Shown piece after piece: positions 1 to 64,000 of a stretch of DNA of 64,000 nucleotides. The notes beneath the pieces were generated by a model. The model worked only from the letters and a program-made list of their open reading frames with translations, did not search any database and had not been told where the DNA came from. Source of the stretch: a virus. Its lineage: Duplodnaviria > Caudoviricetes. The translations under genes and the position numbers were made by a program. The stretch's first letter is position 1, and the number at the start of each line of letters is the position of its first letter. The stretch lies in the IMG/VR virus record IMGVR_UViG_2576861733_000002, positions 27,745-91,744 of that record. The stretch is one strand, 5' to 3'.

Positions 1-1347
1 ATTGCGCCCGCTGGCACGCACCCAGTCAGATTCCGTCGCCGCGCCACCCCTGATTTGTGTTTTCCAGGCGTTTGCCTCTTTGACCGGGTCAATCCACGGC
101 ATCACCGGGCCGGAATAAACCGCGTTATAAAGCGTGTCCATGTCCGTGCCGCGCGGTACCGTGATTTCGCCGGAGGCCACAGCCATTTTCAGCCAGGCCC
201 GGTACATGGGGCGGGTTATCGCGCCAATAAACCAGTTCTGCAGGATGAGATAGCCATCAGTGGACTCCACCAGCTCCTGCCGCTGCGCGCTGTAGGTGCC
301 GTTGTAGTTTCGTGCGGTACTCGAAAAGCTGAGGCGGGTTCCGGCGGCGACGGCGCGCAGTTGCCCGTTGCGGAATGTTTCCAGGTTCGGATTGGGGCGG
401 TCTGATTTAATCATTCCGATTTCTTCACCCGGTTGCAGGTCGTCATACAGCATGCCCGGCTTGATCATCAGCTCGCGGTCATCCTTTCCGGCGCTGTCTT
501 CGTCGTAGCTCTGCCCGTCCCCTTTTTTGATATACATCCCCAGCGCAGCGGCAATACGGGCGGCAACCAGCTCCGAATCCTCATACTCTTTCAGTGCGCT
601 GAGCCGCATCAGCACGCCGGAGAGCAACGAATTGCCACGGGTCTGGTGTAGACGGCGGGTATACTTCAGGTGCAGCATGTTTTCTGCATCAACGTTCTTC
701 GTATCGAGTTGCTTCCCGGTAACGGGCAGGATTTTATAAACCTGGTACGCTTTCGGGCGTCCCCAGTCATCCAGAAAAACGCCCTGGCTCAGTTTCAGGG
801 ATTCGTCACTGGTCATCGGGACAAAATCCGCCTCAAGCGCCTCGAGCCAGAACGGGATCCGCGCAGAGGGAACAAGGCTGTTGCCGGTACCGCTGACCAT
901 CTGGGCAAATACTTCACCGTCCCGCAACCAGCTGCGAAGCATGAGGCGCTCCAGCATGGGGCGGGTAAACTGGCCGGTGACCTCAGGCTTAACGGACCAT
1001 TCTGCAAATTTTTTACGGATATCCACCACCAGCTTTTTCGCTATCTTCCCGTTGCTCATTTTCGGGTGAGGTTCAACAACGATCCCGTTGGCACCCACCA
1101 CCCGTTCTTCGAGCTTGTCGAAGATGCCGATCACCAGGTCGTTATTGTTATCCAGCCAGCGGGCCTGCTCACGCAGAGAGGCCGCCCCCATCTGGCTCAG
1201 CTGGTTAGCCGAGCGATTTTCCCGGCGGGCCTTGTGTGTCCGTGACGGCCGGGCCGCCTCGTATGCCTGAATAACGGCCCTGGCCCGCAGCCGTGACGCT
1301 TTCCATGCCGGAGAAAATATGCCGATTGCATCGTCCAGAATGGTCAT
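1..1347 (-). CDS. Lambda-family portal protein (runs off the window edge)
   Basis: N-terminus translated by hand from ATG 1347: MTILDDAIGIFSPAWKASRLRARAVIQAYEAARPSR...LREQARWLDNNNDLVIGIFDKLEERVVG; follows gpW and terL; absent from ORF track because incomplete. Confidence 0.9.
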   Translation of the reverse strand, partial: MTILDDAIGIFSPAWKASRLRARAVIQAYEAARPSRTHKARRENRSANQLSQMGAASLREQARWLDNNNDLVIGIFDKLEERVVGANGIVVEPHPKMSNGKIAKKLVVDIRKKFAEWSVKPEVTGQFTRPMLERLMLRSWLRDGEVFAQMVSGTGNSLVPSARIPFWLEALEADFVPMTSDESLKLSQGVFLDDWGRPKAYQVYKILPVTGKQLDTKNVDAENMLHLKYTRRLHQTRGNSLLSGVLMRLSALKEYEDSELVAARIAAALGMYIKKGDGQSYDEDSAGKDDRELMIKPGMLYDDLQPGEEIGMIKSDRPNPNLETFRNGQLRAVAAGTRLSFSSTARNYNGTYSAQRQELVESTDGYLILQNWFIGAITRPMYRAWLKMAVASGEITVPRGTDMDTLYNAVYSGPVMPWIDPVKEANAWKTQIRGGAATESDWVRASGRN

Positions 1348-1559
1348 CCGAACCTCGCCAGTTTGTAGCCCGGATTGCCCCGGCGTTTGTTACTGATGGC
1401 GGCCAGACGACGCTCCCACTCCTGCCGCCCCTTGCGGATCTCGGCAAGATTTTCAAAGCTCATCTGTTGCCCGTTAAAGGTGATGGACTTGCCGCCCAGC
1501 ACCGCCATTTCTGCGTCGGTATAACGCTGGATCATGGCCTCAATATCACTCTGGTTCAC
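1344..1559 (-). CDS. gpW-like head-tail joining protein
   Basis: GTG start overlaps terL stop; AEMAVLGGKSITFNGQQMSFENLAEIRKGR motif; lies between terL and portal. Confidence 0.8.
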   Translation of the reverse strand: MNQSDIEAMIQRYTDAEMAVLGGKSITFNGQQMSFENLAEIRKGRQEWERRLAAISNKRRGNPGYKLARFG

Positions 1560-3664
1560 AGCCAGCCTCCTGACGTAGCCCACGGATTGTTTTCTGTTTC
1601 AGATTGCGGCTTCTTGCGCCGGGTTTTGGCTACCGGATCGGGTGTCGCAGGCGCCGGGGATGTCGCTTCGCCAGTTTCCGGCGGCGCGTCCTCCAGCCAC
1701 GTTTCCCGCCGTGCCCAGTCTGGCGCATCCGGCCATTTAATCTTTTCGTAGCCGTGAAGGATCGCCAGTGCATCGGCGTAGACCAGCAGGTCAAAGGCTT
1801 CGTTCGCGCCCCGTCCGGGTTTGCTCCATTTGCCATCAGCAGAACGCTCCTCATAAGTCAGTTCGTCGTAAAACCACGCTCCCAGCCACTCAGGAAAATG
1901 GACATAACCCGGCCCCGGCGAATCCCGCCACAGGGCGTTATTCACTCGATCCTTAAGGGAGTCGGTCTGGAGCAGATAAAGCGGAACATCACCGGCGGCT
2001 TTAGCCCGGCGCGCGGTCCTTCCGGTGTTATCCGGAAAAGTCCGGGTGATCAATTTAGCCCGGCGCTGACTGTCCCCTTTGAACAGGAACACCCGTTTGC
2101 CAAGGCCTTCCCGGCGGCACTTACGCCAGAATTTGTATGCGTTGTCGGTAACACCATCCTCCCCACCGGAGTCAACGGCCATTGCCATAAGCCGCATGCG
2201 TTTTGTCGGGTCACTGGCAAGCGGCCAGGATTTTTCAAACACATCGCTCAGAAGCAAATCCCAGTCCTCCGGGTAACCCGACGGGTCAACCTGATAACTT
2301 TCCCCGTCACCGTTAATGCGCAGTGACTGGCGGATGTTGTAGCGATCAACAATCCAGCGCTCACCCTGCGCACCGTAGCCCGTGACCTGAACCACGAAAC
2401 GGCGGTTTTTCCCGGCCTGCACATCGACGGTTGCCGCAATAAAACACACGCCATCCGGGACGGACCGTTTCGGTACAACCTCCGCCCGCTGCTCCAGCAG
2501 TTCGCTTTTACGCTGCTCCATGCTGGCGCGCGGGAGATAGGGCCGCCCGAAGTCGGTGTTTACCACCGTTTTTAACGTCTCTTCGCTCTGTGTCGCTTCA
2601 TACTCCTGCTCTGCTGTCAGGAATTTGTAAATCATCTGCGCCCATGTCTGGTAAGCCGCTGCCGGTCCCTCCATCCAGAAGGAAGCAATACGTGAGCGAC
2701 GCGGTTCGCCATACCGGTTACCGTCCCGGTCTATTTTTTCCCCGTCGCGAAGCCAGACATGCCGGATGTTCAGATCGCGCTTCATCTCTGGTGTAATTTT
2801 TCCCTGGCATGCCGGGCACTGGAGATAAGCGGCTTCACTTGCCAGAACGGGATCAGGCGATTCCCTGTAGCCGGTCATATTGGCAATTTCTGGCTGAAAA
2901 TATTCGTGGCAATGCGGGCACTGCCAGTACAGGCGACGGCGATCGCCACGGTTGAACAGGGACAGGATGCCGGTCGTTGGTGGCGCTTCATGTGCGGTTG
3001 CTGGCCGCCATTTTGTGTCGCGAATGTCGCGGCCGGGTGAACTTTCCACGAGCGTCATGCCGCCGGACATAAACGTGGTCGTGCGCTTTGAACCGAGGGA
3101 AAAAGCATCGCCCTCCCCGTCGATGTCTTCGGGAAAGCGGTCATAGTCGGTTAAGGCCACGCTTTTATAATCCGACGATGACATGATATTGACCGAGGGC
3201 CAGCCGAGTTTCAGGTAGTTACCTGCCCGGAATGTCCGGTCGTGGACGTTATTGTCATTGCGGCGGGGGCTCAGCCGTGATTTAACCTCCGGGCTGCAGC
3301 GGAAGGTGCGGTCGAGGCGTTTCTTGGAGTGTTCCCGCGCTTTCTCCTCTGAAACCTGTATCACCAGCATATCCGCCGGATCGCAGACGATGTTATATAC
3401 AATCCAGCCATCAATCAGGCCGATGGTTTTGCCGGTTCGTGCAGGCCCGACGAACACCACCGCATCGTATTCTCTGGACGCAAGGCAATTCATCGGCTCG
3501 ATGATATAGGGAGCAAGATTAGGATCCCACGGAACGGAGTTACCCGCCCCCATAGGCACACGCATGTATGAGCTGACCGCATCAGCCACCTTCATACGAC
3601 GCGGGGCACGTAAAATGCCGGAGACATCGCGGCGGATCCCCCTGGCAGATGCCCGTTTGGCCAT
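1556..3664 (-). CDS. Terminase large subunit, lambda gpA family
   Basis: 702 aa; Walker A-like GPARTGKT, CPHC/CPAC motifs, TVDVQ and AVDSGG nuclease motifs. Confidence 0.95.
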   Translation of the reverse strand: MAKRASARGIRRDVSGILRAPRRMKVADAVSSYMRVPMGAGNSVPWDPNLAPYIIEPMNCLASREYDAVVFVGPARTGKTIGLIDGWIVYNIVCDPADMLVIQVSEEKAREHSKKRLDRTFRCSPEVKSRLSPRRNDNNVHDRTFRAGNYLKLGWPSVNIMSSSDYKSVALTDYDRFPEDIDGEGDAFSLGSKRTTTFMSGGMTLVESSPGRDIRDTKWRPATAHEAPPTTGILSLFNRGDRRRLYWQCPHCHEYFQPEIANMTGYRESPDPVLASEAAYLQCPACQGKITPEMKRDLNIRHVWLRDGEKIDRDGNRYGEPRRSRIASFWMEGPAAAYQTWAQMIYKFLTAEQEYEATQSEETLKTVVNTDFGRPYLPRASMEQRKSELLEQRAEVVPKRSVPDGVCFIAATVDVQAGKNRRFVVQVTGYGAQGERWIVDRYNIRQSLRINGDGESYQVDPSGYPEDWDLLLSDVFEKSWPLASDPTKRMRLMAMAVDSGGEDGVTDNAYKFWRKCRREGLGKRVFLFKGDSQRRAKLITRTFPDNTGRTARRAKAAGDVPLYLLQTDSLKDRVNNALWRDSPGPGYVHFPEWLGAWFYDELTYEERSADGKWSKPGRGANEAFDLLVYADALAILHGYEKIKWPDAPDWARRETWLEDAPPETGEATSPAPATPDPVAKTRRKKPQSETENNPWATSGGWL

Positions 3665-4152
3665 CAGTCCTCCTCTGGCTCTTCCTCCTCTGGTTCGGCG
3701 TCCATCACTTTTTGTGCCACCTGGTCGCGCAGATCATCAATCACGCTCTGCACGCGGGAGATCGCAACCGGCGTCAGCGCGCAGTCGCGTTCAAGGATGT
3801 CCGGGAGTGTTTCAAGCACCATAACGACGGCTTTCGCCATTAATGAAAACTCACGGGCAACATCTTCAGCCGGTATGAGCTGCTTTGTATCGACCTCAAA
3901 TTTCAGCCGCTCATTTTCAGCTTTCCAGTGTGCAAGCCGATCACCTGGCGGCATATCCTCAAGACTGGCGGATACCGTCGGGATCATCAGTTCGCACAGG
4001 ATATCGGTGACGAGGTAGAGTTTTAGCTTGCTGTTACTGCCAGGGGCCGGGCTGACATTTTTCAGCCGCGCGGCGACTGTCTGGCGGTGCGCGCCGGTGA
4101 TACCCGCGAGCTGGTTGATGTTGAGCTTTAACGCTGCAATTTCCTGGTCCAT
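3664..4152 (-). CDS. Terminase small subunit (Nu1/DUF1441-like)
   Basis: N-terminal HTH LNINQLAGITGAHRQTV; directly upstream of terL and downstream of cos. Confidence 0.88.
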   Translation of the reverse strand: MDQEIAALKLNINQLAGITGAHRQTVAARLKNVSPAPGSNSKLKLYLVTDILCELMIPTVSASLEDMPPGDRLAHWKAENERLKFEVDTKQLIPAEDVAREFSLMAKAVVMVLETLPDILERDCALTPVAISRVQSVIDDLRDQVAQKVMDAEPEEEEPEED

Positions 4153-4269
4153 GATGGTGAACACTTTTTAAACAATTCGACATCATTGAAAATCGGGCAG
4201 ATTAAAAATCAATAACCTGCGCACATGATGATGATGACCATGGATCACGAAAACCAGCCGCTTTCCGCG

Positions 4270-4281
4270 ACCTCGCCGCCC
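4270..4281 (-). other. cosN (putative 12-nt cohesive end GGGCGGCGAGGT)
   Basis: Minus strand ACG-GGGCGGCGAGGT-CGCGG versus lambda ACG-GGGCGGCGACCT-CGCGG; about 120 bp upstream of terS. Confidence 0.8.
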
Positions 4282-4432
4282 CGTGGACTGGACCCCCTCC
4301 GGGAGTACATAAATGATAATCATTCGCATCAATGGCAAGATTTGACATAAATCACCCCATTTTGGACGTTTAGACGTCCAAATACACCAATCCGGACGCG
4401 ATACAGACGTCCAAATGGCTTAATCCGTGCTG

Positions 4433-4471
4433 CCATTATCACAGGCACTCAGTGAATGCCTGCTGTAATGC
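4433..4471. other. Inverted-repeat hairpin downstream of the lysis cassette
   Basis: CATTATCACAGGCACTCAGTGAATGCCTGCTGTAATG imperfect palindrome. Confidence 0.55.
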
Positions 4472-4509
4472 CCGTTATTCGATACTGCTTTATTGATAGT
4501 TCCTCAGAC

Positions 4510-4536
4510 AAAAAAAACCGCTCGGACTGAGCGGTT
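4510..4536 (-). terminator. Rho-independent terminator
   Basis: AACCGCTC-GGACT-GAGCGGTT stem with a poly-T run on the minus strand. Confidence 0.7.
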
Positions 4537-4715
4537 GAAGAAGAATGGTTTTGGGTAAAGGGTATAAACGATGATAGCTCTTTAAATATAGTCCGGGTCA
4601 GACTCACTTCAAATTAAGTAAGCGATTAAAGAGAAAAATGTAAAACGCCCCGCTATTTAGGGATTCCCCTGAACGCCAGGCCAGCGCCGATTTTCAGTCG
4701 GGGCATTCATTTCAA

Positions 4716-4955
4716 CTACAGCTGGTCGCTATCTCCTGCTGGCTGGATATCGATAAAATATTCTTTACCCTGCTCAAACTGCTCGAATGCTGCCGGGTTG
4801 GAGATCACCATATGAAGCTGCCCACCAGGGGTGTACTTAGACCAGGATTCGTTCTCCGTACTGCCAGTCGTTACCGCCATCAGATTGACGACAGCAGAAG
4901 AGTTATCCGGGGATTTGTTGATGCTGTTACATTGAAATTTTGCACGTACCGTCAT
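4716..4955 (-). CDS. Hypothetical phage protein (79 aa)
   Basis: MTVRAKFQCNSI...ENESWSKYTPGGQLHMVISNPAAFEQFEQGKEYFIDI; SD AAAGG upstream. Confidence 0.7.
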   Translation of the reverse strand: MTVRAKFQCNSINKSPDNSSAVVNLMAVTTGSTENESWSKYTPGGQLHMVISNPAAFEQFEQGKEYFIDIQPAGDSDQL

Positions 4956-5031
4956 GATGTTACCTTTTTTTGGTTTCGGGTATGGGCGTATACCCGCGAT
5001 GGAATGCGAAATTAGCAGCATGCTCGCTCCT

Positions 5032-5502
5032 TTATTTCAGGCACTGCTGCCTGATGTAGTCCTGCAGGTAGTTCACTTGCCCTGTGATGGTGGCGATTCG
5101 CTCTCTGAGGGTGAAATAATCCCGTTGAGCGGAGTCTGTAAGTCGGGGGCTGGCTGCATCGCCCACGCCGCCGGAGGTGGACGATCCGTCCTGGGTGCAG
5201 GTGGCGGCGACTCGCAGCCTACGCTTGCCAGCAGCAACATCGCGTTCAAGCTGATCAATAGTGGCCTTTGCATTTGCCAGATCTCCGGTGTATTTGGCAT
5301 CCAGTGCGGCAACATCACGCTGGCGCACCTGCATATCGGTGATAGTGTCCTTCGCCAGCTTCAGATCGCTGGTGGCTTTATCGCGCTGCGCTTTGTAGGC
5401 GATCGCATTGTCACGGTAGTGGTTAGCGAAAAAGGCGAGCACGGCCACCAGCGCTATTACCGACAACTGAAGCCAGTAGCGCTTTAACAGCGCCGTAATC
5501 AC
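5032..5502 (-). CDS. Rz: i-spanin Rz
   Basis: N-terminal TM helix, coiled coil, [11 protein letters not shown] and [10 protein letters not shown]...LQDYIRQQC as in lambda Rz. Confidence 0.92.
5073..5273 (-). CDS. Rz1: o-spanin Rz1 embedded in Rz
   Basis: Alternative frame inside Rz; lipobox LASVGC then Pro-rich [25 protein letters not shown]. Confidence 0.88.
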
Positions 5503-5939
5503 GATATGAACAGAGCGAACTCCGCCTCACGGCGACGGGAAAGTCCAGCCAGCACCTTGCCTCCAGCCTTATTCCAGCGCGGGAATTCATCCGCTGCGCC
5601 GTCATAATCGCCGGCATTCAGTTTTTTAAGGAGCGTGGACGTGGAAAGCGCGCGCGTTCCGAGGTTGTAGGCAAACGACACGAGCGCATCAAACTGCCCC
5701 TGAGTCAGCTTCACCTTCACCAGCTTCGATACGTCGCTCTCGTAGCTCACCAGCCCGGTACGCAGCAAACGTTCTGCCGTTTCCTCTTTGATGGTCATAC
5801 CGGCGCGGACAGGTTTGCCGTCTACGGGCTGCGTCCAGCCATAGCCTATCGTCCACACGCCAACGCTGTCCTGATATGCCGTAAGCCGCAGGCCTTCAAA
5901 CTGTTTAATGAGAGCAATTCCACGCTCGCTAATATTCAT
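5499..5939 (-). CDS. Endolysin, GH24 lysozyme
   Basis: [22 protein letters not shown]-x8-D-x5-T catalytic triad; [12 protein letters not shown]. Confidence 0.95.
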
Positions 5940-6478
5940 GTCGTGCCCCTTGTGAAGGTATGGCCCTTGTGTGATTTTCTATTATTTCGGCATAAGACCT
6001 TGTAAACCTCGGCTGGATCAAACCCATTGCGTCTTATGTCATCCGTTCCGGCCATCACTATTTCTTTTCCGCTTTTAATATCTTTGGCTAAAATGAAACC
6101 CTTAAAACCTTTTGATCCATGACCTTTCAGATTAATATTTAATCCATTGCGGAATGCATGTTTTTGATTTTCTGATTTTGTCACCCACTCTAAATTTTCC
6201 GCTCTGTTATCAGCCTTTATCCCATTAATATGGTTTACCTGCTCCTTGCCTTCTGGGTTGGGTATAAAATGCAAAGCAACAAGCCTGTGAACAGTAAAGG
6301 CCTTTTGTTTTTTATCTCTATAAAGTCTGAATGAAAAATACCCGCGCCTAAGCAAATTTGGCTTTAGTACTTTGAAAGTGCCATCGCCTTTTATGCTTCT
6401 AGCCCTGCCTCGGTTTGAAATCTGATAAGCCCCAGAGTATCCATCGATATCACTCCACACCTCAGCCGTTTGCATCAT
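5936..6478 (-). CDS. NUMOD4-HNH homing endonuclease
   Basis: [20 protein letters not shown] (NUMOD4) and VHRLVALHF...[18 protein letters not shown] (HNH); AT-rich. Confidence 0.9.
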
Positions 6479-6782
6479 CCGCCCCCGCTTTTCTTGCGGC
6501 GAAGCGCTTGATGAAGCCGCCGATAAAATCTGTTCCCACGTAGCCAATAAACACACTGGCGATATACGACAGGTTTTTAGCCAGACCGAAGAACTCCAGC
6601 AGGTCACGGGCAAACCAGGCGATCATCGCGCACATGGTGGCATCTATAAGCGTTTTCATGATCGGGCCGCCGTTATAGCGTCCCCGGAGATACGCCATTG
6701 CAAACGCCAGCATTGCGCCAATACCCTGCTCTTTTGCAGCCAACAGAGCAGCAATGAAATCTTGTTTGTAAGGCATTTTCAT
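6462..6782 (-). CDS. S: Lambda S-type holin with Met-Lys-Met dual start
   Basis: [39 protein letters not shown] closely matches lambda S107/S105. Confidence 0.95.
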
Positions 6783-6830
6783 AGTCTCTCACCTCGCTGT
6801 TTACGGAGGCTGTGTGATTGGAAACAGGAT

Positions 6831-7010
6831 AAAAAAAAGGCCTGCTCGGATGAACAGGCCAGAAAAGCAATAATAAATTTACAGGATGTGGTGCCGGGTG
6901 CCTCCCGGTGAGTCTTTGGCCAGCCACCATGACCCGCGCAGGGTATGCTTCAGTCGTGAAACACGAAGATTGCTGTTTACGCCCCTCCGCACAGGGGGAT
7001 TCACCACATC
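6831..7010 (-). ncRNA. Structured cloverleaf RNA, copy A, with own promoter and terminator (possibly sRNA-Xcc1-like)
   Basis: Closing stem GATGTGGTG/CACCACATC, hairpins CCCCTGTGCGGAGGGG and CCGGGAGGCACCCGG, terminator GGCCTG..CAGGCC-T8; -35 TTGACG (7038-7043), -10 TACATT (7014-7019); family name recalled, not searched. Confidence 0.65.
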
Positions 7011-7096
7011 AATAATGTAAAATTAGCCGTACCGATTCGTCAATAAGCAACACTCTGTCAAAGAGTCATCAGAGAGAGATGACCTTTTGCACAGCG

Positions 7097-7246
7097 TTAT
7101 TTTTTTATTTTACGGGGCCAGTACCGACAGGCCACCAGCATGATGATGAATATCACCAGCAGGGTAAGATCCATCAGTACACCGGTGATCCGCCAGGCGG
7201 CGATAAGTACCAGCCCAGACAGCAGGCATACCCCGGCGCGCTTCAT
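7097..7246 (-). CDS. Small membrane protein (49 aa)
   Basis: Translated by hand: MKRAGVCLLSGLVLIAAWRITGVLMDLTLLVIFIIMLVACRYWPRKIKK; start overlaps the stop of the TAXI gene. Confidence 0.65.
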   Translation of the reverse strand: MKRAGVCLLSGLVLIAAWRITGVLMDLTLLVIFIIMLVACRYWPRKIKK

Positions 7247-8082
7247 TACTTGCTGCCCAGCACGCGGCTGATATTTTTCAGCAGAACGGTTGAGGCGGTT
7301 TCCAGCATGTCATCACCGGCCTCGGTGTTGGCGACCACCAGCGTTTTAGTGCACGGCACTTTCACCTTTGAATCACTGAGCCAGCCGGATTCAGTGACCG
7401 CTTTTTTCAGTTCATAAACCGGCTTGCCGTTTGGCAGTTTGTCATCCACATGCCAGCCGTTCATGCTGATCATCGTCAGACCGCTGCCCTTCTGGTTGAC
7501 TACCTCAAGAAACTTGTTAGAGCGATCCGGCGCGGATACCCACAGGAACGCGTCATATTCCCCGGTTGTCACCTTTGCCAGCGAACGGACGCCGCCCTTT
7601 GCGTAGGTCTCAACCTTCGCGTAGTCCTTTTCGAGCGACTGCAAATACTGCCAGGAGGCATAAGAGCCGCTGGCCGGTTCACCCACGGCGATTTTTATGC
7701 CTTCTTTCAGATCGCTTTCACTGCTGATCTTCCCGCCATCTTTGACGGCGACAAACACGCATTCATCTGCAAGCTCGCCGATGATGTCCACTTTCTGCGC
7801 TTCATTGCCGTGGCGGCTGCGCCAGAACTGAAACGCATCCGCCTGAGTGAAGCCGATCTGCGCTTCGCCGCTGGCGACTTTATCAAGGTTGTCCAGCGAG
7901 CCTTTGCTCGGGATCACCGTCGATTTATAACCGTATTCGCTTAGCGCGCTGGCGAGATTGACCCCATACCCAGCGTTATACGTCAGCCCCTGCAGACCGG
8001 TGGTGATGGTGATATCTGCTGATACGGCGCTAAAACTTGCGCACAGGAGTACCGCCGCGATAGCGGTGAATAGCTTTTTCAT
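7246..8082 (-). CDS. TAXI-family (TRAP-type) periplasmic solute-binding protein
   Basis: Signal peptide; ITTGLQGLTY, SKGSLDNLDKVASGEAQIGFTQAD, IAVGEPASGS motifs. Confidence 0.8.
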   Translation of the reverse strand: MKKLFTAIAAVLLCASFSAVSADITITTGLQGLTYNAGYGVNLASALSEYGYKSTVIPSKGSLDNLDKVASGEAQIGFTQADAFQFWRSRHGNEAQKVDIIGELADECVFVAVKDGGKISSESDLKEGIKIAVGEPASGSYASWQYLQSLEKDYAKVETYAKGGVRSLAKVTTGEYDAFLWVSAPDRSNKFLEVVNQKGSGLTMISMNGWHVDDKLPNGKPVYELKKAVTESGWLSDSKVKVPCTKTLVVANTEAGDDMLETASTVLLKNISRVLGSK

Positions 8083-8351
8083 GTGACTTTCCTTTAAGGG
8101 GTGAGCCAGTGCCCAGGGAGAGTACGCAGAGAGTCAAACTCCCTGTGGCTCACCTCTGTAAAGGCTCTGCGGTTTGATGTATGCGTCGGCACAGACGTGG
8201 TGATCTTTGAAATACAACTATTTAGTAAAGAGGGTTCTGGCCTGCATTTGTTTCACCAAAAGGTGAAGTTTGTGTGTAACTCCCGAGGCTATAAATGAAA
8301 AAAGCCACATAAAAATGTGGCTTCAGTGCAGTGGAATTAATACTTTTTTAA

Positions 8352-8510
8352 CTAAGGTTTTTTTAGACCATACTGCTCGCGAATGATCTTCTCCAGACCG
8401 ATGCGGCTAAGTGTAATGAAGACACGCTCTCCTGGAATGAAAAGCCTGAACTCAACCGCCGAAATCTTCGTTACCTTGAACCTCAACCCGGCAAAACACA
8501 CTCTGCGCAT
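8352..8510 (-). CDS. Small hypothetical protein (52 aa)
   Basis: Translated by hand: MRRVCFAGLRFKVTKISAVEFRLFIPGERVFITLSRIGLEKIIREQYGLKKP; terminator-like hairpin at 8298-8322. Confidence 0.4.
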   Translation of the reverse strand: MRRVCFAGLRFKVTKISAVEFRLFIPGERVFITLSRIGLEKIIREQYGLKKP

Positions 8511-8667
8511 AAAAACACCAGAAAGCATGAGGCTTTAAAAGTGGAAACAGATCAACTGTCGAAACTATATCCTGGTATCAAAATGCCGCCATGATCCTGG
8601 TCAACGCCGTATCTTGCCGCTGTTTGGGCTTCAGTCTCCGTGGTGAAACAGAAATTTTACCGCCAAT

Positions 8668-8833
8668 AAAAAAGGCCTGCTCGGACGAACAGGCCAGAAA
8701 AGCAATAATAAATTTACAGGATGTGGTGCCGGGTGCCTCCCGGTGAGCAATAGATCGGTCATGACCTTCGCTCGCGTAAAATTCAGAGACAACGAACTGT
8801 TTTACGCCCCTCCGCACAGGGGGATTCACTACA
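8668..8833 (-). ncRNA. Structured cloverleaf RNA, copy B
   Basis: Blocks of about 80 bp and 29 bp near-identical to copy A around a different core; -35 TTGACC (8863-8868), -10 TAAATT (8839-8844). Confidence 0.65.
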
Positions 8834-8968
8834 GAAATAATTTATCGTCTAATCGTTAAGTTGGTCAATAAGATATGCTCATCAGCAGACAATACTACAG
8901 ATCCAAAAGTGAACTTTTGTCAATTCATAGCATCTCAATGTCGTTCTTGTAAGCACAGGTTTGATAAC

Positions 8969-9298
8969 ATGAGAAAAATTGTAATTGCAGCGCTTCTGAT
9001 TTCACTTTCTGGATGTGATGATGCTAAATCATCCCCCCCACCAATCCCTCCTGACTATGATGGTGCAGCCAGCAGACAGGCAGGAACCTGGCAATTAATC
9101 GAAAAAATAAAAGACTCCAAAGGGGATGTAACTCAGGTTCTGTTATTTAATACGGCTGATGGCGAGGTTTGCAAAATTTATACTATTGATGATGATGAAA
9201 TGCCAACAAATAAACCTCCTGTGCGCTGCTATTCCGCTAATGACTACATAACGGATCGAAAACCACCCAAAGAAAACGGTCATAAAGATGAAAAGTAA
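8969..9298 (+). CDS. Moron lipoprotein
   Basis: MRKIVIAALLISLSGC lipobox; AT-rich; antisense to the late operon. Confidence 0.75.
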   Translation: MRKIVIAALLISLSGCDDAKSSPPPIPPDYDGAASRQAGTWQLIEKIKDSKGDVTQVLLFNTADGEVCKIYTIDDDEMPTNKPPVRCYSANDYITDRKPPKENGHKDEK

Positions 9299-9472
9299 GC
9301 AGCGGCTGTGGTCTAACTATTCGTAAGGATGAGATTATCAGCCATACCAGAAAATATTCTGAGAATATTACCAGGAATGTGCCCGGAATCATTTCAAGTA
9401 ATTACAGAATCTTTCTCTCGATCTTGCTGGTGTCGGTTTAAATTGATACCAGCATTTTATACCTCCGGGGGC

Positions 9473-9590
9473 AAAAAACCCCGCCGGAGCGAGGTTTTGA
9501 AATTTTTGCGATTGCTTTTAGTCGCTGCCATCGGAGCGCAGCTCTGCCAAGCATGAGGCAGTTAACCATTTCTCTGGCCCGTTTTCAACG
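9473..9590 (-). promoter_or_regulatory. Late promoter PR' and tR'-like terminator
   Basis: Just downstream of Q: -35 TTGAAA (9583-9588), then hairpin AAAACCTCGCTCCGGCGGGGTTTTTT. Confidence 0.55.
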
Positions 9591-9616
9591 TCACACCGCT
9601 TATAGAGCATTTTTTG

Positions 9617-10243
9617 CTAAATTTGATTTTCCTCGTCAATTTCCCGACGTACTGACAGAAAAGCTCTGGCCCTGAATATTTCCAGGCACCAGCGAACACG
9701 CTTGCGCGCCTCGCCTGTCGTCAGCCAGGGTGCCACAGATTGCAAATCGCGTGATATGTCTGAGATTTTGTTGCGGGTGGTGTAATACTGCATACCCACC
9801 ATATAAACAGGATCATCAGATTTAAACGTCTTAAGCATCACCTTTTCTATAAAATCCGCATCGTCCTTCCGGGCCGATGCCTCCAGCATTTCGCTGACGC
9901 TGTTCGCCCCCCAAAGAAGAGTTTTAGCGCGCGCCGTTGCCTGCGCTCCCCTGAAACCTTCTTTATGCGCCTGCGATATTGCCTCGGTGATGCGGGAAAG
10001 CTGTTTGTCAGACCAGCCGGATTCTTTAATATCTCCCCAAAGTCGGCGGCTGTTCGCGAGCCTGTATTCCGCGCGGGTTTTGCCACCAACACAATCCCCC
10101 CACACGGTTAAAAGTGACTTTATCCACGCTGACTGAATTGTTGCCAGCGGCGTGAATCGCCCTAAATAGCTCTTGCGCGGGGCGGCAGCTACAATTCCCA
10201 GTCCTGCAAAATGGTTACGGCGTTGGCGCGGTGTCATTTCCAA
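9617..10243 (-). CDS. Late antiterminator Q-like protein
   Basis: Last early gene before PR' and lysis; WIKSLLTVWG...RKRVRWCLEIFRA. Confidence 0.75.
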   Translation of the reverse strand: MEMTPRQRRNHFAGLGIVAAAPRKSYLGRFTPLATIQSAWIKSLLTVWGDCVGGKTRAEYRLANSRRLWGDIKESGWSDKQLSRITEAISQAHKEGFRGAQATARAKTLLWGANSVSEMLEASARKDDADFIEKVMLKTFKSDDPVYMVGMQYYTTRNKISDISRDLQSVAPWLTTGEARKRVRWCLEIFRARAFLSVRREIDEENQI

Positions 10244-10249
10244 TTCTCC

Positions 10250-11302
10250 TTACGCCAGAACGCCGAGCGCTAGCGCCCGGTCCAGCAATTTGATGATTAA
10301 CTCCGGCTGTGTGCCGTATTTACGTTCGAACGCAGCCACTCCGGCGTTACCGTGCAGTTCATCGTGATGTTGTCTACAGAGCGGGATGGTGAACGCGTCA
10401 TGTGCTTTAGTGCCAGTTCCGCCCTGCCCCCAGCCAATAAGATGATGTGGATCGTCGGCAGGATTGCCGCAGCATGCGCAGGGTTGAGTTTTTACCCATT
10501 CAAGGAATTTCGGATTTTCCCATCGACTGCGCTTGGGAAGTCTGAAAAGCGTTTTCGGAGCCACAGGATCAACAATCAGAGACACCACGGGCTTTTCGCA
10601 TACTGGTTCGAATCTGGTATCCAGAAGCTCAGTAACGCCGGGGGCAGAGGAATGTTCGGCAAGAATGCTTGTGGCCGGAACTGACGGGACAATGTCACTT
10701 TCAAGCATAACATCTGGCGTGATCAGTGCCGGTAGTTGTAATGCCTTCCGAGCCATATCCCCCGGAACCGCTGACAATACATCCCGGCAAAACGCCCACC
10801 AGCAAAGCTCTGGCAGTGTTAATTCATGATCATCCCTGAAATGAAGAAAACCACGCGCGGCGCGGATAACATATTCGGCGGCATTTTTACTGGCTATGGC
10901 AGAAAGTTGTTCGAGAGACTGCTCGCGCAGCTGGTTATCGCAACTCCAGCAAAGCCGAACCGCCGATGGTGGGTAGCGCAACGTTACCATCTCAGAGTGG
11001 TGATAGTCGGAGTGCGACCACTGGCAACCGGCACGCATTCCGCGTAACCAGTATTCAACACCGTCTACCCCGCCAGCAGCAGCAATAACTTTTTCGTTGG
11101 AAAAAAAAGGGGCCAATGCAGGATCTGCAATCAAGGGCTGGTGTGCTGGTGGAACTTCACCGCTGGGTAAGTGGGCCATATTGACTGGCTCCATCTCCAC
11201 CAGCACGCGCCCGGATGCAAAGAGCGACATCAGATGTTTGCCGGGTTTCAGCAATACGATGCCCATTTCCCTTGATATGGCAGGTTTCAGGAGAACACGC
11301 AT
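10250..11302 (-). CDS. DUF968-family protein (C-terminal HNH-like Zn domain)
   Basis: LCWSCDN, LTLPELCWWA, WVKTQPCACCGNPADDPHHLIG..PLCRQHH. Confidence 0.85.
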   Translation of the reverse strand: MRVLLKPAISREMGIVLLKPGKHLMSLFASGRVLVEMEPVNMAHLPSGEVPPAHQPLIADPALAPFFSNEKVIAAAGGVDGVEYWLRGMRAGCQWSHSDYHHSEMVTLRYPPSAVRLCWSCDNQLREQSLEQLSAIASKNAAEYVIRAARGFLHFRDDHELTLPELCWWAFCRDVLSAVPGDMARKALQLPALITPDVMLESDIVPSVPATSILAEHSSAPGVTELLDTRFEPVCEKPVVSLIVDPVAPKTLFRLPKRSRWENPKFLEWVKTQPCACCGNPADDPHHLIGWGQGGTGTKAHDAFTIPLCRQHHDELHGNAGVAAFERKYGTQPELIIKLLDRALALGVLA

Positions 11303-11655
11303 AAAGCATCCTCCTCAATAATAATCTGGCCAGATTCACCCCATAGTTTTGTTACCCGTGAATCCCAAATGTGCGCATCGTTTTCGAACAAAGCATCAAG
11401 GAGCGCTTTTTCAAGGTTGTCTTTATCAGGTTTCACCTGGTGTGGCTTCCCGTTCATCTCAGCACGCTTCTTTTTGCTCCAGCTCGCAGGCATCGGCAGA
11501 ATAAAGGTGATGTGCGCCCCGGCAACGGGCAAGACGACGCCACGGATCCGAACCTCATCGCAAAACGCACGATAGCGCATCACCTCCGGTCTTCTTTTCC
11601 ATTTATCAGAGCGGGTCATACGGGGTTTGCCCATCGGCACAATAGGATAAATCAT
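11287..11655 (-). CDS. rusA: RusA-like Holliday junction resolvase
   Basis: KPDKDNLEKALLDALFENDAHIWD motif. Confidence 0.88.
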   Translation of the reverse strand: MIYPIVPMGKPRMTRSDKWKRRPEVMRYRAFCDEVRIRGVVLPVAGAHITFILPMPASWSKKKRAEMNGKPHQVKPDKDNLEKALLDALFENDAHIWDSRVTKLWGESGQIIIEEDALCVFS

Positions 11656-11846
11656 GAGCGCCCCCGGAATTTTGAGTCACCGCGACGGGGCGCTTTACCT
11701 TCGGGCAAGAATGCGCTGACGTTCCAGGATAGATAGTCAGGCGATAGCGATTTCTCCGTTTCGACGCCTCTGGCTGTGTATCGAGCAACAAGCTCTTTAG
11801 CCTGGCTTTCTGTCAGGTCGGTGTGATGAAACCAGCCTTTTTTCAT
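11652..11846 (-). CDS. Hypothetical nin-region protein
   Basis: SD GGAGG; stop overlaps rusA start. Confidence 0.7.
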   Translation of the reverse strand: MKKGWFHHTDLTESQAKELVARYTARGVETEKSLSPDYLSWNVSAFLPEGKAPRRGDSKFRGRS

Positions 11847-11967
11847 GCAGCCTCCTGGTGGAGACAGCAGAAATCGCTGGCGCTGATAAACGTCAGTTTA
11901 ATGATGCAATATTGTGGGGTTTTCTGCGCCACGGTTTTCCCTCCGGGCGCAGCAGGTTGCCAGTTGT

Positions 11968-12210
11968 TCAGGCTGGCGGAGGCAATATATCAGAGATTGG
12001 GGAAACGCGGTAACCAGCACGTTCGAGCATCTGCATAAACAGGTTTGGGGTGCCTACAATTTCCGATGGAGATATTGGCCTGAAGCTGTACACATCCCCT
12101 TGCCTGTACAACAGCGCCTTACAGTTCACGGGCATGTCAAACGTAAACACCACGACCCCGTCATCCCGACGGACCAGATCGTAACTGGTCAAAACATCAC
12201 TTTCCACCAA
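11968..12210 (-). CDS. Hypothetical protein downstream of a LexA box (candidate antirepressor)
   Basis: Strong SD TAAGGAGG; SOS box about 105 bp upstream. Confidence 0.6.
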   Translation of the reverse strand: MVESDVLTSYDLVRRDDGVVVFTFDMPVNCKALLYRQGDVYSFRPISPSEIVGTPNLFMQMLERAGYRVSPISDILPPPA

Positions 12211-12315
12211 TCCTCCTTATGCGCCGTATCGGCGCGGACTCTTATTCTTCTGGCTCTAGGCCAGCAGCTAAACCACACCGGGGAGTTTTGCCAATGTGGT
12301 GAAGCGAGCATTAAA

Positions 12316-12335
12316 TACTGTTTATATATACAGTA
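12316..12335. promoter_or_regulatory. LexA (SOS) box
   Basis: TACTGTTTATATATACAGTA, near consensus CTG-N10-CAG. Confidence 0.88.
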
Positions 12336-12584
12336 TTTTAAAGAATCAGATATTTCAACACAAATTAAGAGGATGATATTTAAGATTTTTTTATTTTATG
12401 GTTACGTGTAATTTTCGTATGAAACGAAGCGTTTTTGAGATTAAATGGTTGATTTTGCAAAAATCAGAGGGGCGAAAATCTGGTATTCGCTCAACTCGTA
12501 ATCGGCTAATCAGATCGATTTAATGATATCGATCGAAAATATCGATCATGCCAGAAACAAAAAACCGTCACATAGTTGGCTCAG

Positions 12585-12839
12585 TTATTTTTTGTTGGCT
12601 TCAGCCATTTCTACGTATCTGGGGTCATTCGCCCGCGGCAGTTGCACGCTCACCTCCCGATAATGTTTCAGGCGCTCCAGGAAGTAATCGCGTAAATCTT
12701 CCGGCTGCTCTCGCATCACGACTTCCGCAATCACAGGCATGTTCATTCGTTCTTTGTACGCTACGCCGCTGGCGGCAAGATCCACATTAACCTTGTCGCG
12801 TTCTTCCTGCGGTTTGGCTGCTAAATTCCACTCAGACAA
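12585..12839 (-). CDS. hot: DNA polymerase III theta homolog (HolE/P1 Hot-like)
   Basis: [36 protein letters not shown]. Confidence 0.92.
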
Positions 12840-12912
12840 TTTACCACCCTCGTTTTGCCTAACACCTTACGGTAGGATAATTAAGTCTAAACCAGAAGGG
12901 ATAGTGTATCTC

Positions 12913-13374
12913 ATGAACTCGCCTGTTTTTATCACAATCCTCAGCGGTGTCACTGTGTTCATTGTGGGTCAAATCATTATGAAATGCGCTTTGGAACCAT
13001 ACGTAGCCTTCAAAGAACAAACTGGTAAAATCTCCTCACTTCTCTTGCGGGAACAGGCAAAAATAACAAATGGGAATGCAAATAACGAACTAATATTTGC
13101 ATTAAAAGAAGCCGCAGCGGTATTAATCGCGAAATCTAAAGCAATACCTTGCTACTCATCATTTTCAATGACAGGACTATTGCCGCCTTACAATAAAGTC
13201 ATTGAAGCTGCACAGTACTTGAACTTAATTGCATCACAGCTGGAACAATATAATACCCCAATAACCTCCCCTCCAGATTATGTAAAGATGTCGGTTCTTA
13301 AAGGCTTCAAAACTTACTTTTCAAAAATAAGTGACAATTTAAACATCGTTGTCACTTATGAGATTAAGCCATAG
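12913..13374 (+). CDS. AT-rich moron, hypothetical protein with N-terminal TM helix
   Basis: MNSPVFITILSGVTVFIVGQIIMK; opposite orientation to neighbours. Confidence 0.65.
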   Translation: MNSPVFITILSGVTVFIVGQIIMKCALEPYVAFKEQTGKISSLLLREQAKITNGNANNELIFALKEAAAVLIAKSKAIPCYSSFSMTGLLPPYNKVIEAAQYLNLIASQLEQYNTPITSPPDYVKMSVLKGFKTYFSKISDNLNIVVTYEIKP

Positions 13375-13392
13375 ATGGAAGTACGCGTGGAG

Positions 13393-13609
13393 CTACGCGG
13401 CTTCCACCTGCTTTGTAATGCACATCTCAGGGAGGTTGGCCCGTACCAGCGCCTCGGCGAAAGGGGGTGGCACAGCGTTACCACAACGCGCCACCGAATG
13501 GTTCGACGTAGCAACGATGCTCGGGAAAATAACTTGTGATCCATGATGCCAGGCGGAATTTGCCGCCGTGGTACCGGATGGCAGGATGTTTGATCGCCAT
13601 GTCACTCAT
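13393..13609 (-). pseudogene. Deletion chimera of an adenine methylase N-terminus and a cytosine methylase C-terminus
   Basis: HPAIRYHGGKFRLASWI..YVEPFGGA joined out of frame to VARCGNAVPPPFAEALVRANLPEMC. Confidence 0.85.
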
Positions 13610-14294
13610 GGCCTTCACCGGATTTGCTGGCAGCGCGGTCGAAGCGCTCAATCTCTGCCGCAATTAGTGCCGCAGCCTTAACCAGGTCGCGGCGGCGATT
13701 GGTAGGCTTCCACCAATCAGCAGCCCAGGGCCACAAGAAAGGAGGTTGTCTGTGCCACTCTGCAGAGTTCGCGTAGCATGTTGCAGCCTTGATGAGTTGA
13801 CCACCGCTGTACTGATCGTCATGCTCCGGCGTCCAGCCTTCAACACTCTGCTGGCGCTGGCGTTCAGCGATGATGTCTGATAGCGCAGGCGACAATATCG
13901 CCTCACCCTGCTGGACAGCCTGCACTAATGCCGTAATAAGTTGCGCCGTTGCGGTCGGCACGTAACGCGCAGCATGCTCAGCCGCAGCGATAAGTTGCTG
14001 ATTGGTCATAGTCGTAAATGCTCCCGGATTTGGTGTGGAGAAGGGCGCTTTACTTGTGAAGCGCTGATAATCGAAATCGATGGTCGCGCGCTGGTCGCGG
14101 AAAATTCCGCAGCGTCCGTGGCGTATGAGATTGCCTTTGCGAATGGCCTCGCGAATGTATTTCTCGGCGGTGCTCCGGTGCAGTTTGAACATATTCACCA
14201 CATCGCGAGTGGTCAGCCGACCGCGATACCGCGTTTCGTCGATGATCACGTTTATGCACGCTTCACGTTCTTCGGGGCTGTTTGGTCTGGACAT
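13602..14294 (-). CDS. DUF977-like HTH protein fused to an Ead/Ea22-like protein
   Basis: N-terminal HGRCGIF (DUF977-like); internal SD and ATG at 14009; C-terminal IAERQRQQSVEGWTPEHDD..WPW..RRDLVKAAALIAAEIER. Confidence 0.7.
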   Translation of the reverse strand: MSRPNSPEEREACINVIIDETRYRGRLTTRDVVNMFKLHRSTAEKYIREAIRKGNLIRHGRCGIFRDQRATIDFDYQRFTSKAPFSTPNPGAFTTMTNQQLIAAAEHAARYVPTATAQLITALVQAVQQGEAILSPALSDIIAERQRQQSVEGWTPEHDDQYSGGQLIKAATCYANSAEWHRQPPFLWPWAADWWKPTNRRRDLVKAAALIAAEIERFDRAASKSGEGHE

Positions 14295-14296
14295 AG

Positions 14297-14725
14297 TTAC
14301 ACCCTCCCTGCGCGTGCTTTCCGGTAGCATTCCTGCCGCAGTCGGGCTAAGTGCGCTACTTCCCGATCATTGCGCGCCAGAGCCATGATCTCCGTGTATT
14401 TTGCTGCGGCCCGGTTGTAACACCCTTTTTCCTCAAGTGCTTTAGCCGCCTCCATTTGCGGTACCATGATTTTCGGATCCGCCTTTTCTGCCAGGAATGG
14501 CAACTCAATGTCAGGAATATTCGCGCCCGGCACCACGGTGTATGTGTACTGAGTCCCGTTGTGATTACGCGCGAGAATTCCACGCTCCACCAGCTTACGA
14601 AGCTGGCTCCCTGCAGTACCCGGTGCGGTGTCGAATGCTTCACAGACATCCCCCAAAACACAACCGGGTTGCCCGGCAACGAAAACCGCCACGCGGTCAA
14701 TTTGTGTCACTTTTCTGTTGGTCAT
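14297..14725 (-). CDS. wHTH plus PerC-like regulator
   Basis: AKALEEKGCYNRAAAKY resembles the PerC motif. Confidence 0.65.
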   Translation of the reverse strand: MTNRKVTQIDRVAVFVAGQPGCVLGDVCEAFDTAPGTAGSQLRKLVERGILARNHNGTQYTYTVVPGANIPDIELPFLAEKADPKIMVPQMEAAKALEEKGCYNRAAAKYTEIMALARNDREVAHLARLRQECYRKARAGRV

Positions 14726-14738
14726 TGGTCAAAACTCG
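14719..14738 (-). repeat. 20-bp motif CGAGTTTTGACCAATGACCA, copy 1
   Basis: Exact copies at 16223-16242 (-) and 18644-18663 (+); contains the start codon at 14725. Confidence 0.9.
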
Positions 14739-14739
14739 T

Positions 14740-15411
14740 TTAGTTGATATACCCTGCCGCTTTGCGGCGTTTGTATTCCTCCCTCAGCAGCTCCGCTGGG
14801 GTTGGTCCACCAGGATTTTTAGGTCCGGCCAGTTGGCGCCGAACAGGTGGAATTGAGAATCCGTTCTGGATATGTTTCGCCCACTTCGTAAGTAATTTTT
14901 CTGCCAGTTTTTTTAACTCCTTCTCGGTCATCTGACGCTCTACTCCCGTTCGCCGCATTTCGATGCAAATGTGGTACAGCACTGGTTGCGGCCAGGGATA
15001 TTTATCACTGCCGGAAAAGCGGTACGACTCGTTGCGCCAGCGTTTGTATTCAGCCATCACCGCATCCGGAGTGAGACCAAACGGGTTAGCTCCGCTCTCC
15101 GAAACCAGGGCAACAAATTCAGCCAGGTCGGGTGGCCACGTGTTTCCGTCAGCACAGCGCTCCATGCACTGATTGCACACCAGAGTGATTTGCTTCTCAG
15201 TCATTGAACCGATCTGCGCAATCCACATAGCCGAAGGTTCCGTCCCGTTCTTCTGAGTCCATCGGTTCGAAAATACCTCTCCCATGACCTCCCACAGGCG
15301 CCATGCCGTCCGCGTCGCCTGCAAATCCGTTTTCTTGCTCCCAGCGTTCTCTGGCTTCTCGTATCTGCTGAACAGCTCTGGATGCTGTTGGTTCTGCTCG
15401 TACTCCCGCAT
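14740..15411 (-). CDS. Replication protein P-like (start uncertain)
   Basis: WPPDLAEFV motif; follows and overlaps the initiator gene. Confidence 0.7.
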   Translation of the reverse strand: MREYEQNQQHPELFSRYEKPENAGSKKTDLQATRTAWRLWEVMGEVFSNRWTQKNGTEPSAMWIAQIGSMTEKQITLVCNQCMERCADGNTWPPDLAEFVALVSESGANPFGLTPDAVMAEYKRWRNESYRFSGSDKYPWPQPVLYHICIEMRRTGVERQMTEKELKKLAEKLLTKWAKHIQNGFSIPPVRRQLAGPKNPGGPTPAELLREEYKRRKAAGYIN

Positions 15412-16189
15412 GGTTTTTACCTCCGGTTTCAGGTTGTTTTTTCGATCTCACCAGCACGACGTGCCGGGCAAACTTCTGCTCCCACTGGATTTGGGTAAAA
15501 ACTTTGCTTTCCGATTTCCAGTAGGCAGAGAACTCAGCCAGCTCCGTGGGCAGATAATCAGGCTCCGGAAGTTGTATTCCCCACTGGGCGGCGCGCTGAC
15601 GAAAATCTCTGGAGGGCAGCCAGTGTTCGGACATCGTGAATTTTCCGATCGGCTCATTGACGCCCTCCAGGTAACCGGGTGGCGTTGTTTCTTCCGGGGG
15701 GACAACTACCAGCTCGCCCGCGTTAAGAGAGGGGTTTTCTTTTAGATCTGTTTCTGTATCTGTATCTTTATTAGTTGAATTGCCGTTACCATTCTGTTCG
15801 AACGGGCTTTCAACACCCGTTGAACGCTCGTTACCGCTGCGTTGGTCCTTCGTTGATTTTTTCGCTTTTCTCGCTCTTGCTGAGGCTTTACCGGCTGCTG
15901 ACTTCTGATTTACAGAGGAACGGACAGCCTCCAGATCTCTTTCAATCCGTTCCTGCACCCACTCGGTGCCGTTGTCGTTGAAAAACTCTTTTAACGAGGC
16001 TTCAACGGCGCTCCAACGCTCGTTGCTTAGCCGTGCGATTTTTGCCAGACGGTTTTTGGGGATTGCTCGCCCCGTCTGCCAGTAATTGAACATAAGGAGC
16101 AAGTAGGCCCCATGCTCCTCCGTGGACAAATGCATGGTGTCCGCCAGGTAGTCAGCAATGTAAAGTTGCATGTAAGGCAGCGCGGCCAT
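15197..16189 (-). CDS. Replication initiator O-like (YdaU/DUF1376 plus DnaT-like domain)
   Basis: LPYMQLYIADYLADTMHLSTEEHGAYLLL; ELAEFSAYW..QWEQKFARH. Confidence 0.85.
   Translation of the reverse strand: MAALPYMQLYIADYLADTMHLSTEEHGAYLLLMFNYWQTGRAIPKNRLAKIARLSNERWSAVEASLKEFFNDNGTEWVQERIERDLEAVRSSVNQKSAAGKASARARKAKKSTKDQRSGNERSTGVESPFEQNGNGNSTNKDTDTETDLKENPSLNAGELVVVPPEETTPPGYLEGVNEPIGKFTMSEHWLPSRDFRQRAAQWGIQLPEPDYLPTELAEFSAYWKSESKVFTQIQWEQKFARHVVLVRSKKQPETGGKNHAGVRAEPTASRAVQQIREARERWEQENGFAGDADGMAPVGGHGRGIFEPMDSEERDGTFGYVDCADRFND
15740..15850. other. Putative replication origin inside the initiator gene
   Basis: Cluster of GTT(C/G)AAC-like repeats next to AT-rich AGATAC repeats. Confidence 0.45.
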
Positions 16190-16222
16190 GATTACTCCTG
16201 ATGCCCGGTTTCCCGGACGTGA

Positions 16223-16242
16223 TGGTCATTGGTCAAAACTCG
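16223..16242 (-). repeat. 20-bp motif, copy 2 (between cII-like gene and initiator)
   Basis: Exact match to copies 1 and 3. Confidence 0.9.
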
Positions 16243-16244
16243 AA

Positions 16245-16799
16245 TCAAAAACATTGCGGCGCCAGAGTGCTGAGCAGCGCCAGAGCTGGCTCGGAGATTT
16301 CGCGAGGAAGCATTGCATAAAGGGACGTAGCGGCTTCCCATATCTCTTTTTCCAGTCGATGCACTGGCGCGCCGAGTAGCTTTGCCTGGTGCGCTTCCCC
16401 ACATTCTTTAATTGCGCTGGCCACCAGCTCCGCTTCGGTTTTACCGGATCGGAGACCAAACTTTCGGGCAATTTCGATTGGCATTGCGGCTGCAATAGCG
16501 GGCAGGAGATGCATTACGTAGCGGTTATATTTTTCAGAGCCACCATCGTTACGGAGATACCGGAACAGGTTCATCTTGTTGACCGTGATCCCTCGCCCAC
16601 CGATGCGCTGCCATTCCTCAGCCACCAGCCGGGCGATAGTTTCCTGTGCATGCCCCGGTAAGGTTTTCTCCCATACGCGAACAGCATCAAATACGTTCAG
16701 GCGTTTCATATTGTCGCGGCGCCGCGGTTCAATCTGATTTTTTGATTTCAGAGGTGCAAAGGAGTGTTGGTTAAGATTGGACATACCGATCGTTTGCAT
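16245..16799 (-). CDS. CII-like YdaT-family protein
   Basis: Between cro and initiator; NLFRYLRN, AIKECGEAHQAKLLGAP. Confidence 0.75.
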   Translation of the reverse strand: MQTIGMSNLNQHSFAPLKSKNQIEPRRRDNMKRLNVFDAVRVWEKTLPGHAQETIARLVAEEWQRIGGRGITVNKMNLFRYLRNDGGSEKYNRYVMHLLPAIAAAMPIEIARKFGLRSGKTEAELVASAIKECGEAHQAKLLGAPVHRLEKEIWEAATSLYAMLPREISEPALALLSTLAPQCF

Positions 16800-16801
16800 G
16801 G

Positions 16802-17014
16802 TTAATCCCCTTCTACAGGTGGAAATACACTATCCAACGTGCAGGATCGCCCAAGCTCATTCAGCTTCCGCACGATCAGACGGCACTCTGGTAGCCCTGG
16901 ATTTCGAGTGCCGTTTTCATAATTGGAAATACGGGATTGTCGCCAACCAAACAGTTGGGCCAGTTCCTCCTGGGTTAACCCGAGTGCTTGGCGCTCTCTG
17001 GCAATATTGTTCAT
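16802..17014 (-). CDS. cro: Cro-like HTH repressor
   Basis: LTQEELAQLFGWRQSRISNYENG; divergent from cI. Confidence 0.85.
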   Translation of the reverse strand: MNNIARERQALGLTQEELAQLFGWRQSRISNYENGTRNPGLPECRLIVRKLNELGRSCTLDSVFPPVEGD

Positions 17015-17046
17015 GTTTTCCTCTCGTCTGATGTTTAACCGAATTA

Positions 17047-17108
17047 AACACAAGACGTGTTAGAAAGTCAAGACGATACGTATTTTGTTTAAAAACACGC
17101 TACGTGGT
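17047..17108. promoter_or_regulatory. OR operators (AACAC-N5-GTGTT)
   Basis: AACACAAGACGTGTT 17047-17061, AAGACGATACGTATT 17070-17084, AACACGCTACGTGGT 17094-17108. Confidence 0.75.
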
Positions 17109-17119
17109 AAAAAGCAGAA

Positions 17120-17503
17120 ATGAACATAAACACCTCGATTGCCTTAAGGCTGAAGCAAATCCGCGAACAGAAAGGAATTTCGCAAGCGAAGCTCGCTGAA
17201 TTGTGTGGGTGGGTGCAGTCACGTATAGGTAACTACGAGGCTGGGCGCAGAAATATTGGTGTCGATGATGCTATTACCATTTCCAATGCTCTCGGCATTA
17301 GCCCTTCCGAATTGATTTTTGGAGAAGATCATACGGAGAGCTGGCTAACACCAAGACATCGAAAACTGCTTTCTCTTTTTGATCAACTTCCTGAAGCTGA
17401 GCAGGACAGGATGATCGATACATTTCAGATACGTTTGAAAGAGATCGACGATTATGTCGAGCGATATCTCCGCGGGCGATTTAAAGCAGCCGACGAACAA
17501 TAG
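17120..17503 (+). CDS. CI-like repressor, HTH only (no S24 peptidase domain)
   Basis: ISQAKLAELCGWVQSRIGNYEAGRR; only 127 aa. Confidence 0.88.
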   Translation: MNINTSIALRLKQIREQKGISQAKLAELCGWVQSRIGNYEAGRRNIGVDDAITISNALGISPSELIFGEDHTESWLTPRHRKLLSLFDQLPEAEQDRMIDTFQIRLKEIDDYVERYLRGRFKAADEQ

Positions 17504-17600
17504 CTAAAGCCCTTGAAATACATAAAACCAGCCTCTGAGCTGGTTTTTTTACGTCCATTCCCCCCGCATCAACTCCCCAATCGCTACCACGCGAAAATAA

Positions 17601-17645
17601 AACACATGACGTGTTGACTTATAAACACGATATAGGTTTAATTAT
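17601..17645 (+). promoter_or_regulatory. OL operators and PL promoter
   Basis: AACACATGACGTGTT 17601-17615 overlapping TTGACT; second site 17624-17638. Confidence 0.7.
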
Positions 17646-17797
17646 TAACACAGACTGACATTACCCATCCAGGCAGGATGCCCACGTAAGTAGCTGCCGG
17701 CGGCATATGAAACACCGGATGAGATGGCTTTTTTACAAACACGCGCAGCAGGTTAGTTTCACCGTTCAGCAGCCCAGCTTACGGGCAAAAGAGGTTT

Positions 17798-18000
17798 TTA
17801 TGTCTAAAGCACACAATATCCCGAACAGCGGGCGCGCCGTGCCGATGCGGAATTGCCGCACCGGAGCTGCATGGCTCGTTTCGTTCGATTACCGCGATAA
17901 CACCTACTGGCATGAACCGCAGGGCAATCTGCGTTTTATTCGCCGCCCGTATGCCGCACATTCTCTTGAACCGAACCTTGAACCAGCAGGGACACACTAA
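17798..18000 (+). CDS. Kil-like early protein
   Basis: IPNSGRAVPMRNCRTGAAW; first PL gene; SD GAGG. Confidence 0.55.
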
Positions 18001-18191
18001 TGGGGACGCTTTTCGCTTTGGTTCTTACCGTCGCCATGACGAATGGTGACTATCAGGATCTGATAATTGGAGTGTATGACACTGAAGCTCAATGCAAACG
18101 GGAGGCTCAGGAGCAACAAATCCCCCCTGACTGCTTTCCGGTAGAGAAGATTATTTCGGCTGACGACCAACAGCCAGCAGTGAAGATGTAA
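18000..18191 (+). CDS. DUF1482/YebW-like protein
   Basis: LFALVLTV..IIGVYDTEAQC..EQQI..CFPVEKII. Confidence 0.75.
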   Translation: MGTLFALVLTVAMTNGDYQDLIIGVYDTEAQCKREAQEQQIPPDCFPVEKIISADDQQPAVKM

Positions 18192-18225
18192 GCGAGTTTT
18201 GATCAGCGTCTAACCGGAGTGAATT

Positions 18226-18582
18226 ATGGAATTTGGACTTAAAAGAGTAATTGCCGCAGTCCGCGTGGTTACAGCCTTTAAGCGCATTTACAGCGGTGAA
18301 CCAGTCACTATCACCACTCTCAGTTCAGAGGTGAAATTGTCCGTTTCATACCTCGAACAGATTTTCGCTAAACTTCGCACCGCAGGCATTGTCACCAGCC
18401 AGCGCGGACCAGGTGGCGGCTATTTTCTGGCACATCCCGATGAGGATATCAGCGTTGCGGCGGTGATCCGCGCCGTAACCAACATCCCCGAAGACAGTGA
18501 TTTCCAGCCTGTACTGGAAACCCTCGAAGATATCTCCGTAACACGACTTGCTGCCCGGCAAAGAAAACGCCTGGCCGCATAA
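18226..18582 (+). CDS. Rrf2/IscR-like wHTH protein without Fe-S cysteines
   Basis: SVSYLEQIFAKLRTAGIVTSQRGPGGGYFLA; no Cys in the protein. Confidence 0.85.
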   Translation: MEFGLKRVIAAVRVVTAFKRIYSGEPVTITTLSSEVKLSVSYLEQIFAKLRTAGIVTSQRGPGGGYFLAHPDEDISVAAVIRAVTNIPEDSDFQPVLETLEDISVTRLAARQRKRLAA

Positions 18583-18643
18583 AGCACAAAACCCGCGCAA
18601 GGCGGGTTAAGTACCCGGTCAGCCGACCAAAGCTTTCCGGAAA

Positions 18644-18663
18644 CGAGTTTTGACCAATGACCA
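18644..18663 (+). repeat. 20-bp motif, copy 3 (leader of the exonuclease gene)
   Basis: Exact match to copies 1 and 2; enclosed by a TACCCGG/CCGGGTA stem after a terminator-like hairpin. Confidence 0.9.
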
Positions 18664-18722
18664 ACCGCAGGCGGCTGACATCAGCTGCCGGGTATCTTAC
18701 AACCCAAAGGAACCCGAACGCA

Positions 18723-20855
18723 ATGAACACCTATGCATTCCTTATCAAAGCTAAAGCAAAATCTGACGCGAAAAATCTGTTCTGCTGGCTATCTGCCAAA
18801 ACCGACGCACGTGCGGATCGTGAAATACTCAATATCCTGGAAGATGCTGGCATAGAAGTTGGCCGGGGACACAACCACCAGTTACCTGTGCGAACAAACT
18901 GGTTTGTCGTTGACGACCTGCCGGAGGAAGGTGCTCTGGATGAAACCTGGTGTGATCGTTATGAGCTTGGCGACGACGGTCTTTCATGGCAGAAAATCGT
19001 CAATATAGCAGCACCAGCACCAGCACCAGCACCAGCACCAGCACCAGCACCAGCACCAGAAAATTTGAATCCGGATGTGGGCGAAACACAACCAGGAACG
19101 CTATATGAATCAGCGCAGCCCCCGGTTGCCGGTGATTCTGATATTACTCCTGACGATGACGCAAACACTGAATACCCGGTCTCTCGCTTGCGCCTTCCTC
19201 AGCGCATTATCGCGCAGTATCTTAGTGACAAATTCCGCCACCACGTCACCATGTCACAGCGGGTTGAGATTGGTGCGATGGAACTGGACAGCGACAATAG
19301 TCATGTTCAGAACCTGCTCCTTGCAACACGAAACATCCCCGGCATCGAGAATCTGACAACACACGAACTATGGAAGTTAACCAGCGCCATCAAGTCAGTA
19401 TTCCCGGAAGAAAAACGCCATGAACTTGCTGTTATGGTTCAGTTCGTTCAGGCCTGGTCTGACACCCATCATATTGATCGTGGTCTGCTTGTGAAAGAGT
19501 GGGCTGCCGGCAAGCGCATAACGGCCATTCAACGAACAGACAGCGGTACTAACGCAGGCGGTGGTAACGCAACCGACCGTAATACCAGCTATGTCCATAC
19601 GCTTGAAACGCTCGACGCTGAGATTGCAGCCGCTACCCTGCCGATGGATTTCGATATCTACAATATCCCGTTATCTATCCATCGCCGCGCCAAAGACATT
19701 GTCGAAGGCAAAGAAAGCCCGTTCAAAGAATGGTCAGCAGCGCTGCGCAACACTCCAGGGGTGTTGGACTATTCCCGCGCGGCTATTTTTGCTGTTGTAC
19801 GCTCCGCTCCTGAAAATATCACCCACTCACCGGAAAAGCTTCGCACATTCATCAATACGTATCTCACGGAGAGCGACCACGAAAAACCAACAAAAAAAGT
19901 ACTTACGGCGGCGCGCCATATAGACAGTGTTGCTGTCGTCGCCGACGTGATTCAGGGAACCGAACCGATTGAAAGCCTCGAAAAACTTTCTACTGAATTC
20001 TCTGTGGTTGGAAAACAAGTGGCAGAGAAAATCATCACGCGGCAGGAATCCACATCACCAGTGGCAAACCTGGGTAACGGTATTTTTTCAGTTGAATCAC
20101 TCGTCAGAGAAACTCAGTCAGCGGAGAAACCAGCAGATGTGCAGATGGAAAAAACTGTCAGTGATGAAACCGCGGTTGTTGCTGAAATTCGGGAAAGCCA
20201 AACAGCAAATGTGCCAAATGAAAGCGATGTTGCAGATGGTAAACCCACAACTCCGTTAAATATGGATGCCGTTCATCAAAATGCTGAGGTTTTTTTCACC
20301 CATCTGATGGTAGATATTGAAGCGATGGGAGCAGGCCCTAATTCCCCAATAGTGGCGATTGCCGCCATATTCTTCGACCCGGCCACCAGCAGAATGGGAG
20401 CCGAGTTTTATCAGGCCGTCAGCTTGGCTTCCTCCATGTCGTTCGGCGCGCAGCCGGATGCCGACACTATTATCTGGTGGCTTAAGCAATCTTCCGAAGC
20501 CCGATCTGCGATTACCACTGATGACGCGTCAGGGTTGCTTGAGTCGCTCGAATTGCTGGCAGACTTTATCGCAGAGAACTCAGCAAATGGCAGCGATACA
20601 GTCCAGATATGGGGCAATGGCGCCACATACGATAACGTGATTTTGCGCCGGGCATTTGCGTTGACCGATACCCCCTTTCCCACACCGTTCTGGAATGATC
20701 GGGACGTCAGGACAATTGTTGAACTTGGAAAGGCTGTCGGTATAAACCCTCGCTACACCATCCCCTTCGAAGGGGAGCAGCACAACGCTCTAGCCGATGC
20801 CCGCCACCAGGTTAAATACGTTTCCGCTATCTGGCAGCGTCTGACAGCAAACTGA
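18723..20855 (+). CDS. RecE (ExoVIII)-like N-terminus fused to a DEDDh 3'-5' exonuclease
   Basis: DDLPEEGALDETWCDRYEL, RTDSGTNAGGGNATDR; C-terminal HLMVDIE, WGNGATYDNVIL, HNALADA; may start at 18657. Confidence 0.85.
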   Translation: MNTYAFLIKAKAKSDAKNLFCWLSAKTDARADREILNILEDAGIEVGRGHNHQLPVRTNWFVVDDLPEEGALDETWCDRYELGDDGLSWQKIVNIAAPAPAPAPAPAPAPAPENLNPDVGETQPGTLYESAQPPVAGDSDITPDDDANTEYPVSRLRLPQRIIAQYLSDKFRHHVTMSQRVEIGAMELDSDNSHVQNLLLATRNIPGIENLTTHELWKLTSAIKSVFPEEKRHELAVMVQFVQAWSDTHHIDRGLLVKEWAAGKRITAIQRTDSGTNAGGGNATDRNTSYVHTLETLDAEIAAATLPMDFDIYNIPLSIHRRAKDIVEGKESPFKEWSAALRNTPGVLDYSRAAIFAVVRSAPENITHSPEKLRTFINTYLTESDHEKPTKKVLTAARHIDSVAVVADVIQGTEPIESLEKLSTEFSVVGKQVAEKIITRQESTSPVANLGNGIFSVESLVRETQSAEKPADVQMEKTVSDETAVVAEIRESQTANVPNESDVADGKPTTPLNMDAVHQNAEVFFTHLMVDIEAMGAGPNSPIVAIAAIFFDPATSRMGAEFYQAVSLASSMSFGAQPDADTIIWWLKQSSEARSAITTDDASGLLESLELLADFIAENSANGSDTVQIWGNGATYDNVILRRAFALTDTPFPTPFWNDRDVRTIVELGKAVGINPRYTIPFEGEQHNALADARHQVKYVSAIWQRLTAN
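19011..19058 (+). repeat. (GCACCA)x8 in-frame microsatellite encoding (AP)8
   Basis: Counted directly in the sequence. Confidence 0.95.
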
Positions 20856-20925
20856 TTTTCAAAAATCACTATTAAACCAACCGGCCAGTTAATATTTTCT
20901 GGCCGGTCATTAAGAGAGATGACCG

Positions 20926-21204
20926 ATGCATGAACTTACGCTGTCGCCTGAGGAAATTGCAGAAATCACTGGCTACTCGCGCTATACGCATCAACAACGT
21001 CAGTTACGCTGCCACGGCATTCCATTCACCACTGATGGGCGTAACCGTCCGATCGTTTTGCGCCGGAACTTAGTTCCTGGTCTTACTGAATTACCGAAGG
21101 TTGATGAATATGTTGCAACAGAACCTGACTACGACGCAATCAATGGGCCGACCACGCAAAGATCCAAGAGACAGGCACCTGCCACCAAGGGTTATCAAAA
21201 ATAA
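20926..21204 (+). CDS. Excisionase-like protein (DUF4224)
   Basis: LSPEEIAEITGY..QLRCHGIPF..GRNRPIV; overlaps int. Confidence 0.8.
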   Translation: MHELTLSPEEIAEITGYSRYTHQQRQLRCHGIPFTTDGRNRPIVLRRNLVPGLTELPKVDEYVATEPDYDAINGPTTQRSKRQAPATKGYQK

Positions 21205-22159
21205 ATACAGCTACGTCTGGAAACCAAAGGGCACAAAATTAAGTATTACTCTGGGGAAAATACGGGATACCAGTATTTCAAAATTATGGATGCGTTATGA
21301 GGAAGAAAAAGCGAAGCGTCATGACGTCATGACTTTTGAGAAATTGTGGGGGATGTTTCTGGCTAGCCCTGCGTTCACCGAACTGGCTCCTCGCACCCAA
21401 ACCGATTACAACCAGCATCAGAAACAACTGTTGGCGGTATTTGGGAAAATGCGGGCTGATGACATTAAAATCGAACAAGTAAGAATTTATATGGATAAAC
21501 GCGGCGTTTCCAGTAAGAACCAAGCTAATCAGGAAGTATCCAGTATGTCCCGAGTTTTTGGATGGGGATTCGAACGAGGCTATGTGAAGGGTAATCCATG
21601 CAGAGGCATTCGTAAATTTACCCTCGTTGATCGTGACGTTTATATTTCTGACGAAGATTATCTGGCGATTTATGAAAATGCACGGACAGAAGTACAGGTC
21701 GCTATGGAAATAGCATATCTTTGTGCGGCGAGAGAAGGTGATGTATTCGATCTTAAAATCCCTGACCTACGTGCCGAAGGTATCTTTATTGAACAGAACA
21801 AAACAGGGAAGAAACAGATTAAGAAGTGGACTCCACGCTTACAAGCGGCTGTTGCCTTGGCAAGCAAGCACTTTGCAAATAAATCATCGGAAGGTTACGT
21901 GATCCCTTCACCTAGCGGTGGAAGGATGAACAAAAAAACATTCAATACTTGGTGGAATAACGCAAAAAAAGCAGCAGCGATAAAACTTGGCAGGAATATA
22001 CTTGGTACATTTCACGATATTAAAGCTAAAGGGATTTCTGATTACGAAGGTAGTAGCCGTGACAAACAACTTTTCTCGGGACACAAAACCGAAAACCAAG
22101 TTCTTGTTTATGACAGGAAAGTAAAGATCACTCCATCACTCGACATGCCAGAAATATAA
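21143..22159 (+). CDS. int: Tyrosine integrase
   Basis: CAAREGD, QNKTG, FHDIKAK, SGHKT, VYDRK catalytic motifs. Confidence 0.93.
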   Translation: MGRPRKDPRDRHLPPRVIKNKYSYVWKPKGTKLSITLGKIRDTSISKLWMRYEEEKAKRHDVMTFEKLWGMFLASPAFTELAPRTQTDYNQHQKQLLAVFGKMRADDIKIEQVRIYMDKRGVSSKNQANQEVSSMSRVFGWGFERGYVKGNPCRGIRKFTLVDRDVYISDEDYLAIYENARTEVQVAMEIAYLCAAREGDVFDLKIPDLRAEGIFIEQNKTGKKQIKKWTPRLQAAVALASKHFANKSSEGYVIPSPSGGRMNKKTFNTWWNNAKKAAAIKLGRNILGTFHDIKAKGISDYEGSSRDKQLFSGHKTENQVLVYDRKVKITPSLDMPEI

Positions 22160-22167
22160 AAAGGTAT

Positions 22168-22190
22168 AAAAAACCCGCAAAAGCGGGTTT
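22168..22190. terminator. Bidirectional terminator after int
   Basis: AAAAACCCGC-AAAA-GCGGGTTT. Confidence 0.75.
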
Positions 22191-22203
22191 AAATTAACTT
22201 AAA

Positions 22204-22353
22204 TCAAGCGGCTTTCTTTTCAGAACAGCCACATACAGGAATAGGAAATGGTTTTCCTTTCTTTGCGTGACGAACAACTCCATCTACACATACAGTGTAG
22301 CGGAAGATGAGTTCGCACGTATTCCCGCATTTTGGACAGGTAGTAGTTGCCAT
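22204..22353 (-). CDS. Small Cys-rich (Zn-ribbon-like) protein, 49 aa
   Basis: MATTTCPKCGNTC...PVCGC; SD GGAG. Confidence 0.55.
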   Translation of the reverse strand: MATTTCPKCGNTCELIFRYTVCVDGVVRHAKKGKPFPIPVCGCSEKKAA

Positions 22354-22527
22354 CAGCAAACTCTCCCTGCATTCCTGTAAACCCATACAGGTTGCGCATT
22401 GTTAGGAGAACCGCTAAACTTTGCTTGTCTAACACAAGTGTAGCGGATGGGTTACCTCCATTACATATCGGAAAGTTTCTCAGGCTTCCCGACCCCCCAA
22501 AGCCCTGTTCTCAGCAGGGCTTTGTTT

Positions 22528-22971
22528 TTAATCTTGTTCTACTGATTCCAAAGGCACAGACCATGGGAGTTTAATGGTGCGCATCGGAGTTCGTTCGAAT
22601 ACAGACTCAAATGCCAGTTTTAATGTGATAGATGTAAAATTTTCGAAAAACCATTCATTTGCCATATAGAATTTTTCATCAATAGGCTCATCCCCTTCTA
22701 TATCATAGAATACATCTATTTTAAGATTGGCTTCGAATGCCAGGCCCTCTTCGTCCGGTTCGTCAGGATTCTCTAGAGCTTCATCGTTATAGCCCTTGAT
22801 AGAAGCCTCTAAAGCCATTTGAGCCCAGCTTTTTTTAAGTTCCTCGTCATACCCAGAAACAAACTGACCATTGCTGACAAGCAGTTTAAAACGCCCGCCT
22901 TCACTATCCTTGTGCTCAACAAACTGTGACGAAGAAATGTCAAAACCTTTGTATTTGATTTTTTCCAACAT
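22528..22971 (-). CDS. SecB-like chaperone (putative TAC component)
   Basis: 147 aa, very acidic, beta-rich pattern ending FERTPMRTIKLPW; start overlaps hicB stop. Confidence 0.65.
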   Translation of the reverse strand: MLEKIKYKGFDISSSQFVEHKDSEGGRFKLLVSNGQFVSGYDEELKKSWAQMALEASIKGYNDEALENPDEPDEEGLAFEANLKIDVFYDIEGDEPIDEKFYMANEWFFENFTSITLKLAFESVFERTPMRTIKLPWSVPLESVEQD

Positions 22972-23429
22972 CAGTGACGAGTCCCTTTTTCAACATTCCC
23001 TATCCACTTAGACTCGCGTTCTGAGGATGAATAATACTCATGAGTGAAAACCTCAGTTCTCTCTCGCTTTTCAAAGTGAAAATGAAATTCTTTCTTATCA
23101 ACAACCTTTTCTTCGATCGCCGTTTTTACATAATCATTGAGACTCTTACCATCGGCACAAGCTGCAAGGTAAGCCTTTTTATGGAGATCTGAACCGATAC
23201 GAATGTTAAACGTACCACTCATAGGCTTCTCTGGCTCTTTGTTTAAGGCCTTGCATGTTTCCAGATAATCATCAACAGCTTCCTCAAAAGCAAGTTGTAA
23301 ACCATCAAGGGTTTCAGCTTCATAAGTCACAAGATCATTTACGCATTGGATTTTCCCATGAAGAACCCTATCTTCTAGAGAAAACTCAACACTTCCAAAA
23401 TAACCTTTAAATTTCAGCATATTACTCAT
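22971..23429 (-). CDS. hicB: HicB antitoxin with a C-terminal extension
   Basis: FKGYFGSVEFS..AFEEAVDDYLETC..SGTFNIRI (RHH) plus about 40 aa aromatic-rich tail. Confidence 0.9.
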   Translation of the reverse strand: MSNMLKFKGYFGSVEFSLEDRVLHGKIQCVNDLVTYEAETLDGLQLAFEEAVDDYLETCKALNKEPEKPMSGTFNIRIGSDLHKKAYLAACADGKSLNDYVKTAIEEKVVDKKEFHFHFEKRERTEVFTHEYYSSSERESKWIGNVEKGTRH

Positions 23430-23670
23430 AATTATCTAGCTCATCTAAAAGAGTCTTAACTTCCTTGAGTACATACCCTTTCACTATATTCCCCGGATGA
23501 GGGCAATGAAATGACACCAACCTACCGTGATCATTGACAAATTTTCTCTTTGAACCAGAACCGTTTAAAACATTAAAACCATACTGACCAAGAAGTGTAA
23601 CAAGCTCTTCCCAGGTAAAATCCTTTGGCAGCGTTCCAAGCCGCTCCCTTAGTTTCTTGCTTTTACTCAT
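23422..23670 (-). CDS. hicA: HicA toxin
   Basis: DFTWEELVTLLGQYGF..GSGSKRKF..FHCPHPGN. Confidence 0.9.
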   Translation of the reverse strand: MSKSKKLRERLGTLPKDFTWEELVTLLGQYGFNVLNGSGSKRKFVNDHGRLVSFHCPHPGNIVKGYVLKEVKTLLDELDNYE

Positions 23671-23696
23671 TCAAGTATATCCCTTGAGAGCATGTT

Positions 23697-23717
23697 TGCA
23701 ACTAAAATCCAGTTGCA
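23697..23717. promoter_or_regulatory. Probable HicB operator
   Basis: TGCAACT-N7-AGTTGCA palindrome 27 bp upstream of hicA. Confidence 0.6.
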
Positions 23718-23975
23718 TGTAATTGTATAGAAAATCCTCGGACAAAACATCACTTTTGGTAGCGATATGAACGAGAGAACTCAATACAACAGATACAAAG
23801 CAGATTTCAATCAGATGGATAAACAGTCTAATGCCATGGCTCCTGCCTCAGGAAAACGTCTCTAAGGAAGTTCCTGCAGTAATAAGGAGTTCTGAATTGA
23901 ATATATTGTAACAAGAAATTTTGAGAGCGGGGAGGAGAGATGTAAAAGACATGTATAACTATCGATTCGTGAAAA

Positions 23976-24007
23976 TATACCAAGCGAATATACCAACACT
24001 ATACCAA
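23976..24007 (+). repeat. TATACCAA x3, probable integrase arm-type sites
   Basis: Copies at 23976, 23989 and 24000 beside the att core. Confidence 0.65.
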
Positions 24008-24055
24008 CAGCAAAAAAACAAAGGGGCTAGCTTATTGCTAACCCCTTGTTTAATC

Positions 24056-24115
24056 TGGCGGAAGCGCAGAGATTCGAACTCTGGAACCCTTTCGGGTCGC
24101 CGGTTTTCAAGACCG
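24056..24115 (-). pseudogene. serT: 3' 60 nt of tRNA-Ser(UGA), serT-like; att junction between the two prophages
   Basis: CGGTCTTGAAAACCGGCGACCCGAAAGGGTTCCAGAGTTCGAATCTCTGCGCTTCCGCCA; 5' acceptor strand and D arm absent; terminator at 24012-24050. Confidence 0.92.
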
Positions 24116-24240
24116 ATAAAAACAACTTGAAAATCATAAAGTTGCATATATAAAAAAGAATATAACTAACAGTAAATTACTTTATATATCATCATGTTGT
24201 GGAATGCTGCCATATAGTTATTCTTCGTCTTTTTTGAATA

Positions 24241-24624
24241 CTACATCACAGGGCAATCATCAAACTCAAGCGTTCGCATATCGTTTACAGCGTGCGTTAC
24301 AACTCCAAAAATTCCATCGTTTTCGTCGGCCGTTTCAGGATCTATTCTCTCAGTGTGCCCGTCTTCTAACCGTTCAAAATGCCGATATGGCCTCAGCCGA
24401 AACCGGCGCAGATGAAATTCACCCGCCAGGCAGCACACAACGACAGAACCGTCGCATGGCGTGAGTGACCGATCAATGATGAGTAGCGCACCCTGCGTGA
24501 TACCGGCGCGCCAGTACGTGTTACCGGCACGCATAAAATATGTTGCATGCGGATGCGAGACAAACTGCTTATCAAGAGATAACCGGTCTTCAATGTAGTC
24601 TTGAGCAGGTGACGGAAATCCCAT
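24241..24624 (-). CDS. UmuD-like S24 protein, probably catalytically inactive
   Basis: GFPSPAQDY..ATYFMRAGNTY (GDSM serine absent)..EFHLRR (lysine absent). Confidence 0.8.
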   Translation of the reverse strand: MGFPSPAQDYIEDRLSLDKQFVSHPHATYFMRAGNTYWRAGITQGALLIIDRSLTPCDGSVVVCCLAGEFHLRRFRLRPYRHFERLEDGHTERIDPETADENDGIFGVVTHAVNDMRTLEFDDCPVM

Positions 24625-24626
24625 AA

Positions 24627-24866
24627 TCAGATACCTCCATTCGGATTGAACATAAACCAGAGCTTATCTTCGCTATGGTGAGGTGTGATGTCGCGAAAAT
24701 TACGTGTATGCGACTTGATCCAGTCGTTCGCCTGCGCAAGCGTCCAATAAAAATTAACTGCTGCAAGCTGGCGTACAAACTCGCCCGTCGTGACAACACG
24801 ACGGCCTGATGGCTCGCAATGTATGGCCTGACGAAAAGCGAAAGGAATGTCCTGGCGGCGTGGCAT
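24627..24866 (-). CDS. Small SOS-regulated protein paired with the umuD-like gene
   Basis: MPRRQDIPFAFRQAI..; directly downstream of a LexA box. Confidence 0.75.
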   Translation of the reverse strand: MPRRQDIPFAFRQAIHCEPSGRRVVTTGEFVRQLAAVNFYWTLAQANDWIKSHTRNFRDITPHHSEDKLWFMFNPNGGI

Positions 24867-24883
24867 GATAGAAGTCTCGATTA

Positions 24884-24903
24884 TACTGGTTATATATACA
24901 GTA
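24884..24903. promoter_or_regulatory. LexA (SOS) box
   Basis: TACTGGTTATATATACAGTA. Confidence 0.88.
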
Positions 24904-24978
24904 TAACCAATTATCAGGTCGATCAAGTTACTTACTGGTGCTAAACTTTGTTCCTTTCAGAATTTACTGATTTTTATA

Positions 24979-25338
24979 ATGTTAAAGCTATTTAGTCGAT
25001 ATATTTCAGTTGGCGTAATCAATACTGCACTGCACTGGGTATGCTTTGGGATGCTTCTGCATTTTGGCGCAAGCCAGGCTGTTTCAAATCTGGCCGCCTT
25101 CTGTATAGCTGTCACATTCAGCTTCTTTGCTAACGCTAAATGGACATTTCGTTCACGGGCGACATCTGGTCGCTATGTTGCGTTCGTCGCTTTTATGGGC
25201 GCTATGGCCGCCCTAATCGGTTACATATCCGATACCATGAAATTTCCGCCAGTATTAACCCTGATCACATTTTCCGGTTTTAGCCTGATAGCAGGCTTTA
25301 TTTACTCAAAACTCATTGTGTTTAGAGATGCGAAATGA
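24979..25338 (+). CDS. gtrA: Bactoprenol-glucose flippase GtrA
   Basis: [31 protein letters not shown]. Confidence 0.95.
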
Positions 25339-26255
25339 AAATTTCTCTGGTCGTTCCAGTCTTCAATGAAGAAGACGCAATACCTATCTTTTATAAAACC
25401 GTAAGGGAGTTTGAAGGATTAAGAGATCATGAAGTTGAAATAGTGTTCATAAATGACGGCAGCAGAGATGCAACTGAATCGATTATTAAAGCCCTTGCTG
25501 TTAGCGATCATCTTGTTGTTCCACTCTCTTTTACGCGTAACTTCGGCAAAGAGCCTGCTCTGTTTGCCGGACTTGATCACGCAACAGGTGAAGCAATTAT
25601 CCCGATTGACGTTGACCTACAGGACCCTATAGAAGTCATTCCCCACCTGATAGAGAAATGGCAGGCTGGTGCCGATATGGTCCTTGCGAAACGAACTGAT
25701 CGCTCAACAGATGGGCGCCTTAAACGCAAAACTGCCGAATGGTTTTACAAGCTGCATAACAAAATCAGCGACCCCAAGATCGAAGAAAATGTTGGTGACT
25801 TCCGCCTGATGTCTCGCGAGGTAGTCGAAAATATCAAGATGATGCCTGAGCGTAACCTGTTCATGAAGGGCGTTCTGAGTTGGGTTGGTGGTTGTACTGA
25901 TGTTGTGGAATATACTCGCGCTGAACGCGTAGCAGGCAGCACTAAATTCAACGGATGGAAGTTATGGAATCTGGCGATTGAAGGCATAACCAGCTTTTCC
26001 ACTTTTCCTTTGCGGATGTGGACGTATATCGGTCTTGTTGTCGCAGGGATGGCTTTTATTTATGGCGCGTGGATGGTTTTAGATACGCTGGCTTTTGGAA
26101 ACCCGGTAAGAGGTTATCCGTCACTGCTTGTTTCAATACTTTTCCTTGGAGGTGTTCAATTGATAGGGATCGGTGTGCTTGGAGAATACATTGGCAGAAT
26201 TTACATTGAAACTAAAAGACGCCCTAAATATTTGCTTAAGGATTTTAAAAAATGA
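25335..26255 (+). CDS. gtrB: Bactoprenol glucosyltransferase GtrB
   Basis: [32 protein letters not shown]; two C-terminal TM helices. Confidence 0.97.
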
Positions 26256-28063
26256 CTAAAAAGGGAATTTCAACATTATTAGTTTTTTTAATATTTTCTT
26301 ATATTTTTAGCGCATTAAGCTATAAGTTCACCCCAAGCTCTGACAGCATGAGCGGCATTCTGGAGGCTGCTGATATTGCTAAAGGTAACTTTGCGCTGAA
26401 AGGATGGTATTTATCAACAGTCACTTTTTATTTTACTGACTTAGTCTGGTTTGCGCTTGCCATAAAGCTTTTTGGTTATTCTGAGTGGATAACATACGTC
26501 ATACCTGGATTAATGGCGGGCGGCCTTATCGCATCATGCTACGCTCTGGGAACAAGTTCCGGCTACAAAAAAGCATGGCCTTTACTACTGTTCCTTGTTT
26601 TTCCGGGTACAGCAGTTAGTTACATGCTTTCTGTTGCGATAATACATGTTCCTACATATGCTTATATTGTTCTTTCATATATATTAATTGAGCTTTATTG
26701 CAAAAGGCAAAACAAGCTCTATTTATTATTAGCATCAATAATTGCATCTTTAACAGTATTTAGCGATGATATAACAACATATTTATTTTTCTTGCCAGTT
26801 GCAATCGCTTGTTTTATATCGAATGCAAATACAAAAGATAAAGCTGTTGTATTTTTGTCTTTGGTTTTTTCGTATATATTATTCAAGGTGATCTTATACT
26901 TTACTAACTCACCTGAATTTTTTTATTTACCCGGAGTTGGATCTCCTACATTTGTTAGTTATGACAAGTTATCATTCAACATTTCGCTTCTTTTTAAAGG
27001 TCTTTTAATATTATTCAACGCTGATTTTTTTGGCAAAGTAATTAGCTCCCCTGGCGGGGTGTTTTCTTCATTAAAGTTTGCATCATTAGTTATATTTTTT
27101 GTTCTTTTGATTCCTTCACTTATAAAAATAAGAAAACTTGGCCTGATTGATGCTGCTCTATTGATAGCGTCTCTTATCATGATCCCAGCGTATGCATTAA
27201 GCGATAAGCCAGTTGATGCAGGTACAACAAGATATTTGATTCCTGTTATTATTTTTGGCTCAATATTCTTGTGCCGAAACATTAATATAACAAAGAAATC
27301 AAATATCATTTTATGGGTCTTTACTTTTCTTATTTCCGCGTATTCTTTGACGTATGTTAACCAGCCTGATTTTTCATTTAGCAGGGATAGATCAACATCA
27401 AAATACAGACTTATATCTGATTTTTTGACTAAGCATAACCTAACTAATGGTTATGCGACATTCTGGAATGCAGCAGCAACGAGTGTCGAAAAGGAATTCA
27501 GTATAGGACCTATTAACATAGACGTTGCAAATAAAAAAGTGATGCCTTCTTTTTGGTTAACAAAAACTTCTTATTTTAACAATGGAAATAATTTTTTCAT
27601 TGTTGACAATGAGCAGCAACGGCATGTTATAGAGGAATTGTACGGAAAGCCAGAATTGACGTATATGGTATGGAATTCGCCTATTATGGTTTATGGTCAC
27701 CCTGTCAATGTCGATGAAGGCGATGTGCAAGGAAGTGCAGATACAGTGAAAAGCGATTTCAGGGCTGCGGATAAGAATCAGATATGTAATGCTGGTACAA
27801 AGGGAATGCTTGCATATGGGCCATATAAAACCCTTGGTCGGGGCTGGTACTCTCTAAAGATAAATACACATGGTGATCAATACGAGGCATCTATTTTCTC
27901 CTATGTAACAGGTGTAAAAATTAAGATGTCCCAAGAAAAATACAAGAATGGTTCATATGTTTTCGAAATAAAGGAAGATATGCCATCTGCAGAAATACAG
28001 CTTTTTGTTCAAAAAGGCTCAGATGTGTGTTTTGAATCGTACTCGCTTCAGCGTGTAAAATAA
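26252..28063 (+). CDS. Serotype-specific O-antigen glucosyltransferase (GtrC-type)
   Basis: Many TM helices plus a C-terminal soluble region; AT-rich; third gene of the gtr operon. Confidence 0.85.
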
Positions 28064-28076
28064 TAACAAGATGAAA

Positions 28077-28102
28077 AGCGCCAGTAATAGAACACTGGCG
28101 CT
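28077..28102. terminator. Hairpin between convergent gtrC and tailspike genes
   Basis: AGCGCCAGT-N8-ACTGGCGCT. Confidence 0.65.
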
Positions 28103-28122
28103 ATGTCATTTAAGTAATTATT

Positions 28123-30291
28123 CTATGCCATCAGGTATGATCCGTTTATCCTGACTGCCTGTGTTGATCCAAGCGACGCATAGCCAGTTATCTCAAGGTA
28201 ACCTGTAGTTCGGACATAGGCCTCTACGGGAACCATGGTCGAACTTGCGTTAACCCCCCATGCAGAAATCGGAGTATCAACAGCCGGCCGAAGATTTGTA
28301 GCGATAAGCCAGGCATTTGCCGCCGTTCCTTTTGTAAGAGAACCGCTGATAAACACGCGGTGACCATGCGGCGTTGCTTTAAAGTCTGTCTGTGTTGTCC
28401 ATCCATTTAAAACTGAGCCACTCAGCACACTTGGCAGCGCACTGAAATTACCCAACGAGTTACCGTAGCCAATAACATTTGACGGGTCAAAACCCATGCC
28501 TTGGGTATATTCAACGCCATATGTTCCGTTAGCGTTGGCAATCAGGCGTCCATGCGAGTTTGTATTCCCGCCAAATTTATAACCAGCAACAGAAGACCCA
28601 GTAACAGCGCCGTCGCCAATATTAACGTAAGCAGAGTTGTAGTGTACCTCGATACCGCCAGACACATTCTGGCACATGTGCTGGCCTATAGTAGCATTAA
28701 CGACCAGAGCACTAAATATCAGCGAGTAGTAGTTACCGTAGGCATTAATGCAGATGTACTTGCCGATGTGGATGTTGGTTGTATGTCCAGTTCCGGTTGA
28801 TGTTGGCACCAACCCCCACGTAGCATTCTGAACAGTCAGACTACCGATAATGAGTCGGTCGATACCCACGCTATCTGCTGCGTCATATAATCCACCACAG
28901 GAACTATAGCTATACTCGGACGCATTTATATGCCCGCAGACCAGAGAGTTAATGTGGATACCCGCGCACACGGAACCTGTTCCATCAGATTTGAAAATGT
29001 ACCCATCACCGTACTGGCCATGCACTTTAATGCGGTCGGCCCACAGGTTCTGGCATTTCATGGTGAAACCGTGGAAGCCGCCAATACATTCAATGAGGCC
29101 ATTACACAATATGCCTTCACTCTGTTCCAGCAAAACAGCGTGTGTCGCCGGGTTTGAAGAAATACCGATAGAGTTAAGGGTAATAAGGTTAGATACTTCG
29201 CAACCGCATTTATCACCAGCACCGTAAATAACAACGCAATCCTCATACGTGGTTGTTGAATAAAGGTTCTGTGAAACATAATTCCCGCAGTCAACGCCGA
29301 CATTTATTAACTTAAACCCTTTGGCCTGGTTCTTAACAGCCCCCTGAATTACTGACCCACTCCCACTAACAAATCTCGATTTATCAGAGGAAACATAAGG
29401 CATCCCCACACCAATGATAGAAATATTGGTCTTGGTATTTCTGCCGGAAGAATAATAACCAGTAATGTCGTAATCTCTTTTGCCAAGCAGTAGCGTAGCA
29501 CCACTCGTAGCAGCATCCAGTGCAGCCTTCAAATCTCCGTTATACGGTGCGTTATCAACAACGATAACCGTCTTAGGCAGGCTGTAATGTTCAGCCAGGC
29601 CACCGATATATGTGAAACCTGTAGGTTTAGCCAGTTCAATCAGCACATCGGCCGCTGAGCCTGATTCAGGTAGGACCATCAGCGGATTACCTGCATCATC
29701 CATCGCAACTAATTTATTTTTGCGCATCTCCACATCGGGTAAGGATGTTATTACCTCTGGAGTACGAAGCGTGCGGCTAAAATTGTTACCCGAAAGAGTA
29801 TCAACATAATTTTTAGTTACGGCGTCCTGGGTATTCACAGGATCTGCAAGGTTGGCAATGCGGTTACCTTCAGCATCGTAAAAGCTGGCAAACCGATTAG
29901 GCTTTTTAAGCGCGAGCGTGTCCCACCATAAAATATCCCGCTGAATCAGCATCGTCAGTTTATCAAGTGCCCGTTCGTGGCTGGCCGCCGGGAACTTTCC
30001 AGTATCCTGATAGCTGGTTAATTGAGTTGCATCTGGATCACGAAAAATAAAGAGTATTTTTCCTGCATGAGCAGTTGCCAGCGTCAACTGACCACCGCTT
30101 TCATTTCCTGCACCGGAAAGGTAATAATCCTGATTCAACACCAGCGTTGTTGGATTATAAGTATCATCAGAAGGGTCATAAATTTGGGCAGCAATATGAT
30201 CATTCTCAATGAAATAAAACGGTATATCAAAGGGACCAGTACTTGTTGAAAGTTCATATTCAACAGTAGAAATTTCATTCTCGACCATCAT
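28123..30291 (-). CDS. Tailspike (beta-helix receptor-binding protein)
   Basis: T7 gp17-like N-terminal anchor (FDIPFYF..HERALDKLTML), then a Gly/Asn/Val-rich beta-helix region. Confidence 0.88.
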   Translation of the reverse strand: MMVENEISTVEYELSTSTGPFDIPFYFIENDHIAAQIYDPSDDTYNPTTLVLNQDYYLSGAGNESGGQLTLATAHAGKILFIFRDPDATQLTSYQDTGKFPAASHERALDKLTMLIQRDILWWDTLALKKPNRFASFYDAEGNRIANLADPVNTQDAVTKNYVDTLSGNNFSRTLRTPEVITSLPDVEMRKNKLVAMDDAGNPLMVLPESGSAADVLIELAKPTGFTYIGGLAEHYSLPKTVIVVDNAPYNGDLKAALDAATSGATLLLGKRDYDITGYYSSGRNTKTNISIIGVGMPYVSSDKSRFVSGSGSVIQGAVKNQAKGFKLINVGVDCGNYVSQNLYSTTTYEDCVVIYGAGDKCGCEVSNLITLNSIGISSNPATHAVLLEQSEGILCNGLIECIGGFHGFTMKCQNLWADRIKVHGQYGDGYIFKSDGTGSVCAGIHINSLVCGHINASEYSYSSCGGLYDAADSVGIDRLIIGSLTVQNATWGLVPTSTGTGHTTNIHIGKYICINAYGNYYSLIFSALVVNATIGQHMCQNVSGGIEVHYNSAYVNIGDGAVTGSSVAGYKFGGNTNSHGRLIANANGTYGVEYTQGMGFDPSNVIGYGNSLGNFSALPSVLSGSVLNGWTTQTDFKATPHGHRVFISGSLTKGTAANAWLIATNLRPAVDTPISAWGVNASSTMVPVEAYVRTTGYLEITGYASLGSTQAVRINGSYLMA

Positions 30292-30321
30292 TAAGCCCCA
30301 AAACAATTCGACATGTCTGGC

Positions 30322-30372
30322 ATTGTCAGAATCGCCCTGGCGCTGGGCAAAAATAAGGCCGCTATTTGCGGC
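30322..30372 (-). promoter_or_regulatory. Terminator plus promoter cassette (TTGCCC-17-GACAAT) before the tailspike gene
   Basis: 21-bp GCTGGGCAAAAATAAGGCCGC shared with 32088-32108. Confidence 0.6.
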
Positions 30373-30383
30373 CCTTTGAAGGT

Positions 30384-30623
30384 TTACATCACGACTGTTC
30401 CGCTTACGCTGGTCGCTGTGGCATCTGGCGCAGCTGCATTTTCTTCCTGTAGTTGCTTCAGCCGCGCCTGCACAGCGGCTTCAAATTCTGCCTGAGCAGC
30501 ATCAGCCTTTACCTGCGCTTTGGCTTTGAAGTAATCGCGGATTTTTACCCAGCCACCAGCTATTAAAAACAACGCGCTTGCGGCGGTGGAAAAATACAGC
30601 ATTACACTTTCGATAAATGTCAT
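30384..30623 (-). CDS. Small membrane protein
   Basis: One TM helix plus coiled coil; overlaps Rz stop. Confidence 0.7.
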   Translation of the reverse strand: MTFIESVMLYFSTAASALFLIAGGWVKIRDYFKAKAQVKADAAQAEFEAAVQARLKQLQEENAAAPDATATSVSGTVVM

Positions 30624-31150
30624 TTTGTTTTTCCTTGTCTGAGTTGTTCAGCCTGTTGAATGGCTGAAAGTTGGTTGTTGGCTTTTTCGATTGCTGCCAG
30701 TAGCGGCTGAATCCAAAGAACGGCCTGACAATAAGTCAGTTGGCCGGTGGCAATGGCGCCAGCACCTGCTGTGTCAGTCCCGCCGATAGTGGTGTGCATT
30801 GCGCTGGCACGTAGACGGTACGTGTAGTCGAGCAACCCGTTAGCAATGTCAGCAGGAACAGGCAGGTCACACGTTTTTTCACGCTTGAGAATCGTTCTGT
30901 ATTCAATGACTGTTTCCTCTGATTTGGCGTCAACTGTGGTATTGGCGGTCACTGTAGTACCGGCAATACCGTTAAAGGCTTGCTGCTGATCAGCCTGCAT
31001 CTGAATGACTTTGGCCTGAACGAGAACGTTAGCCTCCGCTGTATCGGCCCGGTTGCTGTTGCTCTCGTAACGAATACCGAAGAACAGGCTCAGCCCGGCC
31101 ACCAGCAGGATCACTAACAAAAAGATGCTCGCTTTGATTTCTGCGCTCAC
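30620..31150 (-). CDS. i-spanin (Rz-like)
   Basis: N-terminal TM helix; follows endolysin; contains an embedded lipoprotein gene. Confidence 0.85.
   Translation of the reverse strand: MSAEIKASIFLLVILLVAGLSLFFGIRYESNSNRADTAEANVLVQAKVIQMQADQQQAFNGIAGTTVTANTTVDAKSEETVIEYRTILKREKTCDLPVPADIANGLLDYTYRLRASAMHTTIGGTDTAGAGAIATGQLTYCQAVLWIQPLLAAIEKANNQLSAIQQAEQLRQGKTK
30736..30882 (-). CDS. o-spanin (Rz1-like), embedded
   Basis: GTG start MKKRVTCLFLLTLLTGC lipobox; Pro-rich. Confidence 0.75.
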   Translation of the reverse strand: MKKRVTCLFLLTLLTGCSTTRTVYVPAQCTPLSAGLTQQVLAPLPPAN

Positions 31151-31677
31151 TGGTCTATCCCCCAGCACGCCAACGCGCTTTCCTGATCCCGGCGAGCCAC
31201 CTGCCCGTAACAGTTATTCGAACGAATGCGGCAGTCGCGCCCACCGTCTTTAATCCACCAGCGGATCGCTTCGCAAGCGCCTTTACGGTCACCAGCATTG
31301 ATGCGCTGATAGAACGTTGAGGGGAAGCATTTCCCAGGGCCTATGTTGTACGGGCAGAATGAAGCAATACCGGCTTTCTGCGGTTCGGTAAGCGTCACTT
31401 TGATATTCCGGTCCACCCACGCCAGCGCCTTATTGCGCTCGATGGCGTTCACCTGATCACATTTCGCCTGTGATAGCTTCATACCCTGAATTACTGGTTT
31501 CCCATCTACCAGCGTGACGCCGCGGCAAATTGTCCAGATGCCGGAACTATCGAGGTACGCCGTCAGGCTGCTGCCCTCTTTCTCATTCAGAAACTGATCG
31601 AGAAGAACCGGAGCCGAAGCCCCGGCGGCAATCAACCCGAGCATGGCCGCACTAAGCTTCGCTCTCGTCGATGCCAT
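31147..31677 (-). CDS. SAR endolysin (phage 21 R-like)
   Basis: KLSAAMLGLIAAGASA SAR helix; EKEG..AYLDSSGIWTICRG. Confidence 0.92.
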   Translation of the reverse strand: MASTRAKLSAAMLGLIAAGASAPVLLDQFLNEKEGSSLTAYLDSSGIWTICRGVTLVDGKPVIQGMKLSQAKCDQVNAIERNKALAWVDRNIKVTLTEPQKAGIASFCPYNIGPGKCFPSTFYQRINAGDRKGACEAIRWWIKDGGRDCRIRSNNCYGQVARRDQESALACWGIDQ

Positions 31678-32017
31678 GAGATAGCCCCTGTGTATGAATT
31701 TCAGTTTCATCCATCACGCGCTGAACTTTAGCCACAACCTCATCGGCCTGGCTCAGATCGTGTTTGTCGGATTTGCTCAGGAAATCAACGATAGCTCTGG
31801 TGCGCTGGCGATCTAAATTCAGACGTTCAGCGTTTGACAGGCGCTCAGTTCGGATTGAGCGCCGTTTATCGAGCCAGCTCAGAAAGGTTAAAAGAAAGCC
31901 AAGTACAGCAATAATCAGGTAGGCCAATTCCAGTGTTGTGATGCCAAGAACGGCCGCCGCTGTCGTTATCGAATTACCTACCCACGATAACCAGTTTGTT
32001 TGTTGGTTCATCCTCAT
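31652..32017 (-). CDS. Putative holin
   Basis: Hydrophobic N-terminal half; directly upstream of the endolysin. Confidence 0.65.
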   Translation of the reverse strand: MRMNQQTNWLSWVGNSITTAAAVLGITTLELAYLIIAVLGFLLTFLSWLDKRRSIRTERLSNAERLNLDRQRTRAIVDFLSKSDKHDLSQADEVVAKVQRVMDETEIHTQGLSHGIDESEA

Positions 32018-32067
32018 CGCCTCACCTCCCAGCCGGGATGGAGTAAGTGAAATATCAGGCAGGTCTG

Positions 32068-32121
32068 ATTGTGATGAGGGGAAAGGTGCTGGGCAAAAAT
32101 AAGGCCGCGGATGGCGGCCTT
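32068..32121 (-). promoter_or_regulatory. Terminator plus promoter cassette (TTGCCC-17-CACAAT) before the lysis genes
   Basis: Second copy of the cassette at 30322-30372. Confidence 0.6.
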
Positions 32122-32151
32122 ATGCCAGAAAATTTTGTGTTTTGATATATG

Positions 32152-32484
32152 TCAAATCCAAGAAGATGGCGATCCGGTTTTGTCCCGGAAAAAGTCACTA
32201 AATTCAATTATTGCAGCTTTATAGGGCTTACTGAAATGGTTCAGGCAAATATTATCAAGGAGTTTCTGGTACTTCACTCTTTTATCTAGCGCAACCAAAT
32301 AGCCGCATAGAACCCCACCAAATATTACGCTCAAAACGATATTATCATTGGGGTAAAAAATAAAATTGAAGATTACACCAATGAATAAAATAATCGAAAA
32401 AATACCTAAATTCTTTTCTATTCCTCGTGAACGATAATACTCATGCTCTGTATTCAAAGCCTGCTCTTGCTCTGTTAATGGCAT
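32152..32484 (-). CDS. AT-rich 2-TM membrane protein (moron)
   Basis: Two hydrophobic helices; low GC; between ejection and lysis genes. Confidence 0.7.
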   Translation of the reverse strand: MPLTEQEQALNTEHEYYRSRGIEKNLGIFSIILFIGVIFNFIFYPNDNIVLSVIFGGVLCGYLVALDKRVKYQKLLDNICLNHFSKPYKAAIIEFSDFFRDKTGSPSSWI

Positions 32485-32505
32485 AAATCCCCCGATGAGT
32501 GAAGG

Positions 32506-35433
32506 TTATCGCCCAAGCATAAACTGCGACGGCGGGATTATAAAGTCATTCCCCTGCTCTTCCTTCACGCGTTGCTGATAGCGTTGCAGCGAGCCGGGTG
32601 ACATCCATTCCCGCATCTGGTTCAGGATCAGAAAATCCATCACCGGGCGCACCACATGAAGATTCATGTATGGCGTGTGGTTGATAGCAAAATTGAAGTA
32701 ATCAGCAGCACGCGCATCGCCCTGCTTTGTCAGCCCAAACAAATTCACTGCCTGGGCCAGGTCAGAAGCAAATGGCCCGGCCAGTGATGTCGCCGGGGTA
32801 TTCCCGAACCGGTTATATTCACCAAAAAGAAAATCGCCAAGAATACCCAGCCCGCCGCCCTGCGCCATTGCCGCCGTCCATGTACTGACATTATCAGCCG
32901 GGCGTGGCGTCTGCCCGCGCAACATCAGTTTTGTCTGCATGGACAAATAGCCGAATGCCGTCGCCCAGAGGAACATCTGAGCAATCCCCATTATCTCACC
33001 GTTGCCGTTCCTGAATGCACGCGTCAGCGCATTATCGCGGAAAGTATTGTTCTGGCTGAGGGAACCGAAATCATAACCACGGCCGAACAACTCACGCCCG
33101 ATCGCATTCTGCATAAAACTGGCGGTGAAGGATTTGAACTGCCAGGCAAATCGCAGCATCTCCCCGTAAGCGGTACCGCGTTGCATGCCCTGTTTCATGA
33201 TGGACATTGTGCGTGCGTCAGGTTCGTTCAGCGCCACACCAACACGATCGAGAATATAGCCACGCACTTTGTCTGAAAGCATATCGCGGGCATATTCGAT
33301 CGAGCGATCGTTAATTTTTATTCCCCGGTTGGTAAGGTAATTTTCGATATCCGCGCGCGGTATATCCGCTACACCGTCCGGCGTCATATAGGCGTTACCA
33401 TCGGCAGCATGCAGTTTCATTTTGCTGAGCGCCGCCCACTCGTTTTCCTCGATGCCGTGCATCGTCAGCACGCGCCGTAACTCTTCCGGCACATCGCGAA
33501 ATGATTTCCCGGCATGCGCACCCAGCCACTCGGAAACCATCATTCCGGTACTGTAACGGCTGCTGTTTGTCCACCAGCTTTGCAGATTCAGCCGGAAGTA
33601 ATGCCGCATTGCCCTGTTCACCCGGCCCGGCATCGAATTGTCAGCACTGAAGCGGTACATCAGTTCGTCTTTCATGGCATCCGCATGCAGCCCGAGCGAT
33701 TTAAGAACCTGTTGCCGTTCGGCCCCCTTCCAGCGCGTCAGCTGCACTTTGTTGCTGGTCGCCTCCCACACGGCGGCAAGCATGTCACGTCCCTGATAGC
33801 GCATCTCCATTGCCTGGGTGGCGATATCGTTGAAGGAAGAAATCATTGAGCCACCCAGCTTCATCATTGTCTCAACAGCGCGAGCGGTCGCGGCCACGCG
33901 CGCCAGCCCGGCATTACCGGGAATGTTGGTCTGGCCGGTGATTTCCTTTAGCTGGTTGGTCAAAGAAGTATTCCGCTTTTGCCGGAATTTATTCAGCGCA
34001 TTGTCATCTTTCGCGGCCTTATAGCGCTGCTCGATCCGGTCAGCCAGTTCATTGAACATGTTTTCCGGATTAGTACCCATACGCCGCATCAGTCCGGTGG
34101 TTTCAGCCGAATGGATCAGGCCGCTCCCCACGGCTTCGCGCAGATTTCCCACGCCAAATTTATCGTTGTAGCGGTACCACGACAGCCCGTCTTTGAAATG
34201 CAATACGCGTTCCTGGCTCGCCCGGCGCGCAACGTTGGTGCTGCCACCTTTAAAGCCCGTCATCCAGTCCGGGCGATCGGTACGCAAATGGACGCCGGAA
34301 GACAGCCCCACATACACGTTATGCAGAAAATCGTCGATGGCCGCCTGTGATGGCGACAGGCCGCCCGGCGCTGCCGGATCAAAACGCGGAGTCCGCCCGG
34401 CGACGCTCACCCACTCGCCGCCGTCATTACGGAAGCCAACGATATCACCGAGATCGATATCCTGCCCGTTAGCCAGCAAATCCCCGTTGCGGAAATTCGC
34501 CCGCACTACCTGCCCATTACCGCGCATGAGATCGACATTTTCACTCACAACGCCCTTGATATAAAAACGCCCATCAGAGCGCTGCGCCAGCGCGCCCACG
34601 TTTTCAGGTTTCAGCGGCTTAGCCGGGCGAGCACGCCCATAAATCTGGTCTTCTGTCATCGCTGCCGCTTTTCGTACGGTCACGCCGTTCTGCCCGTTTA
34701 TGTCCAGTCCTTCGAATGTCCGCTGATCCAGTTCCGGAAGAATGGCATCACGCCAGGCCTCAAAGCCTGCTGTGCGAATTTTATGGATATCGTGAGACTG
34801 GCGGGCTATATAACCGGGCAGTTTGCCAATTGATGCGCCAGCGCGGTTTGCATCGATGCGCGCTTTTTCCTGCCACTTCTCAAGTACGCGGGCAATTTTG
34901 ATAGCGTCTTCCGGGATATGCCCCACATCGAGGTTGTTGCCCAGCCGCCACATAGCATCAGCAATGTTCTGATCCAGTGATCCATTAGCAAAAACAGGCA
35001 AAACGCCCTGGGCTTCAAGGTCATTGGCGAGACCGGAAATGTAGTGATCGCGCAGTTGGCGCATGTTATTAAACGCGCTGTCGCGGGAACCGGCCACAGC
35101 CTCATTACGCCCGACCATAATAGCGGACAGGGCGAGATCTGGACGCCCTCCAAAGGCGTCAATACGCTGAAGATTTTCATGCATCAGGCGCAAATTGATA
35201 ACCCGGTTTCGCGCTTCGATGTGCTTTGCCAGCGCATCATCGCGCGCCACTTCATCAGCAGCACGGAGAGCGGCTTCCTCCAGCGACAGCCCCTGATTTT
35301 CTGCCCGTATACGTGTGACTGTGGATTCCATCTTGGTGACGAGATCCTGCATTTCATCCTCGCCAAGCTGGCGACCGGCCGCCGTGTTTACTGCCTGCTC
35401 GCAGGCTGTCAGAAATTCACCCTGTGCCATCAA
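32506..35433 (-). CDS. Large internal virion (DNA ejection) protein
   Basis: 975 aa; last of three large genes after the tail tube genes; QFKSF and GGGLGILGD motifs. Confidence 0.8.
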   Translation of the reverse strand: MMAQGEFLTACEQAVNTAAGRQLGEDEMQDLVTKMESTVTRIRAENQGLSLEEAALRAADEVARDDALAKHIEARNRVINLRLMHENLQRIDAFGGRPDLALSAIMVGRNEAVAGSRDSAFNNMRQLRDHYISGLANDLEAQGVLPVFANGSLDQNIADAMWRLGNNLDVGHIPEDAIKIARVLEKWQEKARIDANRAGASIGKLPGYIARQSHDIHKIRTAGFEAWRDAILPELDQRTFEGLDINGQNGVTVRKAAAMTEDQIYGRARPAKPLKPENVGALAQRSDGRFYIKGVVSENVDLMRGNGQVVRANFRNGDLLANGQDIDLGDIVGFRNDGGEWVSVAGRTPRFDPAAPGGLSPSQAAIDDFLHNVYVGLSSGVHLRTDRPDWMTGFKGGSTNVARRASQERVLHFKDGLSWYRYNDKFGVGNLREAVGSGLIHSAETTGLMRRMGTNPENMFNELADRIEQRYKAAKDDNALNKFRQKRNTSLTNQLKEITGQTNIPGNAGLARVAATARAVETMMKLGGSMISSFNDIATQAMEMRYQGRDMLAAVWEATSNKVQLTRWKGAERQQVLKSLGLHADAMKDELMYRFSADNSMPGRVNRAMRHYFRLNLQSWWTNSSRYSTGMMVSEWLGAHAGKSFRDVPEELRRVLTMHGIEENEWAALSKMKLHAADGNAYMTPDGVADIPRADIENYLTNRGIKINDRSIEYARDMLSDKVRGYILDRVGVALNEPDARTMSIMKQGMQRGTAYGEMLRFAWQFKSFTASFMQNAIGRELFGRGYDFGSLSQNNTFRDNALTRAFRNGNGEIMGIAQMFLWATAFGYLSMQTKLMLRGQTPRPADNVSTWTAAMAQGGGLGILGDFLFGEYNRFGNTPATSLAGPFASDLAQAVNLFGLTKQGDARAADYFNFAINHTPYMNLHVVRPVMDFLILNQMREWMSPGSLQRYQQRVKEEQGNDFIIPPSQFMLGR

Positions 35434-37136
35434 ATGGCTCTCCTCAACATACAGGCAGCAAATGCGCGTGCCGCCTGAGCAAAACTCATATCCCCGGCCC
35501 CGGCCTGAATCTCGGCAAGGTGGGCGTTAATTTCCGCCTGGTTTTCAGCGCCTGCAAAATGCGCCTGCGCCAGATCCATTTCTGACGCGAGGTCATCCTG
35601 CGCGGCGCGCAGCTCGTCATCACCGCGTTGCTGAATTGTCCGGTCGGCGTCGATGCTGGCAGACCGCGCCTGCTCATCAGCGCGCACTCTGTTCTCTGCC
35701 TGAGTCTTAAGCCTGTTCAGCGCGGCGCTACGTTCCGCTGGATCGGCAAGACGGAAAAAATCTTCTACATCGGGATTGTAACCGTCTGCCGCCTGGCGAA
35801 TCGCAGACCTCAGTGCGTTCTGACGAACAAAAATATTCGCATCACCGAAACGCTCAGCAGCAGTTCTTACACCGCCAGCCAGCGGAGAAACCTGCAACCC
35901 CTGTTTAATCTGCCCGGCTCTGGCTTCAATCAGGCTGGCCAGATCATCCGGAATTTCCCCGCGTTCAAGCTGACGTAATTTACCGCGCGAGATTTCCGCG
36001 TCACGGTTGGCAGAAATTTCTTCGCGTAGTCGTGCGGTAGATTCCTCCGTCTGCTGGCGAATTTGCTCAATATCTTTTCGCGCGCGGGCTTCCGCCTGTT
36101 TACGGCTCATGCGCTGGCCCTGATACTGTTTTGCCAGGTCTCTGAACTGCTGGTCAGCCTGCTGCAATGAGGCTTCATTTTCGGCAATCTGCCGGTTAAG
36201 GTCGGCCACGCGGGGGGATTGGCCGTCAAGCTGACCAGTGAGTGAGTCACGGTAGGGCTGAATATTTTCATTCCATGCGCGCTGCCAGGCGTAATCATCA
36301 GCGCCGGTGTTGATGGTTCGGGCCAGATCAGTCTGTGCGTCGGCAAAACTGTCGCGTAGCACCGGGGCATTATCCGGCGTAAGACCGGCAGCATTCACGG
36401 TGTCGGCCTGCCCTGCTGGCGCAGCATCAGCAACAGCCTGTGGGTTGTCCTGCTGTATGCGCTGCTGGCGACGCGCAGCAATGGAATCTCTCACAGCACC
36501 GCCAAGAGCATGCAGGCCACCGCCGGCGATCGTGTTCAGGAAGAAATTTTCCACCGCCTGCCCCAGGGTGTAATCATCACCCTCTGAAGCGGAGGCGAGG
36601 GCATTGATGGGTTCGGCAATCGCAGACTGAACAGCGCCAGCGCTGGCACCCTGAACAAACCGCTGGGCGATACGCCCGGCAACGCTGGCCGCCCGTACCT
36701 CACCCACACCAGGAATAAAGCCAAGCGCCACGTTTCCGGGATCTGTCATTGCACCAGCCAGCCCGGCGGTAAAAATAAGCGGAGTAGAAACGCCGGAAGG
36801 CGCAGATGCCAGAATCGCTTTTCGCTCCTGGGTGGCATTGTGTGTTTCTGTCAGGTGATCGAGATAAGCCTGAGTTAAACCCTGCTCCGGAATCCTGATA
36901 TTTTTGATGCCAAGGCCATCAAGTTTCTGCTGGGCTGTCTGCTGGTCTACCAGTGGCGAAGTGGGATCGTTCGCATATGATTCTGATTCAAGATACCTCC
37001 CGGCGGCATTAAATGGCCCGGAACGCATCCCCTCCGTAAAGGCCGCACCAGTAGCCTGCCCCAGCCCGCTTTCAAAGTTAGTGCCGGGTTGTTGCAGACC
37101 CGCGCCAGCATCTGCATCATCAACGTAAATTGGCAT
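35430..37136 (-). CDS. Internal virion/ejection protein
   Basis: 568 aa; Ala/Gly-rich hydrophobic segment; gene order. Confidence 0.75.
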   Translation of the reverse strand: MPIYVDDADAGAGLQQPGTNFESGLGQATGAAFTEGMRSGPFNAAGRYLESESYANDPTSPLVDQQTAQQKLDGLGIKNIRIPEQGLTQAYLDHLTETHNATQERKAILASAPSGVSTPLIFTAGLAGAMTDPGNVALGFIPGVGEVRAASVAGRIAQRFVQGASAGAVQSAIAEPINALASASEGDDYTLGQAVENFFLNTIAGGGLHALGGAVRDSIAARRQQRIQQDNPQAVADAAPAGQADTVNAAGLTPDNAPVLRDSFADAQTDLARTINTGADDYAWQRAWNENIQPYRDSLTGQLDGQSPRVADLNRQIAENEASLQQADQQFRDLAKQYQGQRMSRKQAEARARKDIEQIRQQTEESTARLREEISANRDAEISRGKLRQLERGEIPDDLASLIEARAGQIKQGLQVSPLAGGVRTAAERFGDANIFVRQNALRSAIRQAADGYNPDVEDFFRLADPAERSAALNRLKTQAENRVRADEQARSASIDADRTIQQRGDDELRAAQDDLASEMDLAQAHFAGAENQAEINAHLAEIQAGAGDMSFAQAARAFAACMLRRAI

Positions 37137-39834
37137 TGGTATCCCTCATTCCTTCGCTGAATGACTGACCGCCCTGCTGCTGGCCGCCGAACGTTTCCCG
37201 TAGCCCCTGAAGGTTAGTCGCGCGCTCTCCGCGCTGGGTACCCGGCGTGTATTCTTTTTCACTGGTCAGAACTTTTTTCGTGCGCTGCCAGAGCGATGGA
37301 TCCGCTTTGGCAAGTTTATCCAGATCGGAAAAACTCACCGTTACCGGATTACCGCTGGCATCGTTCTGCACATTGTTTCCGAGATAAAGCACCAGCCCGG
37401 TGTCGTCCGCATTATTAACCCAATGGGCGTTATTTTTTACTTCGTAGAGCGTTTGCGATTTCGCGAATTCGTCGGGCGTGTTTTTCCCGAAATTGAGCGG
37501 CTGCAACTGATCGGCTGTCAGTTTTTCTTTGAACAGGCTGGCGCCGCGGTCAATATAATCTGGCTGGTATCCGAGATAGGTCGGTACACGATAGGTATTG
37601 TTCACGGTGTACTGGCTGGTGAACATATCAGCAACTGCCTGTTTTGCTGCATCGCCGGGACTCATTCCACGCAGAACGTTGATCATCGTGAGGCGCTGGC
37701 CCTGCTCATTTAGTGTGTTCCAGCTTCCTGCACCGCCCGGCTGCACAAGCATAGTCTGGCGAAAATCAGCAGACGCATCCGCCCATTCCTGAGCTGTGCT
37801 GGTGTCCGAGCCTTTGCCATTTTTTGCGATTATGGACTCTTTCAGGCTGGCCGTTGGTGTGTTTCGTTCCTGCCACAGTGGCACGCTGGCGCGCGGATTA
37901 CCCGCCGAAAGCGCACCAACGAGCGCCCCATTTTTACTTTGCCCCATTATCTGGCGGCCAACGCTCTGGGAGTAAGGCCCAAAGGCGTTTAGTTGCTGGC
38001 GAATGGAATCGACAGTGGTTTCTTTGTTGTTGTTAAAGCTTTCCGCCATCGCGTCAGCCACGGAATCAGGAAGCAATTTTGTGCTGTTGACGCCGAAGCG
38101 TGATTTTTCAGACTGAACAGAAGCAATAAACGACTGCGCAGAAGTGGGATCTGCCGGGTTCTGCTGCCATGAAGAAAAGGCCTGCTGTACGAGCGGCGAA
38201 TTTTTTATAAACCATGCGCCCGGATCGCTCTGCCGCTGCTGCTCGGTCTGGTTAAGCTGCGCAGATGCTTTCTGGTAAAGCGTCATCTTACGGTCAAAAT
38301 CAGGATCATTGGCCTGCGGATAGAGCGCCTGCACACTCTGGCGGGCAGAGATCGCCGGTTGCGTCATGATGGTGTTATAGGTCGGTACGAGCGCTTTCGT
38401 CGCTTCGTATTCGTCATACTGGCGGCTGAATTGCTCCAGTTGCTGCGCTGTCGCGCCCTCAGGCAAATAAGATAAATATTCCTGCCGTGACACATCACGG
38501 GTAGGCATTATCCCGTTCTGCATCTGCGCCATATTATTTTGCATCGTATCCTGAAGGTTCTGCATCCCGTAGGCGCGCTGGCGGTTCACCTCGGCGGAAA
38601 CCTGCCCGATAAACTGGCTTTTCTGCTCCGGGCTGGCGTTCTGGTACCAGGGCATTTTCTGGATCTGAGCAATTTCCGCTTCCGGCGGTAACGACTGTGC
38701 ACGGCTAAGAACGCCCATTGTGTAATTACGCGTCTCGTTAAAAGGGATCCCGGCGATAAACTGGTCGTTTGAAATTTCGCCTTTATTCGGGTCGCCAAGG
38801 CGTAGCAGCGCCGGATTTTTCCCGGTCTGGTTTGTGCCGTTTATCCAGTCATCAACTGCGCCCGGCCCGGCGTTATAGGCAGCGACCGCAAGCGCCTGGT
38901 TACCGTTATATTTTTTCGTTAAATCCTGATGGTAAAGCTGACCTATGCGCATGTTGTATCCGGCGTCACTCATGAATCGCTGCGGATCCCATGCGATACC
39001 GTGTTTATCGGCTGTCTCCTGCGCCGTTTCTGGCAATACCTGCGCAATCCCCATGGCACCCGCGGGCGACGTGAGTGTTTGCCCGTTGCCGTCAAACTGC
39101 CTTCCACCGGATTCTGAGGGGATCATCGCTGAAAAAATTTTGTCGGATGAAACATTTCCCGGTGTAAACGTCGCCGGTGAAGTCAGTTGGCGGGTTCTCC
39201 AGTCGGCAATGTAGGCCTGCGTGGCGTTCTGCGACATCTGCTGATCTAGGCGTGCCACCCGCCCGTTGATTTCGTCAGTTGACCAGCCGTTTGCCTGCCC
39301 GAAGGTGTGGATGGCATCAATAGCTTTTGCACGGCTCAACGCGTAATTAGTGGAATCGTTCCGGTAATTCTCGGCATCGTTCACGGCCATTTGCAAACGC
39401 CCGTCAAGTTGCCCACGGCTGTAATCCTGATACTGCTGGTATTCATGAGCATCAGCAGAACTTTGCAGTTGTAGCCGGGTTGCGGCCACCTGCCTGGCCC
39501 AGTCATCGCGGCGGCCTTCCGGGATACTTTGCCCCAGCGTTCCGGCGGCCTGATCATATTGCTTAAGGGCATCATCAGATGCACCTATCGCGTTTTGCCC
39601 TTCTTTTTGACGCACCTGATTGAAGAGGTTGTATTTAATGGTATCGAGCTTGAGCGCTCCATCCTGCAATGCAGTATCAGTCACCTGGCGGTTAATGGAT
39701 TCCGTTGCTCGCGCGGCAGAATCAGCACCAGCCCCAAGGATCTGCAGATCGGTAGTGGTCTGGGGGAGATTAACGGGGCCAGCACCAAGCCCCTGCGTGG
39801 TGTTCTGGCGGTTATAGAAAGGCAAAGTGGCCAT
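37120..39834 (-). CDS. Internal virion protein with lytic transglycosylase domain
   Basis: ESGG, GAMGIAQVLPETA, AAYNAGPG, ETRNY SLT motifs. Confidence 0.88.
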   Translation of the reverse strand: MATLPFYNRQNTTQGLGAGPVNLPQTTTDLQILGAGADSAARATESINRQVTDTALQDGALKLDTIKYNLFNQVRQKEGQNAIGASDDALKQYDQAAGTLGQSIPEGRRDDWARQVAATRLQLQSSADAHEYQQYQDYSRGQLDGRLQMAVNDAENYRNDSTNYALSRAKAIDAIHTFGQANGWSTDEINGRVARLDQQMSQNATQAYIADWRTRQLTSPATFTPGNVSSDKIFSAMIPSESGGRQFDGNGQTLTSPAGAMGIAQVLPETAQETADKHGIAWDPQRFMSDAGYNMRIGQLYHQDLTKKYNGNQALAVAAYNAGPGAVDDWINGTNQTGKNPALLRLGDPNKGEISNDQFIAGIPFNETRNYTMGVLSRAQSLPPEAEIAQIQKMPWYQNASPEQKSQFIGQVSAEVNRQRAYGMQNLQDTMQNNMAQMQNGIMPTRDVSRQEYLSYLPEGATAQQLEQFSRQYDEYEATKALVPTYNTIMTQPAISARQSVQALYPQANDPDFDRKMTLYQKASAQLNQTEQQRQSDPGAWFIKNSPLVQQAFSSWQQNPADPTSAQSFIASVQSEKSRFGVNSTKLLPDSVADAMAESFNNNKETTVDSIRQQLNAFGPYSQSVGRQIMGQSKNGALVGALSAGNPRASVPLWQERNTPTASLKESIIAKNGKGSDTSTAQEWADASADFRQTMLVQPGGAGSWNTLNEQGQRLTMINVLRGMSPGDAAKQAVADMFTSQYTVNNTYRVPTYLGYQPDYIDRGASLFKEKLTADQLQPLNFGKNTPDEFAKSQTLYEVKNNAHWVNNADDTGLVLYLGNNVQNDASGNPVTVSFSDLDKLAKADPSLWQRTKKVLTSEKEYTPGTQRGERATNLQGLRETFGGQQQGGQSFSEGMRDTNANLR

Positions 39835-40328
39835 TATTTTTTCCCGTATTTAGCATTGAGATACGTTGAGCCAACCTGAGTTGCAGCCCCCAGATAACTA
39901 AGTAATCCAGGCTGGGCCGCTTTCGCCTGCTGCCGTTCGGCGTTGGCCTGATTTTGCAGTGCATCAGATTGCAGGATCCCGCTGTTAGCTTCAGCGTTGG
40001 CATCTTCCTGAATATTGATCGCCGTCTGGCGGCGTAGTAGCGCATTGGTACCACCAAATCCGGTACCACTGGCCGCAATGCGGGAATCCTGATCTGCCTG
40101 AAACTGCGCACCACGGCGGCGGATAAGTGCCGTCTGCTGGCCTGAATTCTGCACCGCCTGATTGGCTTGCTGATCGAGCAGTTGCGCATTCGTATTCAGA
40201 TTGCTGGCCTGCTGCCGGGCGCTGCTCAGGGAAGAAAATGCATTCAGTGCCGAGCTTGATGTTTGCGCAACAGGGACGGCATTATTTTTAAAGCCGTCGC
40301 CCACTGCCTGCCAGTTAACAGAATCCAT
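39834..40328 (-). CDS. Small internal virion protein (T7 gp14-like)
   Basis: Gln/Ala-rich, AASGTGFGGT; gene order. Confidence 0.7.
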   Translation of the reverse strand: MDSVNWQAVGDGFKNNAVPVAQTSSSALNAFSSLSSARQQASNLNTNAQLLDQQANQAVQNSGQQTALIRRRGAQFQADQDSRIAASGTGFGGTNALLRRQTAINIQEDANAEANSGILQSDALQNQANAERQQAKAAQPGLLSYLGAATQVGSTYLNAKYGKK

Positions 40329-40331
40329 AGT

Positions 40332-40763
40332 TCACCTCGTTATTGCCCACAGCGAAGAATCTTCCCCGCGATGATTGAATTTTTTCAGCCTGCCCTCGCA
40401 CTGCATGCCAAGCATCGAAAGAAATCGCTCACCTTCCGGAAAAGAGGTGCTGGCCTCAATGCGGTGGTAATCGTTCAGTGCCTTATGCAGGCCACGCTTT
40501 GTTGCCCTGAAAATTTCAGGCCAGATATTGGGAATGCCTGCGGAGATGATCATCCATGCATGACCAATACCGGCATCAAATACCAGTCCATATTTTTCAG
40601 CAGGCACAAAGCCACCGATAGCAACCGGCCTCCCATCATGAAGGCATGTAATCGCACCAACCTCCGCGATATTGTCTGCATGCTGTTGCGTCCTGATGCA
40701 GCCTGTCTGCAATGGCTGTGGTGCAATATCCATCAGGTGCCACGGCTCAAACAGAACGATCAT
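40332..40763 (-). CDS. GNAT-like protein (T7 gp13-like)
   Basis: PVAIGG..RFLSMLGMQCEG. Confidence 0.65.
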   Translation of the reverse strand: MIVLFEPWHLMDIAPQPLQTGCIRTQQHADNIAEVGAITCLHDGRPVAIGGFVPAEKYGLVFDAGIGHAWMIISAGIPNIWPEIFRATKRGLHKALNDYHRIEASTSFPEGERFLSMLGMQCEGRLKKFNHRGEDSSLWAITR

Positions 40764-41053
40764 CAGCCCCCCAGTAACGTTTTTTGACCGGAAGAGTTAA
40801 CGGATGTACCCGATGCCCCTGTGACGTTCCCCTGGGTTCCTTGCCGCTGACGACGGCGCAACAAATCATCAGCCTGTGCCGTAGACGTATCCTGTGTTAC
40901 TGGTTGGGTGGCCTTTATTGTCGCCCCCCCTTTCTGGTTGGCATTCTGGATAGCAGAATAGCCACCGATAGCGGCGGAAATTACGGCGGCACCGGCTGTC
41001 CATGAAGCCGGATCTGCTTCCAGCGTGAATTTGCGTTTAAAAAGCATGTTCAC
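40763..41053 (-). CDS. Small virion protein
   Basis: Hydrophobic N-terminus, RRRQRQG, ends KTLLGG. Confidence 0.65.
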   Translation of the reverse strand: MNMLFKRKFTLEADPASWTAGAAVISAAIGGYSAIQNANQKGGATIKATQPVTQDTSTAQADDLLRRRQRQGTQGNVTGASGTSVNSSGQKTLLGG

Positions 41054-41451
41054 CTCACAATAGAAAATAATCGGGCGTCACACCCTGGCTGATAGTTTCG
41101 GATGATAGCGTCCTGTTGGTAACTGAGCATTTTTGCGACGCGTGCAGAAAGGTTGTCTGTGCAGATGCACTCAACACGGTGATTGTCCCGCGCAGCAATA
41201 GCGGTAAATTGCGCTGCCGCGCGGAAGATGCGGATGGAGAATTCAGCCGATTCAGGTATTGTTTTTAGCCACAACCGGACGCGGTCTGGCGCTATCTGGA
41301 TTGCGCCACCAACAGCGAATGTTTTTTGCCCACACTCCAGCGCAAACGACGGGAAAGATACCAGCGCCGCAATAGTTTCCGGCGGTAGTGGTTTCGGGAA
41401 TATTTCGTCAAGGTGAAATTCCTCAAGACGTACTATAGCGGTATCAGTCAT
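41050..41451 (-). CDS. Second GNAT-like protein
   Basis: FAVGGA..RVAKMLSY; same pattern as 40332-40763. Confidence 0.55.
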   Translation of the reverse strand: MTDTAIVRLEEFHLDEIFPKPLPPETIAALVSFPSFALECGQKTFAVGGAIQIAPDRVRLWLKTIPESAEFSIRIFRAAAQFTAIAARDNHRVECICTDNLSARVAKMLSYQQDAIIRNYQPGCDARLFSIVR

Positions 41452-43681
41452 CTTCCATTTCCCCTACGGGATCGATGCTGACAATGGTCATAGGTTGAGG
41501 CAGATCCTGAACAATACGGATGCACCCGTTTTCGTTGTATCCGCCAGGCCATGGAACAGTTACAACTCCGCTAAAAAGTGGCGGAGCCTCGTCCATATTG
41601 TCGGCATAATCTCGCGCCCGGAGCGCGTCCAGATTTTGTCCATTCTCATCACCGTACTTGCCGCCCAACGTATCAAGAAAGCGCAGGCGCGCTTTTGCAA
41701 AACGTTTCTGCCCCCCCTCTAATGGCAGAGTGATCAATTCTGCCGCGTTGTTGTAACCCGCATGCACTACATTAGAGGCCCACTCCAGTGATATTTTCCC
41801 GCCGCTGACGATCCGTTCAGGGTGTGTGGCTCCATCTGTTACCACGCTAATGGTTTCGCCTTCCAGATGATTAAGCCCTGAAATTTCTGTCACTGCCGCA
41901 CCGTTGTAAGTCAGCATGCAATCAAGCACAGTTGCATTCGGTTGGTCCATCACTGTGCCGTCAAATTCTGATGTCATGTACTCGATGTAACGCTTTGTAG
42001 TGCCGTTGATGGTTCGCTTAACCACCATCCACACTTCATCACGTCCACCGTTGATATCAGGGATGCATTTCACACACTCAACGGCGCCACCGACATTGTG
42101 CCGGTGCCAACCGATCACGTTCTGCTCTGTGTTATGGGTAAGTGCCCGCAAGGAGCCATCAGAAAGAGCGCACCACAGGATGCGATTAGGTTCCTGCTGG
42201 TAGGACATACTGATAATGCCTGGGGCCGTTATGTGCGGTGCGAGGATAGTCTGATCTGTCGTGCTATAACCGTCCGTTGCAGAATCATACATAGCACCGA
42301 GCACCTTTCTCCCGGCGCGCTGCACGAAGGCAACACCGTTGCCCATGCGCTCGGCCACCACTTCATTTGATCCATATGAACTGTTGAGTTCTACTTTGGT
42401 ATTGCCCGCCCCGAATGGTGAAGTAACGCTTTGCTCGCCATACGTAAATTCAAAACCGGCTGTGCCTATGAATATTTTCCCGGCCGCCGGTATCATCCAT
42501 TGCAATGCATCCTGAGTATCATCAATGCGATCATTGATAGAATCATCGCTTTCTGCTTCAAACCCATTTGTCATGGGGTTGAAGTTTTCAAGATCGCCCG
42601 CAACGCTCGACCATATTTTTCTGTTGCCAGAGAAAACCAGCCTGCCCCGAAAAAAGGCTACAAACTGTGGATATGTAGCGGCTTCTGACCATTCACCAAA
42701 CGCCCATGCATATGTCGGGGATGACATGACAGATGCCGGAAGTTCAAGGAGTATTTTGCCAACTGCATGTTTTGAGTCTGTTACTGATGTGATGAGGACG
42801 GCGCCCCACGTAGCTGCATATCTCCATTTTACTTTTGTTGTTGAGTCGCCAGCGCCGTCGTAATGCGCGCCAGCAGTCCACGTGGGTTGAACGTTGCCGG
42901 TTGTCCCGGCAGTCATAGCTTCATAGAATTTACCGTCAGAAAAGAAGATATAACCCACGGACACCGTTTTTCCTGAATACCAGGTATTGGCATCTGAAGA
43001 GATACTTTCGATATAAAACAAAGAGCCAACGTGGGTACTCTTAAAAATATCGGCGTTAGCAGTAATTGTGCAAAGCGAGCTTGTAGTGGGTGTGCCATCG
43101 GGTAAATCTTCACCGTCTGCTGACCATGGGCGAAACTGATTAGTAGAGACGACAATTGTTTTATCAGAATTGATGTCCTGAAACGGGCCACCTCTGAAAT
43201 TTGCCTTTTCAAATGTCCAGTTAGTGTTAGTAATACGCGTTAATTTATAAACCGGATATTTGCCGTTTATGCAACACACATAGATCACATCGCCGCTTTG
43301 CTGCATTGACAGCCCAAACTTACCGTTATTGGTCAGATCATCAGCAGTGTATGGCGTTGCGATTTCCAGCGTATTCCCACTACCGTCATAAACAACACCA
43401 TGATCGTAAAACAGGCGGATATAGCCCGGTCCAATTTCCATAATAAAAGCCTGTGAGGTGCTGTATTCGAAGCTGGCCAGCCAGACTTTATTGGCGCTGT
43501 TTTTCACCTCACCCACAAAATAAGTCCCGCCGCGCCGCCTGGCCGGTCCCTGTGGCAACGGGATAAAGTTCATCATGTACTTAACGGCGCTGGCCCACTT
43601 ATCGAAATCGACCTGCCCATACATGACAGGTGCCAGCTCACCGGCATTAAATGATCGCTTCGTTGGTTTTATTTTTGCCAT
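41444..43681 (-). CDS. Tail tubular protein B (nozzle)
   Basis: SFNAGELAP..NFIPLPQGPARRRGGT; YPQFVAFFRGRLVF; GWHRH. Confidence 0.88.
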   Translation of the reverse strand: MAKIKPTKRSFNAGELAPVMYGQVDFDKWASAVKYMMNFIPLPQGPARRRGGTYFVGEVKNSANKVWLASFEYSTSQAFIMEIGPGYIRLFYDHGVVYDGSGNTLEIATPYTADDLTNNGKFGLSMQQSGDVIYVCCINGKYPVYKLTRITNTNWTFEKANFRGGPFQDINSDKTIVVSTNQFRPWSADGEDLPDGTPTTSSLCTITANADIFKSTHVGSLFYIESISSDANTWYSGKTVSVGYIFFSDGKFYEAMTAGTTGNVQPTWTAGAHYDGAGDSTTKVKWRYAATWGAVLITSVTDSKHAVGKILLELPASVMSSPTYAWAFGEWSEAATYPQFVAFFRGRLVFSGNRKIWSSVAGDLENFNPMTNGFEAESDDSINDRIDDTQDALQWMIPAAGKIFIGTAGFEFTYGEQSVTSPFGAGNTKVELNSSYGSNEVVAERMGNGVAFVQRAGRKVLGAMYDSATDGYSTTDQTILAPHITAPGIISMSYQQEPNRILWCALSDGSLRALTHNTEQNVIGWHRHNVGGAVECVKCIPDINGGRDEVWMVVKRTINGTTKRYIEYMTSEFDGTVMDQPNATVLDCMLTYNGAAVTEISGLNHLEGETISVVTDGATHPERIVSGGKISLEWASNVVHAGYNNAAELITLPLEGGQKRFAKARLRFLDTLGGKYGDENGQNLDALRARDYADNMDEAPPLFSGVVTVPWPGGYNENGCIRIVQDLPQPMTIVSIDPVGEMEDD

Positions 43682-43682
43682 A

Positions 43683-44288
43683 TCACAATCTCGCAGCCAT
43701 CCACGTAGAAGGTGGAAATCTTTCAGAGGGTTTTTCGATAGCGTTAGCCCGAACGGCACCAGCGATAATCGTCTGGAATTCGTCGCGTAACGAAGTGACA
43801 AGCGTGTCCTTTCCTGTCACTGCTTTGCATGACCGGATCGCCAGTTGGCAGGCCAGGGCATCAACAAACGTGGAATCAAACTGAGCGGCGTCGGTGACTC
43901 TGGCGCGGTAGCGCAGGCTGAGCGGCGGCGGTAAGTTGGTGAGCAGTTCCCGGCCTTCAATACGATATTCAGCGGTAACGAGTCGGGGATCGTATTCCGT
44001 CCAGTTGCTATCGACGTACATATCCCCCACGGAAACGAGCGCCAGCAAATCGACAGGCAACTGGTACGCGAATTGATAATCAATGGTCGGGGTTTTGTTC
44101 AGCGGTGTTAACTGGACACTTCGCGCGCAAAAATTCCATGCGTATTCACGCTGAAGCTTTTCAAGAAGAGGTTTGTAAATCAGGTTCATCAGGCGTGAAT
44201 TTTTATCCTGTGTGTTCCTGTCCATGAGATGATCGGAACCCAGGAAAGAAACCAGCGCCAGATTCATAATATCGGTTTCACCGGTCAT
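43683..44288 (-). CDS. Tail tubular protein A (adaptor)
   Basis: DIMNLAL..YAWNFC..YAYQLP-like motif..FVDALACQLA. Confidence 0.85.
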   Translation of the reverse strand: MTGETDIMNLALVSFLGSDHLMDRNTQDKNSRLMNLIYKPLLEKLQREYAWNFCARSVQLTPLNKTPTIDYQFAYQLPVDLLALVSVGDMYVDSNWTEYDPRLVTAEYRIEGRELLTNLPPPLSLRYRARVTDAAQFDSTFVDALACQLAIRSCKAVTGKDTLVTSLRDEFQTIIAGAVRANAIEKPSERFPPSTWMAARL

Positions 44289-44346
44289 CGTGGTACCCCA
44301 TAAAAAAGCAGGGGCCGCAGCCCCTGAAAGCACATCTCCACCCTTT

Positions 44347-45063
44347 TTAAGACGCGGTAACAGTTACGTTGATAGTCGCTGTTGCAGTCCCTTTCGTGAT
44401 GGTGATTACCGCAGAACCAGCAGCCACGCCGTGAATGGTCACGACTCCGTTAGCGTATGTAACAGTAGCGGTACCAGTTGCAGACGAAGCAACAGTAACC
44501 GGCGAATCACCCGCCAATTCCAGACTGATAGTCCGGTCAGCCCCTACAACCACAGAAGTGGAAGTCGTAGCAAAGACAATACTGTCAGCACCGGAGTTGC
44601 TCAGGTTGAGCGCGGCAAACTCCACGTTATTGGCGTACGAACGCCACGTCTGAGCGTCTTTAGTGATAAAAGCATCCAGTTTGCCAGCAGTAAACGGGCC
44701 GGTCGCGACGGTGTAATACAGGCTCAAATAACGCTTGTATGATGCCGATGGGAGCGCCACAACTACAGCGGGCTTGCCAGCCACAAGCGTCGCCAGCGCC
44801 TTAGCGGTCGTCGTAAAAATAACTGTCGGGGTATCGGATCGATCTTCATTGGCGTAAGAACGCAGCTCGATAGTCAGCGTCGCGGCACCAGCAGCGGTAA
44901 ATGTCACGCCGGGAATAACGACGAGAAAAGTCGGCTCGCCTGCGCCAGCGTCGATCACGGTGTTGTAATCAAACGCCGGATTAAAATCGATGATGTTCGT
45001 ACTGGCCGCAGAAGCAGTGATCGCCTGTGCGTCAGAAAATTCAAGCTGGGCATCTACAAACAT
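44347..45063 (-). CDS. Capsid cement/decoration protein (Bbp16-like) with Ig-like C-terminal domain
   Basis: DAQLEFSDAQAITASAASTNIID..RYLSLYYTV; C-terminal VTIHGVAAGSAVITIT. Confidence 0.75.
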   Translation of the reverse strand: MFVDAQLEFSDAQAITASAASTNIIDFNPAFDYNTVIDAGAGEPTFLVVIPGVTFTAAGAATLTIELRSYANEDRSDTPTVIFTTTAKALATLVAGKPAVVVALPSASYKRYLSLYYTVATGPFTAGKLDAFITKDAQTWRSYANNVEFAALNLSNSGADSIVFATTSTSVVVGADRTISLELAGDSPVTVASSATGTATVTYANGVVTIHGVAAGSAVITITKGTATATINVTVTAS

Positions 45064-45102
45064 GGGTTATCTCCTGAAAAAGTGAACGGGAAAGACGCCC
45101 CG

Positions 45103-46098
45103 TTAAGAGGCGACTACCTGAGCTTCCCCGATTTTCAACTGATCAACGCGGCGGACCGGAACTTCACCAAAGAACATGGTGCGGCGGCCGCCTGCCATTT
45201 CCATGGTCAGGGTTGAGTTTTTCACGGCATCCACCAGTTGCAGACGGAGCATTGCGCGCAGCGTACGGTTCATGTAATACGCCGGGCTGACACCGACCAG
45301 CGACTGAATACGTTCTTCCGCAATCGCCATCAGCTTAATGAGGTTTGCACCCGCATTAGCATTCGTGCGTAAAGCAGTAACGTTGATATTCGCGATACGC
45401 ACCGCATAGCGCCAGTCATGCAGAGCAATCCCTAAATCCCAGGAATACAAATCCATGTATGCGCGGAAGCGGTTGCCGTCATCATCGAAGGCATCCCCTT
45501 CGCCCAGATCGCGATGTGTCAGTCCAGCTTTGGAACCTTTCGGGAAAACGCCGTAAACCTTCTCAGGTGCCCAGCCAACGAGCCAGATCGAGGTCAAATT
45601 AGGGCCTGTACCGCCAGCATCAATGATGTTTTCGGCATTCGGTGCTGACAGGTCACTGAAACGCGGGGCCAACCCAAGAAATGCTTCCGGCTGCCCAACC
45701 AGCGTGCCGTTAAGCATCTGGAATTGCGCGGTCTGATTCATGGATTCCATGAACGGTTTTGACTGGTTAAGGCGGAAACCAGCGGTATTACCGTTAAGAT
45801 TTGCTACGCGCACATCGACCTGCGAGCGGGCTTCAAGCAGGCCACAGGTTTCATCAACCTGCGCCGTGGTTGCTTTACTTTCCGGAATACCTTTGTTCAG
45901 CTTGCGCCAGTACACAGCAGGTAAACCAGTACGGGTTGTAATGCGCGTCCCGGTCGGCAAATTGCCCTCATAAAACGGGCAGTCCCAGAGCATTTCGTTG
46001 TCCTGATCAAGCAGCTCGGCCACATTTGCAGAGCTACCATCAGGATCGAGAAGTTTCGCTGCATCCCAGAGAGTCGGTAAGCCGGTAAGTGTTGGCAT
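45103..46098 (-). CDS. Major capsid protein
   Basis: 331 aa; TRTGLPAVYWRKLNKG, DWRYAVRIANI. Confidence 0.9.
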   Translation of the reverse strand: MPTLTGLPTLWDAAKLLDPDGSSANVAELLDQDNEMLWDCPFYEGNLPTGTRITTRTGLPAVYWRKLNKGIPESKATTAQVDETCGLLEARSQVDVRVANLNGNTAGFRLNQSKPFMESMNQTAQFQMLNGTLVGQPEAFLGLAPRFSDLSAPNAENIIDAGGTGPNLTSIWLVGWAPEKVYGVFPKGSKAGLTHRDLGEGDAFDDDGNRFRAYMDLYSWDLGIALHDWRYAVRIANINVTALRTNANAGANLIKLMAIAEERIQSLVGVSPAYYMNRTLRAMLRLQLVDAVKNSTLTMEMAGGRRTMFFGEVPVRRVDQLKIGEAQVVAS

Positions 46099-46108
46099 TT
46101 AAAACTCC

Positions 46109-46861
46109 TTATTGCATGTTCGGCCACATGCGGTGAGCAATGTCTTTTTCTGCTGCACTGCCCTGCGATGAGGTCGTAACGGTTTTGTCTTCACCCAGCG
46201 CTTTACCGATCGCCAGGACTGCGTTCACAAGGTCGGGATCATTAAGCAGTCCGGCGCTATCGAATTTCGCTACCACCGTGTCAGGGAAAAAACGCTGAAC
46301 TGCGTTCTGAAGGATTGCGGTATTTGCTTCCGCATCTTTTCCCCAAGACTTAATAACCGCTTCCCGGTTAGCGGCATTCTGATTAGCGAGATTTTCCTGG
46401 GCAATTTTTTGTTGCCCGGCAGCATATTCGTTGAATTTTGTGATTACCGTTTCGGCCTGTTTTTTATTAAGTCCGCTTTCATGCATCCAGCCCAGGGCCG
46501 TATTTAAAAAAGTGCCGTCGCTGCCTTCCGGCGGCTTAATTCCGTAATCTTCAATTTTTTCCGGGCGGCCAAGTTTCGAGTAAAGATCCTGCCAGCCTTT
46601 TGCATCACCTTCGTCAGGCAGTTTTTCGAGAAATGGTGCGGCGGTCTGCGACTGCTGCTGGGCGGATTGCTGCTGTTGCTGCTGGCCCTGCCCGCTCTGC
46701 TGTTGCTGAGTGCCCGGATTTAAAAGGTTTTGCTGCTGGGCCGGATCGCTGCTCTGCTGCTGGGCAGCAGGATCACCACCTGCGGCAGCGCCGCCACCTT
46801 CCCCACCTTCAACAGTGGCATTCATCAGACGGCGCAGGATTAAGCGTTCAAACAGATTCAT
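46109..46861 (-). CDS. Scaffolding/head assembly protein
   Basis: Gln-rich N-terminus, LYSKLGRPE; upstream of capsid gene. Confidence 0.75.
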   Translation of the reverse strand: MNLFERLILRRLMNATVEGGEGGGAAAGGDPAAQQQSSDPAQQQNLLNPGTQQQQSGQGQQQQQQSAQQQSQTAAPFLEKLPDEGDAKGWQDLYSKLGRPEKIEDYGIKPPEGSDGTFLNTALGWMHESGLNKKQAETVITKFNEYAAGQQKIAQENLANQNAANREAVIKSWGKDAEANTAILQNAVQRFFPDTVVAKFDSAGLLNDPDLVNAVLAIGKALGEDKTVTTSSQGSAAEKDIAHRMWPNMQ

Positions 46862-47171
46862 TGTTTTCGTCCTCGTTAAGTTCGTTCATCTCTTTGGCAA
46901 TCAGCGAAGAAATCTCAGATTGCGACAGACCCAGATAGTGATTGATGTGCAAAAAAACCTCGCGCCGCCCCTCGGAAACAAAGACGGCGTAAGGATCGGT
47001 TTGTTGAGTGGTGGGAGAAATTGCGACGCTGGACGAATTGACGTGGCAGAGCTTCGCCAGCAGACGGATAACGATCTCCTGATCCGGCGTCATATTCCCC
47101 GGCGTGCCGAAAACATTCTGGAATGCTTTTGCGCGGTTGAACGTCAGCCAGAGACTTTGTAAGCGGTTCAT
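46848..47171 (-). CDS. Bbp19-like protein
   Basis: EGRREVFLHI; between portal and scaffold. Confidence 0.7.
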   Translation of the reverse strand: MNRLQSLWLTFNRAKAFQNVFGTPGNMTPDQEIVIRLLAKLCHVNSSSVAISPTTQQTDPYAVFVSEGRREVFLHINHYLGLSQSEISSLIAKEMNELNEDENNESV

Positions 47172-48838
47172 TAACCCCCCTGAAGTGCAGGTGAAGGCGC
47201 AGGAGTCTGCGCAATCTGATTAGCCTGAGCGAAATCTTTTGCGGCGGTCGCGGCAACCGGCGCAGCGGCAAGCAACTGCTGAAGCTGCAATTGCTGTTGA
47301 TCGGCTGCGTTCTGCTCAGCCATTTCATCTTCGGTTTTGATGATCTGCATTGGCGCACCGCTGGCTTTAGCAATAAAACGCAGGGCCGTATCAGGATTCA
47401 GCGTTCTTGCCACATTCTGATCAAACTGACCGAGAGTGCCGGCGGCGTTGATGACGTTCATGATGCCGGTAGCCTCTTCGCTCATTTGCAGGCGCACCAG
47501 CGGGCTGGTGTATTCGATGTCGTATTCGTAGTTTGCGCGTACCAGTTGTTCCGGCGGTTCAGGAAGCAAGCCGTTTTGATATGCAATGTCGATTTCGCGA
47601 AGGATGAGCGTCCCCAGAAACTCGGCCTGAATGCGCCCGGCGGTTGGCGCCAGAAGCTGGCCCTTTTCCTGCGCGCGCAACATCGCTTCGGTGGCGGTCA
47701 TTTGTGGGTTATCGACGAGGATCTGGAACAGCGTGATGAAAAAGCCATCATTGATGGTCTGGCGTTTCTGCTCTGCAAGTGTCAGCGCCACGCTGAAATC
47801 GGTGGAAGTGTTCAGCGGCATAGCCAGTTGCTTGCCATCACGCCCCACGCCGCCAAAGTTGAGCGCACCGGGCATCATTTTGAATGGCTGCAAGATACCG
47901 TCTTCCGGCAGAAGCATCGGCGGGCGAACAGCCATCTGCGCACCCTCGATAATGGCCCTGTTGATTTCGTTCAGCAGCTTGATATCCGGCAGCACGACCA
48001 TTGCCGGGGAGCGTCCGTAAGTCTCACCTGGTGCCGTGTAGTAACGGCTGATAGCGTAGGGCTGCGACCAGTAGCCGCCCTCCTGCACAATTTTTGTGCC
48101 CTCAAGACAAATATGCACGGACCGGAACGGCATCCCCTCTTTGTCCTGTCGTGATGGGTCACGTTTATCATTTGGCTCGACGCGATGCAGGAAATTGAAT
48201 GTCTGCGCCGGGTTGCTTTTCGCGGCGGTTTTCACCATCGCAGGCAAAGCATCTTCCCCGAACTGCTGAATAGCCTGGCGGGCGGTCATGCAATATTTCC
48301 GGTGGACGATATCGATCATCCCCTGGAAATTCTCAGTGAAATAGATTTCGCGCAGGTGATAGGTGCAGTAGCGCGGCCCCTTCCCTGTCACATTATCAAC
48401 GAACGTACAGCCGGTACCGAACGCGCCAGCGGAAATGTAATGTTCGTGGGATTGAGAGGCGAAATTGGCCCAGGGGGCATAGCGGAGCCGGAAAAGAATA
48501 TCCCGCACATCCTGAAAATAACGCTGCACCTCTTCATCGTTCACAAACTTTTCGTTGCTCAGCGTGTGCCATTTCTGCGTTCTGGGGGTGATAACGGATT
48601 CGATAGCAGCACCGAATTTTTGCAGCGCCAGCGCGCCGGTTGCGTCGATGGCTTTTTCAGTACGCTTTCCGCCCTTCTGCCGGGTTCCCTTAAATTCAGC
48701 GCTGCGCGGCAGAATACGCTCGGCGATTTCCTGCCAGTGTTGTTCAAACACAGAACGCTCGGTCTCCATGCTCTTTTGCTCGCGCAGGATACTGGCGATG
48801 CGCTCAGTTTCGCTTTTATCGCTCGTCATATCGGACAT
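47171..48838 (-). CDS. Portal (head-tail connector)
   Basis: 555 aa; YGRSP, MTATEAMLR, YTSPL. Confidence 0.92.
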   Translation of the reverse strand: MSDMTSDKSETERIASILREQKSMETERSVFEQHWQEIAERILPRSAEFKGTRQKGGKRTEKAIDATGALALQKFGAAIESVITPRTQKWHTLSNEKFVNDEEVQRYFQDVRDILFRLRYAPWANFASQSHEHYISAGAFGTGCTFVDNVTGKGPRYCTYHLREIYFTENFQGMIDIVHRKYCMTARQAIQQFGEDALPAMVKTAAKSNPAQTFNFLHRVEPNDKRDPSRQDKEGMPFRSVHICLEGTKIVQEGGYWSQPYAISRYYTAPGETYGRSPAMVVLPDIKLLNEINRAIIEGAQMAVRPPMLLPEDGILQPFKMMPGALNFGGVGRDGKQLAMPLNTSTDFSVALTLAEQKRQTINDGFFITLFQILVDNPQMTATEAMLRAQEKGQLLAPTAGRIQAEFLGTLILREIDIAYQNGLLPEPPEQLVRANYEYDIEYTSPLVRLQMSEEATGIMNVINAAGTLGQFDQNVARTLNPDTALRFIAKASGAPMQIIKTEDEMAEQNAADQQQLQLQQLLAAAPVAATAAKDFAQANQIAQTPAPSPALQGG

Positions 48839-50235
48839 TAGTTATCCCCGTACAGATCCCAGGAGGACTCAGCGTTAAACTGCTGGCCGTATCCGGGTGG
48901 GTTATATGGATCGTAAGCAGACTGGGCAAATTGCTGTGTGGTGGCGCGGTTTCCGCTGCGCAGCGACTTGCTGCCCACGGCGCCATAGCGGAATGAATCG
49001 CTGCCGTGTGACGTCCAGTTATGCAGCGGCGTTGGCTTGTACATCTTGCGCACTTCGTCCCATTCCTTCTGGTACTGGCCCAGCGCCTCAAGCCCTTTTT
49101 CACATTTTGTTTTGTCGAACCAGCAGGAGCGCAGCATCATGCGCACCTCGCTGATCCCGTCATCGACGGAAGATGCAGGAAGAACTTTGCAGCGGATCCC
49201 GAGTTTACCCAGCGTCTCTTCACGCGATGCGCCGGTGCTCAGTTCCCGCGCGCGGACGTCATGCGGGAAGAAATGCCGTTCGGCGTAGGTGTACGGTTTT
49301 TCACGCAGGGTTTTAACGTAATGCTCAAGACCGACGCCGGAACTCTCGTAATAATCGATAACCCGCGTTTCTTTGCCGATAAACTGGAAAAACCAGATAG
49401 CTGTTGCGTCGCCGATACCCAAATCCCACGAGGTGTAAACTTCGTATTGTGGATCCCATGGCACATTCCCAATCTGTCCGGCCTTTTCCAGTTCAACCAG
49501 AATTGACGAGTAATACGCGCCGGGTATTGCGGCATTCCAGTCGCACATGTATTCCTGGTTAAAAAGCGCCAGCCCCTCATCTTCTCCACGCTCTTCCTGC
49601 ATTTCGCGCAGCTCCTGCGCGAGAGTTTCAGCCGGAATATGCTGCGTGATATCAGCGCTGAGATGGTCACAAAGCCAGTTATCCGGATCTTTCAGGCCAC
49701 CCTGAAACATTTTGTAGAAGTGGTTTTTCCCGCGAGGCGTCGAAACGAAAAAAGCCCAGCCGCCGTTATCGGCCAGAATAGGACGCAGAAACGCCCATGC
49801 AGCGGGATTACTCAGCGCCCATTCAGAAAACACGATTCCCACATGCCCGGAACCAATCAGCGAGGCATAGTTATCACTGCCAACGGCCTGCCATGTTGAG
49901 CCGTTGACAAATTCGATCATCATTTCGTTGTCGAGTGTCTTGCGGCGTATTTCTTTCGGGAAAGCCTCATCAATGCGCAGTTGGCCGGTGCGCGGGTTGA
50001 TCGCTGTCCAGATAGCCTTGCGAACCTGATTCGCCTGCGGCAGACAATGCGCATAGTTCCCCACACGCTCAAAAGCTTTGCATGCGGTCATGTGCAGGCT
50101 GAAATCATCCTTGCCATAACGGCGCGGCCAGCACAAAGCAGCACGCTTAACATTGCCTCCCTGAATGGCAGACCATGCCCGGCGCTGGTGTGGGCGTGGC
50201 GTCCAGTTGTTCGCGGGAAGGATAATTTCTGCCAT
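48838..50235 (-). CDS. Terminase large subunit
   Basis: RRYGKD, STPRGKNHF, WDLGIGD, HGSDSFRY. Confidence 0.93.
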   Translation of the reverse strand: MAEIILPANNWTPRPHQRRAWSAIQGGNVKRAALCWPRRYGKDDFSLHMTACKAFERVGNYAHCLPQANQVRKAIWTAINPRTGQLRIDEAFPKEIRRKTLDNEMMIEFVNGSTWQAVGSDNYASLIGSGHVGIVFSEWALSNPAAWAFLRPILADNGGWAFFVSTPRGKNHFYKMFQGGLKDPDNWLCDHLSADITQHIPAETLAQELREMQEERGEDEGLALFNQEYMCDWNAAIPGAYYSSILVELEKAGQIGNVPWDPQYEVYTSWDLGIGDATAIWFFQFIGKETRVIDYYESSGVGLEHYVKTLREKPYTYAERHFFPHDVRARELSTGASREETLGKLGIRCKVLPASSVDDGISEVRMMLRSCWFDKTKCEKGLEALGQYQKEWDEVRKMYKPTPLHNWTSHGSDSFRYGAVGSKSLRSGNRATTQQFAQSAYDPYNPPGYGQQFNAESSWDLYGDN

Positions 50236-50319
50236 CTATTCACGTCCTATTCACTTCAATGGATAAAATGCCGGGATTTTTTCTAATTGACCGATTAGCC
50301 ATGCAATAAAAACACCTGG

Positions 50320-50772
50320 TTATTCTTTCTCGCGGAAATGTTTAACTTTGACGGTCAGATCGAGATCGCCCTCGACAGATTTTTTATCCGTAAGGCCAAG
50401 CTCTCTTGCGATGATGTTTGCGTTGAGCAGATCAGCAGCCGCGCCAGAAAATTTCTGTTCGTAAATGAGGTTTTCCACTCGCGTAGTGACTGGGAGAAAA
50501 TCTTTTTTCTTGCTGTAGGCTTCCCATGTTTTCCGGTCGATATCGAGGAACAGAAACAGGCCGCCAAGCGTCATTGCGCGCATTTTTGGAAGTGTGGCTT
50601 TAGTGACGGTGCCCTGAAATGCAAAAGCTTTGGTTTCCCATAGCGGATGTTTTTCCACCCACTCGAAATACTCACAGCAGGCATCCCATAGTTTTTCAGG
50701 GTCAGTAAATTTTGGGTTTCTTCCGTGCTTGCTACGGGCAAGCCAGAATTTATTTCCTTTTGGCGCGGCCAT
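50320..50772 (-). CDS. Terminase small subunit, P22 gp3-like
   Basis: [46 protein letters not shown]. Confidence 0.93.
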
Positions 50773-50778
50773 TTTTCG

Positions 50779-51078
50779 TTACTCCGTAGAATTCCGGCGG
50801 TTGTATTTCCGCTTTTGAGCCACTTCCACAGCGCCGTTTTTTTCTTGCGGCTCGATTTCTTGGTCGCCGTTTTCCTCATCCAATTTTTCAGGCTCGTTTT
50901 TTTTCTCGTCATCCGGGTAAAGGGACAGAAACGCATCGACGGATGCGGAAACAATATCTGCGGCGGCTGTTTTTCCGTCAGATGCGCCCGGCCATGAAAA
51001 ATTGCGCCCCAGAACATCGCCAGCGGCTTTCACGATTTCCACTTGCAGCGATAAATCCAGTTCATGCAGTTTTTTCAT
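50779..51078 (-). CDS. Hypothetical protein
   Basis: SD GAGG; overlaps upstream gene. Confidence 0.6.
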   Translation of the reverse strand: MKKLHELDLSLQVEIVKAAGDVLGRNFSWPGASDGKTAAADIVSASVDAFLSLYPDDEKKNEPEKLDEENGDQEIEPQEKNGAVEVAQKRKYNRRNSTE

Positions 51079-51295
51079 TGCTGTTTTCCTCTCCGGGTAA
51101 AAGATCCATTGCAGCCATAACGATCCGCAATTCAGGGGCATCGCCGTTTTTCACCGCTTTCAGAATTACGCGGTCAGAATTGCCATTCATGTACGCGGCA
51201 GCGCCATACATCGCCGTGTTGATATGTGCTTTCAGAAATCGCTCTTTCATCAGCGCGAGCAGTTTCTTTGCTTCTTCGTCGGTCAGGGTGATCAT
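51062..51295 (-). CDS. Hypothetical protein
   Basis: SD GGAG; in operon. Confidence 0.6.
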   Translation of the reverse strand: MITLTDEEAKKLLALMKERFLKAHINTAMYGAAAYMNGNSDRVILKAVKNGDAPELRIVMAAMDLLPGEENSNEKTA

Positions 51296-51356
51296 GGGTT
51301 GCTCCGTTCGTAGTATTTTCGGTCAAGGCCACCAGCAGAGATGGCCTTTGCGGAAA

Positions 51357-51722
51357 TCACTCAGTGGCATTCTGCAAATAAAGGGACTGTTTCAGCAGAT
51401 ACCCTTCCAGCGGCCAGATTTTATTGACGGCGTTTTCACGGGCAATTTTGCGCCCGATCTCAGCGTCGAAGTTTTCCGGGCTAGCGCAGGCACTTTCGCC
51501 GGTGACGGTGAAGCCGTTGCGCAGCTTAATGACACAGAAGGTAAGGCAGCTCATTGGGTTTAAGCTGTCATACCCAACCTTGCCATTTGATGCACCGGTG
51601 ATCCCATCTGCGGCAGTAAAGTAGTGCTCGCTTTCAATAACGTCGTTGATGTGTTGCGGGGTAACACGCGGAGCAGTCAAACCCTTGGACTGAATTTCTT
51701 GCTCGATTTCTTTGTCGCTCAT
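51357..51722 (-). CDS. Phage gp49/gp66-family protein (Acb4-like nucleotide sponge candidate)
   Basis: APRVTP..LTFCVIKLRNGFTVTGESACASPENFDAEIGRKIARENAVNKIWPLEGY. Confidence 0.8.
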   Translation of the reverse strand: MSDKEIEQEIQSKGLTAPRVTPQHINDVIESEHYFTAADGITGASNGKVGYDSLNPMSCLTFCVIKLRNGFTVTGESACASPENFDAEIGRKIARENAVNKIWPLEGYLLKQSLYLQNATE

Positions 51723-52075
51723 GGGATTTCCTCTTTGGGTGGTTGGCGAACACCCCGCAAAAGCTGGGTGATCATGTAGTTTTTGCTGTTGCGTCGGCAG
51801 GATTCGAAAAAATCCTCTCGCTTGCCCATTGGGGCTTTTTTTCCGCCAAATTGTTCGGCTAGTTCAGGTGATGAGAAATAGACGCGGCGGGAGGTGTTAC
51901 CTTTTTCGTTGTGCGCCCGGAATATCAATTTTTCTTTCAGCAGCCCGTCGAGAATGAAAAAAACGGTGCTACGGGACAGGCCGAGGTAATACGTAACTTC
52001 GGCGGCGGTGATCCCTCCTGGATATTCCAGGATTAACGCCATTACGGCGGTTTGCTTCCTGGTTAAACCCGGCAC
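51719..52075 (-). CDS. wHTH protein (possible late activator)
   Basis: ITAAEVTYYLGLSRSTVFFILDGL. Confidence 0.65.
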   Translation of the reverse strand: MPGLTRKQTAVMALILEYPGGITAAEVTYYLGLSRSTVFFILDGLLKEKLIFRAHNEKGNTSRRVYFSSPELAEQFGGKKAPMGKREDFFESCRRNSKNYMITQLLRGVRQPPKEEIP

Positions 52076-52365
52076 AGGCGCAACACCTTCACTTCGGCCA
52101 CAACCTGATCGAGCAGTTGCAGCTCGCTACCATACAATCCTTCCCAATGTTTTTGCCCGGCGTGAATAGCTACGCCGTAGCCTCCGGTTCGGTGGTGAGG
52201 AGGGCAAAGCGGGAGTGTTTTTTTATGGTCGGCGCGCTGGCCTGCGCCCTGTCCGGTGCGGATATGGTGAATTTCCGCAGGTGAAGCCCCAAACCCCAGA
52301 TTGCGGCAAACAACGCAACCGAGATCCGCGACGTCTGTCAGCCAGTCTTTATCGTCTTTTGTCAT
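52063..52365 (-). CDS. Ref-like HNH nuclease
   Basis: GCVVC..AEIHHIR..PLCPPHHR. Confidence 0.8.
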   Translation of the reverse strand: MTKDDKDWLTDVADLGCVVCRNLGFGASPAEIHHIRTGQGAGQRADHKKTLPLCPPHHRTGGYGVAIHAGQKHWEGLYGSELQLLDQVVAEVKVLRLCRV

Positions 52366-52375
52366 GATTGACGTC

Positions 52376-52972
52376 TCAGGCTGCGTAGCTGAACAGTTGA
52401 GAGGCGGCATTCTCTGCTGCCTGCTGGGTCGGGAAGTTGCGGAACAGGATGAAGTTCCAGAGGACATCGAGAACGGATTTATAAAGCTGGGCGAATTCAA
52501 TATCGTCCATTTTGGCGAATGATATTGATTTGGGTTCTTTGCGGGTGCTGCCGTCCGGCATTTCGTATTCGGTGTAAAAACCAGCCTGAATCGTTACCCA
52601 GGCGCGAAAGGCTTCAAACGATTTGACGGCGCTGATATTACCGGCGCGTTTCTCTGCCTCTTCCCGCAGATATTGATCGGCCAGTTCCTCAAGCGTTTCT
52701 TCGTGCCCGGCATAATGGGCGACGAGCTGGACGTAACCCCGGACCAGTTTTTTATCTGCCGGTGAGATAGCGCCGCCGCTTGGCTGCCAGTATTCGAAGC
52801 CAAGATTCAGGAGTGAGAAAAATTTTCTGTGAAATGCTGCGTTGCGCGCCTGCTTAAAATCGGCGTAAAGCACAGCGCCCAGGCGAACTTTCTTTTCGAT
52901 GAATTCGCGGGCGTCAGGAGTGGCGGGAATTAATACCCCACCAGCGGATTTGATGAATGAATACTGCGCCAT
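52376..52972 (-). CDS. DUF1367-family protein
   Basis: RNAAFHRKFFSLLNLGFEYW..PKSISFAKMD. Confidence 0.85.
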   Translation of the reverse strand: MAQYSFIKSAGGVLIPATPDAREFIEKKVRLGAVLYADFKQARNAAFHRKFFSLLNLGFEYWQPSGGAISPADKKLVRGYVQLVAHYAGHEETLEELADQYLREEAEKRAGNISAVKSFEAFRAWVTIQAGFYTEYEMPDGSTRKEPKSISFAKMDDIEFAQLYKSVLDVLWNFILFRNFPTQQAAENAASQLFSYAA

Positions 52973-53039
52973 AGGTTTCCCCTTTAGCGCAGCAATTGCT
53001 CAGAAATACAGGTGCCGGGTGTTCAGGCCGGTACCAGAA

Positions 53040-53246
53040 TTATACCTTAGTTTTGTCTTTTTTCACAACGGCAAAGCCAGCCAATTCCGCCAGTTCAAAC
53101 AATGGCTTAAGAGAGGCTATGTGTTCATCGTCGTAAACTGTCCTGATAGTGGAAACCTTGCCGTTCTTACAGGTCAGGAGAACGCGCCCATTATCGGGGA
53201 GATGATCCCCCACCTCCGATTTTTCAATCACGCCATCCTCCTGCAT
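53040..53246 (-). CDS. Small protein directly under a LexA box (candidate antirepressor)
   Basis: SOS box abuts the ORF start. Confidence 0.6.
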   Translation of the reverse strand: MQEDGVIEKSEVGDHLPDNGRVLLTCKNGKVSTIRTVYDDEHIASLKPLFELAELAGFAVVKKDKTKV

Positions 53247-53249
53247 GCA

Positions 53250-53269
53250 TACTGTGTTTTTATACAGTA
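53250..53269. promoter_or_regulatory. LexA (SOS) box
   Basis: TACTGTGTTTTTATACAGTA. Confidence 0.85.
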
Positions 53270-53336
53270 TATATACCCCCGAGGGTTAGGAAGTGCAAAT
53301 TTTAACGAGCAAAAAAGGTTGTGAATTATAGTTCAT

Positions 53337-53729
53337 TTAATGTTTAACTGTTTGTTTATTAGCATAAACATTCGTTGTATTCTGGCTTCGACGATATTCA
53401 ATATGCCTATCGAGGCGCTCAACGAGTTCACTGCAAACGGCCATACAGATAGTACGCCATTGAAGGCTGGAAAAATCATATCTTGAAGGTTCCACAGTGA
53501 GGCTATGGACACTCACAGATTCCTGAGAATGAAAAACATAAGCCTGTGTCAGTAACCCAGGTGGAACAGGTGAGCGCTCAAAATTATCAATACGAAAGAG
53601 CACGTCCTGCTCGGCAGCTTTCCGGAGTTCAAGCCATTGCTCACCAGTAAACTCCTGACGAAATTCACCTTGCTTTAAAACAGTAATATTTGAATCAAAA
53701 TCATGAAATAATTTAATTTCTTCCATCAC
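53337..53729 (-). CDS. Hypothetical protein
   Basis: AT-rich ORF overlapping the upstream gene. Confidence 0.55.
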   Translation of the reverse strand: MMEEIKLFHDFDSNITVLKQGEFRQEFTGEQWLELRKAAEQDVLFRIDNFERSPVPPGLLTQAYVFHSQESVSVHSLTVEPSRYDFSSLQWRTICMAVCSELVERLDRHIEYRRSQNTTNVYANKQTVKH

Positions 53730-53886
53730 CTACCCCTCTCAGTTTCAGTTCATCGGCCACAGATTCTGGCACAACGACTGGCATAGGTACGCGGATCACC
53801 ATCCGCCGTAACAACGCAATCTCTCTTTGCTGAGATATCAGCCTTGCTTTAAGGCGGCGCAAGCGCCTCTGTTTTAGTTTGCTCAT
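53713..53886 (-). CDS. Small Arg-rich protein
   Basis: MSKLKQRRLRRLKARL; start overlaps the methylase stop. Confidence 0.6.
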   Translation of the reverse strand: MSKLKQRRLRRLKARLISQQREIALLRRMVIRVPMPVVVPESVADELKLRGVGDGRN

Positions 53887-55862
53887 TATGCGGCCTCTTG
53901 CGCCTCGCACATCTCCGGCAAATTAGTCCTTACCAGCGCTTCAGCGAACGGCGGCGGAACGGCGTTACCGCAGCGCGCCACCTGTTTATCCTTCGCGTAC
54001 TTAGTGCCGGTATAGTCCCGATCGATAATGTACCACTCAGGGAAGCCCTGGGCGCGGTACAGTTCCGCCGGTTGCAGCATGCGCATTCCGATATCGACGA
54101 TTCGATATATCACGCCGCCGATCGTCACAAGTCCGTCGCATTCCGGGCCGCAATATTGCCGCAGGAACGCCAGCGCCTGCTGCGCACGCTCTTCGCTGTA
54201 ATCGCCCGAAACCAGCAGCGTTTCGACTTCCCCAACATGCAAACCACCAGCGGTGATTGTCGGCATCGGCTGATCGGTTGGCTGCCCGTCCCTGCAAGTG
54301 CCGCGCAGCTTCACCAGATGCGATGAAACCAGAGCATGGTGATCCGTTGTCGTGACCGTGTGCGCGGGTTCATCAAGCGCGACGCCCGGCCCTGTGTAAT
54401 TGCCGCCGTAGTTCTTTGCGAGAAACGCGCTCACTGCCGCAAATTTATTGCCGCCAGCGGTAACGGTGCCCAATGGATTATTGAGTTGCAGCACGCGCGG
54501 ATCTTGCCCCGGTCTTTCGCCGTAGCCCATCTGAATGAGAGTCGGCGTCACCAGTTGTGATTTTCCGCCACCGCCAGCCGTAATGGTGGCGCTGGGTTCG
54601 TCAGTACGATGGCCGATACTGGCGCCAAACTGTCTGGCGATGACCGGGGCAACGACGCAGGCGCGGGATTCTTTCAGAATGGTATGGATCGGTTTATCCA
54701 GCGGGCGTGGCTTTGCCTGGTACTCGCTGCCGCCGTTCCCGGCAAGGAAAGGTGCCAGTTCTGCCTGCACCATACCCAACGCATGACCATTCCCGCCCGG
54801 GCGATCTGACGTGCCAGCGGTGACCGTTGGTACAGGTTCGGTAACTTCCTGCCCGGTTGCGCCGGTGCGGAACTTCGTCAAATGCGGTACCGCGATTGCG
54901 TAACCATGAGTTTTAGTGATTGTCTGTAGTGGTTCATCAAGCGGTTGTCCCCTGAAGCAATCATATTTCCCGCGCGTTGTCGTGTGGTTGCACTTCACGA
55001 TAAACGGCGACGGGCTGTCGATGACAAACCGCTGAATGCCTCGCGCGATGCGCTTAAGCGTGTTTTCTGCCAGTGGCTTTTTACGATCGAATATCGACGG
55101 GCACGGAACAGACCAGTCAATACATTCCGCAGCAGTTCGCCACGGCTTCAGCACGCCAGCCTGTACTGCTGGCGATTTCGGATCACCGTGGGTTTGTTCC
55201 GGCCAGGTGATCGGCTTGCCATCGCAGCGCATGACCATAAAAAAGCGTTTGCGGATTGTTGGCGCGCCATAATCGCATGCGCGCAATTCACGGTGATCCA
55301 CAGCATAGCCAAGCCCTGCCACCAGCAGCGCCGCCAGATCGCTTTCGGGTTCAATATTCAAAAACTCGCAGCATTCGGCCAGCGCCGGGTGATCTGCGGC
55401 GATGCCGGTACTCAGCATGCCGACAAACGCCGCGAATGTTTCACCGATGCGAGCCGGGTCTGGTCGCATTTCCGCCGCCAGCAGCGGCCCCCAGGTGCGA
55501 AACTCTTCGACGTTCTCCAGCATCATTACGCGCGGTCGCACAGCCAGCGCCCAGCGAATGACAATCCATGCAAGACCGCGAATCGCTTTCTCAACCGGCT
55601 TGGCACCCTTCGCTTTGGAAAAATGACGGCAGTCCGGTGAAAACCATGCCAGCCCCACCGGGCGGGCAGCGGTCGCAGTCACCGGATCGATATCAAATAC
55701 GCTTTCGCAGTAGTGCAGCGTTGCCGGGTGATTTGTCGTGTGCATCGCGACAGCATTCGGATCATGATTAATAGCGATATCTACACTGCGACCTGTCGCA
55801 AGTTCAATCCCGGTAGACGCCCCACCGCCACCGGCAAAATTATCAACGATGATTTCTTTCAC
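53886..55862 (-). CDS. DNA cytosine-C5 methyltransferase
   Basis: FAGGGG (I), SPDC (IV), ENV (VI), RKR (VIII), GNAVPP (X). Confidence 0.93.
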   Translation of the reverse strand: MKEIIVDNFAGGGGASTGIELATGRSVDIAINHDPNAVAMHTTNHPATLHYCESVFDIDPVTATAARPVGLAWFSPDCRHFSKAKGAKPVEKAIRGLAWIVIRWALAVRPRVMMLENVEEFRTWGPLLAAEMRPDPARIGETFAAFVGMLSTGIAADHPALAECCEFLNIEPESDLAALLVAGLGYAVDHRELRACDYGAPTIRKRFFMVMRCDGKPITWPEQTHGDPKSPAVQAGVLKPWRTAAECIDWSVPCPSIFDRKKPLAENTLKRIARGIQRFVIDSPSPFIVKCNHTTTRGKYDCFRGQPLDEPLQTITKTHGYAIAVPHLTKFRTGATGQEVTEPVPTVTAGTSDRPGGNGHALGMVQAELAPFLAGNGGSEYQAKPRPLDKPIHTILKESRACVVAPVIARQFGASIGHRTDEPSATITAGGGGKSQLVTPTLIQMGYGERPGQDPRVLQLNNPLGTVTAGGNKFAAVSAFLAKNYGGNYTGPGVALDEPAHTVTTTDHHALVSSHLVKLRGTCRDGQPTDQPMPTITAGGLHVGEVETLLVSGDYSEERAQQALAFLRQYCGPECDGLVTIGGVIYRIVDIGMRMLQPAELYRAQGFPEWYIIDRDYTGTKYAKDKQVARCGNAVPPPFAEALVRTNLPEMCEAQEAA

Positions 55863-56119
55863 GCGTATTTCTCCATTGCGGCGGCCAGCGAGCGGGCAGC
55901 GTCCACGATTGCGGGTACCGGCATTTTTTCGAGCCACATGCGATTGATGTGATGTTTTAAACGGTTCTGGTGGTGTGCCGGCAGATCACCGGCACTTTCA
56001 ATTTGTGAATAGACCAGACTCACCTCGGCAGGCCATACTGTTTCAGCGACATCCACCAGCAGCAGGCTTTCCAGTTCGATGATGCGGCGGTATGCGTACT
56101 CGAGTAATGCGTCGCTCAT
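55859..56119 (-). CDS. Hypothetical protein
   Basis: MSDALLEYAYRRI..; coupled to neighbours. Confidence 0.65.
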   Translation of the reverse strand: MSDALLEYAYRRIIELESLLLVDVAETVWPAEVSLVYSQIESAGDLPAHHQNRLKHHINRMWLEKMPVPAIVDAARSLAAAMEKYA

Positions 56120-56120
56120 C

Positions 56121-56465
56121 TCAGTCATTCCAGGCCTCCAGCTCGTTCTGAATTTCTTCGTCGATTTCGTCGTTGCTGGCATCCTCGTTGAGATAGGCCA
56201 TAGCCTCTTTGCGATACTGCTCTCTGCGTTCGTCATACCAGGCCGCAAACTCCGGCGACCAGCCGTAGGTATGCCCGCAAAAGTCTACCCGGGCGTTATC
56301 CTCCGCCATTCGTTCAACCATGCTGTCTGCCGTTGTCAGTGTAACATCACGGATGCAGCCACGCAGGTCGCGCTTGCGCCAGACCGGGCTGAATTTCGAA
56401 TCGCACATATCTCGGAAACGAATTTCATAGCGGCGAATGCACCGGGCCTTTAGCGTTTTGCTCAC
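56121..56465 (-). CDS. Hypothetical protein
   Basis: In operon with overlapping starts and stops. Confidence 0.65.
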   Translation of the reverse strand: MSKTLKARCIRRYEIRFRDMCDSKFSPVWRKRDLRGCIRDVTLTTADSMVERMAEDNARVDFCGHTYGWSPEFAAWYDERREQYRKEAMAYLNEDASNDEIDEEIQNELEAWND

Positions 56466-56935
56466 GATTGCACCCCCTTCACTTGCTCAGATTTTCTGGC
56501 AGCGCGGTCGATGCGCTCAATCTCTGCGGCAATTAGTGCGGCAGCTTTCACCAGGTCGCGACGCTGGGTTGTGGGCTTCCACCATTCAGGCTCCCACGGC
56601 CAGTTCTTCGGCGCTGGATGGCTGTCATACTCCGTGCCACAATCTTCAAGATCCCACATTGCAGCAGCGGCATGGAATGCATAACTGGCAGCAGCGAAAG
56701 CCATCTCTCCGTTGATATGTTTGTCATCATGTTCCGGCGTCCAGCCTTCAACACTCTGCTGGCGCTGGCGTTCGGCGATGATGTCGGTTAGTGCCGCTGA
56801 TAACGCCGCATTCTCAGCAGCCAGTGCTATATGCTCTTTCATTGAGTACAGATAAATGCGCTCTTTGATCGTCAGCTCGCCTGCCGCTTCCAGTGAAGCG
56901 ATAAGCTTTTTCACAGATTCGATATTCATAATCAT
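56462..56935 (-). CDS. Ead/Ea22-like protein
   Basis: LAAENAAL..IAERQRQQSVEGWTPEHDD; paralog of the C-terminal part of 13602-14294. Confidence 0.75.
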   Translation of the reverse strand: MIMNIESVKKLIASLEAAGELTIKERIYLYSMKEHIALAAENAALSAALTDIIAERQRQQSVEGWTPEHDDKHINGEMAFAAASYAFHAAAAMWDLEDCGTEYDSHPAPKNWPWEPEWWKPTTQRRDLVKAAALIAAEIERIDRAARKSEQVKGVQS

Positions 56936-57054
56936 GCCGCCTTAACCAAATAATAAAGACCGATGAGGCCACTGATAATCAGTGCCCAGCCACAAGTGTT
57001 AATCACCAAGTCAAACATAAGCTGTTGAATTTTTGTGTGTTTTTCATATTTCAT
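56932..57054 (-). CDS. 40-aa membrane peptide
   Basis: Translated by hand: MKYEKHTKIQQLMFDLVINTCGWALIISGLIGLYYLVKAA; ATGA overlaps at both ends. Confidence 0.6.
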   Translation of the reverse strand: MKYEKHTKIQQLMFDLVINTCGWALIISGLIGLYYLVKAA

Positions 57055-57296
57055 TTTTCGCCATTCTCTTTCCATTCGCGCCAGTAATTCAGGCGCTCTC
57101 TAAAAAACTCCCGGTACGTTTCCGGCGTCGCATCAAGCTGTTCGGTGATAGCCAGACGAGTCATTTTTTTCTCGTAAAGCTGCCGAATCATCGCGGCGGC
57201 GCGCATGTCGTAATGCTCCTTGAGCTGACATTCTTGCGGCCATAGCGCGCGGTTGTGCGGCAGGCCGGGCGGGAGATAATCCGATTGCCCGGCCAT
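57051..57296 (-). CDS. Hypothetical protein
   Basis: MAGQSDYLPPGLP..FRERLNYWR. Confidence 0.7.
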   Translation of the reverse strand: MAGQSDYLPPGLPHNRALWPQECQLKEHYDMRAAAMIRQLYEKKMTRLAITEQLDATPETYREFFRERLNYWREWKENGEK

Positions 57297-57299
57297 AGG

Positions 57300-57986
57300 T
57301 CACGCCCTGGTGTTTTTTTCCGAGTGAACGTAGAAACGTGGATCGACGCTGGTAAGCGTGAAATGCGGTACCGGCATATCGTCATGCCGTGTAATACCGA
57401 CATAGTTCGACTTCATCATGCCGAACACGCGCCTCTGAAGTTGCTGGAGGGACATCTTTACGCCGGGGTGATGCTTAGCGATAGCGGCGAGAATGGCCTG
57501 ATATGACAAGGTCTTGCCTTTCATCAGCGCGACAAGTTTCTGGGCTGAGAGATCACCATCTTTGGGCTCGTCAGCAGGTGTCTTTGCTGATTCAATCGGC
57601 GTGATGGTTTCCAGCAGCATGCGGCAGCGCCCGCGGGTGCCGACTCGGTGCCCGGTTTTCTTGTCGTAGTTTTCCTTGCTGCCGGCAGTCCACACGGTCG
57701 CAGTTTCGCGAATTTTAACGGTGTGCTGACCATCAGAACGGATAACCACCGCTGTGTGGGTTTTGCGGAATCTGGTTGCGCTGGTTTCAGGTGTGGCTTT
57801 TTTGGCTTTTGCTGTTGCTTTGGTGGCAACGCGGGGTTTAACAACCTGAACCGGGCGCGGCGGTGGCACATAAGCTGAGCGACTACGGGCGCGAGCACCA
57901 GCATTCATCTGCCACAAAATAACGGCGGTGTAGTCGCAGCCATCATCTTCATGTTTGGTGCGATCGGTATAAATAATTTCGGTCAT
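57300..57986 (-). CDS. Hypothetical protein with possible C-terminal wHTH
   Basis: Start lies within the GAGGAAAGACCAATG motif. Confidence 0.7.
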   Translation of the reverse strand: MTEIIYTDRTKHEDDGCDYTAVILWQMNAGARARSRSAYVPPPRPVQVVKPRVATKATAKAKKATPETSATRFRKTHTAVVIRSDGQHTVKIRETATVWTAGSKENYDKKTGHRVGTRGRCRMLLETITPIESAKTPADEPKDGDLSAQKLVALMKGKTLSYQAILAAIAKHHPGVKMSLQQLQRRVFGMMKSNYVGITRHDDMPVPHFTLTSVDPRFYVHSEKNTRA

Positions 57987-58026
57987 TGGTCTTTCCTCTT
58001 TGGTTTTAAAAGCGCTGGTCAGGCGC
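57981..58026 (-). repeat. GCGCCTGACCAGCG..GAGGAAAGACCA(A)TG element, copy 1
   Basis: Also at 60622-60661 (-) and 63278-63319 (+). Confidence 0.88.
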
Positions 58027-58028
58027 GG

Positions 58029-59420
58029 TTAAAATGCATCGGTTCTGTACTTCTCTGAATGTTTTCTTGCCTGTTTACGTGGCTTAGCGGCCTCCAGTTG
58101 AATGCGTGTTTTTTCTTTGCCGACATGCTGATCCATTGGCAGGAAGTGGCCGTTTCTGAACTCCTGATAAATTACGGTCCCGGCGGCGGCAAAGCGGCAT
58201 TTGCCCAGAATGACTTCTGCCACGCCAGCGGCAGGGCTTTCCGGGTTATAAACTTCGTCCCGGTACAGGAAAAGAATGCTGTCGGCATCCTGCTCGATAG
58301 AGCCGGAATCACGCAGGTCGGACATTACCGGGCGGCGCTGTGCCGCCGGACGGGCGTCAACTGCACGTGATAACTGGCTAAGGGCAAACACCGGCGTATG
58401 CAGGCGCATCGCCATCGTTTTGAGATTTCGGGATATATGGGCAATAGCCAGATCGTTACGCTCTGCTTTGGGCTTTTTAACCAGTCCCATATAATCGATC
58501 GCAATCATCCCCAGATGCGGGTAGCGGCGTTTGTGCGTCTCGGCAATGGCTCGGATTTGTTCTATGGTCAGATCTGTAGCATCAACGATCCAGATATCGC
58601 GGTCATTCAGCAATGTGAGTGCATTTGTCAGGCGCGCCCAGTCCTCATCATCCATATCGCGAGGATTACGCAGGCGTGACACGGACATATTCCCGTTCCC
58701 TGCAAGTGAACGCTCGACGATCTGCCCGGCCTGCATCTCCATGCTGAATATCAGCGCCCCGCTACGCCGTTCTGTAACGCTATGGACAATGCTCAGCGTA
58801 AATTCTGTTTTTCCCATACCTGGGCGACCAGCCACTACAATCAAATCGGTGGTGTTTATTCCGCCCATTGCATGATCAAGATCGTCAATGCCCGTAAGCA
58901 GATTCCGCACCGATGCATCACCATCCATACGCTTCTGCACCGTGTCCATGTACGCTGGCAAAAGTTCAGAAATATGGATCGGCTGAACATCGCCGGTATC
59001 GGCGGTCATATCCAGCAGCTGTGCGACGGCGTTCTCCGTTACCAGATCACGCTGCTCCTGGTTCACTGCGTTACGAATACTGTCTGCGCCTTCCTGTAGC
59101 AGCTTTGCCATTTCGCGGCTGCGCCATGCCTTAACCATTTTTCCGGCGTAGCCTTTGAGGTTTGCCACGGTCGCAGGCTGTTTGCAGATTTCGGCCAGAT
59201 TTCCCAATGTCCCCTGCCCGCCAAGAGCTTCACTCACAAACAGCAAATCGATCATGCCATTTGTCAGCGCCTGCTTTTTAATTTCGCAAAATGCGCGGCG
59301 GTAAAAGCTTGTGCTGAATGCCACGTCCGGTGTTGTTGCGATAACGTCGAACGCGTCAGGCGTGGCACCACCGTTAATCAGTCCGGCCAGCACGATGGAT
59401 TCCAGTTGCTGCGGAGTCAT
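58029..59420 (-). CDS. DnaB-like replicative helicase
   Basis: AGRPGMGKT, IDYMGL, SQLSR, DLRDSGSIEQDAD. Confidence 0.95.
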   Translation of the reverse strand: MTPQQLESIVLAGLINGGATPDAFDVIATTPDVAFSTSFYRRAFCEIKKQALTNGMIDLLFVSEALGGQGTLGNLAEICKQPATVANLKGYAGKMVKAWRSREMAKLLQEGADSIRNAVNQEQRDLVTENAVAQLLDMTADTGDVQPIHISELLPAYMDTVQKRMDGDASVRNLLTGIDDLDHAMGGINTTDLIVVAGRPGMGKTEFTLSIVHSVTERRSGALIFSMEMQAGQIVERSLAGNGNMSVSRLRNPRDMDDEDWARLTNALTLLNDRDIWIVDATDLTIEQIRAIAETHKRRYPHLGMIAIDYMGLVKKPKAERNDLAIAHISRNLKTMAMRLHTPVFALSQLSRAVDARPAAQRRPVMSDLRDSGSIEQDADSILFLYRDEVYNPESPAAGVAEVILGKCRFAAAGTVIYQEFRNGHFLPMDQHVGKEKTRIQLEAAKPRKQARKHSEKYRTDAF

Positions 59421-60400
59421 AACGATCCTTCCCGGGTACTACGTAAAGTTTCTGGTTTCATCAGATAATCAAAACTGGCGCGCCATCCGCCATTAGCGCC
59501 AAAGTAAAAATCAGGCGCATCGGTACGGAATTTTTCGAAGTAACCCAGAAATGCCCCTGTGGTTTTATTTTTCATATAGGCCGCCAGGCGAATAATCATG
59601 CGGCGTCGGTCAACATCAAGTTCAGCGGCAGGAAGCGAATCGGCAAAAATTTCGTTGTAGCCGTTCATAACGGCTTCCGGATCAATGTTGGACTCTGTGG
59701 TTGCCCAAGCCTCAGCATCCGCGAGATAACCGTCGAATCGATTTACACGGCAGATGTTTGCCGGTTTCGGAAAACCGGAGCCACGGCGGCGCCACGTTGC
59801 CAGCACCCAGCGGATCACCAGTTGAATCTCTGCCACCGTATACGCTTCACGCGTATGGGTTGGTGTCAGCATCAGCACGAAGGGCTTTACGTCACGGCAA
59901 CGTGTCTGGGTTAGTCGGTTATAAAACTCCAGAATTTTTTTAGCGTCAGCGAGAATTAATTCCTCGCCCTCCCCCCAAAGGGGGTAAGGGGGATCTTCTG
60001 GATCTATGGTTGGTTCAGAAGAGTGACTGGTTCTGGTGCCACCTGCTGGCACAGGGGGTGTGCTTTCTGACGGCATACCTGTGTTTTTTGGCGGCACAGG
60101 GGCTATGCTTTTTGGCGGCACAGGGTTATCAAGATTTAGCGTATAAACGTTTGATGCGTTGCCCTTTCCGTTTTTTACGCCCGGACGATTGAGCTTTTGA
60201 AGCAATCCCATATCGATCAGGGCATCAATGTGTTCGCGCACTGCACTACGGCTGCACTCGCAATGATCGGCAATATGTTGATATGACGGCCAGCATTCGC
60301 CGTTATCGTTGGCGTTATCAGCCAATTTAATCAGCACCAGCTTGCGAATGGGGTTGCCCGTTTTAATACTCATTGCGCGGGCTGTTAGAGTCATGCTCAT
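59417..60400 (-). CDS. Replication initiator (HTH)
   Basis: RKLVLIKLADNANDNGECWPSYQHIA; WRASFDYL. Confidence 0.88.
   Translation of the reverse strand: MSMTLTARAMSIKTGNPIRKLVLIKLADNANDNGECWPSYQHIADHCECSRSAVREHIDALIDMGLLQKLNRPGVKNGKGNASNVYTLNLDNPVPPKSIAPVPPKNTGMPSESTPPVPAGGTRTSHSSEPTIDPEDPPYPLWGEGEELILADAKKILEFYNRLTQTRCRDVKPFVLMLTPTHTREAYTVAEIQLVIRWVLATWRRRGSGFPKPANICRVNRFDGYLADAEAWATTESNIDPEAVMNGYNEIFADSLPAAELDVDRRRMIIRLAAYMKNKTTGAFLGYFEKFRTDAPDFYFGANGGWRASFDYLMKPETLRSTREGSL
60030..60126. repeat. Iterons of the putative origin
   Basis: TTTTGGCGGCACAGGG x2 plus GGCACAGGG/GGCATAC variants inside the initiator gene. Confidence 0.65.
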
Positions 60401-60402
60401 AA

Positions 60403-60624
60403 TCAGATCCCCAGCGATTCAGCCAACTGGCGGCAGGCAATTTCGTAATCTTTCGGAGTGAGAAAGACGCACTCTTCCAACATTTCAGCTTTGCGCTGCT
60501 CGTAGGCCTCCCATTTTTTGGCAGAAAGTCGCTCTTCAAAAATATCCCGCACATCGCTAACCGGAACGGGTTCACCGTTCAGGCGAAAGCCGTTCCGCCA
60601 GGTGATACGATCTTGAGTTTTCAT
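60403..60624 (-). CDS. Hypothetical protein
   Basis: Start lies within the GAGGAAAGACCAATG motif. Confidence 0.7.
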   Translation of the reverse strand: MKTQDRITWRNGFRLNGEPVPVSDVRDIFEERLSAKKWEAYEQRKAEMLEECVFLTPKDYEIACRQLAESLGI

Positions 60625-60661
60625 TGGTCTTTCCTCGCACTTTTAAACGCTGGTCAGGCGC
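60622..60661 (-). repeat. GACCA element, copy 2
   Basis: AGCGCCTGACCAGCGTTTAAAAGTGCGAGGAAAGACCAATG. Confidence 0.88.
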
Positions 60662-61089
60662 TGTGTTTCCTGCATGGCCTGCAAGGCCCGTGCAACTTGC
60701 TGCGGTCTGTCTCTGGCATCGAGCAATAGCGCAATAATCGCTGCTGCAAATTCTTTGATCGCCATGCAGATCAAATACTGAGTAGTCATTCCCAGTCTGG
60801 CGTAGCGTTCTGCCGGAAGCGCAGCTTCCATCGCTTTAGCCAGCGCCAGCGTTTTGTTTCTCGCCGCTTTCGTGTCGCCACGCAGCCAGCGAAATATCTG
60901 CTGCCGGTTGTTGTTGATGGCGCGCCAGTCGGCCAGGCCGTTGGCATCTTCCATCTGATGCAACTTAACACCGCCAGTGTTACCGCCAAGGCGGAACCAC
61001 ATACGGGTGATCTCGATTGCTACATACTCCTGGCCGTACTCGGCCGCCCAGCTAAAAATCTCTCTTTTCAGTTCTTCAAGGCTCTCCAC
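60643..61089 (-). CDS. CII-like YdaT-family protein
   Basis: WAAEYGQEYVAIEI..NNRQQIFRWLRGDT. Confidence 0.8.
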   Translation of the reverse strand: MESLEELKREIFSWAAEYGQEYVAIEITRMWFRLGGNTGGVKLHQMEDANGLADWRAINNNRQQIFRWLRGDTKAARNKTLALAKAMEAALPAERYARLGMTTQYLICMAIKEFAAAIIALLLDARDRPQQVARALQAMQETQRLTSV

Positions 61090-61152
61090 TTCCCGCGTCT
61101 CCTGTCGCTGCAAATCTGATTACGCTTAATCAGATTTCAAATTCGCATGTTG

Positions 61153-61386
61153 TTAAGCTGCATTTCTGTCCGGCACGCCATCATTCGGATTTGGGTAAAG
61201 GTCTGGACGGAAACTGTGCGGGGTTACTATGTAACCAGTAGCAGCAGCCCATTTCAGTGCTGTTGCCGCCCCTAGCAGGCATTTACCAGATGCGACTCGG
61301 CTAACGTACCCCTGTGTTTCGCCCACCAGCGCGGCAAAGTCCTGCTGACGGACTCCAGAGGTCTTTAGATAATTTTTGAGATCCAT
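61153..61386 (-). CDS. cro: Cro-like (YdaS-type) regulator
   Basis: QQDFAALVGETQGYVSRV..FRPDLY. Confidence 0.85.
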   Translation of the reverse strand: MDLKNYLKTSGVRQQDFAALVGETQGYVSRVASGKCLLGAATALKWAAATGYIVTPHSFRPDLYPNPNDGVPDRNAA

Positions 61387-61417
61387 AATCTCCTCCTCGG
61401 TGTATGTGACACATGAA

Positions 61418-61483
61418 TATTAGTTTCACGAATATAAGATTGTCAATAGTTGCACGATTGGGCTGAAATTAATTTTGCGAATA
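61418..61483. promoter_or_regulatory. OR operators (TATT(C/A)GT-N3-ACGAATA-like)
   Basis: 61418-61434 and 61467-61483; related sites at 62021-62073. Confidence 0.6.
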
Positions 61484-61494
61484 ATATGGTCGCC

Positions 61495-61950
61495 ATGAGA
61501 AAGAAAACACTTGATGCAGCTGAGTCAGATGCAGCCCAGCGTCTACGGGATGCCTGGGACAAGAAAAAAATTACCTTGCGCCTTACTCAGGAAAAGGCGG
61601 CGGATGCCCTTGGCTTCAGTACTCAAGCAACAGTAAGCCATTATCTGAACGGAAATATTCCACTGAATACAGATGCGGCCTTGAAATTCGCCGCGTTGCT
61701 TGGCGTAAAACCGGAAGAATTACGCCCCGATCTTGCTGAACTTATGAACTATGTAAGGAAAAGCGGTACACATGTAGAGGATTACTCATCAGCAGGATGG
61801 CGCCTGCTTAAGCCAGAAGAGGCCGAGCTAATCGAACTATATGACAGACTTCCACAAAGCGAAAAAGAACGACATCTATCTGAATTAAAAGATAAAGTAA
61901 GTGGTTTTGATCGTCTTTTTGAAGAGCTTCTGGCGGCAAGAAAGCAGTAA
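61495..61950 (+). CDS. CI-like repressor without peptidase domain
   Basis: LTQEKAADALGFSTQATVSHYLNG; 151 aa. Confidence 0.88.
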   Translation: MRKKTLDAAESDAAQRLRDAWDKKKITLRLTQEKAADALGFSTQATVSHYLNGNIPLNTDAALKFAALLGVKPEELRPDLAELMNYVRKSGTHVEDYSSAGWRLLKPEEAELIELYDRLPQSEKERHLSELKDKVSGFDRLFEELLAARKQ

Positions 61951-62020
61951 TTGCCCATCATTTTGTAAATCCCGTTCATCGGGATTTTTTTTCGTCAAAA
62001 AATCAACAATCTACATAAAA

Positions 62021-62074
62021 TATTCGTATTACGATTATTTTTATCTTGACCACGAATATGCTCATAACTAATAT
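62021..62074 (+). promoter_or_regulatory. OL operators and PL (TTGACC-17-TAATAT)
   Basis: -35 at 62046-62051, -10 at 62069-62074, overlapped by operator-like repeats. Confidence 0.7.
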
Positions 62075-62099
62075 TCACTTCACCAACAACGCACTAACC

Positions 62100-62760
62100 A
62101 CGCGGCAGTTGTTCAGAAAAAGTTCTGACGGTCTGGAAAGACAGACGTTCGAGGAAAGACCAGCTTGCGGGAGGCGCAGCCAGCGCTGAGGGACGGTTCC
62201 AATACTGACCAGTGGCGGAACGCCGGATAACGTAACCGGCACTAATGCCCGGGGCGCCGGCAGTACGCTGACATGCGGGGAAGACCGCAACAACGCAACA
62301 TGAGAGCGCATTCCATCGTTATCAGTTATGGGTCTGGTGGTTAAATGCAAAATGGCGGAGTGCGCTCCCAGTTGCGGTGAACAGGGGTTGAGCTGGTTTC
62401 CCTGCCAGCTTTCCGGTTCGATTCCGGACACCCAACCGAAAAATTGCTGTGTGTAGTCTTTGCCCATCTCCCGTGATGGGCCTTTTTTTCAACACAGTTA
62501 CGATTTTACTGCCGCGATAGCGTCCCCAAAGGGCGAGAGCTCACCAGCAGTGTGACGCCGGGAAAGACCGGGAGGAAAGACCAACGGGCCTGACCAGCCC
62601 TGACAGCCGGGAGCAGACCGGCAGATGTAAAAAAACCCACCGAAGTGGGTTCTTTTACCCGGACTGGTGACCAAACCGCGCCGGAGGTGCACAAGGGACC
62701 AACCTTGTGCGAGGAAAGACCAATGCCTGACAGAGCCAAACACTGATCGGCTCTGAGTAT
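62100..62760 (+). ncRNA. Long structured PL leader RNA with multiple GACC(A) hairpins
   Basis: No plus-strand ORF of 60 aa or more; many hairpins; seven GACCA in about 570 nt. Confidence 0.65.
62442..62489 (+). ncRNA. RprA 3'-half-like sRNA
   Basis: AATTGCTGTGTGTAGTCTTTGCCCATCTCCCGTGATGGGCCTTTTTTT versus E. coli RprA 3' end as recalled, AATTGCTGTGTGTAGTCTTTGCCCATCTCCCACGATGGGCTTTTTTT. Confidence 0.8.
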
Positions 62761-62777
62761 ATCACAGAGGAGTCGCT

Positions 62778-63101
62778 ATGGAAGCGCTTACCATCCCCGT
62801 CACGCTGTACGTTCAGTACCGCCTTGCCCCGTATGCAAAACAAAAAATCGTAGTCAGTACAATCGATTTTTCAAATACCGATCCTGATGAGTACCTCCTG
62901 CTTGAAACAAAGGTGATTGAGATCACCATCTCGCCACCCGACACCATCGACATCATTGGCGCGCAGGTGGACAACCTTCGCCAGCGCAAAGCCAGTATTG
63001 CCTCAAGTGCTGATCGCCAGATAGCTGTAATCGACGATGAGATCCAGCAACTGCTATGCATCGACCATTCCCCGGAAGATAAACACGAAATTCCTTTCTA
63101 G
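62778..63101 (+). CDS. Hypothetical early protein
   Basis: SD GAGGAG; C-terminal coiled coil. Confidence 0.75.
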   Translation: MEALTIPVTLYVQYRLAPYAKQKIVVSTIDFSNTDPDEYLLLETKVIEITISPPDTIDIIGAQVDNLRQRKASIASSADRQIAVIDDEIQQLLCIDHSPEDKHEIPF

Positions 63102-63110
63102 GGGGGCACT

Positions 63111-63299
63111 GTGAATGATCTGGGCATTACCCGTTACACCTGCACTGCTGGCGATCGTCGCGGAGAGTTTGGCGACTGCATGGAAAAGGATAAAAACGGC
63201 CGTTATGTGACCTTTAGCCAGCATGATCGGCAAGTGAAACACCTGCAAAAAGAAATTGAATCACTTCGTAAAAAACTGCGCCTGACCAGCGCTATTTAA
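63111..63299 (+). CDS. Hypothetical early protein
   Basis: MEKDKNGRYVTFSQH motif. Confidence 0.65.
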   Translation: MNDLGITRYTCTAGDRRGEFGDCMEKDKNGRYVTFSQHDRQVKHLQKEIESLRKKLRLTSAI

Positions 63300-63319
63300 A
63301 CCAAAGAGGAAAGACCATG
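63278..63319 (+). repeat. GACCA element, copy 3
   Basis: GCGCCTGACCAGCGCTATTTAAACCAAAGAGGAAAGACCATG. Confidence 0.88.
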
Positions 63320-64000
63320 CCTGTATATAACGCACTATTTGAACCCAAAAAGGGATCGATAAAAGATGGCGCAGTGCCACTGGCAATCAGTATCGAAGCC
63401 CCAAACAAAAAAGTGGCTGGCAGTATTCTGCTTGGCAAACTTTGGGAATCCTACCCCGCCAGCGGTGACCATTATTTCAACCCAAAAATCTGGGAAGACG
63501 CGCCGGGACAACCGCGTCCGGAGATAGGCCGCTTTGATGAGCAGTTTCCACAGGAAAACACTTTCGATGGTACAAAGTGGGTACCGAACGCAGCCCCTTC
63601 CGTCGAGAAAACTGAATTCCCTGGCCCGGATGAAATTGTGGATCTGATGACCTTGTCGCCACGCGAACGTATTGCCGCCGTCGTGCTGTTCAGTGATGGT
63701 GCATTCACAGGGTCTGCACTTTCTCAGGTTCGTGATTATCTTGACGATCTGGATAACAGCGACGGCAATTCAGATGAATATGATGAGCGCTTTAACCGTT
63801 ATCTGATAAATGCAATGTACGGGCATGAGCCTGTGAAACACATGCATATTGAAGGTCTGGATAATCTTGTGCAGGCGGTCATTACTAAATTTGCCGATTC
63901 GCAGCCGGGGCGCGCCGCATTATCGCAATTCGTTAAAGCCTGGACAGATAACCCGGGTAAACGCGATGAGCTAATGGCGGCCACCAGCACCAGCACCAGC
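63317..64000 (+). CDS. RecE-like exonuclease N-terminus (runs off the window edge)
   Basis: Translated by hand: MPVYNALFEPKKGSIKDGAVPLAISIEAPNKKVA..GQPRPEIGRFDEQF..; position matches 18723-20855. Confidence 0.6.
   Translation, partial: MPVYNALFEPKKGSIKDGAVPLAISIEAPNKKVAGSILLGKLWESYPASGDHYFNPKIWEDAPGQPRPEIGRFDEQFPQENTFDGTKWVPNAAPSVEKTEFPGPDEIVDLMTLSPRERIAAVVLFSDGAFTGSALSQVRDYLDDLDNSDGNSDEYDERFNRYLINAMYGHEPVKHMHIEGLDNLVQAVITKFADSQPGRAALSQFVKAWTDNPGKRDELMAATSTSTS

Follow-up and report, generated by a model that had tools for sequence, protein, structure and literature searches.

The two prophages in the 64,000-nucleotide stretch of viral DNA analysed here (the window) repeat short motifs with a GACCA core in their early operons, and the question is what recognizes them. 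A sequence-only reading had proposed an RNA-binding protein of the phage. The motifs are real and widespread among lambda-like prophages of enteric bacteria, and the GACCA system is probably one of RNA-against-RNA control of early phage genes rather than a protein-binding site. The reading towards which we lean is that each prophage encodes a small antisense RNA, with a seed that is the exact complement of the prophage's own motif, and that this RNA targets the boxes in the early operons.

Motif copies in the two prophages

Prophage 1 (type A) contains three exact copies of the 20-mer CGAGTTTTGACCAATGACCA, at 14719-14738(-), 16223-16242(-) and 18644-18663(+), as the sequence-only reading had reported; three matches were reached in 0/100 shuffles. 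The variant that it listed at 18193 falls away, having only the first 10 bases in common. The copies had also been placed at or just upstream of start codons, which in prophage 1 is true of a real gene only at the copy after the P-like gene (14719), where the ATG at 14725 starts a PerC-like activator gene (14297-14725). The copy after the cII-like gene (16223) lies 34 nt 5' of the O-like start at 16189, and its ATG at 16229 leads to a 25-codon ORF in a different frame from the O-like gene. At the copy in the 5' leader of recE (18644), which overlaps the antisense RNA gene in cis, the ATG at 18657 is in frame with, and 66 nt 5' of, the start that the Citrobacter phage Chris1 annotation gives for RecE. 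The motif of that phage has ATA where prophage 1 has ATG, and RecE of prophage 1 probably starts at 18723.

In prophage 2 (type B), three bipartite elements had been described, each with a loop site and an RBS site and specific to the phage type. This description stands, and the three sites are real, but the 12-mer GAGGAAAGACCA is present six times rather than three (57987(-), 60625(-), 63306(+), 62151(+), 62572(+) and 62711(+), all exact; shuffle mean 0.22). The loop element GCGCCTGACCAGCG is exact at 58013(-), 60648(-) and 63278(+). After the YdaT/cII-like gene (60625..60662, minus strand), a hairpin at 60646-60662 precedes the 12-mer at 60625-60636, and the adjacent ATG at 60624(-) starts a 73-aa gene. 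After the DnaB-like helicase gene (57987..58026, minus strand), the hairpin is at 58012-58026, the 12-mer at 57987-57998, and the ATG at 57986(-) starts a 228-aa gene. Before the RecE-like gene (63278..63319, plus strand), the hairpin occupies 63278-63292, the 12-mer 63306-63317 and the ATG 63317-63319. PHROG scans bear out the claim that the same three positions are used in both phages, of which one follows the cII/YdaT-like gene, one follows the replication genes and one precedes the RecE-like gene. The shared RLTS end of the upstream proteins is also real (C-termini QRLTSV and LRLTSAI).

The remaining three GAGGAAAGACCA copies (62151, 62572 and 62711, plus strand) are in the pL leader. The leader-proximal copy (62151..62162) has no start codon, and in some relatives a 48-aa ORF begins at its equivalent. 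An array at 62558..62600(+) consists of a GAAAGA-loop hairpin (62558-71), the 12-mer (62572-83) and the hairpin GGGC-CTGACCA-GCCC (62586-600); the latter is GGGCCTGACCAGCC at 62586(+), a variant of GCGCCTGACCAGCG altered on both sides of the stem. These additional sense-strand boxes have no gene start and may be a decoy. The leader-distal copy (62688..62725, plus strand) comprises a GACCAA-loop hairpin (62688-62711) abutting GAGGAAAGACCAATG (62711-62725), and overlaps the antisense RNA gene, which makes it the cis copy.

Distribution in relatives

The 20-mer and the 12-mer each recur in at least 119 viral stretches, and both are found in 9 genomes, from Serratia, Enterobacter, Citrobacter, Raoultella, Rosenbergiella and Shimwellia, which we take to represent three enterobacterial families. 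GAGGAAAGACCA is identical across these 9 genomes beside diverged coding sequence, as would be expected of a seed locked by several targets. All loci were retrieved via exact motif matches, and conservation is over-stated as a result. Among loci with at least two copies, orientation tracks the divergent early operons in 97/97 type B and 22/22 type A cases, in agreement with the claim that all copies act on the sense transcript. The two phage types have almost no early proteins in common.

Candidate antisense RNAs

In prophage 2, the candidate small RNA (predicted ends 62629..62749, minus strand) has a hairpin at its 5' side, then an unpaired complement of GAGGAAAGACCAATG, two UUGGUC-loop hairpins and a terminator. 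The terminator stem (about 62651-62634) is followed by seven U; its polarity is given by an A-run that, on the sense strand, precedes the stem and thus becomes a U-run on the antisense strand. A predicted extended -10 promoter, TGTGATATACT, is located at 62756..62766 on the minus strand, and three Serratia loci carry TGATATAAT, the consensus extended -10. In an alignment of 27 unique type B sequences, the stems vary around an invariant -10 hexamer (TATA.T in 27/27), an invariant seed core of 10 nt and two invariant loop motifs, and 18 of the 36 predicted pairs are changed on both sides. The conservation of the -10 could instead serve the sense strand, because it overlaps the leader of a 107-aa gene.

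The candidate of prophage 1 (predicted ends 18582..18687, minus strand) has a 5' hairpin, an unpaired complement of the 20-mer, one UUGGUC-loop hairpin and a terminator-like site on the minus strand (stem 18608-18590, then a U-rich tail). This layout is common to 61 unique type A contexts, and the antisense fold of 33 aligned unique relatives leaves the seed unpaired. The predicted -10 hexamer at 18694..18699(-) is TAAGAT preceded by TG; among the 61 unique relatives it is TAAGAT in 58, TAAAAT in two and TACAAT in one, and always TA..AT. Neither candidate promoter was listed by a simple sigma-70 scan requiring both hexamers, and no convincing -35 box was found for either type.

Several measures bear on the strand. 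Raw MFE favours the antisense strand in 27/27 type B and 33/33 type A sequences, an advantage that is partly compositional, and in type B the consensus fold reaches -35.6 kcal/mol on the antisense strand versus -16.0 on the sense strand. After composition control the advantage is modest: in the first 20 sequences of each type, the mean z is -7.16 (antisense) versus -6.30 (sense) for type B, with antisense lower in 14/20, and -3.08 versus -2.18 for type A, with antisense lower in 16/20. In type B hairpins 2 and 3, the 16 pairs whose commonest state is Watson-Crick depart to antisense-strand G.U in 52 cells (11 pairs) versus A.C, which would be sense-strand G.U, in seven cells (six pairs), the structure behind this count having been predicted on the antisense alignment. 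The gene-junction hairpins do not distinguish the strands (20 sense-strand G.U versus 13 A.C).

The type A and type B units belong to one family. A covariance model trained on type B alone (R1) was run on both strands of the window, where it recovers the prophage 2 unit at 62621-62756(-) with 117.6 bits, this sequence being in the training set. Its second-best match in the whole window is the prophage 1 unit, at 18577-18653(-) (26 bits, E about 1e-5). At E up to 0.01, R1 gives a single match in 38/41 type A sources, and all 38 matches fall within the predicted stretch and on the predicted strand. The Rfam comparison that had been suggested as a check returned no family at threshold on either candidate RNA; the elements are not a described Rfam family.

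Complementarity and hairpin structure

The predicted trans targets are perfectly complementary to the candidate of their own prophage over 19 nt (60625), 15 nt (57987) and 12 nt (63278) in prophage 2, and over 25 nt (14719) and 20 nt (16223) in prophage 1. Other TIRs of the window, in a scan of 106, reach at most 9 and 11 nt. The pairing region of 12-25 nt spans the Shine-Dalgarno sequence and the start codon. Any transcript that is antisense to a single repeat copy is automatically complementary to the remaining copies, and no clean case of seed-target covariation was found. In 22 locus pairs, the copy in the RNA gene and another copy differ by a change that yields a U-C mismatch. A frequent difference, ATA in the RNA copy versus ATG in the targets, is G.U-compatible, and is explained equally well by the targets' need for a start codon.

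GACCA had been placed in a hairpin loop in prophage 2. The single box hairpins have stems of only 4-5 bp, which individually carry no thermodynamic signal, but they are supported because the stems vary around a constant loop in relatives. Distinct stems number 30 for the CTGACCA loop and 29 for GACCAA, whereas permuted control loops are seldom in hairpins (1/154, 16/134, 2/193 and 15/65). The GACCA core is single-stranded everywhere, in the loops of these varied stems or in unstructured TIRs. Tandem arrays of constant-loop hairpins sit in the noncoding leader, not at a gene junction.

A model for early gene control

In the proposed model, each Rac-like (YdaS/YdaT-type) lambdoid prophage would encode an RNA of ~105-120 nt opposite the early-left operon, just 5' of recE in prophage 1 and just 5' of the first pL gene in prophage 2. 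With a -10 box to itself, this RNA would comprise a hairpin at the 5' side, a seed left unpaired, one or two UUGGUC-loop hairpins and an intrinsic terminator. Since the seed is the exact complement of the repeated motif, the copies elsewhere would be its target boxes, which follow the cII-like gene and the replication genes and precede recE and, in relatives, a xis-like gene. Provided that the RNA is expressed, as we infer, pairing would mask the Shine-Dalgarno sequence and start codon and so repress translation of a selected set of replication, recombination and excision genes, and the mRNA hairpin upstream could pair, through its GACCA loop, with a UUGGUC loop of the small RNA. It may be that leaky expression is thereby quieted in the lysogen, and that the RNA also acts against incoming phages with the same box type. 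The extra boxes of the long pL leader could titrate it after induction.

Alternative explanations

The sequence-only reading had also raised recombination boundary sequences. In this case the motifs would be homology patches or portable translation-start cassettes at the junctions of RecET-type module swaps, with no trans factor; the boxes would have been spread by recombination and kept as good ribosome-binding sites, and the antisense unit, if real, would affect nothing but the pL leader, in cis. That phage mosaicism involves short conserved sequences at boundaries is an established proposal, as presented in PMC3029335. As a description this is accurate: the copies are mosaic joints (453 type B copies with 28 upstream and 25 downstream sequence clusters in 45 combinations; 144 type A copies with 10 and 12 clusters in 22 combinations), each phage has a gene for a RecE-like exonuclease, 324/471 type B copies have an ORF of at least 50 aa beginning within a few bases, and the orphan leader copies resemble recombination scars, with ATGCCTG after the 62711 copy as at the recE start. 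As an explanation it is unlikely. Uniform conservation would be expected of a homology patch, yet the loops are constant while the stems vary and stay paired, and the number of stems that share a loop, the rarity of hairpins around permuted loops and the tandem arrays in the leader, away from gene junctions, do not fit either. Only 34/147 type A copies begin an ORF of at least 50 aa, and the same 12-mer in three bacterial families beside diverged coding sequence needs purifying selection on the sequence itself.

An operator for a phage or host RNA-binding protein, which would grip the loop and the RBS-proximal site to control translation as CsrA or T4 RegA do, would suit bipartite, sense-strand-only sites with a core that is single-stranded in every context. 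Of the 119 loci of each type, 60 of type B and none of type A encode a basic 228-aa protein (57300-57986; PHROG 4183, no Pfam match) that includes an arginine-rich stretch. However, such an operator is quite improbable, and the CsrA-like partner that had been proposed did not emerge: Pfam scans of 10 early proteins and PHROG scans of 20 revealed no known RNA-binding domain, the loops carry GACCA without the GGA of CsrA sites, and early proteins are almost unshared between types whereas the GACCA/UUGGUC logic is common to both. The predicted, locally encoded antisense RNA supplies the complement and accounts for the type-specific flanks without a protein. Lambda-type N/nut antitermination is defined by the N protein, boxA and boxB, and the hairpins might on this pattern be boxB-type sites for processive antitermination through early-operon terminators. 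As with nut sites, the sense transcripts of both early operons carry small hairpins that keep a constant loop and are specific to the phage type; the ones here are GC-rich. Early-left transcription must pass the intrinsic terminators of the pL leader (62462-62481 plus a T-run; a hairpin at about 62634-62651), and the first ~60 nt of the pL transcript, bearing GAAAGA-loop hairpins, scarcely vary across 62 stretches (60 distinct). The boxB suggestion nevertheless fails on position and on the absent N-like protein, and deserves very little credence. No arginine-rich N-like protein was found in the first pL ORFs of 10 loci or among the window's early proteins, no boxA-like element was recognised, and there are at least four sites per phage; those at the junctions are promoter-distal, where they follow cII and the replication genes, and the sites overlap ribosome-binding and start sites.

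Comparison with known systems

The candidates resemble the P1/P7 c4 antisense RNA and the P4 CI RNA, although they are not homologous to either. The c4 RNA of the immI region represses antirepressor synthesis through loop segments that pair around a ribosome-binding site, and sequence differences between the phages lead to type-specific immunity, as described in PMC12197685. The candidates are similarly small phage RNAs with type-specific complementary segments predicted to pair with sites around the RBS. They differ from c4 in having no sequence or structure homology to it (no Rfam family at threshold), in belonging to lambdoid early operons, with at least four dispersed targets in two divergent operons, and in being antisense to one of their own target copies. 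The P4 CI RNA pairs with seqA and seqC, repeated boxes in the early transcript, and silences replication genes in the lysogen (PMC4825925), much as the candidates would. The P4 RNA is processed from the sense leader and acts by premature transcription termination, whereas the candidates are predicted separate antisense transcripts and their boxes lie over translation starts.

Other small antisense transcripts within temperate-phage operons include lambda OOP and P22 sar, which affect lysogeny or superinfection (PMC12197685), and BTP1 STnc6030, which confers superinfection exclusion (PMC7067206). The candidates share this setting. However, these RNAs are described in the sources cited as acting on the transcript that they overlap, whereas the candidates also match boxes at distant genes.

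The GACCA boxes themselves have a parallel in SAS, a short exact motif that immediately precedes the start codon in some of the non-structural genes and almost always has the same orientation, with an inverted repeat just 5' in about half of the cases and a consensus that varies by subcluster (PMC3203893; PMC12699233). The start-adjacent exact motif, single orientation, upstream inverted repeat and type-specific consensus are thus common to both. SAS differ in host phylum, in motif and in having many more copies per genome; the mean of 9.08 in subcluster K4 is given as the lowest except for K8, which has none (PMC12699233). No function for SAS was known as of 2025 according to PMC12699233, and a complementary RNA is not proposed in the accounts cited (PMC3203893; PMC12699233). 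The antisense candidates described here suggest that such an RNA is worth seeking for SAS as well.

Motif copies and their gene context

The type A motif of prophage 1, the 20-mer CGAGTTTTGACCAATGACCA, occurs exactly three times in the window, at 14719(-), 16223(-) and 18644(+), which is the number given by the sequence-only reading and one reached in 0 of 100 dinucleotide-preserving shuffles. The type B motif of prophage 2 combines a hairpin with a 12-mer. The hairpin sequence GCGCCTGACCAGCG is exact at 58013(-), 60648(-) and 63278(+), and a fourth hairpin at 62586(+), GGGC-CTGACCA-GCCC, is altered on both sides of the stem. The 12-mer GAGGAAAGACCA is exact at six sites; the additional copies, at 62151, 62572 and 62711(+), all lie in the noncoding early-left leader of prophage 2. 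Three elements had been counted in this prophage; the three gene-junction copies are present, but the 12-mer total is six.

PHROG and Pfam scans bear out the gene map that had been deduced from the DNA. The rightward operon of prophage 1 encodes a cro-like gene, a cII-like gene (16245-16799), an O-like gene (15197-16189), a P-like gene (14740-15411) and a PerC-like activator (14297-14725), and the leftward operon a cI-like gene, small genes, an Rrf2-like gene and then a RecE-like exonuclease. On one side of prophage 2 are a cro-like gene, a YdaT/cII-like gene (60643-61113), a 73-aa gene, an O-like gene, a DnaB-like gene and a 228-aa gene; on the other side are a cI-like gene, a 700-nt leader, a 107-aa gene, a 62-aa gene and a RecE-like gene. 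Annotation of an E. coli relative lists YdaS, YdaT, RepO and a replicative helicase, and both prophages are therefore Rac-like lambdoid prophages. No such motif system was found in the Rac prophage of E. coli K-12.

The motif had also been placed at start codons, which in prophage 1 holds for the copy at 14719, where it gives a real start, but not for the other two. At 16229 the ATG begins a frame of 25 codons that does not match the frame of the O-like gene. The RecE start annotated in Citrobacter phage Chris1 corresponds to a position 66 nt downstream of the ATG at 18657, and in the Chris1 copy of the 20-mer this ATG is replaced by ATA. Of 147 type A copies among the matches listed, 34 have a motif ATG that starts an ORF of 50 aa or more and 111 have one that starts a short closed ORF, with 2 cut by the end of the locus. 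An ORF of at least 50 aa begins within a few bases of the type B 12-mer in 324 of 471 listed copies, the rest having a short closed ORF (86), lacking a start codon (55) or being cut (6).

Distribution and orientation

Exact-match scans place each motif type in at least 119 IMG/VR stretches. Exact copies of the bipartite type B element also occur in 12 stretches of 9 genomes, which belong to three Serratia species, Enterobacter sichuanensis, two Citrobacter species, Rosenbergiella, Raoultella and Shimwellia. All related loci were retrieved through exact motif matches, so the sampling is biased toward exact motifs. The system is rare in E. coli: of 5,426 genomes, 9 match one of the two candidate RNA regions described below and 1 matches the other, and nothing is annotated under these matches. 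Among isolated phages, type A is found in Chris1 and in Klebsiella phage Kp4865-4, and type B in BUCT708 and BUCT709. BUCT709 (OM816835.1), of which BUCT708 is a twin, is deposited as a Stenotrophomonas phage and has a complete type B early region, otherwise known here from Enterobacterales prophages; the host assignment of the two may be questionable.

That the motif is a sense-strand element agrees with its orientation relative to early transcription at every listed locus with at least two copies, 97 of 97 for type B (85 divergent, 12 on a single strand) and 22 of 22 for type A (16 and 6), with no convergent or mixed arrangement among the matches listed. Both pR-side copies in prophage 1 flank the O-like replication-initiator gene yet point the same way. 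The replication origin is presumably located at the O-like gene, by analogy with lambda, and because the copies flanking this gene share an orientation, the rule follows transcription and not replication; a replication-linked orientation was rejected on the same grounds.

A candidate antisense RNA in each prophage

Opposite one motif copy in each prophage, a small transcription unit can be predicted from the sequence. The type B unit would run on the minus strand from approximately 62766 down to 62629. An extended -10 box comes first, and a hairpin separates it from the seed, which is unpaired and complementary to GAGGAAAGACCAATG; two hairpins follow, both with the loop motif UUGGUC, and then a GC-rich stem with a run of seven U behind it. 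Among 27 unique type B relatives the stems differ, but the -10 positions, 10 nt at the core of the seed and the two loop motifs never change, and a consensus extended -10 stands at the same place in three Serratia loci. The type A unit (minus strand, approximately 18699 to 18582) has its parts in the same order. Its -10 hexamer is TAAGAT in 58 of 61 unique relatives, TAAAAT in 2 and TACAAT in 1, its consensus fold leaves the seed unpaired ahead of a hairpin with a UUGGUC loop, and its terminator is also picked up by a simple scan. A predicted promoter with a conserved -10 box and an intrinsic terminator in the antisense orientation can be recognised in 27 unique sequences of type B and 61 of type A. 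No -35 box was found for either candidate, and a simple promoter scan detected neither predicted promoter. None of the RNA runs listed contains positions 56000-64000, and one wastewater run shares 0.08 of the words there.

Compensatory changes support the predicted structure on the antisense strand. Of the 36 pairs that RNAalifold predicts for type B, 18 vary on both sides. Watson-Crick is the most frequent state at 16 pairs in hairpins 2 and 3; departures there to G.U on the antisense strand fill 52 cells, against 7 for A.C (G.U on the sense strand), in a structure that was itself derived from the antisense alignment. Consensus folding gives -35.6 kcal/mol on the antisense strand and -16.0 kcal/mol on the sense strand. 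For single sequences the antisense strand has the lower energy throughout (27 of 27 for type B, 33 of 33 for type A), an advantage much of which is compositional. Measured against dinucleotide shuffles in the first 20 sequences of each set, the antisense advantage is modest, with mean z-scores of -7.16 versus -6.30 for type B (antisense lower in 14 of 20) and -3.08 versus -2.18 for type A (16 of 20). Hairpins at the mRNA junctions give no strand signal (20 versus 13).

The two predicted units group as one family. R1, a covariance model trained on type B sequences alone, was run over both strands of the entire window with filters off; its E-values are rough. Its best match is its own type B locus, and the second is the prophage 1 unit, at 18577-18653(-) (26 bits, E ~1e-5). 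When 41 of the roughly 120 type A sources were searched, 38 gave one match at E ≤0.01, in each case within the stretch and on the strand predicted beforehand; three (L019, L038 and L251) gave none at this threshold. A third match in the window, at 9417-9508(+) in prophage 1 (18.7 bits, E ~0.001), lies outside the early region and mainly involves the terminator part of the model.

A comparison with described elements had also been suggested. At permissive thresholds no Rfam family, C4 antisense RNA included, reaches its gathering score at the elements in either prophage. Sub-threshold matches coincide, on the antisense strand, with the leader-distal copy of prophage 2 (62630-62715: rsmX, 24 bits with a gathering score of 56; isrB, 23 bits with 35; and istR) and with the recE-proximal copy of prophage 1 (18586-18688: isrB, 18.5 bits with 35; isrK, 15.6 bits with 50).

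Complementarity to early genes

Whole-sequence RNA duplex energies are uninformative here (background median approximately -45), and longest perfect complementarity was used instead. The type B candidate is complementary to the start of the 73-aa gene over 19 nt, to that of the 228-aa gene over 15 nt and to that of recE over 12 nt, compared with at most 9 nt at other gene starts in a scan of 106 TIRs of the window. The type A candidate pairs over 25 nt with the start of the PerC-like gene and over 20 nt with the site before the O-like gene, against a background of at most 11 nt in the same scan. Such complementarity is automatic by construction, as a transcript antisense to one copy of a repeat matches all other copies. 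The duplexes at the five trans sites (12-25 nt) span the Shine-Dalgarno sequence and AUG, and the seed is unpaired in both consensus folds. In addition, the mRNA loop UGACCA is complementary to UGGUCA in the second hairpin loop of the small RNA. Annotated relatives have the same set of sites and one ahead of a xis-like gene.

Each candidate RNA, of type A or B, matches the targets of its own phage. Single-base seed variants, of which two were scanned, are nearly confined to the RNA-gene copy, and within type A there is no clean covariation with the other copies in this sample, which is biased toward exact motifs.

Alternative readings of the motif

The sequence-only reading took the boxes, as the motif copies on sense transcripts are called here, to be operators of a phage RNA-binding protein, with a CsrA-like logic. 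There is a GGA in the 12-mer, but it is confined to the Shine-Dalgarno part, the loops being CTGACCA, ATGACCA or GACCAA, and Pfam finds no RNA-binding domain in the 10 early proteins scanned; the CsrA-like operator is not upheld. Types A and B have almost no early proteins in common. A role as boxB sites for an N-type antiterminator, which the hairpin form had suggested, fares no better. No arginine-rich N-like protein is encoded in the first early-left ORFs of ten loci or among the window's early proteins, and no boxA-like element was seen by eye. N/nut sites are promoter-proximal and upstream of the first terminators, whereas the junction boxes lie downstream of the cII-like and replication genes and over start sites. 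A translated leader peptide or N-like protein across the leader hairpin array was rejected, since start codon, frame and length are unconserved, and the array was treated as non-coding. Arginine-rich ORFs of 50-89 aa do span the array in some relatives (for example L152, L172 and L137), beginning at a leader 12-mer copy or at an ATG within a hairpin loop; the window's copy has no start codon. By eye, a sigma-70 promoter reading also fails on either strand for lack of a -10 box at the right spacing.

Readings at the DNA level have to account for the hairpins. Among the matches listed for type B loci, the loop CTGACCA lies in a hairpin with a stem of at least 3 pairs in 269 of 472 occurrences, with 30 different stems, and GACCAA in 130 of 921, with 29 stems. 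For permuted control loops the corresponding counts are 1 of 154, 16 of 134, 2 of 193 and 15 of 65. Loops that are fixed, with arms that vary yet still pair, argue for a folded single strand and against a duplex-DNA site or a mere patch of homology. Single hairpins at gene junctions are weak, and the start regions are unstructured. A DNA operator of the YdaT/cII type is disfavoured by the same pattern, and the motif is unlike the published YdaT box, given in the available text of PMC11879457 and PMC9986795 as the inverted repeat TTGATT-N6-AATCAA. Recombination boundary sequences, the remaining alternative, are a live rival to an antisense RNA. When flanks of 200 nt on each side of the boxes were clustered, the loci among the matches listed gave 28 upstream and 25 downstream groups in 45 combinations for type B, and 10 and 12 groups in 22 combinations for type A; ORFs of at least 50 aa downstream of the boxes fall into 18 families among these matches. 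Because the flank groups are joined in so many combinations, the boxes are sites of module exchange, which agrees with that alternative. The boundary-sequence idea for phage mosaicism is an older one, and mosaic boxes fit it as outlined in the accessible part of PMC3029335. The boundary function and an antisense RNA may hold simultaneously.

Additional features of the window and its relatives

The pL leader of prophage 2 contains, at 62391-62491(+), an RprA-like small RNA with its own terminator (61.9 bits, gathering score 70, E ~1e-6), which recurs in many relatives and looks like a phage-borne copy or mimic of this host rpoS regulator. A leader query of 1271 bases that includes it has a part with 90-95% identity to nearly all E. 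coli genomes, matches that we take to be the chromosomal rprA gene. A stretch resembling a tRNA T-arm, GGTTCGATTCCGG (62420-62445(+)), directly precedes the RprA-like part; it is present in an E. coli relative (L248) and absent from BUCT709 (L249), and ARAGORN finds no tRNA in the window. The first 60 nt or so of the pL transcript (62078-62145(+)) are almost identical in 62 stretches (60 distinct) of related loci among the matches listed, despite differing promoters and downstream genes, and are followed by a hairpin with a GAAAGA loop that recurs in the leader array. This start may be a cis-acting antitermination or processing signal.

On the minus strand at 63278-63292, the recE-proximal hairpin is followed by AGTTTTTT and has a terminator-like score. 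Conceivably, another antisense RNA, a very short one, overlaps the recE start of prophage 2; the A-run at this hairpin is unconserved in the relatives examined. Prophage 1 has two full-length matches to the Rfam small RNA STnc100, at 6829-7036(-) and 8664-8861(-), approximately 1.8 kb apart (100.9 and 88.8 bits, gathering score 47). A low-GC stretch (0.36-0.45) at 22000-28000 separates the two prophages, which are filed as one IMG/VR provirus record; the window makes up its final 64 kb.

Possible function and relation to known systems

The kind of system proposed here is a phage antisense RNA regulator. Translation would be repressed for recE, for the gene that opens the replication module and the one directly after that module, and in relatives for the excision gene; the RNA would also act in cis on the early-left leader. 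First contact may be made between loops, mRNA UGACCA with small-RNA UGGUCA, as their complementarity suggests. The early-left leader carries further sense-strand boxes and hairpin arrays without a coding role, and these boxes could titrate the antisense RNA when the early-left promoter fires. It is possible, if on balance somewhat doubtful, that the units represent a novel, Enterobacterales-wide family of prophage sRNAs forming an RNA-level immunity and timing circuit. A single antisense RNA bearing three UUGGUC modules would then silence dispersed replication, recombination and excision genes through a loop-loop kiss and pairing at the ribosome-binding site, phages would fall into RNA heteroimmunity groups according to interchangeable seed types (A, B and perhaps more), and the pL leader decoys would be a sponge triggered by induction, with the boxes as hot spots of module swapping through which a regulator shapes mosaicism.

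If the RNA is real, enteric lambdoid prophages have an unannotated regulatory layer beside the repressor, provided by a base-pairing RNA with a small early-gene regulon, a kind so far known mainly from P1/P7 and P4. Its existence would also explain why identical short intergenic sequences occur across bacterial families despite exchange of the surrounding genes, and would tie gene regulation to the placement of mosaic joints. Exact-string searches of accessible main texts found no paper with the three long motifs, and CUGACCA only in unrelated papers. The accessible literature on YdaT and antitermination, on prophage antisense RNA near recE and on lambdoid immunity RNA contains no description of such an RNA in Rac-like phages.

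A repressive effect, a decoy function for the leader boxes and a part in immunity to phages that share the box type are suggested by analogy with the P4 CI RNA (PMC4825925), the P1/P7 c4 RNA (PMC12197685) and the antisense RNA of BTP1, which excludes superinfection (PMC7067206). The closest analogue in layout is the SAS/ESAS system of Cluster K mycobacteriophages, for which the accessible parts of PMC3203893 and PMC12699233 give no known function. The 13-nt SAS consensus differs from the boxes in motif and in host, so that the likeness is one of layout only. Should the antisense RNA prove real, it would nevertheless offer a lead for these unexplained start-associated sequences, namely to seek a regulator opposite one of their copies.
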